In this document: positions 1 through 64,000 of the stretch, one piece after another
Layout: every line of letters starts with the position of its first letter
How positions within the stretch are numbered: the first letter of the stretch is position 1
Assembly (NCBI RefSeq): GCF_964188315.1
Contig: NC_135667.1
Coordinates: forward strand, 21,762,001 to 21,826,000
Direction of reading: 5' to 3'
Origin: Podarcis muralis
Lineage: Eukaryota
Length of the DNA stretch: 64,000 nucleotides
Made by a program: the position numbers and the translations under genes
Notes under the pieces: model-generated
Seen by the model: the letters and a program-made list of their open reading frames with translations, nothing else
Database searches by the model: none
Told to the model about the DNA's origin: nothing

Positions 1-91
1 CTGATGGTGTAGTGCTCTGATGGTGTTTCCTGCTTGGCAGGGGGTTGGACTCGATAGCCCTTGTGGTCTATTCCAACTCTATGATTCTATC
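1..91 (+). mobile_element. CR1 LINE 3' end
   Basis: GGACTCGAT..CCCTTGTGGTC..TTCCAACTCTATGATTCTAT terminus, the same family as the copy at 23282-23620. Confidence 0.8.
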
Positions 92-1300
92 TCCCACAAG
101 CCCCTGCCAGAATGGCCAATGGCCAGGGATGATGGGAGTTGCAGTCCAACCACAGCTGGACTGCCGCTGTACAAATCAATGGATAAAGGTGTATGCACAT
201 ATCCACCCTCTTTCACGCCTTCCTCCCCCCCCCCGCCTGAAAGAACTGCATGCTAGTGCACGCCACAGCCCAAACCTCCAAGGGATATGGCACTCCCAAG
301 GTCTATATAACCTTCCAACCTTTCTGTTGCTTGGGAGATTTTGTTAGCAGCTTGTGAATCACCTTAGTCATCCTGTCTTTGGATGTGACTGCACACCTCA
401 CCCTTTCCCATCTTGTATCTGTGGCTTTGCCATGGGTTGGGAAATCACTAATCTCACAGAACGGCACACCCTTATTTCTCCCATTGTAACAAAGCAAAAA
501 AAAAAAAAAAAAGCAAACTGGAAAACAAAAAACCTAAAGCAAGATTCAATTTGTGTTGAGAAAGATAGTTCTGTCTGACGAATGGATTAGGATGATGTGA
601 AATCATGAATTTTAAGATGGTGGGTTTTGACTCTGCATGTGTGAGATATATTAGAGCTGCTTGTCTGATTAGGAATATCCGTCAATTAATTGCATCCCTT
701 TTAGTTTACTAATCTTAACTGATTGAGGTTGCATATGTTGCACATCAGGAAAAATCTGCATATACTACTGAGAATAGCATACAAAACTACATTATATTCT
801 GGAAAGCTGTGCAAAACTATGCTTATTGGGCAGAATTACATATAAAACTGTGTATAGTAGGATAAATTTTCACAAACTGTTGCAGAAATGTGGAGAGCTG
901 AACAATGAAAAAATGAGAAACTGAAACTGACAAATTCGCAGTGCACATTCAAAACGTTGTCTCAGAAGGAGTCCTGTTCAAAGCAGATCCCTGCAATTGA
1001 TGTGCCTCAGTTAGTAATGCCCAACTTAAATCTTTTTCCTAGTTTCAGGCATCCTACCTGTAATTTATTTGTCAGATTCGGCATTCGTGCAGCCTGACAG
1101 AATTTGACATGGAAGTTTGACCTGGTGGTTATGGGCAAAGTGCACAGATCTTTCTTGGGTCTGACCGTGGGTTAGCAGCCAAACCTAACAAATGCATATT
1201 CTTGCTAGTTAGCATGAGAAGGGGCTAAGTCCATGGAGCTGTATGGCTGATAGGCAGATACTCAGACCATAGAAATGCAATTGGTAGAGAGGGCTCAGTG

Positions 1301-1592
1301 TAGGGTTGCCATATTTCAAAAAGTGAAAATCCAGACACAAAGGTCTTTGTCCTTTTTTCAGCAAAGTTGTTGAACTTTTCTTTTTGATTTTTAAAAAAGT
1401 TTTTGGTAAAATCTCAACAAAAAATATATTTTTGAGCTAATTTTCAAATGAAAATCACCAACATCTACACTACTGACATGGGCTGCCATATGTCGGAATT
1501 TCCTGGACATTTCAGTGATTTTCGCCCGGATGCTGCTTAAGGGGGCTGAATACCAGCTATGTCTGGAAAATTCTGGATGTATGGCAACCCTA
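1301..1592. mobile_element. hAT-type MITE
   Basis: TIRs TAGGGTTGCCAT / ATGGCAACCCTA, with an 8-bp TSD GCTCAGTG / GCTCCGTG (one mismatch). Confidence 0.75.
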
Positions 1593-3129
1593 GCTCCGTG
1601 CATATAGTATTTTGCCTATATAGTTTTTACTGCTACTGTTTCTGTGAACTGAAACTGAGAAACTGTAAACTGTCCTGGTGGTAGAGGGAGTAAAGCACAT
1701 AGACTCTCCTACCTGAATCCTTGGCTTCCTTTCCAATGTAAAACAAAATACATTATACCAGACAATCAATGGTGATTACATGTTATAATAAATTGATTAG
1801 GATTGATTACATTTTTGGTTATGTCAGACACAGGTGATTAGATAAAATACAGTATATCAAATTTTTTTTAAAAAGCAATTATATTTGATTTGGAATGAAT
1901 TAGATTGTGTGCATTTCTTGTAATCAGAAAGTACCACAATGGTTGGATGTAACTGGGATATATATTTAGAGAGAAAATGCTATACTGAAAATGAAAGGTT
2001 TTCTAGCACTGGATTCTCTTTAGCTTGAAAGGTATACAATTGATAGGCATATTTCAGATCCCTAATGGTAATCAGGTAAGTGGATGATCTCCAAACCAGC
2101 TATTGTTTCAGGAATTCCAAGAAGAAACTTCCAGGCAAAGATTTGCAATTCAAATTTATTGTGATGTCAACAGACTTGCTGTGTGCTCCCTGACAGGGTG
2201 GACTAATTCAGGGTGACTAATTCAGGAAACACTGCCCTGCATCTCAGTTGTCCTCATTTGCCCTCAGTGATGTCAGTGCATAGCTAAATCCGTTTAGCTA
2301 TGTAATTGTGCTGCGCCTCAGTCAACCCAAATTTAATATCTTATATACTGCTTGATATAACAAAAACTCTAAGTGGTTCACACAAGCTGCAATCATAAAA
2401 CTGCAAGCAAAAACAAGTCAGTACACAATATCGAAATGCAATAAATATCCAGTAAAGCATTGAGCAAAACGTTAAAACAAAAACACTGAAATTGCAAGTG
2501 CACTATTACCGTGATTTGGAGAAAAGACATGGTGGACCACATCCCTGAAGCATCTCTGACAGTGAAGGAAAAACTGGGCAAGATGGACAAAGCGTCTTCT
2601 GTCAAGGCAACTTCATGTGCTCCTTTCATTACATCATTAAATGATATTAATTTGATATCTACAAACTTAAGGAGTGCCCCCTTTCTTTTAGTAGGAAACA
2701 CTTCCCATGAAACACTGTGCAGCAAAAAACAGTTCAGTTATTAGATCAGCTGTGCTCTCCTCCAACAGTGCATTGGCTGATGCCATTCACATTCAGTTGA
2801 CATCTTATTGGCCAGCATCATGTGTTCCCACTGCTTGCCCTTGTCTGAGAGCTGCGAGATGGAGATCATGTCTTCTCCTGTCCATTTCACACCAAGGCTT
2901 AGGTACAAGGTTTAAGCACGGTGCCTGGGGAGGTGGGAGAGATTTAAAAAAGCAGTCTCAGCATCAGGATCTGGGGAGGATATTTGGGGCAATCCAATCC
3001 TCCCCCCCAATTATTTTCTTCTTCTTGGAATAAAAGTCCTGTGATTACTTCTGGTTTTTGATTGTGTATCTTTAGCTTTAAGCCCTGGGTCACAGTTGTC
3101 CCTGTTGATTCCTCCTCTTTCTGTTGCAG

Positions 3130-6100
3130 GTTATCATATGACCCGTTCCCATTGGGGTAAGTTTTTATCATCAGACTTTTTAACCTTTTACGCTGGGTTC
3201 TGGGGATAAGCAACCTGTGGCCCTCCAGATGTTGCTGGTGTGGGCAATGGTCAGGTATAATGGGAATTGGAAGGCAACAAATTGTCCATCCATGTCTTGT
3301 GCATTCCAGGGGACCCCACTAAGCAACACAATATGGACATCCACATCCTGCTTCTCTACTACAGACGTATCTTAGATCCTGGATCTTAGATCCATAGGTC
3401 ACCTATGACAAGGCTAAAAGTGCAAATCTTTCTAGTGGGATGCAACAAATTCCCTATGAGCACAGGCAACCCAGGACTCAGCTATACAGCTGCAAATAAA
3501 ATGTTTTAAGTGTGCTGTAAAGTGCATTATACAAATGTGACAGTAGATGGTGATGGTGAGCTATGGCAAATTCAATATATTTTTCAAAACGTTAAAAAAA
3601 GCATTTTCACTTTTTAAAAATATGTGTCTAGATTACACCACCATTACTTCTCAAAAGTTGTTTTAGCATGGAATTTGGTCTCCGTAGTTGGGGTAGATGG
3701 TTTCAATGCCTTTCATCTCTTGATATAAGGCAGCTTCCTATGTTCAAAACATGGGAGAGGTCTTGGTCTCCCCTTTGTTGTTCCCACAAAGGTTGTCTTT
3801 TCAGTTAGGGCAACACCAGTCCCTCACACCTGTTAAATTTGAAGTTTGATGCAAAATTCAGAATGCTGAGAATCTTGTAGTGTCTTTAAAAGCAAGCTTA
3901 CGAGGTCTCGTGGCTGAAACAAAATGAATCTGAAAATGAAACATAGTAAGGTGACGCAGTTCAGTGCTCTGTGTTATCCTTTTTCCCTCTTTGTGCCTAG
4001 CAAAAATAGAATAAGACTGCAATCCCTTTACACACTTGCCTGTGTTTAAGCCCTCTTGTTAGTGGAACTTACTTTCCAGTTCATAGGCTGCGCCGCATAT
4101 TAGACACAAGATGTAGACATGTGCCAAATCTACTTCCTTTGCAAAATGCATTGTCTAGACTTTGGAAAAAATGGAAATAAAACCAGTATCCCTCCACAAA
4201 TTTTCCATTCCCCACTCCTCCATGAGTGATTTTAAACCTCTGGTCACACAAGAAGGCATCCATTGAAAATATCACCATTCTAATCTCTGAAAGGCTTTCA
4301 GTATCATCACCAGCACTTGAATTAGGCTCAGAAACAAACTGGAACCTAGTGCCATTGCCTTAGCAAGAGAAGCACATGTACCCAGCAGGTGGGCCCCTAT
4401 TAACAGTTGGCCCACTGCATTCTAGAACTTTTGGAGTTCTTGGAACTTTTCAAAGGCAACCCCAAATAGAACACAACAGTAATTTCGGAGTGATGCAACT
4501 AAGGCCTCAGATGATCACTCAGAGAACAGGATGCTGGGCCAGATTTGGCCTTTCGTCAGATCCAGCAGGGCTGCTCTCCTGTTCTTAAGGAGTGTGTTGA
4601 CTTAGCCAGATGTGCAGTGTGCAGAACAGATTGCTCCCAGTGTTGAGTTTAACCCCACCCATCTCTTTCTTTTCCTAGTATGTGGGCGACCAATCACCCT
4701 GAATAGAAATGTTGGGGGTGAGGACTCTGTGGAAGGTGAATGGCCATGGCAGGTCAGTGTGAAGAAGATGGGCAAGCATATCTGTGGAGGGGCTTTGATA
4801 ACCCATGATTGGATTGTGACCGCAGCACATTGCTTCCCACCGTGAGTAACCCAGAAATGGCTCTTTTCCTCCCACCTGCAGTCCACTGAGCCCAAGACTC
4901 TTTACAAGTCAGGTGGAAAACTATCCTATAAATGCACCCCCCCCCAATGAAAAGGCCCTGTTCTCTATGTCATCCATGTCATCTCAGATGTTGTGGGAAC
5001 TATAAGAAAAGCCCAGAAGATATAGGCTGTTTTCAATATATAGATAAGTTTGCCTGAAGATGTGTCATCCTTTGGATATCCTGGCCCAAGCCCTGCAGGT
5101 CTCTGTGTTAGACTACAGTCTTGGGGGTAATGCAGATTATGTCCAAGGCAAAGAATCCAGTTGTCTATAGACTACAACCCTGGTCATCTATCTTTCAAAA
5201 ATAATCTCTGCTGAATTTCTCTCCTGACCATTGTAATTCCCCACTCAGCGTTCCTATTCCTTGGAAACCAGGTTGCATATTTTAATTTATACATCCACTG
5301 CATTTCTGTTTCTAAAAATAAACTGAAGGCAAAGATTATGAGGCAGCTTCATATTGTTTTAATGTTTCACAGTATGTTAAAGCTTATAAGGTTCTGCAAA
5401 TTCTGCTTTCCAGACCCAGGCTTAAGAATAAAATATTAAAGTTCAGCACCAGTTATCTTGATTAGTTTGCAAAAGAGCTGAGATATAGACACATGTTTCT
5501 ATTAAAGTGCCTTAACAAAAGGTATTTTCAGGGCTTTTCCCCCCAGCTGGAACTCATCGCAAATCAGTTCCAGCACCTCTCAGGTGGGTGCCATTGCCAT
5601 TCTAAGAGATTGAGGGAGGTGTTCATGATTAGTTCCGGCACCTCTTTTTTGAGAAACACAGCACTGGGTATCTTAATGAACTTCCCAAGGACATGAAATT
5701 AACAAGGAGCTCTGATCCAATGTGTTAGCTCAACTGCTGCAAGGCTTATTTTAATTAGCTGAAAGAATTGTTTGGCAAGATGATTTGTTTTGATCTGGTA
5801 AACTTTGCTCTTGGCAAGCTTCCTAGCTGTAAGATGCTTCAGATAAAGTGTACCCAGAACAAAGGCAGAATGGGAAATCAGAATCAGAATGCCCATGGGA
5901 CCATCTCAGGCTTAAAGTGCAGGTTTCCCCAATGTGTCCCCCCTTTTTGTTGTTGTTGCAAATTTGAGATAGTCTGAATGCTTCCCTGGGTCTAATAGCA
6001 TCCCAAAGCTTCCTGATCCCAGCCAAGTAAATTGTATGCAATGGCGACAATGTTCCTCATAGCAATTTTTCATCCATCCCCTTGCAGAGAAGGTGATCTC

Positions 6101-7988
6101 TCCCAATACTCTGTGCTGCTAGGGGCCAACAAACTGGAGAATTCCTGGCCCCACAAACAGTCCATAGGAGTTGGAGACATAATCAGAAATCCCCGCTATG
6201 CAGGGGAGGCCACAAGCGGAGACATCGCCTTGGTGAGGCTGATCTTCCCAGTGAGATTCACCAATTACATCAGCCCAATCTGTGTACCTGCACCCAACGT
6301 GGACTTTCCTGCAGGCATGATGTGCTGGGTCACTGGCTGGGGAGATATCAGCGAAGGACGTGAGTACTGGGAGAGGGGAAAATGTTAGAACTGGACAAGG
6401 TTTCCTTTCTTGTCCAGGAAAATGCAAAATAATAATGATGCACCCTTCCTGCTCTATAAAGCCTGTTTCTAAGATCTGTGCCCCAACTTTCCTTTCCCTT
6501 GTAATGGGATTTGCTGAGAATATGTATCAATGCTTTGAAAAAATACTGTGATCAATGGTTAGTGGTCATGATGGCTGTATGCTAATTCTGGGATCAGAGG
6601 GAGAAGGCTGCTGCCCTTGTGTCTTGCTTGTAGGCATCTGATTGGCTAGTGGGGGAAGCAGAGTGCTGGAGGGGAAAAGCAGAAGCTCAGTGCTAGAGCA
6701 CATGCTTTGCACTCCAGCATCTCCAATATATTACAAATGCCCAGCCTGCTTGAAGAAAATTAAGAACTTGACTTACATCTGGAGCCTGGTAAGTATGCTA
6801 GAAGTAAAGGTTGGTCTTGCATGTTACCCAACAATTGGAAACTAGTAAAAACTTTGTTCCAGCTGATTGCATCTATACCCTAAAGGTATACTTGACTGAC
6901 CTTCTTGCACATCTGTTTACGGTGTGCCTTCCAACTCACAAATGGATTGTGCAAGTGGTAAAGGAAATATAATAAAATGATAACCGTGTCTCCATGTTTC
7001 TGCTTCACTATCCCATGTTCTTCACTTCAGAGGATCTGCCTTCTCCAAAGAAGCTCCAGAAGCTTCAGGTGCCCATAATAGATCTTCAGACCTGCAGACG
7101 GCTCTATAGTATTGACATGGGACCAAACCTGCCCCAGAAACCCATCCAGGATGACATGATGTGTGCCGGGTATGCTGAGGGTATGAAGGACACGTGTAAG
7201 GTGAGGGATTTCTCTCATCAAGACCTGCCTTCAGTTCCACATGGATAAGGTCCTTCCTGTCTCACTTGCTATCCAATTCTATTATTCTTTAAGACATTTG
7301 ATATTCAGCCTCGCCATTGAAAAGAGACCGCATGAGATGGCATACATTAACTGTCCAGGGGTCCTTTACCTTTTCCCTTGTGGGTCCTGCTTGTGGGCTT
7401 TCCTGGGGCATCTGATTGGTCCCTGTAAGAACAGAATGCTGGACTAGATGGGCCTTTGGCCTGATCCAACAGGGCTCTTCTCATGTTCTCACCCCCTCCC
7501 CACAAAAAAACTATGCATTCCCAAACATCTTCTCCACCCTCAACATATGCTTCTTTGTAAAATGCATCTTGCTTTAGTTTCTAAGCTGAGAGCTGCACTG
7601 CTGGGAAGTATGAGAAGGTTTCCCCACCTCCTAACAACCATGCCACACTGAATCACAAATGGATCTAACACCCATCTTTGTGTTGGCCTAGGGTGATTCT
7701 GGTGGCCCACTGATGTGCAAGATGAACCAGGAATGGCTCTTGGCTGGTATTGTCAGCTGGGGAGAAGGCTGTGCTGAGAAGAACCGCCCTGGCGTGTACA
7801 TCCGCCTTACCGCATACCACGACTGGATTCACAGGATTATCCCCAATTTGGAATTTGTCGAACCTAGGAGGGGTTACAACACCAGGATCAGGAATCCAGG
7901 CACTTCTGGAGCTGTTGGGAGGGGACAGGCCTTCATAACTGCCCTGCTCCAGGTTTTGGTGTGGACCCTTATTCATATCTTGCCATAG
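3130..7988 (+). CDS. PRSS27: Trypsin-family serine protease, PRSS27 (marapsin)-like; 5' coding exon unresolved
   Basis: Exons with GT-AG boundaries and compatible phases: 3130-3156 (27 nt), 4679-4841 (163), 6088-6359 (272), 7031-7200 (170), 7692-7988 (297 incl. stop). Motifs CGRP..R|NVGG, WPWQVS, TAAHC (His57), SGDIAL (Asp102), KDTCKGDSGGP (Asp189, Ser195), GIVSWG, PGVY. The exon sizes 27/163/272/170 match my recollection of human PRSS27; the orthology assignment is less certain than the family call. Confidence 0.85.
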
Positions 7989-10900
7989 GATCTGTGGGAA
8001 AAAGAAGTTACAAGTGGTCAAGTGCTGCGGGGTTACCTCTCATCTCATCTTTCTCACATTTCTTGGTCACGCCTAACTTCATCTGCCCAGGATTCTAATA
8101 ACTACTATCCACTTGGCCGTGAGCAGCACTTGCACAGGGAGATACAAATGCAGTGAGCGCATGGATGCCTCTGCAGACATAGAGATGGTTTGGTGCTTCC
8201 TTCTCAACAGGGGGATGCAACACCCTTTCTCATGACCCCTACTAGCCACTGTCTCCTTTCTTGCCACAAAACTTTTACATACAACTTTTACATGGTGCAA
8301 TCAGAAATCATGGGTAGCTGGGGCGGGGGGGGGCATCATCATGGAATCATCATGTGCCTGTTGTTGGGTGATGCCTTAAGGCAGGGGTGCCCAAACTTTT
8401 TTCAAAGAGGGCCAGATTTGATGAAGGCCTGCGAAATGGAATTTGGACATGCCTGCCTTAAGGGACAGAGTTGGACCTCTGAGGCAAATTAATTGAGGCT
8501 CAAACTACAGAAAACGCTCAGCTGTCTGATTCCCCCACTTGTTGTTTTTTTTTTTTTAAAGGCAAAACAGCTTTGTAAACTGTCTTAAACTTTTCATGAC
8601 ACTGAAAATCAGCTACCTGAGGTAGCTGCCTGATTCATGGTAAATGCCAATTCCTACCTCTGATACTGAACTTGCTTTTTACTGGATCAAAGTTGAAAAG
8701 CAAAGTCATCAATGTATTTGATACATTCGAATTTCTAAAGATTAGCATTATCTTCACCTCTCCTTCCCCTGCCCAGGTCAGTGTATCACAATATGCATTA
8801 AAAAAAAAAAAAAGTTTCAACTTTAGGATGCTAGTGTTATGACTATTTTAAAAGTCCATATTTCAGTCTAATACAAAACTGTCTGTTTGGAATACGTATG
8901 CTTGAAACAGGTTTGTGTAAGAGTTGCTTCAAGGAATCCTTACCTTTACTCCCTCTTTATCTATTTCTATCTGCCCACATCACTTTATGTTTTCAAGTAT
9001 ACCTGAAATACAAAATTATAGTGATTTTATGACAATTTCATTGTCATGGCAACCTGGGAGTTGCAGTTTGGGAATAATGGTCTGTTAGGCAGTGTTTCCT
9101 CACAGAACTGCAATTCTCAGGAGGAAAGAATAACTTTCAAAGTAATTAAAAACTGTGATGTAGATGTGCCCTTAATTAATCACATGCACTATTCCTCAGC
9201 TGGCCATGACACTAAGCAGCAGCCATTATCCTGTCTTCTATGGGTTTAACTATTTTCCATTACACCAACCAAATTATTAGCAATCATGTAGTGGGTTTCG
9301 GAGAAAATTGAAGATGAGGCATGGACACCCTGATGGTGACTGGCACCACAGTACAAGGGCAAGGGAGATCTAAGTCTTCCCTCCTTAACTGTGATTTGGT
9401 AAATATAATCTCCCATACAGTAGTTAGCATTAAGGGGAAAAAACCATTCCCATTGACAGCAGTACTTCGCCCCCTCTAATGTTATCTGCTGGACTGGGCA
9501 AGGGAATATTTTTACTGAGACCAGAGTTGGGGAGGGATGACTTAACCCTCCCCTCCCTCACATACTGCAGTGGTGATTACAGCTGGCTCGACCCCGCAGC
9601 CAGGTATTTAATTAAAACAAATTCATGACATCATAGCTAATCACATTGCTAGCACAATGTGTAGTTAGGGGCCTTACGTTTTGCTTCCTTTATGGAGTCC
9701 AGAGCCAGATGCCCTGAAACTTTAGCTCTCAAAATATGCTCAAGAATCTTGTAAATGAATGAAAAGTGGAAAAAATTAAAGGGGCGGAAAAGTGAAAAAA
9801 ATGAGGGGTGGGAAAATTAAAGGGGGAGTGTTTAAAGTGTTGGCCACTGGAGTGTATGGTTTGTGTGATTTGCAAAACGTCACATATTAATAAAATACTT
9901 TGCTTAATAAAATCCTTTGTTGGTGTTCAAAGGCTCTTTAATGGTGTATTAAAGTAGCTGGAATAAACAGCAGCACTGATGAAAGATTAAAGCAGAAGGG
10001 GAAAATAATGTAATGCACATTGGATGAAAACAGCCAAGAAAAACAGTCAGATGTCACTTATCAGCTTTCAGTATATCCCTTTTCTGCCCAAGGTGGAGCA
10101 ATTAATATAAGCTAGGAACACCTTTCAGTAGCTGTACGAGGTGAAATAATGTTAACATGTTGTTTCAACAAGTGGGCGGAACGAAACCCAGGTGCCATGG
10201 CTGCCAAATCTATGCAACAAGGGCAGAGCAGGAGCAGAAAGACATACTGTTCTGAAAAACACACCACAGAATGGCAATTATGGCCACAACCCCAGCATCA
10301 GTTACACCACCAGCAGCATCTCTCTATCATGGCTCACTGCAGTGACAACCTGCCCCCCCTCCCAAGATGCTCAGACATGTAGGGAGCCAGTACATTGGTG
10401 CTGGCAGGCACCTCCACCCACTGACCCACCTAAATAGTAAGTTGCCTTGTGACTGCTTCTAGTTGGAAAAATCAAACACGAACATACCTAAATAATAATG
10501 CCCTTCATTATGTGCACAATGACACCACAGCACCTCCATGCTGGGAGACCTTGCTTCTCTGAGATCCCAGGTAGCCCGGAAGGAAGAGCTGGGGTAAGAC
10601 ATTTTTCTGCCTGAGGTGGAGCAATGAATGGCACATCTCTCACACACATGTCTAGGTGCGTAGGACTCAAGGCTGGTCAAGTCACTTTTTTTGGACACCT
10701 GAGGCAGAAAACTCCCACAAGCAACTTTCCTTGACCCTGGCAATCAAAATGGATTGGGCCAGATTAAACGAACTTGGTGTGCTAGTAAAAGACTGCACAA
10801 GGGCTCCCATGAGCGTAATGGGGCTTCCCCCATGCTTCCTGGCCACTTGCCCCCACATCTTCCCCAAATCTGCTCTGGGGAGTCAGGAGAGCTCCCAGAA

Positions 10901-11329
10901 CAGCATACAGAGGGAGGAAAAGGGAGACAAACACCAGAATGCTGTTGCTACCCAAACAGCCACCGTCCTCCTGCCAACCTTACCCCAATTGTCCTGAATT
11001 TTATTGCGTAGGTGAGGGGAACCTGTGGTTCTCCAAGTCCCATCTGCCCCAGCCAGCATGGTCAGGGTTGATGGGAGTCATAGTTCAAAATATATGGAGG
11101 GCACCCGGGTGGGGAGGGATGTAGAGTGCCATGCACATTGATACTGCTGTATCAACAACAGTTGTCTCCCTAGCATCTGTTATATGGAGGCTTTTTGAAA
11201 TATGGCAACCATACTTCAGATATAAAATGTGTGTTTTCATATAACAGTGTCCTGGAACGGGTTTTCCAATGCTTTCCAGATATAAGCCTTCAACAATCTC
11301 TTTAAGAAATGGAGCAGCAGTCAGAACAT

Positions 11330-11512
11330 GATGATGATGATGATGATGAATAATTTATTTATACCCCACCCATCTGGCTGGGTTTCCCCAGCCACTCTGG
11401 GCAGCTGCCAAGAGATTAAAAACAGAATAAAACATCAAACATTAAAAACAGGGCTGCCTTCAGATGTCTTCTAAAAGTCAGATAGTTGTTTATTTCCTTG
11501 ACATCTGATGAG
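11330..11512 (-). mobile_element. L2-type LINE 3' end with (GAT)n/(AAT) tail
   Basis: Matches the 3' ends at 39510-39760 and 63600-63845 (CATCTGGCTGGGTTTCCCCAGCCACTCTGGGCAGC, GGGCTGCCTTCAGATGTCTTCTAAAA). Confidence 0.7.
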
Positions 11513-14018
11513 TTTGAAATCCATTGTTTTTTTTCTTGTTGCTGTTCTTTCACCTTAGCTATATGTACTCATATGTTCCCTGCTTCCCTGAAATGCACAC
11601 TTTAACAAAATCATTGGATGCTGTGTTCTACAAAGCTGGAAAGACACAGCTTATAGACATTTCAAAACACGCCTCAGGGCTTCTGTGTTCCAGTTCTGAA
11701 GAACATTCTGCTTTCCTCTAGTAAAGCAATTGTGCACTTGGTAGTGATGAAAGAGGCTGCATATTAATCTGCCAAGTTTCAAAAAAAATGAAGAAGTGGT
11801 AAATGCAGCCTCTTCACAATCTTGACATTGTTTAACACTGATGAAAGCAGAGTTGCGAAAGTCTAGATTATTTATTAGCATCTGCAGAGCCAATCAAATC
11901 ATATTATTAAATATATACTGCAGGATGCACAAGACTCCTACAAATCAAGGTCAAAAGGTTGACCGAGGTTGCAACACTATATACACTTACCGGGGAGTAA
12001 ATCCCATTGAACTTATTAGGGTTTACTTCAGGTAGACATGTATAAGTTTGTACTGTTAAAAAATAAATACCCTATACTATGTATCACACGCTCCGAACCT
12101 GGTTGTGCATTGGCCACAACCTTTTGTACAGCAGGCTAGTTTCTTCATACTCTCACACCCCTCTCTACTCTACCCCCCCATTCAGGCAAACAAAAATCCG
12201 AGTTCAAAGGACACAGTCCAGCCAGGCAAAAACACCTGAGGAAGGTACAAAGCAGGGCCAATAAGTGGTGTGATTCAAGAGGGTGTGGGGTTATGGGGAA
12301 AGTCCTGAGAGCCAGACAAAGAGACTCCTGGACCTGAGGTTTCCCTTTCTCTGAACCAGATGCCCAGCTTGTTAAAAAAAAGAAAAGAGTCAAGGTTGGA
12401 TTTTCAGCCAGCTGCATTCCTCTTACAAGTATGATGCAGAATAGTTTATACAAACCTCATTAAACGGTAAATTTTACAAGTCCTTGGAGGCAGCATCCCC
12501 CGAGTGTGATTGGTGGCTTGTCAGCTTTAGACTGTGTTGCAAATGAGAATTTATGAGATGACTATTCATGACAGAAGATAAGAAAGCCAAGTGCCTGTCT
12601 CTCAACATGGAGGCTACTCTGATTAGTGCCTCTGAAATCCCCAGCTCTACAAATATTTGTAGCTCTTTAAACCTGGTTTGCACAAGCTACATCAGTTCCC
12701 AGGCCCATGGGCTGCTAGGGATGTTAGATATTTGGGAGGCTTGCTTAAGTTTATAGCAGGGTTTTTTTTGGAAACCTAAATTTAACAGAAGAAAAACACA
12801 TGGCACCCAGTTTATTGGGGGTGGGTGGAGATGGAATTCTGAAGCAAGAGCTATTCTCATCAAATGCCCTACTTGTGGTCCGCACCACTGTTTGGTTTGT
12901 TCTTTTGATGGAGTTTTTGTTTATATTATTTATTGAAATTGTGGTTTTTTAATGGATACTGCAAGTTTTGTATATTGGTATCTTTCTTTTCCTGTATATT
13001 TATATTGTTCTTTTATTGCACTGTTCCCTGCTCTGGGATTGAAACATTCAGCGAAGAGTGGGTTATAAATATTAGGGTTAGGCACTGGATTTGGCTGAGT
13101 CCTGAGGCAAATTGGGTTTATTTGGGCACCAGCCAAGTTAGGTTAAGAAAGCCACAGGATCGCTGAGTGTCTGTGTCCTGCCATTTTTGGAAGTGGGTCC
13201 CACATTATTTGCTGCCTAATGCTCCTCTTTGTTTTTTTAGTATACACTGTGCTGCTTTGCTTTGCCTTCTCCACTCCCTCAGTGCCAACAGGAAGAGGTG
13301 AAACAGCACACAAACAGTGCACACTCAACAATCATTGAAGTACAAAAAAGGTAGATTGCTCTGAAAATTTCTTAGTCAGCAGATCCCATGGGAGAAGTAT
13401 TTGAGAAGCAGCTCATGGATTTCAAGAAGAGCTGCTGAAAGGGAGATGAGAGTAAGATGTATGGGCTCCATAGTTTCCGTTTAGACAAACTTTTATCCAG
13501 TATTCCAAATGAAGTTTTTAACTTGGGGTGAACTGAAAAGCTCTTAAAAGAAAATGTGAGATAGAAATATAATGATATATGCATTTCCTGCTTACGAAAC
13601 ACAATGTGTTCCTGGAAATCATTCATTAGGCAAGTGTTTGCATAAGAAGTCCATAATTTCCATTATTTCCTATGGAAACATTTCTAATCAGGGATTTGTC
13701 CAATCCCCATCCCCACCTGATTTCTTCCTGAAATGGCTGCAACCAATCAGTAAAAGAGAGACAAAGGCAAAAATTGATTTGTCCAGTTCCCCTGGACTCT
13801 GATTCATCTGTTCAGGTATCTGAATTTGCAGAGTGTATAGTGAGGTTTGGGCATAATTCTTTATGCTTGAATATGTAAATTTACAAAAAGTGAGGGGGCG
13901 GATAGTGGGACCTCTGTGTTGATAGATAAATAAGATTTATCTGTGCTGACTACTATAAATATTCTGCTCTGCATATTTGCAACTCTAGATCATAAACTAA
14001 AACAAAGGTTGCAGGTTC

Positions 14019-17000
14019 TTAATTTTTTCTGTATTTTCTTCTTATTAGCTCTTCCCTATTGTTCAGTTCAGGTCTCCATAATATAATGTAACATTTTGGT
14101 GAAAAGATGCACCCTAGCACCCCAGCGCTGGAGGCTAAGATAGAAAAGATCTCCACTGCAATCATGTATTTTCCTTTGGTGCTCAGGTAGGACGGAATAA
14201 AGGACAGCCAAACACTGCAAAAAACCAACATGCTAAAAGTGATAAACTTGGCTTCATTGAAACTGTCAGGTAACTTCCTGGCAAGGAAAGCCACAATGAA
14301 ACTGATAATGGCCAGGAAACCCATGTAGCCAAGAACAGAGTAAAAGAGAGTCACAGACCCCTCATTACATTCCAATATGATTTCATCTGTTACAGAGTGC
14401 ATGTCCACATCTGGGAATGGGGGGGAGGTTGCCAGCCACACCATACAGATACCTACCTGAACCAAGGAGCAGGACAGAACAATGGAGTTGGATAGTCTTT
14501 TCCCCACCCACACCCTCATCTGGGATCCTGGCCTGGTGGCCATGAAAGCTAGAACCACAGTGATTGTTTTTGCCAAGACGCATGAAACAGCCGCTGAAAA
14601 GATTATGCCAAAAGCAGTTTGTCGGAGGAGACATGTTACCTTCTCAGGTCGGCCAATGAATAGCAGTGTACAAAGGAAGCAGAGCAGGAGGGAGATGAGA
14701 AGAGTGTAGGTGAGGTCGCGGTTGTTGGCTTTGACGATGGGAGTGTCGTGGTGCTTCATAAATGTTCCTAGGATCAGAACTGTGATCAAAGCAAAGGACA
14801 GAGAAAAACAAGCTAAACTTATCCCTAATGGTTCTTCATAAGCCAAGAAGGTTACAGTCTTGGGAATACAGAAATCCTGGTTTTTGTTTGGATAGTTCCC
14901 ATCTGTGCATTTTTGGCAGTCGTTCATATCTGCAACATGAAATGATTTGGTCAAGCCATTAAGCTTTCTGGCACCAGTTTGAAGAACATGCCAGAGCTCT
15001 AAAACATTACAAGTTCTCTGTTTAAAATTAGTGCAGATATGATGAAATGTAGCAGAGGTTGAGTAGTTAAATTATTTTTAATGGCCAGCTTTTCACTGAT
15101 TTTTAAAAAAATCAAATAACAGATCACAGACACACTCCAGATTATTTTGTCTCCAGTAGCTTCCCCACAGCCTCTCCTTACCAAACTGTTCAATCATGCC
15201 ACCTAAGAAAAGTATTGCTATATAACTATTCCTCTTAATTATATATGAAATATATTTCTTACCATTCTGGTTTGAAATCTTCCCTTCTGGACATGGGATG
15301 CAATCATAACAGCAGAATAGCTGACCCTCCTTCACTATCTTGCTGTAACCAGGAGCACAACTCTTGCTACATATTGAAAGGGGTCGTGTCTCATACATGA
15401 AAGAGAATAAACATGTTCAGACTAAAGAGTTTGGGGTCCTTAAGTTTCTAGGGCTTTTCCATATGCATTTGAAATGACATGACAATTCAGTAATGTACAA
15501 ATGGGATCAATACTTCTTCTATTTCCCCCTTTTATAGCAATAAAAATGGCACAACATTGGAGCTCTCACCAATCTACATCGATTGGTGAGAGCCACAATG
15601 TTGTACCGTGGTCGATGGTATGAAAAGCCAATGAGGGATCGAAATGCATAAGCAAGGTCACACACCCCACCACTTTCAGGGCAAGCAAGGCCAATTCTAT
15701 TCTTTGGCCATTCCTGAACCCAGGTTGGGACTGGATGTAAGTAATCTGTGTCTTCCAAGGATGCCTGCAGCTGCCCTTACAGGGCCCTCTCTGACACCTC
15801 CCTGCCAAAGCGGATACTTACAACTGGTCAATAATTGTTCCAATCCAAGGGGTCCAGAGTTAGTTTCAGCAGGAACAGTCTCCCCACTGCCTCTTTCAAT
15901 GCATCACTTGCAAGGGGGACCACCCTCTTGTGCAGTGCAGTGTTAATCACACACTGGACCCAACTAGTCAGCCCCTGGCCCCTCTTGCTATAAGCCAGGA
16001 GGGATGGGGCCAAGGGAGCACATGTAATGGCCTCAAGTTGCAGCTCTGCTACCTAGAGATTAATATTTTAGTCATAAAAGGTCTAGCCCACCCTCCAACA
16101 TTTAATAAACCCAGGGCAGCTTAAAAATACAACATTCAACATTTGAATAATTCCCTACTTGTCTAGAATTGGATCCTACCTGGTTAAACCAGTTGTGCCA
16201 TGTTATGTCATCCTCACTGACTGTGAATGCTTGGTCTGCAGGACTCTCAGGATCAACCTTCCCAACTTTCACAGGACGAAATGATTGGTTCAAGGAAAAA
16301 ATCCAGTTGACAATGTCCAATCCAGCTACTACCTCCCCATTCTGGTTGAAGGATATTTTGTCCCCCACGCTGTTGTTAAATGAGATAACTCTAAGGAATT
16401 GATGGAGCTAAATAGAAACATAAAAGGCAAGACGTGAAAAAGGCTCCGTTAAGATCTTTCAGACGATGCTTCACATTTGAGTGGGAAAAGAATGATGCAA
16501 AATATGCCCATTCTTTATATCCCAGAGAAGACCACAAAAAGTCAAACAGGATGTCTCATTGGAATAAAGTCTATCGTGTCCTTTTTAGGTGGAAAGGAAA
16601 GGAAGGAAGAAGAAAATGTTAGCACAGTAAGAATTGGGAGAGAATAACATCCAATATACAGTGTGATGCCAAATGAAGGATTTTTAATTCAGTACCTGCC
16701 AGAGCTGTTGATTTTGAGGCTTTGGTCCTCTTTCATCCACCATTCCTCTCCGTTTGGGTATAGAAGAGGACATGTCATGTAACGCATGGGCCACAGCATA
16801 GACAGCATTGTAGATGCTGTAGCTATGACCAGTCATGGATAATTCAAAATAAGTTCCCGGAAGGCTTTCCATCTTCTCCCACCCTGTACAAATGTCTCCA
16901 CTCACATTATCCACAACCACATTAGGGAACGTGCAGCCAAATGCCTGTTGCCAGAATGGCATTATAAAACTATCTCCTCTTCTGTTGGATGGGATTCTGC

Positions 17001-18922
17001 TTGCAACAAATTGGGGGAAACTAGGTATATTACTGGAGTGAATTTTGAAGGACAGTGTGCCATGGAATGATTCAGTTTCCCATGTTCTTTGATAGACCAA
17101 TGAAGTGAACTCCACTTGTGCTGTCATTATCCATACTGTACCTTTTGGATTCTCGCTCATGTGTTCGAGTTGTGATACATATGGAAACCATCTGAAAATG
17201 GTCATGAAATATGATTCTCCATAGGCTACCACTACATTGGCTTTGCTGGCAATTATGGTATCATGAATTTTTGCTCCCATTTCTAGCATATCATTAATTC
17301 CACTGACAAAATTAAAACTGGGGATTTTTTCTAGGAAAGCAAAGCAGATACCATTTTTGGAAAACAGGGGAACTACAATATGTGCAAATCTTTCTCCAAT
17401 GTCATTATTCATAACAATGCCCCCAATCCACGTCCATCTAAAATGCAGCAGCAAAGAGAGAATCCCCATGTATTGTTGGCCTTCCTGAGGTGCCATCTGG
17501 TAGAAGGAAAGGCCTGGAGTTTTATCATTCATCACAGGAGCAGAACCATAAATGAGCTAAGGAAGTATTCACAACAGGGGAGAAAGACAATAATAAGAAT
17601 GCCATTTTCAAATGTAGGGGAAAACCCCCAATCCACATTCAATTAATAGTTAGAACAACCATCTAAGAAAGGGAAATTTTATTGTTCCTGTGACACAGAA
17701 AGGAATCTAATATTCAGGAAATGGGAGCCAGTCTATTGTCATCCAGTGAGTTCAATGCATAATGGATAACTGCTGTTGACTCTAATGAAAAGAAATAGAC
17801 TTGAACTCAAATACCTTTGCTAGGACACTCCATTAGAATGGAGTTAAACAATTCTACATCTCACCTACCTCAAAAATGGTTGTTTTATCGATGGGGAAAG
17901 CTATATTCTAAGGTGTTTTATGAACATGGAAGCAAGTAGTCCCCCATCTGAAAGTAAGACAAATTTTGCACTACTCTGAAGACCCTGAAAGCCACTCACC
18001 TTTTCATGAGAAGGGAAGTCTGGTGACAGTGTGTGTGTAGGTCTGTCTGTATAAGCCCCTGTCCTACTCCACAGCCTATATTTTGATATCAAATGCAATT
18101 GGATCAGACAGCAAGAAGTATGAGGCAGTGAAAAGGTTGGTTTCATGCCCATCTCCAACATGTCCAGGTTCATAATAAATATAGATTCCCCTCCCACACT
18201 GTAGCCAAAGGGGTGAGCACTTTTTATTGCTGGTTGAACTTTTACACATGTTTGGTTCTCAGAGTGTGGACCTTGACATGCAGATAAAAGTTAATCCTTA
18301 TCTGATCAGCTGCAACATTTAGCTGCAATGAAAGTTCATGAAGAATGTCTTTCTCAGCCAGCACAAGACAGTCATAAATAAATATAAGATCTGTGCACCC
18401 ATTTCTGACCCCAATCAATGAAATGAAAACAGAAAGAAAAAAATTCCAATACTCCGCAAATAACCTACCTGTGGAATCTTATAGATATCCAAGATGGTTG
18501 CAATGTAAAGGGATACTTCAGAGTCCAGTCCTCCAATGACTGCTGTCAGACTATTCTGGACACCACATGTGAAATTGGGGACAAACCTGTCTAGAGTGGA
18601 TTGAAATAGCAGAGTGGCCTGAAAGGTCCACTTTGCACTTAAATAGCTATCATAGATGTGGAAACCCAAGGTGACATTGGGTAAGAGCTGTGAGTTTTCA
18701 TTGATTTCCTTCACCGCATACTCCAAGGCCAAGATGTGTTGGTAGTGCTTAGGCACAATGCTAGAATGAGAGATGGATTCTGTATCAGAAGGGTTTCCCT
18801 TATGTCGGTAAAAAAGAGATGAATGGAAGAAAGAAGTGGAAGAAAATGTAAAGAAGAAGAAGAAGTAACGTAGCTTTGAAAAGTGTGACTATGTGGAGTA
18901 AAGGGAGCTTCTTTTCTTCAAT

Positions 18923-18982
<60 letters not shown>

Positions 18983-19356
18983 TTATTTGTATCCCGCCCT
19001 CCCCAGCCGAAGCTGAAATGTTACCATCATAACATTTTCTACAGCTCAAATGAATAACCCAGAGTTCTGCAAATCCAATACTTCATTATATTCTGATTAT
19101 TCTGGTGGAAGAAAGGAAGAAAGAAAAGTCCTCACACAAGCTCTTCCAGTAATGCTGCAGGGGGTTCTTCAGTGAAGGTGAATGAGCTGGAGATGAAGCG
19201 AGCCTGAGAGACAATTCCACCAATGATAAGATCACCTCGCTGATGGTACTTTTGAGGCGGAGGATGAGGACTATGGACCCTGCATTGAACATTGCAAACT
19301 TTGCATACCACGTGAGGAAGAAATACCAGCTGCAAGACCACTAAAATCGACTTCAT
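14019..19356 (-). CDS. Vomeronasal type-2 receptor (V2R) gene A, intact, ~879 aa
   Basis: Exons 19136-19356, 18469-18760, 16696-17556, 16180-16407, 15263-15389, 14019-14929 (2640 nt, in frame). Signal peptide, Venus-flytrap domain ([24 protein letters not shown]), Cys-rich domain ([12 protein letters not shown]) and 7TM ([21 protein letters not shown]). Confidence 0.93.
15595..15870 (-). mobile_element. Old L2 LINE reverse-transcriptase fragment
   Basis: Degenerate translation [37 protein letters not shown], resembling the L2 RT region preceding GVPQG. Confidence 0.6.
18926..18985. repeat. (AAT)n microsatellite, the tail of a short LINE 3' stub
   Basis: About 19 AAT units; the duplicate site at ~30398-30420 has only ~5. 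Confidence 0.9.
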
Positions 19357-19495
19357 GAGTACAATGGAAATATTCCTTCTACACCCAGATTCTCTTATTT
19401 TGTTCTTCCACAGTAAAATTGGGGTTTCTGTGATGATAAGTGTCTGCTAGTTTGGTCTGCTGATAGGCCAGAAGCCAGGAATATCAGAGTTCAAA

Positions 19496-19679
19496 CTGTA
19501 GAATAGAAACTATAGAATGAAAAGCAGAGGTGTGCAGAAGAGAGGTCAGAATCTACTAATACATGGTATTATGAGTGTAGTTCTGGTTCTGAAAAGAAAT
19601 TCCAGGGCTGAGCATGTGCTCAAAGGTATCCTGTTCCCTAATCCTTAGGATATGTTGTCTCCCTGCTGCTATCTGATAC
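19496..19679 (-). other. Candidate 5'UTR intron of V2R gene A (also present in B)
   Basis: Donor CCAG|GTATCA and a long pyrimidine tract ending CTACAG|, lying between the TATA-homologous site and the ATG. Confidence 0.45.
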
Positions 19680-20544
19680 CTGGCTCCACTGGTGGTTCTT
19701 GGGCTTCTATAATAAAACAAAGGAGATTTTGCAAGCCTGATATCTGCCTGCTCCTGGTGCCAAGTGTCCAAGTCCTCTCTCTGGTTCTAAATGGTAGTGG
19801 CTATACTTATGACATTGTTCACCATCTTATCTATTAGTTTTGCTCATGATCCCTGAAACTGTCTTGGATTTTTGAGAAGTAGCGGAGTTATAATTAGAGT
19901 TCTTTTAATAATGAGAGAAGCGGGCTATTATGGTCAAAATTGGGTATTCCTGTGGGTTTTGAGATTGCAGCAGAATTAATCACCATCATTTTGGTCATTA
20001 AATAGGAAGTTAATCACCATCTGAAATCTGGGGAATTGCTGAAGAAATCTTGTTTTTCACATCTGAACTATAGCTTTCTCTCCTTTTAAGAGAGTAGGAC
20101 TTGGAATGACAGAGAACAAGAAAATGATACCAAGAAAGCTTGCCACACTTTTGTGACATTATTTTGGTTCTTCCCAAGGCAAGGCATTTCTCAAGTGTAG
20201 ATTCCAGCAATAAAAGACTGGTGTGGGAGCAGAGAAGTAATGATTATACTTGTTGATGCAGCTGAGCTTCTTGAGAATATGCCAAATAAAAGACGTTTGC
20301 TCAATAATCTTTTTGTAATTTTGAAATAATATTTTAAACCGCCCCCCCTCCAATCCAACCCTGTGTTATTTTTGGCTTTTGCAACCTGAGCATGCCACTG
20401 TTGCAGGGGGAAAGTCCTTTAACCTATCATACTGTGTAATGGAATACAGTTAGCAGAGCTGTCTGTCCAGGGTTATATCTTTCATTTACGGTATATACAG
20501 AAAACCCACAACTCATGCATATTAATTTGTGTTCATTTAACTTT

Positions 20545-20785
20545 NNNNNNNNNNNNNNNNNNNNNNNNNNNNNNNNNNNNNNNNNNNNNNNNNNNNNNNN
20601 NNNNNNNNNNNNNNNNNNNNNNNNNNNNNNNNNNNNNNNNNNNNNNNNNNNNNNNNNNNNNNNNNNNNNNNNNNNNNNNNNNNNNNNNNNNNNNNNNNNN
20701 NNNNNNNNNNNNNNNNNNNNNNNNNNNNNNNNNNNNNNNNNNNNNNNNNNNNNNNNNNNNNNNNNNNNNNNNNNNNNNNNNNNNN
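20545..20785. other. Assembly gap (~240 N)
   Basis: N run with the same flanks as the gap at 31972-32183. Confidence 0.99.
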
Positions 20786-20884
20786 TAGATGTCCAAGAAA
20801 CAACATTGTCATTTTGAGAATTTGAAATTTTGGTTTCAGTGCAATCCCTGGAATGTAATCCCCACATAAGTTATGGGCTTACTG

Positions 20885-21135
20885 TACAGTGGCACCTCGG
20901 GTTACAGATGCTTCAGGTTACATGATTTCGGGTTGCGCATCGTGCCGAACCTGGAAGTACGGGAATGGGTTACTTCCGGGTTTTGGCACTCGTGCTAAAT
21001 TGCACTTTGGGCATGTGCAGAAGTGCCGAATCGTGACCCACGCATGCGCAGACGTGGCGCTGCGAGTTGCGAACGCTGCAGGTTGTGAACGTGCCTCCTG
21101 CACGGATCACATTCACAACCCAAGGCTCCACTGTA
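20885..21135. mobile_element. Tc1/mariner-pogo-type MITE
   Basis: TA-CAGTGGCACCTCGGGTT ... AACCCAAGGCTCCACTG-TA; duplicated at 32283-32547. Confidence 0.8.
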
Positions 21136-21286
21136 TTTCAATGTAGCAGTTTCAGTGGTACAGACCGTAGTGCTTTTCTGGTCAAGTTTGACTTTAAATT
21201 GGCCTTTATTCTGCAGCCAGGGCATTACATAGGGTAGCTGCTGAAAATAAGATTCTCACAAACTATTGTATACAGAAACAAATTAT

Positions 21287-24200
21287 TCATTCTTTTCTTC
21301 TTATTAGCTGTTCCTTGTTGTTCAGCTCAGGTCTCAAAATAATAATGTAGCATTTGGGGGAAAAGATGCAACCCAGCAAGCCAGCGCTGGAGGCTAAAAT
21401 GGAAAAGATCTCCACAGCAACCATGTATTTTCCCTTGGTGCTCAGGTAGGTTGGAACAAAGGACAACCAAACACTGCAAAAAACCAACATGCTGAAAGTT
21501 ATGAACTTGGCTTCGTTGAAACTGTCCGGCAACTTCCTGGCAAGGAATGCCACAATGAAACTGACAATGGCCAAGAAGCCCATGTAGCCAAGAACAGAGT
21601 AAAACAGAGTCACAGACCCCTCATTACATTCTAGTATAATTTCTTCAGTCATTGAGTGCCTGTCAGCATCTGGGAATGGAGGAGAGGTTGCCAGCCATAA
21701 AGTACAAATGCCTACTTGAATAACAGAGCAGGAAAGAACAATGGTGTTAGCTAGCTTTTTCCCCACCCACTTCCTCATCCTGGATCCTGGCCTGGTGGCC
21801 ATGAATGCAAGAACCACTGTGATGGTTTTTGCCAAGACACAAGAAATAGCCACAGAGAAGACACTTCCAAAAACTGTTTGTCGCAGGAGACACGTCACCA
21901 TCTCAGGTTGGCCAATGAACTGTAAAGCACACAGGAAGCAGAGCAAGAGGGAGATGAGGAGAATGTAGGTGAGGTCACGGTTGTTGGCTTTGACGATGGG
22001 AGTGTCATGGTGCTTCATAAATGTTCCTAGGTTCAGAACTGTGATCAAAGCAAAGGACAGAGAAAAACAAGCTAAACTGACCCCTAATGGTTCTTCATAA
22101 GACAAGAAGGTTACAGTCTTGGGAATACAGAAATCCTGGTTTTTGTTTGGATAGTTCCCATCTGTGCATTTCCGGCAGTCGTTCATATCTGCAACATGAA
22201 AAAGATTTTGTCTTACGCCATTAATCTTGTAAGAAATGGCAAAATCATTCCTCTAGGACCAATAAAAACCATGTAGAGTGGTACCTCGGGTTACATACGC
22301 TTCAGGTTACATACGCTTCAGGTTACACACTCCGCTAAACCAGAAATAGTGCTTCAGGTTAAGAACTTTGCTTCAGGATAAGAACAGAAATCGGGCTCCA
22401 GCAGTGCGGCAGCAGCAGGAGGCCCCATTAACTAAAGTGGTGCTTCAGGTTGAGAACAGTTTTAGGTTAAAAACAGACCTCCGGAACGAATTAAGTACTT
22501 AACCCGAGGTGCCCCTGTATTCAAGTTACATGATAAATTTAATGCTGTTACTCTGCAATGTGGCAGCATCTGGTATTTAAATCTGGAGGTTTTAAAGTCA
22601 TTTAAATAGATATAAGTCCAACTTTCTGTTTAGGCATGAAGATGTAGTAAACCAGCTGTGATCATAGAGCCCTGCTAATGGTGACTGGAGTCCAATTATC
22701 ATTAAACCTTCAACAAAAATCGACTGCATCAGTGTATTGGACACACAGCATGTTGGGTATCGCTGACCTCACATTAGTTTTTAAAAAATAAAATATGTGC
22801 CATTAACATACCTATAATTATTTATATAGTTGCTAAAATATTAAACATGTATACAATATTGCAAATAATGATTGTACAACTGAGCAAGAATAATCTGTTG
22901 TGAATTACTGGTAACAATGAGTATTCAGATCTTGCGAGCATAACATACGCTTCCTGAGCAGCCTACGCACATGTAGGTGGACAAAACAGTTGATTAAAGC
23001 ATATGGTTGCTGCAATTTTCGGTCATTGCATTAGTTGCAAAGATGACACCCTTCTCTTTTCTCAGTGTCAGCAGTGCTAGGTGCTACTACTTCTGAGGGT
23101 GCCTTGCTTGATGTCCCAGGGAAAGTGGCTTTGTTTTTAACTCAACCCACTACTTGATTTAGGGATCACAGAGGAGTTTTATTTAATCTGCATTATGGAG
23201 TGAACCTGTGCATTCCATCCCTCCCAGAGCCATGTGCAGAAATGGATTATTCTGCATCTATGCAAACTGATGTGCACATGGTGATATGATAGCCATGTTC
23301 AAATATATAAAAGGATGTCACATAGAGGAGGGAGAAAGGTTGTTTTCTGCTGCTCCAGAGAAGCGGACACGGAGCAATGGATCCAAACTACAAGAAAGAA
23401 GATTCCACCTAAACATTAGGAAGAACTTCCTGACAGTAAGAGCTGTTCGACAGTGGAATTTGCTGCCAAGGAGTGTGGTGGAGTCTCCGTCTATGGAGGT
23501 CTTTAAGCAGAGGCTTGACAACCATATGTCAGGAGTGCTCTGATGGTGTTTCCTGCTTGGCAGGGAGTTGGACTCGATGGCCCTTGTGGTCTCTTCCAAC
23601 TCTATGATTCTATGATTCTATGGGCAAGAGGTGGTCCAAAGATGGTCTTCTTTATTAACAGTTTACAGTAGGGACCAGAGGAGAAATGACCACTGGGGGG
23701 AGTGCAGAGAGAAGAAAGACCATGGTGCATCTGTAGCAACAAAACCGGACTCCTTCATCTGCCCCATCTGCAGTAAAACATGTCTCTCCTGTATCAGTTT
23801 CTACAGCAACAGCAGGCACTGCAGCTCTTCAATGGTTTGATCTCAACCCTGAAGGCACACTCTTTCATTGTCTCCTGAGACAGATGAATGCCATCAACAA
23901 CAGTTGCTGCTTGGAGCACCAAGAAAAACCCATGCTCCATGGGCTGCTCTATGCAGGGGTCAGCAACATTTTTCAGCCGTGGGCTGGTCCAACATCCCTC
24001 AGACCATGTGGTGGGCTGGACTATATTTTTTGGGGGGAAATGAGTGAATTCCTATGCCCCGCAAATAACCCAGAGATGCATTTTAAATAAAAGGACACAT
24101 TCTACTCATGTAAAAACACCAGGCTGGCCCCACAAATAACCCAGAGATGCATTTTAAATAGAAGGACACATTCCACTCATGTAAAAACACGCTGATTCCC

Positions 24201-27200
24201 AGACCGTCCATGGGCCAGATTGAGAAGGCAACTGGGCTGCATCCGGCCCATGGGCCTTAGGTTGCCTACCCCTGCTCTATGTCATAATATGCATAGTATA
24301 TGCACATATTTCATTTTAAACTGAATTGACCCTCCCCCCCAGTTCACACCATCAGTAGCTGTTCAAGCGCCACTAGAATCAGAAACCGCCCACCCTGGCT
24401 ACTGTTTGATAAAGTATGTGGACATGTATGTGGAAACCATCTGCTCTTGCATGGCCATATCACCTTTAATACATGTTTAATAATAAAGAATGATGTCCAC
24501 CATATATATCAAAACTTATGTCCCAGAGTGCAGAAGAGTAATAACCTCACCCCCCCCCTTTTTAAGCAGTTCTGTATACCTATTCCTCTGGATTATATTT
24601 GGTCTACTTGGTAAACCAGGAGAATATATTTTTTACCCTTCTGCTCTGAAATCTTCCCTTCTGGACATGGGATGCAATCATAGCAGCAGAATGGCTCCCC
24701 CTCCTTCACCTTCTTGCTGGACCCAGGGTGGCAACTCTCGGTACATATGGAAAGAGGCTGCGTCTAATCCAAATATGAAAGAGGAGAACAATGTTCAGAA
24801 TGAAGAGCTTGGAATCCTTAAATGTCCAGGAATTTTCCATATGCTTCCAAAGTGACAAGACTATTCAGTAATGTATGAATGGGCTCAAAACTACCACCAT
24901 TTTCTTTTTCTACAAACAATTAATACGGTACAGCATTATTCTTTTATTTATACCTACACAGACAACATATTGTAAAAATTGAATAGGTTTCTATAAATTT
25001 GGTCTCAATTTTGCTTCCTACACAGTAGTATGGTTTCACTATTGTTGCCATCTTTTTAAAAAGAATAATTCAGAGTTGGAAGATCTTTTTTCTTCCATTT
25101 CTTTTTACAAGATGACAGTGATTTTGTTCACTGCCATTTCCCTCCAAATTGACTCCTGTTTTAATGCATATTTTGGGCACAGTATTTTCAACAAAAACAA
25201 CATCTTACTGAAAATATTTGTAACATGGTGGCAACAATCCTATTTTTCTCTATAAAATTTCCAAATTTTGAACTCCCTTCCCCCCTAATTAATGAAATGT
25301 GATCCCTGATTTCTCCTAAGAAATCTATTAGTTTTATTACAGAAGCCAGAGGGGAGATACCTGGACTTAATTTATTTTTATACTTATCCCATATTTTTAA
25401 TAATTGTGACAGTGTCACATTCTGCTTCAGAGCTTCTTCCCTCTATTTACTCCTTAGCAAATATTTCCAATGTAATAAAAACAATAAAAACAATCTATTA
25501 CAAGGGAATAGGAGAGGGAAATGCAGAAAACAGAGGTGAAACAACAGAATATATATATAGGGTGGGAAAATGGTATATTGAACATCATTCCAGAGGTTAT
25601 AATTAAATTGCCAGTTTTCACAATTATTATTGGAATGAGTCCTTCAAGAGGATCTGATTAGTTTCTTTTAAATTACTTCTAAAGGGGAAATCTGGACTAT
25701 TATTTCATTATCTGCTTCTCTCAGCAAGCGTAGATGGAGCAGCAGGTACCACACCTTCCCACAAGGAAATATTCAACATGGACCCACCGGATCAACTCTC
25801 CCTCACTTGATTTCACCAGCCATGATGGGAAGGGTTTGAGAGGACATGTAAAAAAAGGTAAAGGACCCCTGAGAGTTCAGTCCAGTCGCGAATGACTCTG
25901 GGGTTGCATTGCTCATCTCGCTTTACTGGCCAAGGGAGCTATCATTTGTCTGCAGACTGTTTTTCTGGGTCATGTGGCCAGCATGACTAAGCCACTTCTG
26001 GCACAATGGAACACCGAAACCAGAGCAGTGCACGGAAATGCCCTTTACCTTCCCACCGGAGTGGTGCCTATTTATCTACTTGCACCTTGACGTGCTTTCA
26101 AACTGCAAGGTGGGCAGGAGCAGGGACTGAGTAACGGGCGCTCACCCCGTCATGGGGATTCAAACCGCCAACCTTCCAATCGGCAAGCCCAAGGCTCAGT
26201 GGTTTAGACCACAGCACCACCCGTGTCCCCTTGAGAGGGCATGTAGTCAGACACATTTCTGCAAGCACCCTGTTCACATTATTAGGCCATATAAACCGGA
26301 AATATGCAATATGCCAGCAAGTTTGGAAAACTCAGCAGTGGCCAGAGGATTGGAGAAGATCAGTCTACATCCCAATCCCAAAGAAGGGCAGTGCCAAAGA
26401 ATGCTCCAACTACCGCACAATTGCGCTCATTTCACATGCTAACAAGGTTATGCTTAAAATTCTACAAGGAAGGCTCAAGCAGTATGTGGACCGAGAACTC
26501 CCAGAAGTGCAAGCTGGATTTAGAAGAGGAAGAGGAACCAGAGACCAAATTGCAAACATGCGCTGGATTATGGAGAAAGCTAGAGAGTTCCAGAAAGACA
26601 TCTACTTCTGCTTCATTGACTATGCAAAAGCCTTTGATTGTGTTGACCACAGCAAACTATGGCAAGTTCTTAAAGAAATGGGAGTGCTTGATCACCTCAT
26701 CTGTCTCCTGAGAAATCTCTATGTGGGACAAGAAGCAACAGTTAGAACTGGATATGGAGCGCAAAATATGGTTTGAAGCTCAACATCAAAAAAACGAAGA
26801 TCTTGGCCACTGGTCCCATCACCTCATGGCAAATAGAAGGGGAAGAAATGGAGGCAGTGAGGGATTTTACTTTCTTGGGCTCCATGATCACTGCAGATGG
26901 TGACAGCAGCCATGAAATTAAAAGACGCCTGCTCCTTGGGAGAAAGGCGATGGCAAACCTAGACAACATCTTAAAAAGCAGAGACATCACCTTGCCAATA
27001 AAGGTCCGTATAGTAAAAGCCATGGTTTCCCCAGTAGTGATGTATGGAAGTGAGAGCTGGACCATAAAGAAGGCTGATCGCCGAAGAACTGATGCTTTTG
27101 AATTATGGTGCTAGAGGAGACTCTTGAGAGTCCCATGGACTGCAAGAAGATCAAACCTCTCCATTCTGAAGTAAATCAGTCTGAGTGCTCACTGGAAGGA

Positions 27201-30200
27201 CAGATCGTGAAGCTGAGGCTCCAAAACTTTGGCCACGTCATGAGAAGAGAAGACTCCCTGGAAAAGACCCTGATGTTGGGAAAGATGGAAGGCACAAGGA
27301 GAAGGGGATGACAAAGGACGAGATGGTTGGACAGTGTTCTCGAAGCTAGCAGCATGAGTTTGACCAAACTGCGGGAGGCAGTGGAAGACAGAAGTGCGTG
27401 GCGTACTCTGGTCCATGAGGTCACGAAGAGTCGGACACGACTAAACAACTAAACAACAACAACAACAAGCTGGAAATTGTGCTTTGGGCTGAACACTGCC
27501 CAAAGAAATTAAATGTGCAGATTTGAAGTGAATGTTCACTCAACATTTGAATACTTCCTTGTCTGCTAAACATTGTACCATACCTGGTTAAACCAGTTGT
27601 GCCATGTTATGCCTTCATCTCTGATAGTGAATGCTTGGTCAGCAATGCTCCCAACTTTCACAAGATGAAAGGACTGGTTTGAGTGCAGAATCCAGTTGAC
27701 AATATCCAATCCAGCTACTACCTCTCCATTCTCATTGAAGACTACTTTGTCCCCCACACTGTTGTTAAATGAAACACCTCTGAGAACGCGATGGAGCTAA
27801 ATTGAAAGAGAAAAGGTAAGACTTTAGAAAGGGCTGCATTGGGATCTTTCAGATTAAGGTTCAATGGCAGCAGCAAAACAACTTTGTATATTTGTGTGGG
27901 GAAAGGGTTATGGAAGACATGCTCATTCTTGATGATGAAGAGATTGCATGAAGGACTTGTACACGAATCTGCAAAAATTAGTACAATGTACATATAGTAA
28001 ATTAACAAACCACAAACATTAATAAAGAAAAGCAAATTGACATAGGGACTATTACCGTATATGCTGTCACATGTGGAAGGAAGAAGACAATAGTAGCAGA
28101 GTAAGAATTGGGAGAGAATACCATCCAATATACAGTGTGATGCCAAATGAAGGATTTTTAATTCAGTACCTGCCACAGCTGTTGATTTTGAAGCTTTGGT
28201 CCTCTTTCATCCACCATTCCTCTCCGTATGGGTATAGAATAGGACATGTCATGTAACGCATGGGCCACAGCATAGACAGCATTGTAGATGCTGTAGCTAT
28301 GACCAGTCATGGATAATTCAAAATAGGTTCCTGGAAGGCTTTCCATCTTCTCCCACCCTGTACAAATGTCTCCACTCACATTATCCACAACCACATTAGG
28401 GAACGTGCAGCCAAATGCCTGTTGCCAGAATGGCATTATAAAACTATCTCCTCTTCTGTTGGATGGGATTCTGCTTGCAACAAATTGGGGGAAACTAGGT
28501 ATATTACTGGAGTGAATTTTGAAGGACAGAGCTCCATGGAATGATTCGGTTTCCCAAGTTCTTTGATAGACCAATGAAGTGAACTCCACTTGTGCTGTCG
28601 TTATCCACACTGTACCTTTTGGATTTTCGCTCATGTGTTTGAGTTGGGATACATATGGAAACCATCTGAAAATGGTCATGGAATATGATTCTCCATAGGC
28701 TACCACTACATTGGCTTTGCTGGCAGTTATGGTATCATGAATTTTTGCTCCCATTTCTAGCATATCATTAATTCCACTGACAAAATTAAAACTGGGGATT
28801 TTTTCTAGGAAAGCAAAGCAGATACCATTCTTGGAAAACAGGGGAACTACAATATGTGCAAATCTTTCTCCGATGTCATTATTCATAAGAATGGCTCCAA
28901 TCCATGTCCATCTAAAATGCAGCAGCAAAGATAGAATCCCCATGTATTGTTGGCCTTCCGGAGGTGCCATCTGGTAGAAGGAAAGGCCTGGAGTTTTATC
29001 ATTCATCACAGGAGCAGAACCATAAATGAGCTAAGGAAGTATTCACAACAGGGGAGAAAGACAATAATAAGAATGTCATTTTCAAATGTAGGGGAAACCC
29101 CCAATCCACATTCAATTAATAGTTAGAACAACCATCTAAGAAAGGGAAATTTTATTGTTCCTGTGACACAGAAAGGAATCTAATATTCAGGAAATGGGAG
29201 CCAGTCTATTGTCATCTAGTGAGTGCAATGCTTAATGGATAACTGCTGTTGACTCTAATGTAAAGAAATAGACTTGAACTCAAATACCTTTGCTAGGACA
29301 CTCCATTATAATGGAGTTAAACAATTCTTCATCTCATTCCTCAAAAATGGCTGTTTCATCAATGGGGAAAGCTATATTCTAAGGTGTTTTATGAACTTGG
29401 AAGCAAGTAGTCCCCCATCTGAAAGTAAGACAAATTTTGCACTACTCTGAAGACCCTGAAAGCCACTCACCTTTTCATGAGAAGGGAAGTCTGGTGACAG
29501 TGTGTGTGTAGGTCTGTCTGTATAAGCCCCTGTCCTACTCCACAGCCTATATTTTGATATCAAATGCAATTGGCTCAGAGAGCAAGACGTATGAGGCAGT
29601 GAGAAGGTTGGTTTCATGCCCATCTCCAACATGTCAAGGTTCATAATAAATATAGATTCCCCTCCCACACTGTAGCCAAAGGGGTGAGCACTTTTTATTG
29701 CTGGTTGAACTTTTACACATGTTTGGTTCTCAGAGTGTGGACCTTGACATGCAGATAAAAAGTTAATCCTTATCTGATTAGCTGCAACATTCAGCTGCAA
29801 TGAAAGTTCATGAAGAATGTCTTTCTCAGCCAGCACAAGACAGTCATAAATAAATATAAGATCTGTGCACCTATTTCTGACCCCAATCAACGAAATGAAA
29901 ACAGAAAGAAAAAAATTCCAATACTCCACAAATAACCTACCTGTGGAATCTTATAGATATCCAAGATGGTTGCAATGTAAAGGGATACTTCAGAGTCCAG
30001 TCCTCCAATGACTGCTGTCAGACTATTCTGGACACCACATGTGAAATTGGGGACAAACCTGTCTAGAGTGGATTGAAATAGCAGAGTGGCCTGAAAGGTC
30101 CACTTTGCACTTAAATAGCTATCATAGATGTGGAAACCCAAGGTGACATTGGGTAAGAGCTGTGAGTTTTCATTGATTTCCTTCACCGCATACTCCAAGG

Positions 30201-30791
30201 CCAAGATGTGTTGGTAGTGCTTAGGCACAATGCTAGAATGAGAGATGGATTCTGTATCAGAAGGGTTTCCCTTATGTCGGTAAAAAAGAGATGAATGGAA
30301 GAAAGAAGTGGAAGAAAATGTAAAGAAGAAGAAGAAGTAACGTAGCTTTGAAAAGTGTGACTATGTGGAGTAAAGGGAGCTTCTTTTCTTCAATGTTAAT
30401 ATAATAATAATTATAATTTATTTGTATCCCGCCCTCCCCAGCTGAAGCTGAAATGTTACCATCATAACATTTTCTACAGCTCAAATGAATAACCGAGAGT
30501 TCTGCAAATCCAATACTTCATTATAATCTGATTATTCTGGTGGAAGAAAGGAAGAAAGAAAAGTCCTCACACAAGCTCTTCCAGTAATGCTGGAGGGGGT
30601 TCTTCAGTGAAGGTGAATGAGCTGGAGATGAAGCGAGCCTGAGAGACAATTCCACCAATGATAAGATCTCCTGGCTGATGGTACTTTTGAGGCGGAGGAT
30701 GAGGACTATGGACCCTGCATTGAACATTGCAAGCTTTGCATACCACGTGAGGAAGAAATACCAGCTGCAAGACCACTAAAATCGACTTCAT
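21287..30791 (-). CDS. V2R gene B, intact chimeric receptor, ~871 aa
   Basis: Exons 30571-30791, 29941-30232, 28170-29030, 27584-27796, 24637-24763, 21287-22188 (2616 nt, in frame, all GT-AG). Exons 1-3 are near-identical to gene A and exons 4-6 are near-identical to gene C. Confidence 0.92.
22274..22519. mobile_element. Tc1/mariner-pogo-type MITE
   Basis: TA-(C/G)AGTGGTACCTCGGGTT ... AACCCGAGGTGCCCCTG-TA; duplicated at 33686-33931. Confidence 0.8.
23282..23620 (+). mobile_element. CR1 LINE 3' end, 5'-truncated, absent from the duplicate unit
   Basis: ORF2 C-terminus ([44 protein letters not shown]) and an (ATTCTATG)n tail; the empty site CACATGGGCAAG is at ~34688-34699. Confidence 0.9.
23622..23905 (+). 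mobile_element. Old RTE-clade LINE 3' end (duplicate at ~34694-34975)
   Basis: C-terminal zinc-finger-like [16 protein letters not shown] and a ..GAGACAGATGAATGCCATCAACAAC tail. Confidence 0.55.
23954..24274. mobile_element. hAT-type MITE
   Basis: CAGGGGTCAGCAAC ... GTTGCCTACCCCTG, with an internal ~65-bp tandem duplication not seen in the copy at 35026-35277. Confidence 0.78.
25180..25700 (-). mobile_element. Possible old L1-like LINE ORF2 fragment (duplicate ~36150-36690)
   Basis: Remnant translation [19 protein letters not shown] resembles the post-RT region of squamate L1/Tx1; heavily degraded. Confidence 0.35.
25851..26229 (-). mobile_element. Sauria SINE, full length
   Basis: tRNA-related head (GGGACACGGGTGGTGCTGTGGTCTAAACC), core CATGCTGGCCACATGACC, BovB-like 3' end and an (ACCTTT) tail. 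Confidence 0.88.
26304..27466 (+). mobile_element. BovB (RTE) LINE, 5'-truncated with an internal deletion
   Basis: RT-region translation ([24 protein letters not shown]), (CAA)n tail and a degenerate 11-bp TSD AAACCGGAAAT / AAGCTGGAAAT; the empty site is at ~37293-37303. Confidence 0.92.
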
Positions 30792-31971
30792 GAGTACAAT
30801 GGAAATATTCCTTCTACACCCAGATTCTCTTATTTTGTTCTTCCACAGTAAAATTGGGGTTTCTGTGATGATAAGTGTCTGCTAGTTTGGTCTGCTGATA
30901 GACCAGAACCCAGGAATACCAGAGTTCAAACTGTAGAATAGAAACTATAGAATGAAAAACAGAGGTGTGCAGAAGATAGGTCAGAATCTACTAATACATG
31001 GTATTATGAGTGCAGTTCTGGTTCTGAAAAGAAATTCCAGGGCTGAGCATGTGCTCAAAGGTATCCTGTTCCCTAATCCTTAGGATATGTTGTCTCCCTG
31101 CTGCTATCTGATACCTGGCTCCACTGGTGGTTCTTGGGCTTCTAAAATAAAACAAAGGAGATTTTGCAAGCCTGATATCTGCCTGCTCCTGGTGCCAAGT
31201 GTCCAAGTCCTCTCTCTGGCTCTAAATGGTAGTGGCTATACTTATGACATTGTTCACCGTCTTATCTATTAGTTTTGCTCATGATCCCTGAAACTGTCTT
31301 GGATTTTTGAGAAGTAGCGGAGTTATAATTAGAGTTCTTTTAATAATGAGAGAAGCGGGCTATTATGGTCAAAATTGGGTATTCCTGTGGGTTTTGAGAT
31401 TGCAGCAGAATTAATCACCATCATTTTGGTCATTAAATAGGAAGTTAATCACCATCTGAAATCTGGGGAATTGCTGAAGAAATCTTGTTTTTCACATCTG
31501 AACTATAGCTTTCTCTCCTTTTAAGAGAGTAGGACTTGGAATGACAGAGAACAAGAAAATGATACCAAGAAAGCTTGCCACACTTTTGTGACATTATTTT
31601 GGTTCTTCCCAAGGCAAGGCATTTCTCAAGTGTAGATTCCAATAATAAAAGACTGGTGTGGTAGCAGAGAAGTAATGATTATACTTGTTGATGCAGCTGA
31701 GCTTCTTGAGAATATGCCAAATAAAAGACGTTTGCTCAATAATCTTTTTGGAATTTTGAAATAATATTTTAAACGGCCCCCCCCAATCCAACCCTGTGTT
31801 ATTTTTGGCTTTTGCAACCTGAGCATGCCACTGTTGCAGAGGGAAAGTCCTTTAACCTATCATACTGTGTAATGGAATACAGTTAGCAGAGCTGTCTGTC
31901 CAGGGTTATATCTTTCATTTACGGTATATACAGAAAACCCACAACTCATGCATATTAATTTGTGTTCATTT

Positions 31972-32183
31972 NNNNNNNNNNNNNNNNNNNNNNNNNNNNN
32001 NNNNNNNNNNNNNNNNNNNNNNNNNNNNNNNNNNNNNNNNNNNNNNNNNNNNNNNNNNNNNNNNNNNNNNNNNNNNNNNNNNNNNNNNNNNNNNNNNNNN
32101 NNNNNNNNNNNNNNNNNNNNNNNNNNNNNNNNNNNNNNNNNNNNNNNNNNNNNNNNNNNNNNNNNNNNNNNNNNNNNNNNNNN
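31972..32183. other. Assembly gap (212 N)
   Basis: N run at the position homologous to the first gap (left GTGTTCATTT, right TAGATGTCCAAG). Confidence 0.99.
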
Positions 32184-32282
32184 TAGATGTCCAAGAAACA
32201 ACATTGTCATTTTGAGAATTTGAAATTTTGGTTTCAGTGCAATCCCTGGAATGTAATCCTCACATAAGTTATGGGCTTACTG

Positions 32283-32547
32283 TACAGTGGCACCTCGGGT
32301 TACAGATGCTTCAGGTTACATGATTTCGGGTTGCGCATCGTGCCGAACCTGGAAGTACGGGAATGGGTTACTTCCGGGTTTTGGCGCTCGTGCATGTGCA
32401 GAAGCACTAAATTGCACTTTGGGCATGTGCAGAAGTGCCGAATCGTGACCCACGCATGTGCAGACGTGGCGCTGCGAGTTGCGAACGCTGTGGGTTGTGA
32501 ACGTGCCTCCTGCACAGATCACATTCACAACCCAAGGCTCCACTGTA
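32283..32547. mobile_element. Tc1/mariner-pogo-type MITE (duplicate copy)
   Basis: Same TIRs and TA flanks as 20885-21135. Confidence 0.8.
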
Positions 32548-32698
32548 TTTCAATGTAGCAGTTTCAGTGGTACAGACCGTAGTGCTTTTCTGGTCAAGTT
32601 TGACTTTAAATTGGCCTTTATTCTGCAGCCAGGGCATTACATAGGGTAGCTGCTGAAAATAAGATTCTCACAAACTATTGTATAAAGACACAAATTAT

Positions 32699-35600
32699 TC
32701 ATTCTTTTCTTCTTATTAGCTGTTCCTTGTTGTTCAGCTCAGGTCTCAAAATAATAATGTAGCATTTGGGGGAAAAGATGCAGCCCAGCAAGCCAGCGCT
32801 GGAGGCTAAAATGGAAAAGATCTCCACAGCAACCATGTATTTTCCCTTGGTGCTCAGGTAGGTTGGAACAAAGGACACCCAAACACTGCAAAAAACCAAC
32901 ATGCTGAAAGTTATGAACTTGGCTTCGTTGAAACTGTCCGGCAACTTCCTGGCAAGGAATGCCACAATGAAACTGACAATGGCCAAGAAGCCCATGTAGC
33001 CAAGAACAGAGTAAAACAGAGTCACAGACCCCTCATTACATTCTAGTATAATTTCATCAGTCATTGAGTGCCTGTCAGCATCTGGGAATGGAGGAGAGGT
33101 TGCCAGCCATATAGTACAAATGCCTACTTGAATAACAGAGCAGGAAAGAACAATGGTGTTAGCTAGCTTTTTCCCCACCCACTTCCTCATCCTGGATCCT
33201 GGCCTGGTGGCCATGAATGCAAGAACCACTGTGATGGTTTTTGCCAAGACACAAGAAATAGCCACAGAGAAGACACTTCCAAAAACTGTTTGTCGCAGGA
33301 GACACGTCACCATCTCAGGTCGGCCAATGAACTGTAAAGCACACAGGAAGCAGAGCAAGAGGGAGATGAGGAGAATGTAGGTGAGGTCGCGGTTGTTGGC
33401 TTTGACGATGGGAGTGTCATGGTGCTTCATAAATGTTCCTAGGTTCAGAACTGTGAGCAAAGCAAAGGACAGAGAAAAACAAGCTAAACTGACCCCTAAT
33501 GGTTCTTCATAAGCCAAGAAGGTTACAGTCTTGGGAATACAGAAATCCTGGTTTTTGTTTGGATAGTTCCCATCTGTGCATTTCTGGCAGTCGTTCATAT
33601 CTGCAACATGAAAAAGGTTTTGTCTTACGCCATTAATCTTGTAAGAAATGGCAAAATCATTCCTCCAGGACCAATAAAAACCATGTACAGTGGTACCTCG
33701 GGTTACATACGCTTCAGGTTACATACGCTTCAGGTTACACACTCCGCTAAACCAGAAATAGTGCTTCAGGTTAAGAACTTTGCTTCAGGATAAGAACAGA
33801 AATCGGGCTCCTGTGACACGGCGGCAGCAGGAGGCCCCATTAGCTAAAGTGGTGCTTCAGGTTAAGAACAGTTTCAGGTTAAGAATGGACCTCCGGAACG
33901 AATTAAGTACTTAACCCGAGGTGCCACTGTATTCAAGTTACAGGATAAATTTAATGCTGATACTCTGCAATGTGGCAGCATCTGGGTATTTAAATCTGGA
34001 GGTTTTAAAGTCATTTAAACAGATATAAGTCCAACTTTTGGTTTAGGCATGAAGATGTAGTAAACCAGCTGTGATCATAGAGCCCTGCTAATGGTGACTG
34101 GAGTCCAATTATCATTAAACCTTCAACAAAAATTGACTGCATCAGTGTATTGGACACACAGCATGCTGGGTATAGCTGACCTCACAGTAGTTTTTAAAAA
34201 ATAAAATATGTGGCATTAACATACCTATAATTATTTATATAGCTGCCACAATATTAAACATGCATACAATATTGCAAATAATGATTGTACAACTGAGCAA
34301 GAATAATCTGTTGTGAATTAGTGGTAACAATGAGTATTCAGATCTTGCAAGCATAACATACGCTTCCTGAGCAGCCTATGCAGATGTAGGTGGACAAAAC
34401 AGTTGCAAAAAGCATATGGTTGCTGCAATTTTCTGTCATTGCATCAGTTGCAAAGATGACACCCTTCTCTTTTCTCAGTGTCAGCGGTGCTAGGTGCTAC
34501 TACTTCTGAGGGTGCCTTACTTGATGTTCAAGGGAATGTAGCTTTGTTTCTAGACTCAACCCAGTGCTTGATTTAGGGATCACAGAGGAGTTTTATTTAA
34601 TCTGCATTATGGAGTGAACCTGTGCATTCCATCCCTCCCAAAGCAATGTGCAGAAATGGATTATTCTGCATCTATGCAAACTGATGTGCACATGGGCAAG
34701 AGGTGGTCCAAAGATGGTCTTCTTTATTAACAGTTTACAGTAGGGACCAGAGGAGAAATGACCACTGGGGGGAGTGCAGAGAGAAGAAAGACCATGGTGC
34801 ATCTGTAGCAACAAAACCGGACTCCTTCATCTGCCCCATCTGCAGTAAAACATGTCTCTCCTGTATCAGTTTCTACAGCAACAGCAGGCACTGCAGCTCT
34901 TCAGTGGTTTGATGTCAACCCTGAAAGTACACTCTTTCATTCTCTCCTGAGACAGATGAATGCCATCAACAACAGTTGCTGCTTGGAGCACCAAGAAAAA
35001 CCCATGCTCCATGGTTGCTCTATGTCAGGGGTCAGCAACCTTTTTCACCCATGGGCCGGTCCACCGTCCCTCAGACCATGTGGTGGGCGGGACTATATTT
35101 TTTCTGGGGGTAAGTGAACAAATTCCTATGCCCCACATGTAACTCAGAGATGCATTTTAAATAAAAGGACACATTCTACTCTTGTAAAAACATACTGATT
35201 CCCAGACCGTCCATGGGCCAGATTGAGAAGGCAACTGGGCTGCATCCGGCCCATGGGCCTTAGGTTGCCTACCCCTGCTCTATGTCATAATATGCATAGT
35301 ATATGCACATATTTCATTTTAAACTGAATTGCCCCCCCCCAGTTCACACCATCATTGGCTGTTCAAGTGCCACTAGAATCGGAAACTGCCCCCCCGGCTA
35401 CTGTTTGATAAAGTATGTGGACATGTATGTGGAAACCATCTGCTCTTACATGGCCATATCACCTTTAATACATGTTTAATCATAAAGAATGATGTCCACC
35501 ATATATAGCAAAACTTATGTCCCAGAGTGCAGAAGAGTAATAACCTCACCCCCCCCCCTTTTTAAGCAGTTCTGTATACCTATTCCTCTGGATTATATTT

Positions 35601-38600
35601 GGTCTATTTGGTAAACCAGTAGAATATATTTTTTACCCTTCTGCTCTGAAATCTTCCCTTCTGGACATGGGATGCAATCATAGCAGCAGAATGGCTCCCC
35701 CTCCTTCACCTTCTTGCTGGACCCAGGGTGGCAACTCTCAGTACATATGGAAAGAGGCTGCGTCTAATCCAAATATGAAAGAGGAGAACAATGTTCAGAA
35801 TGAAGAGCTTGGAATCCTTAAATGTCCAGGAATTTTCCATATGCTTCCAAAGTGACAAGACTATTCTGTAATGTATGAATGGGCTCAAAGCTACAACCAT
35901 TTTCTTTTTCTACAAACAATTAATACGGTACAGCGTTATTCTTTTATTTATACCTACACAGACAACATATTGTAAAAACTGAACAGGTTTCTATAAATTT
36001 GGTCGCAATTTTGCTTCCTACACAGTAGTATGGTTTCACTATTGTTGCCATCTTTTTAAAAAGAATAATTCAGAGTTGGAATATCTTTTTTCTTCCACTT
36101 TTTTTACAAGATGACAGTGATTTTGTTCACTGCCATTTCCCTCCAAATTGACTCTTGTTTTAATGCATATACTGGGCACAGTATTTTCAACAAAATACAA
36201 CATCTTATTGAAAATATTTGTAACATGGTGGCAACAATCCTATTTTTCTCTGTTAAATCTCCAAATTATGAACTCCCTTCCCCCCTAATTAATGAAATGT
36301 GATCCCTGATTTCTCCTAAGAAATCTATTAGTTTTATTATAGAAGCCAGAGGGGAGATACCTGGACTTAATTTATTTTTATACTTATCCCATATTTCTAA
36401 TAATCGTGATAGTGTCACATTCTGCTTCAGAGCTTTTCCCCTCTATTTACCCCTTAGCAAATATTTCCAATGTAATAAAAACAATAAAAACAATCTATTA
36501 CAAGGGAATAGGAGAGGGAAATGCAGAAAACAGAGGTGAAACAACAGAATATATATATAGGGTGGGAAAATGGTATATTGAACATCATTCCAGAGGTTAT
36601 AATTAAATTGCCAGTTTTCACAATTATTATTGGAAGGAGTCCTTCAAGAGGATCTGATTAGTTTCTTTTAAATCACTTCTAAAGGGGAAATCTGGACTAT
36701 TATTTCATTATCTGCTTCTCTCAGTAAGCGTAGATGGAGCAGCAGGTACCACCCCTTCCCACAAGGAAATATTCAACATGGACCCACCGGATCAACTCTC
36801 CCTCACTTGATTTCACCAGCCATGATGGGAAGGGTTTGAGAGGACATGTTAAAAAAGGTAAAGGACCCCTGAGAGTTCAGTCCATTTGCGAATGACTCTG
36901 GGGTTGCGGCGCTCATCTCACTTTACTGGCCGAGGGAGCCGGCATTTGTCTGCAGACTGTTTTTCTGGGTCATGTGGCCAGCATGACTTAGCCACTTCTG
37001 GCACAACGGAACACTGAAACCAGAGCAGCGCACGGAAATGCCGTGTACCTTACCACCATATTGGTACCTATTTATCTACTTGCACTTTGACGTGCTTTCA
37101 AACTGCTAGGTTGGCAGCAGCAGGGACTGAGCAACGGGCACTCACCCCGTCACGGGGAGACAAACTGCCAACCTTCCGATCAGCAAGCCGAAGGCTCAGT
37201 GGTTTAGACCACAGCACCACCCATGTCCCCTTGAGAGGGCATGTAGTTAGACACATTTCTGCAAGCACCCTCTTCACATAATTAGGCCATATAAGCCGCA
37301 AATTGTGCTTTGGGCTGAACACTGCCCAAAGAAATTAAATGTACAGATTAGAAGTGAATGTTCACTCAACATTTGAATACTTCCTTGTCTGCTAAAAATT
37401 GTACCATGCCTGGTTAAACCAGTTGTGCCACGTTATGCCATCATCTCTGATAGTGAATGCTTGGTCGGCAATGCTCCCAACTTTCACAAGATGAAAGGAC
37501 TGGTTTGAGTGCAGAATCCAGTTGACAATATCCAATCCAGCTACTACCTCTCCATTCTCATTAAAGAATACTTTGTCCCCCACACTGTTGTTAAATGAAA
37601 CATCTCTGAGAACGCGATGGAGCTAAATTGAAAGAGAAAAGGTAAGACTTTAGAAAGGGCTGCATTGGGGTCTTTCAGATTAAGGTTCAATGGCAGCAGC
37701 AAAACAACTTTGTATATTTGTGTGGGAAAAGGGTTATGGAAGATATGCTCATTCGTGATGACAAAGAGATTGCATGAAGGACTTGTACATGAATCTGCAA
37801 AAATTAGTACAATGTACATATAGTAAATTAACAAACCACAAACATTAAAACAGAATAGCAGATTGACATAGGGACTATTATATTCTGTCAATGTGTAAGG
37901 AAGAAGAAAATGTTAGCACAGTAAGAATTGTGAGAAAAAACCATCCAATATACAGTGTGATGCCAAATGAAGGATTTTGAATCCAGTACCTGCCACAGCT
38001 GTTGATTTTGAAGCTTTGGTCCTCTTTCATCCACCATTCCTCTCTGTTTGGGTACAGATGAGGACATATCATGTAAAGCATGGGCCACAGCGTAGACAGC
38101 ATTGTAGATGCTGTAGCTGTGACCAGTCATGGTTAATTCAAAATAAGTTCCCGGAAGGCTCTCCATCTTCTCATGCCCTGTACAAATATCTCCATTTATA
38201 TTGTCCACAACAGTATTTGGAAACTCACACCCAAATGCCTGTTTCCAGAATGCTGTAATAAAACCATCTTCTGTTCTGCTAAATTGGATTCTTGCAACAA
38301 ATTGGGGGAAACTAGGTATATTACTGGAGTGAATTTTGAAGGACAGAGCTCCATGGAATAAATCTGTCTCCCAGTTTCTTTGATAGGCCAGTGAAGTGAA
38401 TTCCACTTGTGCTGTTGTTATCCATACTGTACCCTTTGGTTTATTTCTCATGTGTTCGAGCCCTGATATATATGGAAGCCATCTGAACATTGTCATGGAA
38501 TAAGATTCTCCATACGCCACCACAATGTTGGCTTTGCTGCTCATCACTTTATCATGTATTTTTGCCCCCTGATTTATCATGTCATTAGTTTCAGAGACAA

Positions 38601-39466
38601 AACTATAACCAGGGATTCTTTCTAGGAAGGCAAAACACACACCATTCTTGGAAAACAGAGGAACTACAATTTGCACGAATTTTTCACCATTGTCATTATC
38701 CATAACAACTAGCCCAATCCACGTCCACCTAAAATGCAGCAACAAAGAGAGAATCCCCATGTACTGTTGGCCTTCCTGAGGCGCCATCTGGTAGAAGGAA
38801 AGGCCTGGGGTCTTATCATTCATCATTGGAGCAGAACCATATATGAGCTAGGCAGGTATTAATAATGGGGGAGAAAGACAATAAAAAACATGCCACTTGC
38901 AAGTATTAAAAGGAATGCACATTAAATTAATAGTTATAACTATCCACCAAGATAAATGAATGTCTTTGTTTGCATGATAGAGATAGGAATTTAATATTTA
39001 GGTAGCAGGAGGCAGCCTATGGTCATCTAGTGAGTTCAAGGTGGGACAGAGATCTGCATTAGACTCCAGTGATAGAATAGATGTTGGAGAAAAGTAGAGA
39101 CCTGAATGAAAGGGTTATCCAGGAAGGGGACAGGGGAAGGTGTTAGAGTTCACAAGTACATTTTACATGGGATGGGTATTGATAGTGGAGGATAAGAAAA
39201 CCTCCTCACTGCCACACATGATTCTCTGAAGCGCGTCTTAAAACCACAGTTGCCTTGCTGGAAATGTTGCTCTTTGGGGGAAACTCAGGTGCCAAAATTT
39301 TCTCTTCTGCACTTTGAGAAAAATAGGGAGGAGAAGGTGAACTACAGAAATTTAAAAGCATATTTCCTATGGCCATTGAGATCTGGGATAAAATAGCCTC
39401 CTCACCTGCACACATAATTCTGAGAACCTCTGGTTTTTAGGGAATTGTAGGGGAAGGGCCATAGCT

Positions 39467-39510
<44 letters not shown>

Positions 39511-41876
39511 CTTTATTATTTATACCTTGCCCATCTGGCTGGGTTTCCCCAGCCACTCTGGGCAGCTCCCAATGGAATATTAAACAGAATAAAACTTCAA
39601 ACATCAAAAACTTCCCTATACAGGGCTGCCTTCAGATGTCTTCTACCCTGGTGATCAATGGGGTGACAGATGTTGCAGCCAGATCGCCCTCACATCCTCC
39701 TTCAGATGTCTTCTAAAAGACAGGTACAGTAGTTGTTTATTTCCTTGACATCTGCTGGGAGGGCGTTCCACAGGGCGGGTGCCACCACTGAGGAGGGCCT
39801 CTGCCTGGTTCCCTGTAACCTCACTTCTTTCAGTGAGGGAACCACCAGAAGGCCCTTGGCACTGGACCTTAGTGTTGGGGGTGAACGCTGGGGGTGCAGA
39901 CGCTCCTTTAGCTATACAGGGCCGAGACGGTTTGGGGCTTTAAAGGTCAGCACCAGCACTTTTAATTGTGCTCAGAAACATACTAGGAGCCAATGTAGGT
40001 CTTTCAGGACCAGTGTTATGTGGTCTTGGCGGTCACCAGTCTTGACGCCACATTCTGGATTTGTTGCAGTTTCCGGGTCACCTTCAAAGGTAGCCCCACG
40101 CAGAGCACATTGCAGTAGTCGAAGCAGGCGAGAACTGGAGCATGCACCACGCTGGCGAGACAATCTGCGGGCAGGTAGGGTCACAGCCTGCATACCATAT
40201 GGAGCCCTGGACACAGAATTGACCTGCGCCTCCATGGACACCTGTGAGTCCAAAATGACTCCCTGGTCCTTCAGGGGCACAGTTACCCCATTCAGGACCA
40301 GGGAGTCCTCCATACCCACCTTCCCCCTGTCCCCCCAAAATTGTACTTCTGTCTTGTCAGCATTCAACCTCAATCTGTTAGCCGTGCCTTGAAAGAGGGA
40401 AAGGGAAAATTATAGTTTATCAATACAGTCCTATCCATGTCTAATCAGAACTGAGAACCATGTGATGAGTAGGATTTGATAAAGGTAAAGGTAAAGGACA
40501 CCTGGATGATTCAGTCCAGTCCATCTAATAAAGAAAAAAACAGACTCCCCTCCCTTATTTTATAGCCAAGCAGGTAGGCACTTTGTTTGTTAAACATACA
40601 CAGGTTCAGTTTGGCTCTCAGAGTGTGTATCTAGGTATGTAGATAAAAAGTTCATTGATATCAGATGATCTGATCAGCAGGAACCAAGCTATGAAATGAA
40701 TGTTCATGAGGAATGTTTTTCATAGCCACCACAAGAAGGTCATAAATAAATATCTATATGAAAGCAGAAATAAATAAATATCTATATGAAAGCAGAAAGA
40801 AAAATGAAGTAGGTAGAATCCTATACTCCACTAAAAACATACCTGTGGAATCTTATAGATATCCAAGATTGTTGCAATGTAAAGGGAGATTTCGGAATCC
40901 AGTCCCCCAATGACTGCTGTCAGGCTATTCTGGACACCACACCTGTAATTGGGAACAAACCTGTCTGGATTTGATGTAAGCATCAAAGTAGCATGATAGG
41001 TCCACTTTGCACTTAAATAGCTGTCATAGATGTGGAAACCCAAGGTGACATTGGGTAAGAGCTGTGAGTTTTCATTGATTTCCTTCACTGCGTACTCCAA
41101 GGCCAGAATGTGTTGGTAGTTCTTAGGCACAATGCTAGAATGAGAGATGGATTGTGGATCAGAAGGGTTTCCCTTATGTAGTTAAAGAAAGAAACGACTG
41201 GAATAAAGGAGTGGATGTGGAAGGACAAAGAAAATTAATAAGGAAGAAGTAGGGTAGCTTTGAAAAGTGTGACCATTCTTTTAACATGTGGAGTAGAGAG
41301 CTTCTTTTCTTCAGTGTTCTCTTTATCATCTTAACATTTTCTACACCCCAAAGGAACAAGACAGTGATCTGCAGCTCCAATAATTTATTATACAGTGGTA
41401 CTTTGGGTTACAGAATCTTCAGGTTACAGACTCCGCTAACCCAGAAATAGTACCTCAGGTTAAGAACTTTGCTTCAGGATGAGAACAGCAGTCGTGTGGC
41501 AGCGGGAGGCCCCATTAGCTAAAGTGGTACCTCAGATTAAGAACAGTTTCAGGTTAAGAACAGACCTCCAGAACGAATTAGGTTCTTAACCTGAGGTACC
41601 ACTGTATTATGATTATCCTGGTGGAATAAAGCAAGATTATTTTTTTAAAAATCCTTACACAAGCTCTTCTGTTGAAGCTGGAGGGGGTTCTTCTTCGAAG
41701 ATGAATGAGTTGGAAACCAAGCGAGCCTGAGAAGCAATGCCACCAAGGATAAGGCTTCCGGACTTATGATACTTTTGAGGTGGCGGGTGGGGATTACGGT
41801 CCCTGCATTGAGCACTGTGAATGTCACATACCACATGAGGAAGAAGTATCAGCAGCAAGAACACTGCAACTGTCAT
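32699..41876 (-). CDS. V2R gene C, ~869 aa if the GC donor of exon 4 is used
   Basis: Exons 41659-41876, 40843-41134, 37990-38847, 37410-37622, 35637-35763, 32699-33600 (2610 nt, open). The exon 4 donor reads CAG|GCATGG, versus CAG|GTATGG in gene B. Confidence 0.85.
33686..33931. mobile_element. Tc1/mariner-pogo-type MITE (duplicate copy)
   Basis: TA-CAGTGGTACCTCGGGTT ... AACCCGAGGTGCCACTG-TA. Confidence 0.82.
35026..35277. mobile_element. hAT-type MITE (duplicate copy)
   Basis: Perfect 8-bp TSD CTCTATGT on both sides; termini CAGGGG / CCCCTG. Confidence 0.82.
36851..37229 (-). mobile_element. Sauria SINE (duplicate copy)
   Basis: Same element at the homologous position in the second unit. 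Confidence 0.88.
39467..40390 (-). mobile_element. L2 LINE 3' portion (ORF2 C-terminus, 3'UTR and (TTG)n tail)
   Basis: [44 protein letters not shown]; interrupted by the 7SK fragment. Confidence 0.78.
39646..39697 (-). pseudogene. RN7SK: 7SK snRNA 5' fragment (nt 1-52), tail-less retrocopy with 17-bp TSD
   Basis: The minus strand reads GGATGTGAGGGCGATCTGGCTGCAACATCTGTCACCCCATTGATCACCAGGG, which is 50/52 identical to the human 7SK 5' end as I recall it; both differences are CpG-type. It is flanked by the direct repeat CCTTCAGATGTCTTCTA at 39629-39645 and 39699-39715. Confidence 0.88.
41391..41606. mobile_element. Tc1/mariner-pogo-type MITE in intron 1 of gene C
   Basis: TA-CAGTGGTACTTTGGGTT ... 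AACCTGAGGTACCACTG-TA, the same family as 33686-33931. Confidence 0.8.
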
Positions 41877-42999
41877 CACAAAAGTGAGCAGAAATCTTGA
41901 CTCTACAGTTCCCCCCTATTTTCTTTAGCAACACTTTTCTTTAGCAAATAAGCACTGTCATTAGACTCTCCATAATTACATCTATCTGACTTGAATGGTA
42001 GATTCAAGATTTGAAAATTGCAAGAACTTAGTCTGATAGATCTGATTCTTATTTTATATAATGTGAAGTACCCAGAATCATCACCTGTTCCCAGCCCCCC
42101 TCCCTAGCTCTAAATGGTTACTGGCTCTGGGGTTTTGAAAAGCTCCAGAATTAAATACAGTTATGTTGATAATCAAGGTAATTATTGCCAAAGCTAGAAT
42201 TGCCCTGTGGAATCACTAAAGAAAATGTGTTTGTCACATATTCTGAAGAGAAGTTTTTTCTTTTACTGAGTTAGAAAACGAGGGGCAGTAGGTTTTGGAA
42301 TGACTAAGAAAAGAAGTTCAGAAATAGAGTATGAGTGTGGCTCTGTTACAAAGGCTATGCATGTTTCCTTTTCTTTATGGAGCTATTACCACAGGAAGCC
42401 ATTTTAGGAAGATTGCTCCAGAACTGAAGCAACTGAAAGAGAATTGGTTTTAGTACTGAGAGTGAAGCACAAAACAAGATTTTGTGTTAACAGTTTGAAA
42501 GAACGAACTTTAAAAGGACGACACACCAATATTTTATTGCTTTATCACGGCACTATATATTTAAGAGAGGTTATTGCTTTATTTATGTATGTATGTGTTT
42601 GTATGTATGTATGTGAGTTACATGCCATTTGCCTCTGCAGCAGTTCTTTCAGAGCCTCTAAATAAAGAGCCTAGATTGAATATCCATTTTGTACTCAGAT
42701 TGCTGTCAAATGTGGTCAAAATCCAAGGTGATACTTATTTTCCATAAAAGCCTTTAGTCCCATGGGACACCAAGGAGGTGGATTTGTGCCCACAGTGAAA
42801 TTGCTGGTGAAAGTTCCCATTGGTTGGAAATTTCAAGCTGAGGAAAATAGCCATAATGACATTATTCTCCTTTGGACTGAAACACCCACACCCACCCACT
42901 TTTGGATACTAGACACTATCCCAGGACAGGTATTTCCAATGTGTGACTCATTTGATTTTATTACAATTAAAAATTCAGAATAAATTGACACTTACCTTG

Positions 43000-43333
43000 A
43001 CACTTAACCTGAACATCACAAGAAAACTGACAATGTCCAAGAAGCCAATGTAGCTAAGAACAGAGTAAGTTAGAGTCAAAGACCCCTCATTACATTCAAA
43101 GACCATTTCTTCAGTCATTGGATGCCTGTAAGCATCTGGGAATGGGGGAGAGGTTGCCAGCCAAACAGTACAAATGCCTGCTTGAATAACAGAGCAAAAA
43201 AAGAACAATGGAGTTAGCTAGTCTTTCCCCCACCCAGTTCCTCATCCTGAATCCTGGTGGCCATGAATGCAAAAACCACTTGATGGGTTTTCTCCCAGTA
43301 CACAAGAAACAGCCACAAAGAATACAATCCATA
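43000..43333 (-). pseudogene. Isolated, frameshifted V2R exon-6 (TM3-TM5) relic
   Basis: Translates in pieces to ..[66 protein letters not shown].. with frameshifts. It is closest to exon 6 of B/C, and no other exons are seen nearby. Confidence 0.85.
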
Positions 43334-43334
43334 T

Positions 43335-43618
43335 CTATCTATAATTTTATTAAAGTTTTTCACAATACAGAAGATAACAGCTACAAAAATAACAAGCAAA
43401 ACAAGTAGAATACAGAGTCCTCTCCTAGAGGCAATTCTCAGCCCTCACCAGATAAGAGGGTAGCAGTCGCTCCCAGGAATCATCCTTTTCCCACCCAGGT
43501 TCTCACTGTGGAGGACCCACCCAAGGTCCTCCATCAACCATCCATCATTCCCATGACTACTTAATCCCTGAACTTTAGCAAAGATCCTAAACATAGGACT
43601 TCAAAATAAAAATGAAAC

Positions 43619-43657
<39 letters not shown>

Positions 43658-44010
43658 AAAGAACGAGAAAGGAAAGAACAAGAGAATAAGAAGATAAAGA
43701 AAAGGAAAAAGACAAAAGGGAAAGAAACAAAAGATAGATAAAAAGAGCTTCTAATTTTCCATCTTCTGGTTACATTAAAAAAGGATTATTTGAAATAAGC
43801 CAAGTTCTGTATGGTCAGATTCTATTTCCTGCTGTTTCCATTTTCTGCTGTGTTTATGGTAGTATTCTGATCTCCTCCTCTAGGTCCTTACATTTTTTCT
43901 TTCCAGTCTTTCCAATCTCTTTCCAGAGGCAAAGTTCCCATGAAGGTGGTTGCTGTCCAGATCCAGGATTTCTTGGGTGAGATCAATTTTTAAAATCCAT
44001 TTCAATCAGG
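43335..44010 (-). mobile_element. Probable L1/Tx1-like LINE 3' end including an (AAAG)n tract
   Basis: Purine-rich (AAAG)n at 43617-43660 and an A-rich terminus that truncates the V2R relic; the family call rests on general resemblance only. Confidence 0.35.
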
Positions 44011-44655
44011 GTTTAGGTTCACTTTAGGCACAGAAACTACCTTGGCCACCCTGCATGGGAATCTTAGTTGAAAGAGACACAGAGCTCATTTCAAAGTGGT
44101 GTTTTAGAGCTATAAAGCCTTACATGGCTCAGGGCCCCAGTACCTCAAGAATTTCCTGTGATCGTATGATTTATAACCAGAGGCCTTTCTCCATGTGTCT
44201 CCTAAGGAAAATACAGAGGATGGCAATATGAGTGTGGGCTTTCTCAGTGATAGATCTCTTTTTATGGAATGCATGTTGGGAAGCATGCCTGGCGCTATCA
44301 CTGTTTGTTGTTAGGCAGAAGGCCAGAACATTTCTGTTTCTATAGGCCTTTGGAAGGCAGTGAGTTATGGTGTGTGTGTGCGTGTGCATATTTTTACTGT
44401 TTGTGGGCTCATCCACACTTCTCTCTGCCCTGCTTCTTTATCCCGAGAAAGCCTGAGGAAACAGTGGGTTTTCTGCAGGAAACGTGTGGGGTGTTTTGGA
44501 GACCTGTAGATATGACTAACATAAGACAACTGCCGAGAAATTATTATTATTATTGTTTACAAATAGTCAACTTCATATGTATGCATGCACATGCTTGCAT
44601 ACGAGTACACACACATAGACTTATTGATTATAAGCAATATCAAATACATATTTCT

Positions 44656-47600
44656 TCATTTTTTAATTCTTATTAGTTGTTTCCTGTTATTTAGCTCAGG
44701 TCTAAACAAAATAATATAGCATTTGGGGGAAAAGAGGCAACTCAGCAATCCAGCACCAGAGGCTAAGATAGAGAAGATCTCCACAGCAACCATGTATTTC
44801 CCCTTGGCACTCAGGTAGGATGGAATAAAAGATAACCAAACACTGCAAAAGATCAACATGCTGAAAGTGATGAACTTGGCTTCATTGAAGCTGTCAGGTA
44901 ACTTTCTGGCAAGAAAAGCCACAATGAAACTCACAATTGCCAGGAAGCCCATGTAGCCAAGAACACAGTAAAACATAGTCACAGACCCCTCATTACATTC
45001 TAGTATAATTAGTTCAGTCACCGAGTGCATGTCAGCGTCTGGGAATGGGGGAGATGTTGCCAGCCACACAATACATATGCCTATTTGAAGAAGGGAGCAT
45101 GAAAAAACAATGGAACTGGTCAGTCTTTTCCCCACCCACTTCCTCATTCTGGATCCTGGTTTGGTGGTGATGAAAGCCAGAACCACAGTGATGGTTTTTG
45201 CCAGCACACTGGAAAGAGCAACTGAGAAGATGATTCCAAAAGCAGTTTGCCGAAGGAGACAAGTCACATTCTTAGGTTGGCCAATGAACAATAATGCACA
45301 AAAGAAGCAGAACAGAAGGTTGATGAGGAGAATGTAGGTGAGGATTCGGTTGTTGGCTTTGACAATGGGTGTGTTGTGGTTCTTCAGAAATGTTAGCAAT
45401 ACCAGTGCTGTGATCAAAGCAAAGAAAAGAGCCAGGAAGGCTAAACTGATGCCCAAAGGTTCTGCATAAGACAAGAAGTTTATGTCCTTGGGAATACACA
45501 CATCCTGGTTCTCACTAGGATAGTTTTCATCTGAGCATTTATTGCAGTCATTCATATCTGGGGGAAAAGGATGTGACTTGATTATCTGAGCTAATATACT
45601 TGTCATCAATTTCAACAGCATGCTGTGACTGCTCTCCTTACACAGATCCTTTGAAATAAGATTATACAGTTAATGTGGTGTGTAGGGGTGAGTATGACAG
45701 CTTAAGTTTTACATGGATCTAAAGTAGCATCTGACTGGGGTGAGGAATGCAGCAATGGAAACGATGTCATAAGCTATCTGGGATCAAAAACTTATGCTAA
45801 ATGTGGTAGTAATGTTATTCTTTAGGAAACTGCACTAGCTGTTTCAATAATCATTCGATAACTTAAAATTAAAAAATTAGCACTTGGAGTTGCATAATTT
45901 GATGTGCATATTCCTCTGGATTACAAGCCATTTTGCATTATAATTCAGTAGCCTTTGTGTTTGATCCAGACTAATTTAAATAGGCTTAAATGTATTTGAG
46001 AGCAATTTGTCAGACACGACTTAATTTCAATACCATTTATTCCTTTTCTCTTATTTTGGAAAGTTTTATTGAGAATTTTCACAATACATTACAATAAAAA
46101 ACTAACTAAACAAAACTAAAAACATAAAAAAGGAAAAAAAAAAACCAAATTCCTCTCTCAGAGGTATATCTTAACTCTTATCCCACACAGGAATCCTTGT
46201 ATGGAGGTCATTTTCATTTCCATGTGACGGTCTGCATCTATCAATTTGATTATTTCTTGATCCAGTCCTGCCAACTTTTCATCAATTTGATCTGGGCCCT
46301 CTGTTTATTCCCTGTTTCCATTTTCTATGTTGTATTTCTGTGGTTCATCATCTGGCTCATTTTCTTTATTTTCTTCATCTTCATCAAATATTATTTGATC
46401 ATTTTTAATTGTTCAGCCATCAGCTGCTGAACAATATCAACAGTTATTGGTTGATCCAAAAGTACCTTTACCATACTGGATATTTTCAATAACCTGGTTA
46501 TTATTAGCCTCTCAATCCTACTTAAGGCATCCTCCATAGGATCATAGTCCTGAGCTTCCTCAGCAGTGACTGTTATCTCAAAGCAAATTATTTTTCCTCA
46601 CAGTTTACAATAATCACTCCTCTTACCATATATTTCAAAGGAAACTAAGTACAATGAACTCTTACCCTCTTTGTTTGAAATCTTCCCCTCTGGACATGGG
46701 ATGCAATTGTAGCAGCAAAATGGCTCCCCCTCCTTCATTTTCTTGCTAGATCCAGGTTGACAACTCACAGTACATACAGAATGAGGCTGAGTCTAATACA
46801 TAAAGAGCAGAATAATGATAAGAGAACTATGATTAATTCAGGAATCCTTCTGGTTGTAGGTCATTTTCTATGGGGAATTACCTGGTATGATGTACCAGAC
46901 ATTGATAAAGCAACTTTAATTGGGCATTAGGAGAAAATGCTGATAATATCACAAATGTATTCACTTCAACTAGACAAAGCATTGCCACACAGTGAACATT
47001 TATAGAAACTACTTTTGGGGACTGATATTGAGGTGTTTGGGCAGTATTCTATATGATCAAGGTCACAAACTACAGTACAAGAAAGCAACCACAATATAAT
47101 TGTACACATATAACCCTGAAACACCTCAGAACTGCAATTCCTCAAGGACTGCCTCTCTCCATATGAACCTGTGATTGGCCAACCTTTTTGTATCAATACA
47201 AACACATTGATAGACATTAACCTTCTTTCAATGAAAAACCAGCTTTTCATAGGTGTGTGTGTGTGATCAAGTGCTCATTTAGAATTAGAATTCTTCAAAA
47301 TAGCTCACACAAGGGCCCTACCTGGTTAAACCAGCTGTGCCACATTATGGCATCTTCATCAATGGTAAATGCTTTGTCTGGAGGAGCCTGTGAATCCATC
47401 CTTCCAACCCTCACTCTAGTAAGGGAGTGGTTGGATGAAATAATCCAGTTGATAACGTCCAAGCCAAATACTACCTCGCCATTTTCACTGAAGGAGACCT
47501 CATCCCCTGCAGTGTTGTTAAAGGAGACACTTCTCAGAAAGTAGTGGAGCTAGAAGATGAAAGGAGGCATTCATAGAAGACTGCACTTTGATCTTTCATA

Positions 47601-50600
47601 TGATGATCAAACGTAAGGATGGTAAACCTGTTGCTCTGAAGGGATATTGACACAAAGGAAAACATTAAGGCATCATCTAATAATGAGCAAAGTCCCAAAC
47701 TAATGGTGGATGTTGAGAGAGGGCTTGTCCTCACTTCCTCTTGTTCCATGCCTCTGATTCAGCAGTAAACCATGAGTTTACCTGGGGGAAAGTAGTGAGG
47801 CAAACAGAAGTGTGGACAAACTCTGAGTCAGATGTGGGGTGGCCTCAGAGCCAAAAGCTGAGACAACAATTTTGTTCTTTCTCTTTTTGCTAGTCAGGAG
47901 TGGTGTTACTTGCTGATTCTTTTTGTAAGGAAACCAAGCACTTTTTATGTCATTAGGATTTATTTATTTTTTACAAAATCTTTGTTTTACTGCCTGCAGA
48001 TGGAGACTTGCTTACTGTAACTTCTGAAATTCTGAGTAAAATATTCACTTACTGTATTTGGAAAGCTAAGTGTCTGTAATTTATTCTGGTCTAAGTATTT
48101 TTGTAGGGAACATTTGTTTAAAGGTGAATGAGGGGAGATGTAAATCTAACCAAGTTTAATGTGCTTGGAACAATTGGCATTGTGCTAACTCTGCTATGAG
48201 GCAGTAAGAATCTCTCTTCCAAACCTCTCTCTTCAACAAGTGCCACAAATGTCCAGAATTTGGAAGTATCACAATATATCATAAACCAGCCAGGCCACCT
48301 TTAACTTCAATTCCTCCTGCCCTGCCTACAAAGTATAAATCCAGCACTGTTTTCCTCTTCTTGATGCACACAAAGAAAGCTGTGAAGCCAAGCAGCAAAG
48401 ACTAGATCTGCAACACTGAGGTAGCCCAGATGTTGGAAGGAAATAAGACCCAATTTCTGCCACTTGAGACTCTTCAACTCAGGAGTGCCAACATGAATAA
48501 AATATTGTGGGGACCCAGGTAAGCCCCACCCCACATAATCAATCTCATGAAGCAGTGCACACACACCATATGAATGAGAATGCTCATAAACTTTGCGGGG
48601 GCCCAGTCAAATATTTTATTGTGGGGACCAAAACCCCACAGCCCCTAGGAGTTGGCTCCTATGGTTCAACGTCTTACCTTCCAGAACTGCTGGCTCCAAT
48701 TCTTCTGTTTCCTTTTGTGCACCAGTCCTCTGTGTCTAAGCCAACCTGCAGACATCACATGTAAAGCATGGGCCACAGCATAAACAGCATTGTAGATACT
48801 ATAGCTATGACCTGTCATGCTCATTTCAAATAAGTCCCCAGGAAGGCTCTCCAGCTTTTCTTCCCCAGTGCAAATATCCCCCTCCATTTTATTATCCATT
48901 GAATCTGGGAATTCACAGCCAAAGGCCTGTTGCCAGAAGTCCCTGATAAAACCATCTCCATCTGTAATGGATGGATTTCGGCTCTTGACATATTGCTGAA
49001 ATCCTTCTACGTCATTCAAATGAATTGCAAAAGATAAAGTGCCATGGAACATATCTAAATTCAAATTCCTTTGAATGCTATATGCAATGAACATCATCTG
49101 GGCTGTTGTTATCCATACTTTTCCTTTTACACTCATAGCCACTTGTGTAATGCCCTTTAGATATGGAATCCACCTAAAAAATGCCATTGAGTAAGATTCT
49201 CCATAGAGCACCACAACATTAGCTTTACTAGCCATTATTTCATCATGCACTTTCCCCCCTTGTTCAAGAATATTATCTGAGTTACTGACAAAAGTAACTT
49301 TTGGGATTCTTCCTACAAAAGCAAAGCAGATACCACTGTTTGTAAACATTGGGAGTACAGTTTGAACAAATCTTTCTCCATTGTCATTATCCATCACAAC
49401 AACCCCAACCCATGTCCATTTGAAATGTAGAAGCAAAGAGAGGATCCCTGCAAACTGTTGGTGTTCCTGGGGGGCCATCTGGTAGAAGGAATATCCTGGG
49501 ATTTTATCACTCATCACTGGAGCAGGCCCATATGTGAGCTAAAGAGAGATCAGAGAAAGGTGATATAGATCCTATCATTTTACAGCAGATTCAACTATTT
49601 ACAGCCACTCACACACATTATTTCTGGAACTGTTTTCTAGTCTGATATCCAATTTAGTTAATCTCTCAGAGATTAACAAGTGATTAACAGGGTTTAAATT
49701 TCAGTGAATAGAGATAATGCTGGTAAAATTTCAATCTGGTCTCAATCTACCCCCCCAGTCAATACACACAACAGAATTTATACAGATGCACTCTCACTTT
49801 ATACCCCTTTCTTCATAACTCAGGTTGGGAACATTTATTACTGCAAAGAAAATGAGAGCTTTGCTATTTAGGAGGTGCTGACGCTTTTCTGATGTGGGCT
49901 TCATTTTTTCCAGGCGAAATCTGGTGGTTGCCACATGCCAGTGAAGCTGAAGCTAAAATTCAGTAGTTGTTGTTGTTGTTGTTTAGTCGTTTAGTCGTGT
50001 CCGACTCTTCGTGACCCCATGGACCAGAGCACACCAGGCACCTCTGTCCTCCACTACTTCCCGCAGTTTGGTCAGACTCATGCTGGTAACCTCGAAAACA
50101 CTATCCAACCATCTCGTCCTCTGTCGCCCCCTTCTCCTTGTGCCCTCCATCTTTCCCAGCATCAGTGTCTTCTCCAGGGAATCTTCTCTTCTCATGAGGT
50201 GGCCAAAGTACTGGAGCCTCAGCTTCACGATCTGTCCTTCCAGTGAGCACTCAGGGCTGATTTCCTTAAGAATGGATGCGTTTGATCTTCTTGCAGTCCA
50301 TGGGACTCTCAAGAGTCTTCTCCAGCACCATAATTCAAAAGCATCAATTCTTCGGCGATCAGCCTTCTTGATGGTCCAGCTCTCACTTCCATACATCACT
50401 ACTGGGAAAACCATGGCTTTAACTATACGGACCTTTGTTGGCAAGGTGACGTCTCTACTTCTCAAGATGCTGTCTAGGCCTGTCATTGCCCTTCTCCCAA
50501 GAAGGAGGCGTCTTTTAATTTCGTGGCTGCTGTCACCATCTGCAGTGATCATGGAGCCCAAGAAAGTAAAATCTCTCACTGCCTCCATTTCTTCCCCTTC

Positions 50601-53600
50601 TATTTGCCAGGAGGTGATGGGACCAGTGGCCATGATCTTCGTTTTTTTGATGTTGAGCTTCAGACCATATTTTGCGCTCTCCTCTTTCACCCTCATTAAA
50701 AGGTTCTTTAATTCCTCCTCACTTTCTGCCATCAAGGTTGTGTCATCTGCATATCTGAGGTTGTTGATATTTCTTCCGGCAATCTTAATTCCAGTTTGGG
50801 ATTCATCCAGCCCAGCCTTTCGCATGATGTATTCTGCATATAAATTAAATAAGCAGGGAGACAAAATACAGCCTTGTCGTACTTCTTTCCCAATTTTGAA
50901 CCAATCAGTTGTTCCATATCCAGTTCTAACTGTAGCTTCTTGTCCCACATAGAGATTTCTCAGGAGACAGATGAGGTGATCAGGCACTCCCATTTCTTTA
51001 AGAACTTGCCATAGTTTGCTGTGGTCGACACAGTCAAAGGCTTTTGCATAGTCAATGAAGCAGAAGTAGATGTCTTTCTGGAACTCTCTAGCTTTCTCCA
51101 TAATCCAGCGCATGTTTGCAATTTGGTCTCTGGTTCCTCTGCCTCTTCTAAATCCAGCTTGCACTTCTGTGAGTTCTCGATCCACATACTGCTTAAGCCT
51201 TCCTTGTAGAATTTTAAGCATAACCTTGCTAGCGTGTGAAATGAGTGCAATTGTGCGGTAGTTGGAGCATTCTTTGGCACTACCCTTCTTTGGGACTGGG
51301 ATGTAGACTGATCTTCTCCAATCTTCTGGCCACTGCTGAGTTTTCCAAATTTGCTGGCATATTGAGTGTAGCACCTTAACAGCATCATCTTTTAAAATTT
51401 TAAATAGTTCAGCTGGAATACCATCACTTCCCCTGGCCTTGTAGAACTGGAGTCAAATGTGTGTTGGGCAACTCCCCAAGCAAATCTCTTTGTGTCCTTC
51501 ATTTTTCTTCTCCTCGCTTCCTATCACCACTCCCCTCCATGTTACACATATGAAATCAGGGCAGCTGGAGAGGTATATTAGAAGTGCATTCTTGGCACCT
51601 GCAACCACTCCATCTCAGTAGTTTTTAAAATGCAAATTACATATTTGGGTGGGTAGGAGGAGATCTGGATCAGAAAAGTGGCATATAATTGGTAGGGGGT
51701 GTTTAACCCTATCATTGCATTGTGTTCCCATTCCAAAATTGTTGTTGTTGTTGTTGTTTAGTCGTTTAGTCGTGTCCGACTCTTCGTGACCCCATGGACC
51801 AGAGCACGCCAGGCACCTCTGTCCTCCACTACCTCCCACAGTTTGGTCAAACTCATGCTGGTAACCTCGAAAACACTATCCAACCATCTCGTACTCTGTT
51901 GCCCCCTTCTCCTTGTGCCCTCCATCTTTCCCAGCATCAGTGTCTTCTCCAGGGAGTCTTCTCTTCTCATGAGGTGGCCAAAGTACTGGAGCCTCAGCTT
52001 CACGATCTGTCCTTCCAGTGAGCACTCAGGGCTGATTTCCTTAAGAATGGATGCGTTTGATCTTCTTGCAGTCCATAGGACTCTCAAGAGTCTATTCCAA
52101 AATTAATGCACACCAAAATCTTGCATCGGAAAAAAACAATTATTTCAAAGCAAAGCAAGATCCCAAGTTTGGGTTGGGACCAAAGTGGATTTGTATGTGC
52201 AAGGAGTTAAAGCCTCCCTACCCTTCAAACCAAGGAACTGATCCAGATTAGCTGCCACAACTGCAAATTACATCAAAATGTTTATCATATTTACCTAGAG
52301 AGCTAATCATGCAATTTCTATTTATGTAGTTGTTATCCTGACTGATTTGGATCTCACATGTATCTAAGTTACCCTATTTTTGATGGGTTATGTCAGGGGA
52401 AATTACGGTACATTTTATAATGTGGGGTTCATTCCTTGACCTACGTATGTTCAGTCTGGGACTGGAATCAACCCAGAAATGCAGAATTTATTCAGAAGAT
52501 ACACGAGTGATTATTAAAAGGAATTCAACATGCAAAACATGCAAACAAAACACATTAACTTGGAGCATAAAAATTCTGAATAAGATGCTTATGGGAACAT
52601 GGTCTGTGACACTGCAGAGGTGGTGTAAATTTTCAAATCCATGACTGCTTATATAAATTTTAATATCAAAAATAATTTATCTCTCTACTTTCCCCCCAAA
52701 AGAGCCTAGGATACAAAACCCACAAACAGTAAAACACCTAAAAAAAGTTCTAAAAACAATTCCAATACAGAGGCAGGCTGCGTAACATCCACTGAAAAGG
52801 TTTGTGTGAAGAGGATCGCCTTAGGCACTGAAACAGCAACAGGGACTGTTTTTGCCTAATATTTAATGCTCCTTCAGGGGAAAAATAAACTGAACCAAAG
52901 CAGGCAATAGATCAATTAAATGGACTTGGGGACCCTTCCCCAAGGTGCCTCCATCTTGCTAGGATTCAGAATCAGTTCGTTAGCCCTCATCTAGCGCACC
53001 ATTGAGTCCAGGCTTGCACAATATCTAGTGATTTAATATTGCAGTGAAATAGCGTACTGATGACTTCCAGTCTAAATCTTCTAATGACCACACTCAATGG
53101 CTTCATAGAGGTGTTAAATGACATGTGGCATTTGATGATGCCCTGTGGCACCCCTTACAGCACAACTGCCCAATGTTTTTCTCTGAAAGCAACCCTGCAG
53201 ATAGGATCACAACTAGTGTCTACAATTAACTAAGTTGATTCAGAAGGACCATATGGTTAATGGTATGAAAGTTCATTGAGAAATCAAGTCAGTCACATTC
53301 TCCTATCAACTCCCCGTAAACATCATCCACCAGGACAACCAAAGATGATTCAGTTTCGTAACCTGACCTGAACCCAGATTGAAATTGGTCAAGATAATTG
53401 GTTTTATGGAACAGTACTTGCAATTGTTGCACATCAAACCTTTCAATCAGCTTCCTTAAAATGTGATTTGTGCAACTGGGAGCTGTTTGTCACAAACCAA
53501 TGAACATCAAAACCTGTCTTATATTAAAGACCAACTAGCAGTCTGAGTTTGCCTAGTTCTGAATACCAATTATATCTTACAAACTTCCTGTTCCCAATCC

Positions 53601-54539
53601 CATTTTCTTCCCTCATTTATGAACTTAAAGGAGGGCTTTTCTTAATCTGGGTATAAGAATGAAATAACAACGTTTGATCAGATTATTCCTAATGCATCCA
53701 TTTTGCTTCCAATGCACAAAATAAAATCTCAAAGAATAAAAGATGTATGGAAAGAGTATTGGATTTTCACGCAGAAGTGTTCTACCTGTGGAATCTTATA
53801 GATATGTGAGATGGTTGCCACATGAAGGGAGATCTCAGTGTCAAGTCCCCCAATGACAGCTGTCAGATTATTCTGGATATCACATATATAGTTGGGGACA
53901 AATTTCTCCAGTGTGGATAAAAGCAGCATTGTGGCATGATAGGTCTTCCTTGCATTATCATTGCTGTCATAGATGTGGAAGCCCAAGGTGTAGTTGGGTA
54001 AGATGTGAGAGTTTTCGTTGATCTCCTTTACTGCAAATGCTAAGGCTAGGATGTGCTGGTAACACTTAGGCATCACCCTAGAACAAGAGTTGCAATCTTT
54101 ATCAAAATGATACTTCATACTGGTATGTCCTTTACATTTAAACTCAGAAGTTAATCATTTCAGTGTTATGTGGCCCTCACAAGGACCATAAAATGGAAGA
54201 ATGAGATTTCTACTTCTGAAAAGAAGCTTTCCTATTAATTCTACTTGTTGCAGAAAGATTATAAGAATGAACTGCTCAAAGGTACACAAATTTCAGGCAC
54301 ATAATTATACATTCCTCCCAATAAAGTGTTATTCATTCCCCTGTGGAGCAACAGGACCTTTCCCCGTTAAGTATTCAATTAATTGCCTTAATTTAACAGT
54401 ATAATCCCATGTATCTTCAGGCAGAAATGGATTTCAAGGGTGTTATTCTCACATAAGTGTGTATAGGTTTGCAGCCTCAGCAGGTGTTCTGAGGCTGCTG
54501 TTCTAGGACTGTTCATTCCAGTAACAAAATAAATAGAAG

Positions 54540-54584
<45 letters not shown>

Positions 54585-54809
54585 TTCTTACACAAGCTCT
54601 TCAGACAACTCCGGTGGGACTTGTTCAGTGAAGGTTACTGAATTGGAGAGGAAGCCACCATGAGAAGCAATGCCACCAATTATAAAATCTCCTAACTGAT
54701 GGTACTTATGAAGTGGCTGATGTGTAAACTGAATCCTGCACTCTTCTATGTGGACCTGACATACCTTTGGAGTAAATATTGCTAGCAGCAAGACAGCAAA
54801 AAAGACCAT
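44656..54809 (-). CDS. V2R gene D, intact, ~875 aa (in-frame upstream ATGs at 54875/54878 possible)
   Basis: Exons 54592-54809, 53786-54077, 48678-49538, 47322-47549, 46666-46792, 44656-45557 (2628 nt, in frame, GT-AG). Intron 2 is enlarged by two BovB copies and an L2 fragment. Confidence 0.92.
46045..46530 (-). mobile_element. Probable LINE-derived insertion in intron 5 of gene D
   Basis: Segment absent from the paralogous intron of E; ends in AATAAAACTTTCC on the minus strand. Confidence 0.3.
49966..51441 (-). mobile_element. Young BovB (RTE) LINE, 5'-truncated, ORF open for ~485 codons
   Basis: Uninterrupted RT with VRQGCILSP and YADD motifs, 3' end KSRTRLND*, and a (CAA)n tail. Confidence 0.95.
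51741..52093 (-). mobile_element. Young BovB 3' end (353 bp)
   Basis: Perfect 11-bp TSD ATTCCAAAATT at 51730-51740 and 52094-52104; near-identical to the 3' end of the 49966 copy. Confidence 0.95.
52660..53480 (-). mobile_element. Old L2 LINE fragment (RT domain and 3' end)
   Basis: Degenerate [27 protein letters not shown] and GVPQG...FN..MKPL..VIRRF..HQYA motifs. Confidence 0.65.
54538..54584. repeat. (AAT)n microsatellite directly at the exon 1 donor of gene D
   Basis: About 15 units, ending 5 nt from the GTAAG donor. Confidence 0.9.
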
Positions 54810-54997
54810 CTTCCATATAAGGGCACATCTACCTTCAACCACATATTCATCTAATCTCTTCCACAGCACTATCATCATATTATATTACATTACAACTGTC
54901 TAACCTGAGAGGTAGTTTAGTTTTGGGAGAAGTGGGAATCTAGGACATCCAGGATCAAAGTAAGGTACCCCAAAACGTTTTTTCATGATCATGGCTA

Positions 54998-55090
54998 TAT
55001 TTATAACATCCTCCAACAGCTTTGTTTTGTGTTTTTCCAGGGCCACTGAATGTACACCAAGGATTTGTGAAGCAGCAGAATTAATTACAG
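54998..55090 (-). promoter_or_regulatory. Candidate V2R-D core promoter (TATAAATA plus upstream TAATTAAT)
   Basis: TATAAATA at 54998-55005 and GCAGCAGAATTAATT at ~55073-55087; the same module is conserved in E and, degenerately, in A/B. Confidence 0.45.
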
Positions 55091-55479
55091 ACCTTTCAAT
55101 CATCAAACAGGAAGGTAATTATTAAGACAAAATGCTGGGTTCCCTGTAGAATTGCTGGAGAATATTTACAACTCTCATTTTACCCCCCCCCCTTTGTTAG
55201 ATTATATGGAAACAGTGGTGGAGAGGGGAATTTTGAAGGTAGGAGCTTATCATAACAGTCCCTGTAGCGAAAGGAGACTCCAAAATTTAAAGTGGTATAT
55301 GTAGCATGTAGGAATTAGGCAATGGTTCACATCTGTGATTTGACAGAGAGAGGGGGGGGGTCCATTGAACTCTGGATTTATTAACTAGGCATAGTTTTAC
55401 AAATTTCAACATGCAAATCACATTTAGTTTTAAGAAAAGATATTAAGTGAGCTAAAAGACAACCTTTTGCTTTTAATTA

Positions 55480-55863
55480 AAAGGACAAAAAGAGGGAGGA
55501 GACTGGGAGGAGGAGGTGTCAGAAGTGGAAGAAGTAACCGGGTTTAGTGAGCAATGAGAGTCTGTGGCAGAGAGAAGTCCAGCATAAGGATCAGAAGCTG
55601 AAGAGGAGGAAGGCAAAACAGCAGAAATAAGTTTGGCTGGTGAAGAAGCCAGGTGTCTTCCCCTCCTGCTGCAAGAATTCCCCCCATCTCCCCCCCCCCA
55701 TCTCCTTGGACCAGAAGAGATATAAAGAGGGAGGAGAAGAGACCTAACGAGAAGAGTTGCTGTGCTCATTAGGCATGGCACTTCTGAGCAGACCTTATTT
55801 CTTCTAATAACGAGTTAACTTTCACTTACTTTGTGTGCTTTATTCTTGACACCCGTTCCTGAC
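55480..55863 (+). mobile_element. LTR-like repeat fragment
   Basis: Purine-rich U3-like tract, GATATAAAG, an AATAA-like signal and a ..CCTGACA end; recognised by resemblance only. Confidence 0.3.
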
Positions 55864-55934
55864 AGTCCACCATCTCCCAAGCGAGCCCATTCTGCTGTGT
55901 AGCAACACTTACTGTCAGAGAGTTATTCCTGATG

Positions 55935-56015
55935 TGTAGTCAGAATCCCCTTTCTTGTAACTTGAAGGCATTGGTTTGTGTCCTACCCTCCAGAGTAGGA
56001 GAAAACATGCTTGTT
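55935..56015 (-). mobile_element. CR1 fragment
   Basis: TTGTAACTTGAAGGCATTG..GTCCTACCCTC..GGAGAAAAC resembles the antisense of the CR1 ORF2 C-terminal region. Confidence 0.4.
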
Positions 56016-58115
56016 CTGCCCCCCCCCCCGGTTCCTATGCCAGACACAACCCTGCTCAAGCGTCCACCTGGAAGCTGGAAAATGGATAAGCGCCTAATGC
56101 CTGGACCAAAGCCTACCTACAATTTGTAATCAATAAAAGTTGTGGCTAATTTTAAATTCCAGAATGTTGTCATGTGCAGTTTGCTTACACCTGTTGTTGG
56201 TATTGTCTTTCACCGCCAGGGGGCACTGTGAGTAGGTCGGCAATAAGAATTGCAGCTGTAGTACATATTGGTTGTCTCTAGCAAAGAACAACCAGGCTAT
56301 GGGATACATGTTGGGAGAGCACCAATTATCAGTCAAGGGGTGTTTTAATAATTTATTTAACAGAAATTGTATATTGTTTAAGTGTAAATCAAACCTAAGC
56401 AGCTTACAGAGACTCTAACACATATAACACAGCCAAAGATCTTACTGTGCACCATGACTGGACAAGGCTTCCCACTGTAGATAGAGACTGCAAACTCACA
56501 GAGGGCTGCAAATGACCCCAAGGTGCTATGCACTTGACTTGTGGTCTGGGGAGAGGCTAAATCTGATGGTGCCTGTTATTTCCAGAATTGTGGGGAGTGG
56601 AGGTTGAGGCCTGGTGTGGCCATGGTGGGATGTGGGCTATTCCTATTTCTCAGCTACATTACAGTTTGAAGGGTCATTTTTGTGGTTGAACTGGACTAGA
56701 TGGGCTTTTGATCTGATCCACCATAATTCTTTATAACTTTGCATGGTATAAAAAAAGAAGATAGGTGTTACATGATTTCAATTCCCCTCCTCCAAATTCT
56801 CAAATGCTAGAAACTGAAATCCTGGTTTGTTTGGTTTGCATATTAAATATCACTTCACAAAACTTGCTTCCTGATCCCTCTTTGGTTTTTGTCTCTGTAA
56901 AGAGTGATGCCAACCACCAATCAGGTGGGGTTGGTGATCAAAATGAATAGTCAAATCCAGATGGTTCTCCTTTCATTGCGCCTCACGCTTTAACTGAGGA
57001 GCACAGATGAAATACACAGGTAACAAAAGAGACCACTTATTTCCATAAGGAAAGAAAAATGAGGAGCAAAGGCAGTGGTTCAAAGGGGCTATCCTAATTT
57101 CATTTACCTGGGAATAAGTCCCCTTGAGGTCAATGGGACTTACTTCTGATCAGACAGAATTAGCATTGAAGCCTTAGTGCATATTGACTGTCTCTAGTAA
57201 TAAATAATGAAGATATGAGACACAGGTCAGGAGAGAGACGATATTGTATGCCGCTTAATTGTAAATAAAACCTCTACTCATTTTACATAAAATATAACAT
57301 ATATATATCAACATTGTAAATAAAATTCAAGGTTAAAAAGAAGGTATTTTTTAAACTAGCATAATATAAATGAAGTCAACAGTTACAAATGTTCATCATA
57401 AACTAGTATTACAGATTTAAATGCATAAATACTTAAATAATGTGTATTGCAAAGCAATTTACACTTCTGTTTACATATAATGGATACAAGATTTAATTTT
57501 TTAGAATTTTTTCTTTTTTTTTAAGCAAACCAAGGTGGAAAATACTTCCTATGTTGAAGGTTGAATAAGTGGGTGGAAGGCTATACACTTGAGAATTCAG
57601 TAGATTGCTTTGACATCCCCACTCACATGTGAACAAATATAGAAGAGGAAGCTGAATCACACTGCAAAGCCCCACCCTCTCAGGTTCATACAATTCACCA
57701 TAAGCTTTATAGTAAGGGAGGCAACTAGTGTATCATGACATGAAAAGGCTCCCCATTGCACATACAATAATTTAAAATCAAGGAGGACTGCAAATGAGCC
57801 AAAGGTGATGTACTGGAGTGGGCAGCATTTGACATGCTCTTCTTCCTCCCCCCCCTTTTTTTTACTTCGAGTAAATGGCTCTTTGGCATCTTCCACCATG
57901 ACTTGTTTTCTGTTTGCACGGAATAAGAAGGACTGTAGACTTGATTCTGTTCTCCAAACACATTCCTCAACTTGGAGAGACTGAAGTCTTGTAGATAAAA
58001 TTTCCGTTAAGCTGCTGAAGAAAAGGGAACTACAAATATTGTGCTGTACACAAACATCCATAAAACACATCAGCATAAATCAACATTCCATAACAAAGAA
58101 CTCACAATAAAAACT

Positions 58116-61100
58116 TCATTCTTTTCTTCTGATTATCTGTTCCCTGTTGTTCAGCTGAGGCTGCAACAAAAGAATATAACACTTTGGGGAAAAGATGCAA
58201 CCAAACAACCCAGCGCTGGAAGCTAAGACAGAGAAGATCTCCACGGCTACCATATATTTCCCTTTAGTGCTCAAGTAACTAGGAACAAAAGATAACCAAA
58301 CGCTACAAAAGACCAACATGCTGAAAGTGATGAACTTGGCTTCATTGAAACTGTCTGGCAATTTCCTGGCAAGGAAAGCCACAGTCAAACTTACAATTGC
58401 CAGGAAGCCCATGTAGACGAGGACACAGTAAAACATAGTCACAGACCCCTCATTACATTCTAGTATAATTTCTTCAGCCATTGAGTGCATGTCAATGTCT
58501 AGGAATGGGGGAGAGGTTGCCAGCCACACAATACAAATGCCTGTTTGAATAAGGGAACAGGAAAGAACAATGGAGTAGGCCAGTCTTTTCCCCACCCACT
58601 TCCTCATCCTGGAACCTGGTTTGGTGGCCATGAAAGCCAGAACCACCGTGATAGTCTTTGCTAGCACACAAGAAACAGCTACTGAGAAGATAATGCCAAA
58701 AGCAGTTTGTCGGAGGAGACATGTTGCATTCTCTGGTTGGCCAATGAATAATAAAGCACAAAGAAAGCAGAGCTGTAGGGAGATGAGGAGAGTGTAGGTG
58801 AGGTTGCGGTTGTTGGCTTTGACGATGGGCGTCTTGTGGTTCTTCAGAAATATTCCCAGCACCAGTGCTGTGATTAAAGCAAAGGAAAGAGAAAGGAAGG
58901 CTAAACTAATGCCTAAAGACTCTTCATAAGACAAGAAGCTTATATCCTTGGGAATGCATGTATCTTTCCTCTTGCTAGGATAGTTTTCATCTGAGCATTT
59001 ATTACAGTCATTCATATCTGGAGAAACAAAGATGTTTATTGCCATTAATTTCAACAGCATGCCATAATTGCTCTCATTTCACGTATCCATTAAAATCCAG
59101 TGAAACTGTCAGTGTTGATACTATAAAGTTGTTCAATGGATATAAAGTATCATCAGAGTGGAAATAGGAATGCTGCATTGAAAATGACGTGGTCATCCAT
59201 TTGGGGCTAAATGTGGCATAAATGTTTTGATAACATCTCAATAACATTCTAAACATTCCTCTGGATAACAGAACACAGCAGCCTTTGTGTTTGATCCAGA
59301 ATAACTTAAGCAAACTTACACCGCTTGCATTTATTTCATTTGGAGCTGAGGGCAAGTAATGGCAAGTGGATCCTGCCGTCTGTGTCTATTGCTTACCCTC
59401 CCTGTTTGAAATCTTCCCATCTGGGCATGGGATGCAATCGTAGCAACAAAAAGGCTCCCCTTCCTTCACTTTCTTGCTAGATCCAGGTTGGCAACTCACA
59501 GTACATACGGAATGAGGCTGAACCTGAACCATAATGAAAGAGCATAATGATGATTAAAAGAATAATTATTAGGAAATCTTTCTGGTTCTGGGTACCTTTG
59601 TGTGGGGAGAGGGAGAAACTATTTGGTATGATATAGAAGATATTTTTCCGAACTAGAGAGAGCATTGCTGTTCACTGAAAGCCAGTATAAACACCCTCTA
59701 TTTTTCACCGATATGGAGGTGTTTGGGCAGATCACTGTATAACCAAGTGCACACACTTCAGTGGGTGTGTATGATTTTCAAAGGAAAGCAATTTTAGAAA
59801 TCTGGACCGATCCCCAGTGCTCATTCAATACTGGAACTCATTTGAAACAGGAGATACTTGGAGCCTACTTGGTTAAACCAGCTGTGCCATGTTATGGCAT
59901 CTTCATCAAGGGTAAATGCACGATCTGGAGAAGTCTTTGGGTCCATCCTTCCAATTCTCACTCTATGAAAGGATTGGTTGGAGGAAATAATCCAGTTGAT
60001 AATATCCAAGCCACTTAGTACCTCTCCATACTGGTTGAAGGAGACCTCATTTCCTGCAGTGTTGTTAAATGTGATACTTCTCAAAAAGCGGTGGAGCTAG
60101 ATTGAAAAACAAAACAAAACAAAACAAAACAAAACAAAACAAAACAAAGGAAGGAATTTAGTGAAGACTGACTTTTGATCTTTCAGACAAAGATCTATTG
60201 TAGAGATGGTGAAACTTGTTCCCATAAAGGCATGTTAACACACAGGAAAACCTTTCTCATTTAATGTTGAATGGAGCCCAGAGTCAATGAAAGATGGTGA
60301 CGGAGCTTGATCTGGTGGATTTTCCAATAAATTTTCTCTGACACACATCCTGCTTTCTTGTTGTTTTTGTCAGTGTCCTACCTCTCAGGAGTGGTGTGGG
60401 ATCACTTGATCTGATGAAGCATTTGTGGAATAGGGGATGCTAGGAGAGCAATGACAATAAAGATATAGTTATTGTTATCGATGCAGATGCCTCTGGCTGC
60501 CATCACTGCTTCCTGGCTGGAATTTGAGCCGCATCTGAATTGATTGTGTGGCATCTCACAGCCCCACCCCCCACCATGGACATTTTCTGCTGGAATAAGC
60601 TCATTAACTTATTCCCCTTTCATCTGTGTAGTACCATCATTGTTTAGCTAAAATTTGCAAGCATTTCAATATTTCATACTAACTGAAAAGTATAGCTACA
60701 ACACTGGTTTCCTCTTTCTCACACCCATGCAGAAAGTTGCAAATCCAGGCAGCAAAGAGCAGAGCAGTGAGGAACCCCAGTTTTTGGGAGGAAAAAACAT
60801 TATTCCAAGGTGCTATGCAAGGTGAGAAACTTCTGCCCATTACCTTCCAAAACTGTTGGTTCCAATCCTTCTGTCTCTTTTTGTGAACCATTCCTCTGAA
60901 GTTAGATGAGGTCAACACATGCAAAGCATGGGCCACGGCATAAACAGCATTGTAGATGCTATAGCTGGGGCCTGTCATACTCATTTCAAAAAAATTCCGA
61001 GGAAGACTCTCCAGCTTTTCTTCTCCAGTGCAAATATTCCACTGCACCTTGCCAGCCATGGAATTTGGGAATTGACAGCCAAAGGCCTGTTGCCAGAAGT

Positions 61101-63110
61101 CCCTGAGAAAACCATCTCCATCTGTAATGGATGGATTTCTGCTCTTAACATATTGATGAAAACCTTCTAGTTCTTGCAAATGAATTGCAAAAGATATAGT
61201 GCCTTGGAACACATCTAAATCCCAATTCCTTTGAAAGCTATATGAAGTGAATAACACCTGGGCTGTTGTGATCCACACTTTACCTTTTATATTCATTGTC
61301 ACAGGCACTATGTTTTTTAGATAGGGAAGCCATCTTAAAAATATCATTGCATAAGATTCTCCATAGACCAGCACTACGTTAGCTTTGCTGCTCATTATTT
61401 CATCATGCAATTTTGCCCCTACTTGAATCATGTCATCAGTTGCAGTGGCAAAACTAATTGCTGGAATTTTTTCTTGAAAGGCAAAGCAAATACCACTCTC
61501 TGCAAACACTGGGAGCACAGTGTGCACAAATCTTTCTCCATTGTCGTTATCCATCACAAGGACCCCAATCCATGTCCATCTGAAATGCAGAAGCAAAGAG
61601 AGAATTCCTGCAAATTGGTGCCGTTCCTGGGGGGCCATCTGGTAGAAGGAAAATCCTGGGGTTTGATCATTCATCACTGGAGCAGGGCCATATGTGAGCT
61701 AAGGAGAGATTGGAGAAATAAATGTTAGGTTGGAAATTCTTATTTTAACATATCAAAAGTGGCATCAAATCCTATGAATAATTATCCCTTAAAAGGGGCT
61801 ATAGGTAATCAGCTGGTATTCACCACAAACCAATTAATAAAGGGACATCAGAATATGTGTTACACTGAATCAGACAAGTAGTCTGGTTTGTGTCATTATG
61901 AATCTCAGTTATACTTTGTGACTATCATGTGACAATCATTTCATTCCCCATCCTTATTTATGAGGGTTTTCTTAGTCTTGGAACAATGAGAAGAGGAAGG
62001 AAGGAAGGGCCACCCATCCATTTTTAGTGCACCCCCTTCTGGTTCCAACCCACACAAAACAAAATCTGGAAAGACCAAGGAAGTATGAAAATGGTATTGG
62101 ATTCAAATATTCCACACACAGACAGAAGTGCCCTACCTGTGGAATCTTATAGAGATGCAAGATAGTTGACATATGAAGGGAAGTTTCAGTGTCAAGTCCC
62201 CCAATGACAGCTGTCAGATTATTCTGGATATCACATATATAGTTGGGGACAAATTTCTCCAGTGTGGATAAAAGTAGCATTGTGGCATGACAGGTCTTCC
62301 TTGCATTGACATAGCTGTCATAGATGTGGAAGCCCAAGGTGACGTTTGGTAAGATGTGATGGTTTTCATTGATCTCCTTTACTGCAAATGCTAAGGCCAG
62401 GATGTGCTGGTAACCCTTAGGCACCACCCTAGAACAAGAGTTGCAATCTTTGTCAAAATGATATCTCATACTGCTAAATACTTTGCATTTAAACTCAGAA
62501 GTTAATTATTTTAGTGCGAGGTGGCCCTAACAAGGACCATAAGATGAAATAATCAGATTTCAACTTCAGAAGAGAAGAGAAGTTTTCCTATTCATTCTAC
62601 CAGGTTGCAGAAAGTTTATAAGAATGCATGCCTCTCAATAAAGTGTTATACATTTCCATGTGGAACAATGAGATTTTTTCCCCTTTTGGTATTCTATTAA
62701 CTTCCTAAACCTAATACCACCATCCTCTCTATTTTCAATAAGAGATGGATTTGAAGGGAATTATTCCCAAATATGTATGTATAGAGTTTTAGGACTGTTC
62801 ATTTCAGTGACAAAATAAGTAGAAGTAAATAATAATAGCTAAGTTCTTACACAAGCTCTTCAGGCAACTCCAGTGGGACTTGTTCAGTGAAGGTTGCTGG
62901 ATTGGAGAGGAAGCCACCATGAGAAGCAATGCCACCAATGATAAAATCTCCTGACTGATGGTACTTATGAAGTGGCTGGTGTATATACTGAATCCTGCAG
63001 TTTGCTATGTGGACCTGACATGTCTTTTGAGTAAATAGTGCTAGTTGCAAGACAACAAAAACTGCTGTCTTCCATACAAGGGCACATCTAACTTTTATCC
63101 ACATATTCAT
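58116..63110 (-). CDS. V2R gene E, intact, ~887 aa
   Basis: Exons 62851-63110, 62137-62428, 60844-61698, 59869-60096, 59397-59523, 58116-59017 (2664 nt, in frame, GT-AG). It is the closest paralogue of D. Confidence 0.92.
60105..60148. repeat. (AAAAC)n microsatellite forming the polypyrimidine tract of gene E exon 4
   Basis: About 8 units; reads (GTTTT)n on the gene strand just upstream of the acceptor. Confidence 0.9.
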
Positions 63111-63185
63111 GTAATCCCTTCTACAGCACTGTCAATACATTAAAACTGGCTAACCTGAAAAGTAGTTTAATTTCACGAGAGGCTA

Positions 63186-63275
63186 TATTTATAACATTTC
63201 CCACAAACTTTGCTTTGAGTATTTACATTGGTCACTGAAATTGCACCATGGATTTGAGAAGCAGCAGAATTAATT
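63186..63275 (-). promoter_or_regulatory. Candidate V2R-E core promoter (TATAAATA plus upstream TAATTAAT)
   Basis: TATAAATA at 63186-63193, 76 nt above the ATG; GCAGCAGAATTAATT at ~63260-63275. Confidence 0.45.
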
Positions 63276-63440
63276 ATAGTCCTTTTGACTATAGGAAGGT
63301 GATTATTAAGTTAAAATGCTGAGTTCCCTGTAGGATTGCTGGAGAATAGTCAGAACTGTCATCTTAAATTCCCCTTGGTTCTATAATATAGGAGCCGTAG
63401 TGCAGAGAGGAATTTTGAAGTTGTAGCCAAAGGCGATTCC

Positions 63441-63791
63441 AAAGTGTAAAGTGGTATATGTAGCAAGTTGGTATAAGGGCATGGCAACCTGGGTTCACAG
63501 CTCTGGTCACTGAGATCCAGCACCGAGGGCCTTCTGGTGGTTCCCTCATTGTGAGAAGTGAGGTTACAGGGAATCAGACAGAGGCCCTTCTCGGTAGGGG
63601 CACCCACCCTGTGGAACACCCTCCCATCAGATGTCAAGGAAATAAGCAGCTATCCTATTTTTAAAAGATATCTGAAGGCAGCCCTGTTTAGGGAAGTTTT
63701 TAATATTTAATGCTGTATTGTTTTTAACACTTGATTGGGAGCCGCCCAGTGTGGCTGGGGAAACTCAACCAGATGGGTGGGGTATAAATAA

Positions 63792-63841
<50 letters not shown>

Positions 63842-63848
63842 CATTATG
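63441..63848 (+). mobile_element. L2 LINE 3' end with (TTA)n tail
   Basis: Same family as 39467-40390, in the opposite orientation. Confidence 0.78.
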
Positions 63849-64000
63849 AGGCGTGACAGCAATTCTGTGTATAGTAGTTATTTGAGAGAGAGCTCTATTG
63901 AACTCTGGAATTCTTAACTCAGCTGTTAGGAGCTGGAGTCAGAAGTAGGTCAGTAATAAAACACCCAGTGAGAGTGAGGTTAGCTCCTTATTTAAAGAAA

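Follow-up and report, generated by a model that had tools for sequence, protein, structure and literature searches.

We confirm here that gene B, one of five tandem V2R genes (A to E, all on the minus strand) in a 64,000-nt stretch of Podarcis muralis contig NC_135667.1, hereafter the window, is a real hybrid gene with a front half derived from gene A and a back half derived from gene C. We show that the two parts of this mosaic meet at a single junction in intron 3, that the reading frame is intact and that the junction is also present in DNA from an independent sequencing run. An in-frame chimera with exons 1-3 from A and exons 4-6 from C had been proposed in the initial annotation and is borne out by site patterns, trees, alignments and the intact 883-aa frame. 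It is likely that B was produced by one homology-guided unequal crossover between intron 3 of A's ancestor and that of C's ancestor, and that gene conversion acted on the copies in patches afterwards; both the crossover mechanism and the order of events are what we infer from the structure of the locus. The features discussed are listed in Table 1.

Table 1. Coordinates of genes, exons, unit copies, insertions and gaps in the window.
Feature	Positions	Strand	Description
V2R gene A	14019-19356	-	Intact, 891 aa, six exons; donor of the 5' half of B
V2R gene B (hybrid)	21287-30791	-	883 aa, intact frame, six exons, every intron GT-AG
V2R gene C	32699-41876	-	Frame intact, 881 aa; donor of the 3' half of B
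B exon 1	30573-30791	-	A-type; 4/219 differences to A, 49/216 to C
B exon 2	29941-30270	-	A-type; 0/330 differences to A, 31 to C; ANF_receptor domain begins
B exon 3	28170-29030	-	A-type; 26/861 differences to A, 130 to C
B intron 3	27797-28169	-	373 nt, phase 0; junction 94 nt from donor
B exon 4	27584-27796	-	C-type; 6/213 differences to C, 36 to A; end of ligand-binding domain
B exon 5	24637-24763	-	C-type; 1/127 differences to C, 22 to A; NCD3G cysteine-rich domain
B exon 6	21287-22188	-	C-type; 9/902 differences to C, 111 to A; 7tm_3 and stop codon
Transition zone	28058-28192		C-type to A-type; bridged by X13 contig 27907-28151
Unit copy 1	16601-28075		A intron 3 (part), A exons 3-1, A upstream region, gap, B 3' flank, B exons 6-4, B intron 3 (part); self-BLAST, alignments
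Unit copy 2	28076-37895		B intron 3 (part), B exons 3-1, B upstream region, gap, C 3' flank, C exons 6-4, C intron 3 (part); self-BLAST, alignments
LINE 3' fragment, B intron 4	26304-27467	+	11-bp target-site duplication; empty site in C at 37293-37303
Young SINE (~340 bp), B intron 5	23282-23619	+	Absent from C (empty site near 34692)
Gap 1	20545-20785		Intergenic A/B; 1189 nt upstream of the ATG of A, 502 nt downstream of the stop of B
Gap 2	31972-32183		Intergenic B/C; 1181 nt upstream of the ATG of B, 516 nt downstream of the stop of C

The exons of B measure 219, 330, 861, 213, 127 and 902 nt, with a long exon 3 and the entire 7TM region in the final exon, and the same six-exon plan is found in A, C, D and E as well as in 12 genes of another array. 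Pfam profiles matched B in the order ANF_receptor (exon 2, E 3e-9; exon 3, E 7e-23), NCD3G (exon 5, E 8e-16) and 7tm_3 (exon 6, E 3e-87), which is the domain order of V2Rs, members of the class C GPCRs; exon 4 by itself gave no Pfam match. The Atlas clusters closest to B carry the automatically annotated name 'vomeronasal type-2 receptor 26(-like)' (scores 0.95-0.97), and the top match among solved structures is CaSR, with an E value of only 1.7e-17. By these comparisons, B is closest to V2Rs and not to CaSR, T1R or mGluR. B belongs to a large tandem family with at least 40 V2R exon-3 matches on the same chromosome. Most of the ligand-binding domain comes from exon 3, which spans positions 81-294 of the 353-position ANF_receptor profile. 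Residues 1-470, which comprise the signal peptide and the larger part of the Venus-flytrap ligand-binding domain, are A-type, and residues 471-883, with the end of the flytrap, the cysteine-rich domain and the 7TM region, are C-type. The idea that B represents a swap between a sensor and a transducer module holds only approximately, as the ligand-binding domain extends into exon 4, which is C-type. Exons 1-3 of A and C differ at 20% of their residues and exons 4-6 at 15% (dS ~0.4), compared to a dS of 0.02-0.05 between B and each donor. In gene C, the donor site of exon 4 is GC instead of GT.

The change of partner is seen in several types of analysis. In exons 1-3, 191 sites group B with A and 11 group B with C, while in exons 4-6 the corresponding numbers are 4 and 157. 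Maximum-likelihood trees calculated separately for the two halves, one of the checks named in the initial annotation, show a switch of the sister of B from A to C with 100/100 support, and AU tests reject the alternative topologies (p 1.25e-5 and 4.5e-5). A breakpoint analysis gave the same picture: in a single-breakpoint scan, 426 C-type versus 12 A-type sites were found to the left and 530 A-type versus 18 C-type sites to the right (chi-square 868).

Self-BLAST and global alignments revealed that an 11.4-kb unit is present twice, head to tail and collinear, with 96.5-98% identity and one junction. The unit contains A-type exons 3-1, a spacer and then C-type exons 6-4. Positions 16601-20538 and 28075-31971 are 98.0% identical (3896 sites compared) and comprise A-type intron 3, exons 3-1 and ~1.2 kb upstream. 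Between 20786-26303 and 32184-37303, which comprise the C-type 3' flank together with exons 6-5 and their introns, identity is 96.5% (5102 sites compared), and the match to C is taken up again at 27478-28075. Non-coding DNA specific to the unit occurs exactly twice in the 1.52-Gb genome, in which no further copy of the junction stretch was found above 75% identity.

B lies wholly within the gap-free stretch 20786-31971. The two assembly gaps that border this stretch are located at equivalent positions of the unit and affect no exon, intron or reading frame; the order A-B-C across them is given by the scaffold only. A chimeric contig or a misplaced haplotype copy, in a genome with only A and C, might leave such a pattern: the stretch is exactly one repeat unit long, the gaps on both sides fall at the same unit position, their right flanks begin at the same homologous base, and a 37-nt word in intron 3 that is identical between A and C could mislead a graph assembler. 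Such an artefact is largely refuted by the following observations. The stretch is no copy of A or C, since it differs from both by 2-4% throughout and carries two private transposon insertions, and a haplotype copy cannot explain it because it is circularly permuted relative to A-spacer-C. Across the whole genome, neither a further A-like 3' half nor a further C-like 5' half was found. In addition, when sequencing runs were compared with the window as contigs, a run from a different study (X13) yielded a 240-nt contig on positions 27907-28151, which crosses from C-type into A-type sequence with 169 nt to the left and 76 nt to the right of the junction and thereby provides the junction-spanning DNA that the initial annotation had called for. 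This contig is a distinct allele with five substitutions and a 5-nt indel compared to the reference. We therefore consider it highly improbable that B was created by the assembly. Runs X1 and X3 cover positions 28035-28088 with the same letters as the reference, 18 runs from five studies contain at least half of the words sampled from the junction stretch, and the hybrid appears to be widespread within the species. B is also a locus in its own right, as shown by the two transposon insertions that C does not have, of which the SINE is 98-99% identical to more than 35 copies genome-wide.

Collinear head-to-tail copies with one junction at homologous positions are the expected product of a duplication by unequal crossover, and the parents A (891 aa) and C (881 aa) are intact on either side of B in the scaffold order; the unequal crossover put forward in the initial annotation therefore agrees well with the structure of the locus. 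We propose that chromatids misaligned by one gene underwent non-allelic homologous recombination, with an exchange between the ancestor of A and the ancestor of C at a matching place within the first ~100 nt of intron 3. The duplication product would have the order A, hybrid, C, and the duplicated unit would combine the promoter and exons 1-3 of A with exons 4-6 of C, the spacer lying between them, so that the hybrid would sit behind a copy of A's promoter. Intron 3 is indeed a phase 0 intron, with the junction of the gene model between ...QQLWQ and LHRVLR..., and because of this phase and the exchange at homologous positions, the hybrid would have been in frame immediately. Afterwards, patches of gene conversion between the copies, the insertion of the LINE fragment and the SINE into B and point changes would have followed.

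The two unit copies are unevenly diverged. Non-coding divergence is 4.35% in the 3' half versus 1.89% in the 5' half (p 1e-7), and by window it ranges from 0/400 to 8% (chi-square 154, df 23), with low-divergence patches around exon 2 (0/400) and over exon 6 and the 3' flank (~1%) and high-divergence patches within parts of introns 4-5 (6-8%). A lone single event predicts equal divergence of both parts of the unit, which is not what we observed, and later gene conversion is thus needed as an extra assumption. This lowers the reading of one event and nothing else but leaves the hybrid origin untouched. Gene conversion is clearly active at this locus and could also be held responsible for the hybrid itself, if the middle gene had already existed as a whole-gene duplicate of C or A and conversion tracts from its neighbours had overwritten one half. 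The patchy divergence of the copies, the different means of the two halves and small reversed patches within the mosaic, such as the one at 28530-28533, would fit such a history. However, sequence of A type continues without a break from intron 3 across exon 1 and a further 1.18 kb of upstream spacer until the gap is reached, and immediately past the gap the sequence is C-like again. No homologue of the DNA upstream of A and B was detected upstream of C, and a conversion tract would therefore have had no homology to end in. At least two events with coinciding end points at homologous intron 3 positions would also be required, which makes an origin by conversion improbable.

A three-way alignment shows that the C-type run ends at position 28075 and that the first A-type letter is at 28076, followed by A-type markers at 28111, 28116 and 28119. 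The location in intron 3 had been recognized in the initial annotation, with C-type sequence up to ~28053 and A-type sequence from ~28100; the switch is tighter than this, at 28075/28076, and corresponds to the homologous positions 16601 in A and 37895/6 in C. The purine run GGAAGGAAGAAGA is located here (28075-87 in B), with counterparts at 16591-16616 in A and 37897-910 in C. Just right of the junction, A and C share 34 identical nt and form a 1.15-kb block with 84% identity, whereas to the left the A/C alignment is weak and broken by indels. Strong homology is thus present on the right side only, which counts against a homology-guided exchange. Around 12 changes private to B are crowded within 28023-28099. 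Replicative repair is known to leave errors of synthesis close to breakpoints, and one might hence speculate that the tandem duplication came about by a microhomology-mediated template switch at the purine tract (FoSTeS/MMBIR or break-induced replication), which would give the same hybrid. A junction at a purine run on the extreme edge of a homology block, with poor homology to the left, is consistent with this, and the ~12 private changes within 80 nt of the junction would fit error-prone repair too. On the other hand, the breakpoints are exactly homologous in both parents and fall within the 34 nt of A/C identity, and A-type and C-type letters are interleaved across 28111-28192, as in a heteroduplex that has been repaired in patches. 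Furthermore, the X13 allele retains the ancestral state at 28035, at 28053 (site of the 5-nt insert) and at 28088, so that no fewer than three of the private changes arose after the event. A template switch is therefore a quite unlikely source of B, and we favour the homology-guided crossover.

On the B branch, the 11 nonsynonymous and 11 synonymous substitutions compare to an expectation of 78% under neutrality (p 0.0036). B keeps 24 of 24 invariant cysteines and departs from the family at 3 of 488 family-invariant columns. The substitutions on the B branch thus look constrained, and judging from its coding sequence we are inclined to regard B as a working receptor. The notion that a new intact receptor was created in one step is in line with the intact frame, but later gene conversion, two insertions and private changes have to be added to that step. 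None of the listed runs that contain the junction stretch is on record as RNA. Run X19, possibly RNA, contains exon-only pieces at 28268-28509 and 30071-30242; as their exon 2 and exon 3 letters are the same in A, they say nothing on B. In a small sample from one other V2R array, 12 intact genes in 200 kb, the 5' and 3' trees are concordant without supported conflict and give no indication that intron 3 serves as a general swap point. A broader reading combines two proposals, namely that B is expressed and works with the promoter and binding pocket of A and the transmembrane half of C, and that exchanges recur at the purine tract where intron 3 begins; taken together, they seem unlikely. If both were true, lizard V2R arrays would diversify by shuffling of binding and signalling modules besides whole-gene duplication.

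B is a clear-cut though unexceptional example of a familiar route to new members of tandem families. Red/green opsin hybrids and haemoglobin anti-Lepore are products of unequal crossover. In tandem receptor arrays, hybrids of this origin include the FCGR3B/A chimera (PMC8183472) and the KIR hybrid genes (Traherne et al. 2010, PMC2816608). As proposed for B, the KIR and FCGR hybrids involve misaligned paralogues that recombine at homologous non-coding positions, resulting in an in-frame hybrid between two intact parents, one of which supplies the promoter and ligand-binding exons and the second the signalling exons. For the KIR exchange site, a role of non-B DNA or repeats has been discussed (PMC2816608), and the junction in B lies at a purine tract. 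In contrast to B, these hybrids are mostly segregating human variants with parents that are more than 90% identical, whereas A and C are separated by a dS of ~0.4 and by 15-20% of their residues, and with 2-8% non-coding divergence the B hybrid is older.

Tandem expansions of V2R genes in squamates have been described (Brykczynska et al. 2013, PMC3590772), and tandem duplication by unequal crossover has been reviewed as a general source of chemoreceptor arrays (PMC11526382). B belongs to the same family and to the same kind of lizard- and snake-specific array, and would have arisen by the same general process. In the portions of these two papers considered here, whole-gene duplication is treated and gene conversion is mentioned only as a possibility. 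A further parallel is the promoter capture reported for rodent FPR and V1R genes (Dietschi et al. 2017, as cited in PMC11526382 and PMC7873101), which, according to these citing texts, is also a rearrangement in a vomeronasal cluster: the coding part of one gene came under the regulatory and 5' part of a different gene, which created a new chemoreceptor in one step. As summarized there, the FPR/V1R case concerns unrelated families and a change in tissue expression, whereas B has two V2R parents and a homologous exchange inside the coding region. In the literature searched, we found no V2R hybrid with a mapped intron breakpoint.

B thus represents a natural domain swap between V2Rs that differ at 15-20% of their residues, with intact parents alongside. 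Few V2Rs have known ligands, and expressing these receptors is difficult. The trio of A, B and C allows us to ask if the choice of ligand goes with the flytrap domain, if trafficking or coupling goes with the 7TM half, and if the promoter copy of B confers A's pattern of neuronal choice. Our view of receptor array evolution is unchanged by B, and for annotation purposes B illustrates that trees built from a single V2R exon can mislead.

Gene models obtained by splice-site alignment and translation place five paralogous six-exon vomeronasal type-2 receptor (V2R) genes, A to E, on the minus strand of the 64-kb window. All of their introns are GT-AG with the exception of intron 4 of gene C. The exon 4 donor of C is GC (37408-37409, minus strand), whereas GT is found there in B and the remaining paralogues; from its sequence, C may splice this as a GC-AG intron or may be weakened. 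Gene E has ACA at 63066-63068 where D has ATG and, as an in-frame Met is present further upstream (open frame 62850-63131), it may start earlier or be damaged. In gene B, Pfam assigns ANF_receptor to exons 2-3, NCD3G to exon 5 and 7tm_3 to exon 6. Among named protein clusters, those closest to it are labelled 'vomeronasal type-2 receptor 26-like', and its best solved-structure match is the calcium-sensing receptor. At least 40 exon-3 matches were found on the same chromosome in a search of the 1.52-Gb genome.

V2R genes and N runs in the 64-kb window (the two N runs are the only ones present)
Feature	Position	Strand	Open frame	Remark
Gene A	19356..14019	-	891 aa	
Gene B	30791..21287	-	883 aa	
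Gene C	41876..32699	-	881 aa	
Gene D		-	896 aa	
Gene E		-	open	start codon uncertain
N run	20545-20785			intergenic
N run	31972-32183			intergenic

The initial annotation described B as a mosaic, in which exons 1-3 of A are joined in frame to exons 4-6 of C through intron 3. This description is correct, as a three-way alignment switches from C-type to A-type within the phase-0 intron 3. B tracks C up to 28075, the first A-type letter is found at 28076, and more A-type markers follow at 28111-28119; the junction thus lies 94 nt into the 373-nt intron. The interval initially given for the switch had the right location, but could be narrowed by about 20 nt at either end. The numbers of differences between A and B and between B and C are 4 and 49 in exon 1, 0 and 31 in exon 2 and 26 and 130 in exon 3, versus 36 and 6, 22 and 1, and 111 and 9 in exons 4, 5 and 6, respectively. 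B and C do not differ over the final 55 nt of exon 3, and the letters diagnostic of B exon 3 lie at 28225 and above. Accordingly, 191 informative sites in exons 1-3 group A with B and 11 group B with C, and in exons 4-6 B is grouped with C by 157 sites and with A by 4. B was predicted to change its sister between separate trees of the two halves, which is what we observed: with D and E as outgroups, maximum-likelihood trees recovered (A,B) with 100/100 support for exons 1-3 and (B,C) with 100/99 for exons 4-6, and AU tests rejected the opposite groupings (p 1.25e-5 and 4.5e-5, respectively). When all DNA alignable among the three genes was scanned for a single breakpoint, the maximum fell at the junction (chi-square 868). 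A and C are far apart in both halves (dS 0.36-0.44; residue identity 79.5% and 84.7%), whereas in each half one of the two is closely related to B (dS 0.054 and 0.022; identity 97.0% and 97.6%), and B is therefore the recombinant. The mosaic structure of B is thus confirmed. Exon 3 contains three sites in a span of 4 nt (28530-28533) at which B shares the letter of C instead of that of A; either several bases changed together in A, or a very short patch was converted.

Self-BLAST matched 16601-20538 to 28075-31971 with 97.5-98.4% identity and 20786-26303 to 32184-37303 with 95-97% identity. Both matches have the same offset of approximately 11.4 kb, indicating that a single unit is repeated head to tail. 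This unit consists of part of A intron 3, A exons 3-1, around 1.2 kb of upstream DNA, a gap, the 3' flank and exons 6-4 of the next gene, and part of its intron 3. In global alignments, the A-type half is 98.0% identical over 3896 sites and the C-type half 96.5% over 5102 sites. The first gap is located 1189 nt upstream of the A start codon (ATG) and 502 nt downstream of the B stop codon; for the second gap, the corresponding distances are 1181 nt (ATG of B) and 516 nt (stop codon of C). B lies entirely within the gap-free stretch 20786-31971, and the gaps affect no reading frame. They occupy equivalent positions within the unit, with right flanks beginning at the same homologous base and left flanks ending no more than 6 nt apart, suggesting that a feature of the spacer resists assembly in both unit copies. 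The order A-B-C across the two gaps rests on the scaffold.

As the DNA between the two gaps has exactly the length of one unit, we treated an assembly artefact as a live option for the origin of B. However, this stretch is circularly permuted relative to A-spacer-C, which makes a haplotype copy impossible, and along its whole length it is 2-4% divergent from each neighbour. B also carries two private insertions, a LINE fragment and a SINE, for which C keeps the empty sites. Within the 1.52-Gb genome, the junction stretch has no other copy with more than 75% identity, and non-coding DNA specific to the unit is found exactly twice. Furthermore, at least half of the words sampled from the junction stretch are present in 18 DNA runs from five studies. 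The initial annotation had staked its claim on reads that cross the C-type/A-type junction in intron 3. Contigs of four runs were placed on the locus, and a 240-nt contig of X13, a run from a 2019 study, bridges the junction (27907-28151, 169 nt to the left and 76 nt to the right). Relative to the reference, five substitutions and one deletion of 5 nt are present in the X13 contig. Three of the differences, at 28035, at the 5-nt insert at 28053 and at 28088, restore a C-type or A/C-shared letter where reference B is private, indicating that X13 carries a different allele of the same hybrid. Two further runs, X1 and X3, have the reference letters at 28035, 28053 and 28088 and were not counted as bridging the junction.

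A single unequal crossover between misaligned chromatids would be predicted to produce the structure seen at this locus, namely A, a hybrid and C, with a doubled unit and only one junction. The positions of exchange in A (16601) and in C (37895/6) are homologous. They fall inside a 34-nt stretch identical in A and C, on the left margin of a 1.15-kb block with 84% A/C identity. A purine run, 26 nt long in A (16591-16616), is present exactly at the exchange point. Alternatively, a third gene could have existed between A and C and been overwritten by conversion, but this requires at least two events and a conversion tract whose end falls in spacer DNA, for which no homologue exists upstream of C. 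The interpretation of B as the product of an unequal crossover, as initially proposed, is supported. The one observation that the simple one-crossover model does not fit is the uneven divergence between the unit copies. Divergence varies strongly along the unit (chi-square 154, df 23), with no differences in 400 sites around exon 2 (29982-30381 versus 18510-18909), approximately 1% over exon 6 together with its 3' flank (20786-22385 versus 32184-33790), and 6-8% within portions of introns 4 and 5; in non-coding DNA, it is 4.35% in one half versus 1.89% in the other. We attribute this to gene conversion that took place later between the neighbouring unit copies, which also means that the event cannot be given a single date. 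Close to the junction, A-type and C-type letters interleave (28111-28192) and around 12 changes private to reference B are packed into 28023-28099. This could be the result of patchy heteroduplex repair, error-prone repair synthesis, a local hot spot or a combination of these. As some of the private changes near the junction are polymorphic, not all of them date from the event.

B has an open frame and canonical splice sites, retains all 24 cysteines that are conserved throughout A, C, D and E, and departs from the columns invariant in these four genes at 3/488. When changes were polarised with the other parent, D and E, the B branch carried 11 nonsynonymous and 11 synonymous changes, whereas under neutrality 78% of the changes should be nonsynonymous (p 0.0036, one-sided binomial test); the counts are small and some changes are polymorphisms, and we take this as modest evidence that B may be under constraint. 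Among the runs listed with the junction stretch, none is registered as RNA. The wording of a 'sensor/transducer' swap is approximate, as the 71 residues that immediately precede the cysteine-rich domain come from the C-type exon 4 and, by Pfam coordinates, form the end of the ligand-binding domain.

Outside the window, one other V2R array on the same chromosome was sampled (12790001-12990000; 200 kb). It contains 12 intact six-exon genes, regularly arranged on the minus strand and around 9-20 kb apart, as well as partial genes and one plus-strand gene. The exon 2-3 and exon 4-6 trees of the 12 intact genes have the same two clades and no supported conflict, and the result for intron 3 as a general swap point is negative in this array.

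Opsin hybrids and haemoglobin anti-Lepore are hybrid genes that arose by unequal crossover. In tandem receptor arrays, such hybrids are textbook, as exemplified by KIR (PMC2816608) and FCGR3B/A (PMC8183472), and B adds a V2R case. In the excerpts available, a review names unequal crossover as the source of chemoreceptor arrays (PMC11526382), and a study on squamate V2Rs mentions gene conversion as a mere possibility (PMC3590772). A V2R hybrid with a mapped breakpoint was not found in the literature searched. The A/B/C trio is mainly valuable as a natural domain swap.

Several other elements were observed in the array. An isolated fragment between C and D (43017-43326) matches a portion of exon 6, which encodes the 7TM domain, in A, B and C at 77-86% identity and is probably the remnant of a lost gene. 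The LINE 3' fragment in B intron 4 (26304-27467) has an (AAC)n-type tail and an 11-bp target-site duplication (AAACCGGAAAT / AAGCTGGAAAT), and the empty site in C reads AAGCCGCAAAT (37293-37303). Related copies are present in the opposite orientation in D intron 2 (49967-51364), where a 489-aa open frame (49986-51452, minus strand) resembles a LINE reverse transcriptase by look. The SINE in B intron 5 (23282-23619, approximately 340 bp), which C lacks, ends in a (ATTCTATG)n tail and shares 98-99% identity with more than 35 copies across many chromosomes, indicating that this SINE family was active very recently.

What the first reader, a model, noticed from the sequence alone, without database searches (positions are those of the whole stretch)
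39629..39715. Tail-less 7SK snRNA retrocopy (nt 1-52) with a perfect 17-bp TSD nested in an L2 element
Seen: a 53-nt insert between two copies of CCTTCAGATGTCTTCTA interrupts an L2 3'UTR; the uninterrupted version is visible at ~11455-11480. On the minus strand the insert is the exact 5' end of 7SK, with no poly(A). Known: 3'-truncated tail-less retropseudogenes of structured small RNAs are described mainly from mammals and attributed to LINE machinery priming internally. Inference: the cut after nt 52 lies in the apical loop of the 7SK 5' hairpin, and the TSD starts TAGA against 7SK's next bases UUGA, which suggests microhomology-primed reverse transcription by a squamate LINE.
Basis: partly seen in the sequence, partly recalled or inferred. 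Interest (0 to 1): 0.72.

Follow-up and report, generated by a model that had tools for sequence, protein, structure and literature searches.

The report
Tail-less 7SK RNA retrocopy in lizard
A 52-base copy of the start of the 7SK small nuclear RNA, flanked by a 17-base target duplication and lacking a poly(A) tail, was pasted by LINE retrotransposon machinery into an older repeat inside an intron of a lizard vomeronasal-receptor gene; it is a real but ordinary member of the published class of "tailless retropseudogenes".

Summary
A perfect 17-nt direct repeat (39629-39645 and 39699-39715) brackets 53 nt. On the minus strand, 39646-39697 matches Rfam 7SK (RF00100) positions 1-52 at 36.3 bits (gathering score 35), E 1.9e-8. 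There is one extra base before nt 1 and no A-run. Two other copies of the host repeat in the window carry the 17-mer once, so they serve as paralogous empty sites.

The cut falls in the hairpin loop of the 7SK 5' stem-loop in the Rfam consensus structure. The nick site reads as an L1-type TT/AGAA. This fits the tailless retropseudogenes of Schmitz 2004 and Noll 2015. Noll reports 139 7SK-derived copies in human and finds the class in the green anole as well.

Not established:
- The host being L2. It is a non-LTR retroposon 3' end with a variable microsatellite tail, and its clade is untested.
- The microhomology idea. It rests on 3 of 4 bases, about 5% by chance, in one case.

The site lies in an intron of a V2R-type receptor gene and no function is expected. 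The scan holds four other unchecked 7SK notes in this genome, on other DNA.

Interest is low: a new member of a known kind.

The parts
39646..39697 (-). 7SK snRNA nt 1-52 (retrocopy body); 50/52 to the Rfam consensus, differences at nt 24 and 46 both CpG to CpA
   Evidence: Rfam RF00100, 36.3 bits, E 1.9e-8, model 1-52; sequence read
39698..39698 (-). one extra base (A in the 7SK sense) between the upstream duplication copy and 7SK nt 1; probably untemplated addition at the 5' junction (inference)
   Evidence: direct reading; not part of the Rfam alignment
39699..39715 (.). target-site duplication, the copy upstream of the insert in the 7SK sense
   Evidence: the repeat finder D1, 100% identity
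39629..39645 (.). target-site duplication, the copy downstream of the insert in the 7SK sense; its 3' end on the + strand is the inferred primer for reverse transcription; its last base could instead be a copy of 7SK U53 (1-nt ambiguity)
   Evidence: the repeat finder D1; Rfam alignment runs into it, UAGA against UUGA
39511..39628 (-). host repeat, 3' part (sense inferred as minus strand), left of the insertion
   Evidence: aligns with 11350-11468 and 63667-63795 (minus), mean column identity 89%; blastn
39716..39874 (-). host repeat, right of the insertion (may extend towards about 40385-40535, unverified)
   Evidence: aligns with 63508-63676 (minus) and, up to its 5' truncation, with 11459-11510
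39466..39510 (-). (AAC)n microsatellite, the 3' tail of the host repeat; other copies end in different microsatellites
   Evidence: (AAC)n here, (ATG)n at about 11330-11350, (TAA)n at about 63790-63840
40831..41130 (-). upstream exon of the V2R-type receptor gene whose intron holds the insertion
   Evidence: Pfam ANF_receptor profile 4-78, E 3.9e-10
37888..38826 (-). downstream exon of the same gene
   Evidence: Pfam ANF_receptor profile 95-316, E 4.3e-23

Best explanation
This is a tailless, 3'-truncated retropseudogene of 7SK snRNA. A LINE endonuclease/reverse transcriptase, most likely of a relaxed L1-type element, nicked the + strand of an existing retroposon copy at a T-rich/A-rich site (TT/AGAA in the 7SK sense). 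It used the freed 3' end to start reverse transcription inside the apical loop of the 7SK 5' stem-loop, at nt 52/53, rather than on a poly(A) tail. It copied the RNA to its true 5' end and added one extra base. A second nick 16-17 nt away produced the target-site duplication. Shown here: the 7SK identity and extent, the missing tail, the duplication, the paralogous empty sites and the loop position. Inferred: the enzyme clade, internal priming as opposed to a pre-cut RNA, and the strand and order of the nicks. The copy lacks the external Pol III promoter and 279 of the 331 nt of 7SK, and it lies in an intron, so it is very probably inert.
For: 7SK positions 1-52, starting exactly at nt 1, at 36.3 bits and E 1.9e-8. 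This is the pattern of an RNA intermediate, not a DNA copy of a gene with its promoter. A perfect 17-nt duplication flanks the insert directly, with no A-run, against about 0.003 expected by chance. Two uninterrupted copies of the host repeat carry the 17-mer once in the same context. The cut lies in hairpin-loop positions 49-59 of the Rfam consensus structure, matching Noll et al. 2015, who find that tailless copies end at defined positions coinciding with internal single-stranded regions, argue for internal priming, list 139 7SK-derived copies in human, and find the class in the green anole. The nick site read from the sequence is a one-substitution variant of the L1 consensus TT/AAAA (established knowledge of L1 endonuclease). 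A follow-up in this same genome classed a U2 5' fragment with an 11-nt duplication the same way.
Against: No L1 element was seen in the window. The only RT ORF (49983-51374) is a non-L1 LINE, so the enzyme is assigned from the literature and the nick motif alone. Lizards carry several active LINE clades (Noll 2015). Two of three CpGs have decayed, yet there is no change in about 80 non-CpG positions (the 7SK body plus both duplication copies). That is in mild tension, with a rough joint probability of a few percent by my own estimate, and could mean the source RNA already carried A at nt 24 and 46.
Confidence: 0.76

Rival explanations
1. Same retroposition, but the template was a 7SK fragment already cut in the apical loop (nuclease or degradation product) and reverse-transcribed from its 3' end, not an intact 7SK primed internally.
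For: The end lies in a single-stranded loop, where nucleases also cut. The sequence alone cannot separate the two. Microhomology at the junction is weak, 3 of 4, p about 0.05.
Against: For 5S and U2, Noll et al. 2015 looked for polyadenylated truncated forms and for matching small-RNA 3' ends and found none, and they concluded internal priming. That is human data, not tested here.
Confidence: 0.12
2. The 7SK piece entered the host repeat elsewhere, in a source copy or in a segment later duplicated, and this locus is a secondary copy. The '17-nt duplication' would then be an inherited internal feature of a repeat subfamily or of a duplicated V2R segment.
For: An unchecked first-stage note on another piece of this genome (s1-153079) describes an 88-letter tailless 7SK copy with a 17-bp duplication inside a repeat, almost the same layout as this 87-letter one. 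V2R clusters duplicate often (inference).
Against: The two other host copies in the window lack the insert. The neighbouring paralogous V2R introns lack the whole 1.45-kb block. The duplication is perfect while host copies differ by about 11-30%. This host copy is an ordinary intronic copy, not an obvious source element.
Confidence: 0.06
3. Template-switch chimera: while the host repeat's own RNA was being reverse-transcribed, the enzyme jumped to 7SK at nt 52, ran to its 5' end, and jumped back 17 nt downstream on the host RNA.
For: The 7SK piece and the host repeat lie in the same orientation. LINE chimeras with small RNAs, 7SK included, are known in mammals (10.1101/2025.02.02.635956). Another first-stage note in this genome describes a 7SK/LINE chimera (s1-188892).
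Against: Known chimeras join the small RNA to the 5' end of the LINE copy inside one duplication; they do not sit mid-element. A return jump re-copying exactly 17 nt has no supporting homology at the junction. The duplication starts at an L1-type nick motif, which this model does not predict.
Confidence: 0.04
4. Assembly artefact or chance resemblance.
For: No reads could be laid on the site.
Against: A 50/52 match to 7SK starting exactly at nt 1 and a perfect flanking 17-mer are not chance. Contigs from 14 DNA runs of 4 studies hold about half or more (0.47-0.67) of the sampled words of 39200-40200, though that does not address the insert itself.
Confidence: 0.02

Closest known systems
Tailless retropseudogenes (Schmitz et al. 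2004; Noll et al. 2015, PMC5322556)
   Same: 5'-complete copy of a structured small RNA, 3'-truncated in a single-stranded region, no oligo(A), flanking target-site duplication within the 8-30 nt range, L1-type nick motif. 7SK is a listed source RNA (139 human copies). The class was detected in a lizard (green anole: 8 5S and 63 U2 copies).
   Different: Human 7SK copies end almost always around nt 230-248; only 4 of 139 are under 100 nt (45, 45, 56, 71). This one ends at nt 52/53. In the main text, the tables I read and a word search of the supplementary files held as text, I found no 7SK-derived copies listed for the lizard.
Classical L1-mediated 7SK / small-RNA processed pseudogenes and U6/L1-type chimeras
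   Same: Same presumed enzyme, target-primed reverse transcription and duplications.
   Different: No poly(A) tail, no attached LINE 3' piece inside the same duplication, and internal rather than 3'-end priming.
Functional 7SK snRNA gene (Rfam RF00100)
   Same: The first 52 nt are 96% identical to the family consensus.
   Different: It holds 52 of 331 nt and lacks the 3' side of the 5' stem-loop, the 3' hairpin and any upstream promoter context. Whole-window scans at gathering score find no 7SK.

Membership tests
Tailless retropseudogene | Derived from a cellular small RNA and starting at its first nucleotide | tested here: met
   Rfam 7SK model position 1 aligns to 39697; one extra base precedes it
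Tailless retropseudogene | 3'-truncated, with no oligo(A) tail at the truncation | tested here: met
   Model positions 1-52 only; nt 52 abuts the duplication directly
Tailless retropseudogene | Discernible flanking target-site duplication | tested here: met
   Perfect 17 nt (16 if the ambiguous base is counted as 7SK U53); single copy in paralogous host repeats
Tailless retropseudogene | Truncation point in an internal single-stranded region of the source RNA | tested here: met
   Rfam consensus structure marks positions 49-59 as hairpin loop. The structure is the family consensus, not this species' own 7SK
Tailless retropseudogene | L1-type endonuclease nick site and dependence on a relaxed L1 | tested here: inconclusive
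   The site reads TT/AGAA in the insert's sense, a one-substitution variant of TT/AAAA. No L1 is in the window; the resident RT ORF is non-L1. Enzyme dependence is not testable here
Tailless retropseudogene | Empty orthologous or allelic site (presence/absence) | not testable with these tools
7SK snRNA gene (RF00100) | Full-length RNA of about 331 nt reaching the gathering score in an ordinary scan | tested here: not met
   No hit in whole-window scans. Only a model-truncated match of 52 nt in a short stretch
   Host ORFs 39733-40392 (+) and 39972-40373 (-) have no Pfam family and only unnamed chordate look-alikes. No repeat library is on hand. Variable microsatellite tails and a 5'-truncated copy fit a stringent-type LINE or SINE 3' end and exclude L1, which ends in poly-A in all vertebrates (PMC5381506)
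SINE (host element, alternative) | tRNA-, 5S- or 7SL-derived head | tested here: not met
   No Rfam match at E up to 1 and no ARAGORN tRNA in 39701-40600. The 5' end of the host may be truncated, so this does not exclude a SINE

The most novel reading that the evidence does not exclude
Nt 52/53 in the apical loop of the 7SK 5' stem-loop is a recurrent, lizard-specific internal priming hotspot, used at several independent loci. The other 7SK notes in this genome, one with an almost identical 88-letter layout, would be examples. The contrast with the human hotspot near nt 240 would show that lizard L1 particles engage 7SK differently from mammalian ones.
Probability: 0.25. Interest if true: 0.4.

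Novelty: new member of a known kind. Interest (0 to 1): 0.2.

Why it matters
By itself it matters little: an inert intronic retrocopy. As a data point, it adds a 7SK-derived example to the few tailless retropseudogenes recorded outside mammals. It also supports the published idea that lizards have a relaxed, L1-type retroposition system that can prime inside structured RNAs. Its endpoint differs from the dominant human one. If a genome-wide count showed a shared endpoint, such copies could be used to compare template choice between lizard and mammalian L1, and as clean presence/absence markers in squamate phylogeny.

Tried and rejected
There is therefore no read support, no test for an empty allele, and no look at the species' own 7SK letters.
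(2) Whole-window Rfam scans did not list the fragment. Only the short-stretch scan did.
(3) The search of earlier findings by sequence and by place gave nothing. By words it gave titles only, so the endpoints and flanks of the other 7SK notes could not be compared.
(4) Naming the host repeat failed. Pfam found no family, the Atlas gave only unnamed chordate clusters, and Rfam and ARAGORN found no RNA-derived head. I ran no further search on this side issue.
(5) The resident RT ORF at 49983-51374 was considered as the responsible enzyme and set aside. It is not L1-clade and shares nothing with the host repeat.
(6) Other direct-repeat pairs with similar spacing (24062/24133, 33761/33852) were checked as possible further retrocopies. 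They are tandem duplications with no significant RNA-family match.
(7) The Bov-B 'Tn-TA' split insertion signature (PMC13295347) was considered. Here the T-run abuts the duplication instead of lying about 10 nt upstream, so it does not fit.

Full report
**What is there.** The + strand carries a perfect 17-nt direct repeat at 39629-39645 and 39699-39715, with 53 nt between the copies. From the window's base composition, about 0.003 perfect 17-nt direct repeats within 500 nt are expected in the whole window. A permissive Rfam scan of 39560-39790 puts 7SK RNA (RF00100) on the minus strand. Model positions 1-52 align to 39697-39646 at 36.3 bits (gathering score 35), E 1.9e-8. Fifty of the 52 positions equal the family consensus. 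The two differences, at nt 24 and nt 46, both turn a CpG into CpA. One extra base (39698) lies between the duplication and 7SK nt 1. There is no A-run at the other end, where nt 52 abuts the duplication. Whole-window Rfam scans did not report the piece. I take this as a consequence of how Infernal treats model-truncated matches away from the ends of a stretch, which is inference.

**The host and the empty sites.** The insert interrupts a repeat that occurs twice more in the window. One copy is at 11355-11510, at 83-86% identity and ending early. The other is at 63508-63840 on the minus strand, at about 78-84% on either side of the site. Alignments made strictly beside the insert show both copies running straight through the site with a single copy of the 17-mer. 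These serve as paralogous empty sites.

Each copy ends at the same point in a different microsatellite: (AAC)n here, (ATG)n at about 11340, (TAA)n at about 63800. One copy is truncated at the far end. This is the pattern of a non-LTR retroposon 3' end whose sense is the minus strand at this locus (inference). L1 is excluded, because L1 ends in a poly-A tail in all vertebrates examined, lizard included (PMC5381506). I could not show that the host is L2:
- Its open frames have no Pfam family.
- They have only unnamed chordate look-alikes in the Atlas.
- Right of the insert there is no tRNA-, 5S- or 7SL-like head.

**Genomic context.** The window is a tandem array of class-C GPCR genes (ANF_receptor plus 7tm_3, the V2R vomeronasal type), all on the minus strand. 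The insertion lies in the intron between the exons at 40831-41130 and 37888-38826, on the same strand as the gene. The paralogous introns of two neighbouring genes match up to 39081 and again from 40536, and they lack the 1.45 kb in between. The order of events is therefore gene duplication, then arrival of the host repeat, then arrival of the 7SK piece.

**How it most likely arose.** The copy begins at the true first nucleotide of 7SK and carries no promoter, which points to an RNA intermediate. The duplication points to staggered nicks, that is, target-primed reverse transcription. Read in the 7SK sense, the target is T-run/AGAAGA.

The first base of the duplication could equally be a copy of 7SK U53, so two parses are valid:
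- nt 1-52 with a 17-nt duplication;
- nt 1-53 with a 16-nt duplication and a nick at TT/AGAA, a one-substitution variant of the L1 consensus TT/AAAA (sequence reading plus established knowledge of L1 endonuclease).

The Rfam consensus structure marks positions 49-59 as the hairpin loop of the 5' stem-loop, so reverse transcription began in a single-stranded loop.

All this matches the tailless retropseudogenes of Schmitz 2004 and Noll 2015 (PMC5322556):
- The authors favour internal priming by the L1 machinery.
- 7SK is the source of 139 human copies.
- The green anole is the only non-mammal in which they found the class (8 5S and 63 U2 copies).

The split 'Tn-TA' signature of reptilian Bov-B (PMC13295347) does not fit this site.

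**The microhomology claim.** The Rfam alignment shows the same 3-of-4 match. The chance of at least 3 of 4 is about 0.05, there is one case, and under the alternative parse the primer's terminal base is mismatched. The idea is possible but not established.

**Age.** The duplication copies are identical and the 7SK body shows no non-CpG change, so the insertion is much younger than its host copy. Two of three CpGs have changed. By my rough estimate this is only marginally compatible with zero changes at about 80 other positions. The source RNA may therefore already have carried A at those two positions. This is inference, because the species' own 7SK could not be read.

**What could not be done.** Scripts masked them and alignments stopped at 39640 and restarted at 39701. 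As a result there is no read-level support for the junctions, no test for an empty allele or an orthologous empty site, and no view of this lizard's own 7SK. Contigs from 14 DNA runs in four studies of the same organism hold about half or more (0.47-0.67) of the sampled words of 39200-40200. That shows the locus exists in several samples but says nothing about the insert.

**Relation to earlier notes of the scan.** Four unchecked first-stage notes describe other 7SK fragments on other DNA of this genome. One is 88 letters with a 17-bp duplication inside a repeat, nearly the layout seen here. I could not read it. It may be an independent insertion with the same endpoint, which would make nt 52/53 a hotspot. 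It may instead be a duplicated copy of this very event, which would make this locus secondary. A follow-up on a U2 5' fragment in the same genome reached the same class assignment as I do here.

**Comparison with human.** In Noll's list, 135 of 139 human 7SK tailless copies span about 199-270 nt, most of them 230-248. Only four are shorter than 100 nt: 45, 45, 56 and 71. The endpoint here is thus a minor type in human.

**Verdict.** This is a real feature, correctly read by the first stage, and an ordinary member of a published class. The host's 'L2' label and the microhomology mechanism remain open. No function is expected. Interest is 0.2, and the novelty class is a new member of a known kind.

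Noticed in passing
window 14019-62469, minus strand: Tandem array of at least five class-C GPCR (V2R vomeronasal-type) genes. 7tm_3 exons are at 14019-14954, 21287-22186, 32699-33598, 44656-45621 and 58116-59060. Large ANF_receptor exons are at 16684-17535, 28158-29009, 37888-38826, 48666-49517 and 60679-61677.
   Followed up: partly
window 49983-51374, minus strand: A 463-aa open frame with a reverse-transcriptase domain (RVT_1, E 5e-40). It matches human L1 ORF2p no better than R2 (77 against 71 bits), so it is a non-L1 LINE fragment, lying next to a V2R exon.
   Followed up: partly
window 39081-40536: A block of about 1.45 kb that is absent from the paralogous introns of two neighbouring V2R genes (17410-18825, 28884-30297). 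It holds the host repeat and a local 100-nt duplication (39132-39230 / 39329-39426, 67%).
   Followed up: partly
window 24062-24200 and 33761-33870: Short tandem duplications: a 71-nt unit with a 28-nt perfect core, and an 18-nt repeat 91 nt apart. There is no significant Rfam match, and they are not retrocopies.
   Followed up: yes
   Followed up: no
window 10849-10927, minus strand: Weak match to the mir-9168 precursor family (33 bits against a gathering score of 100, E 0.007 for the window); most likely chance or a repeat hairpin.
   Followed up: no
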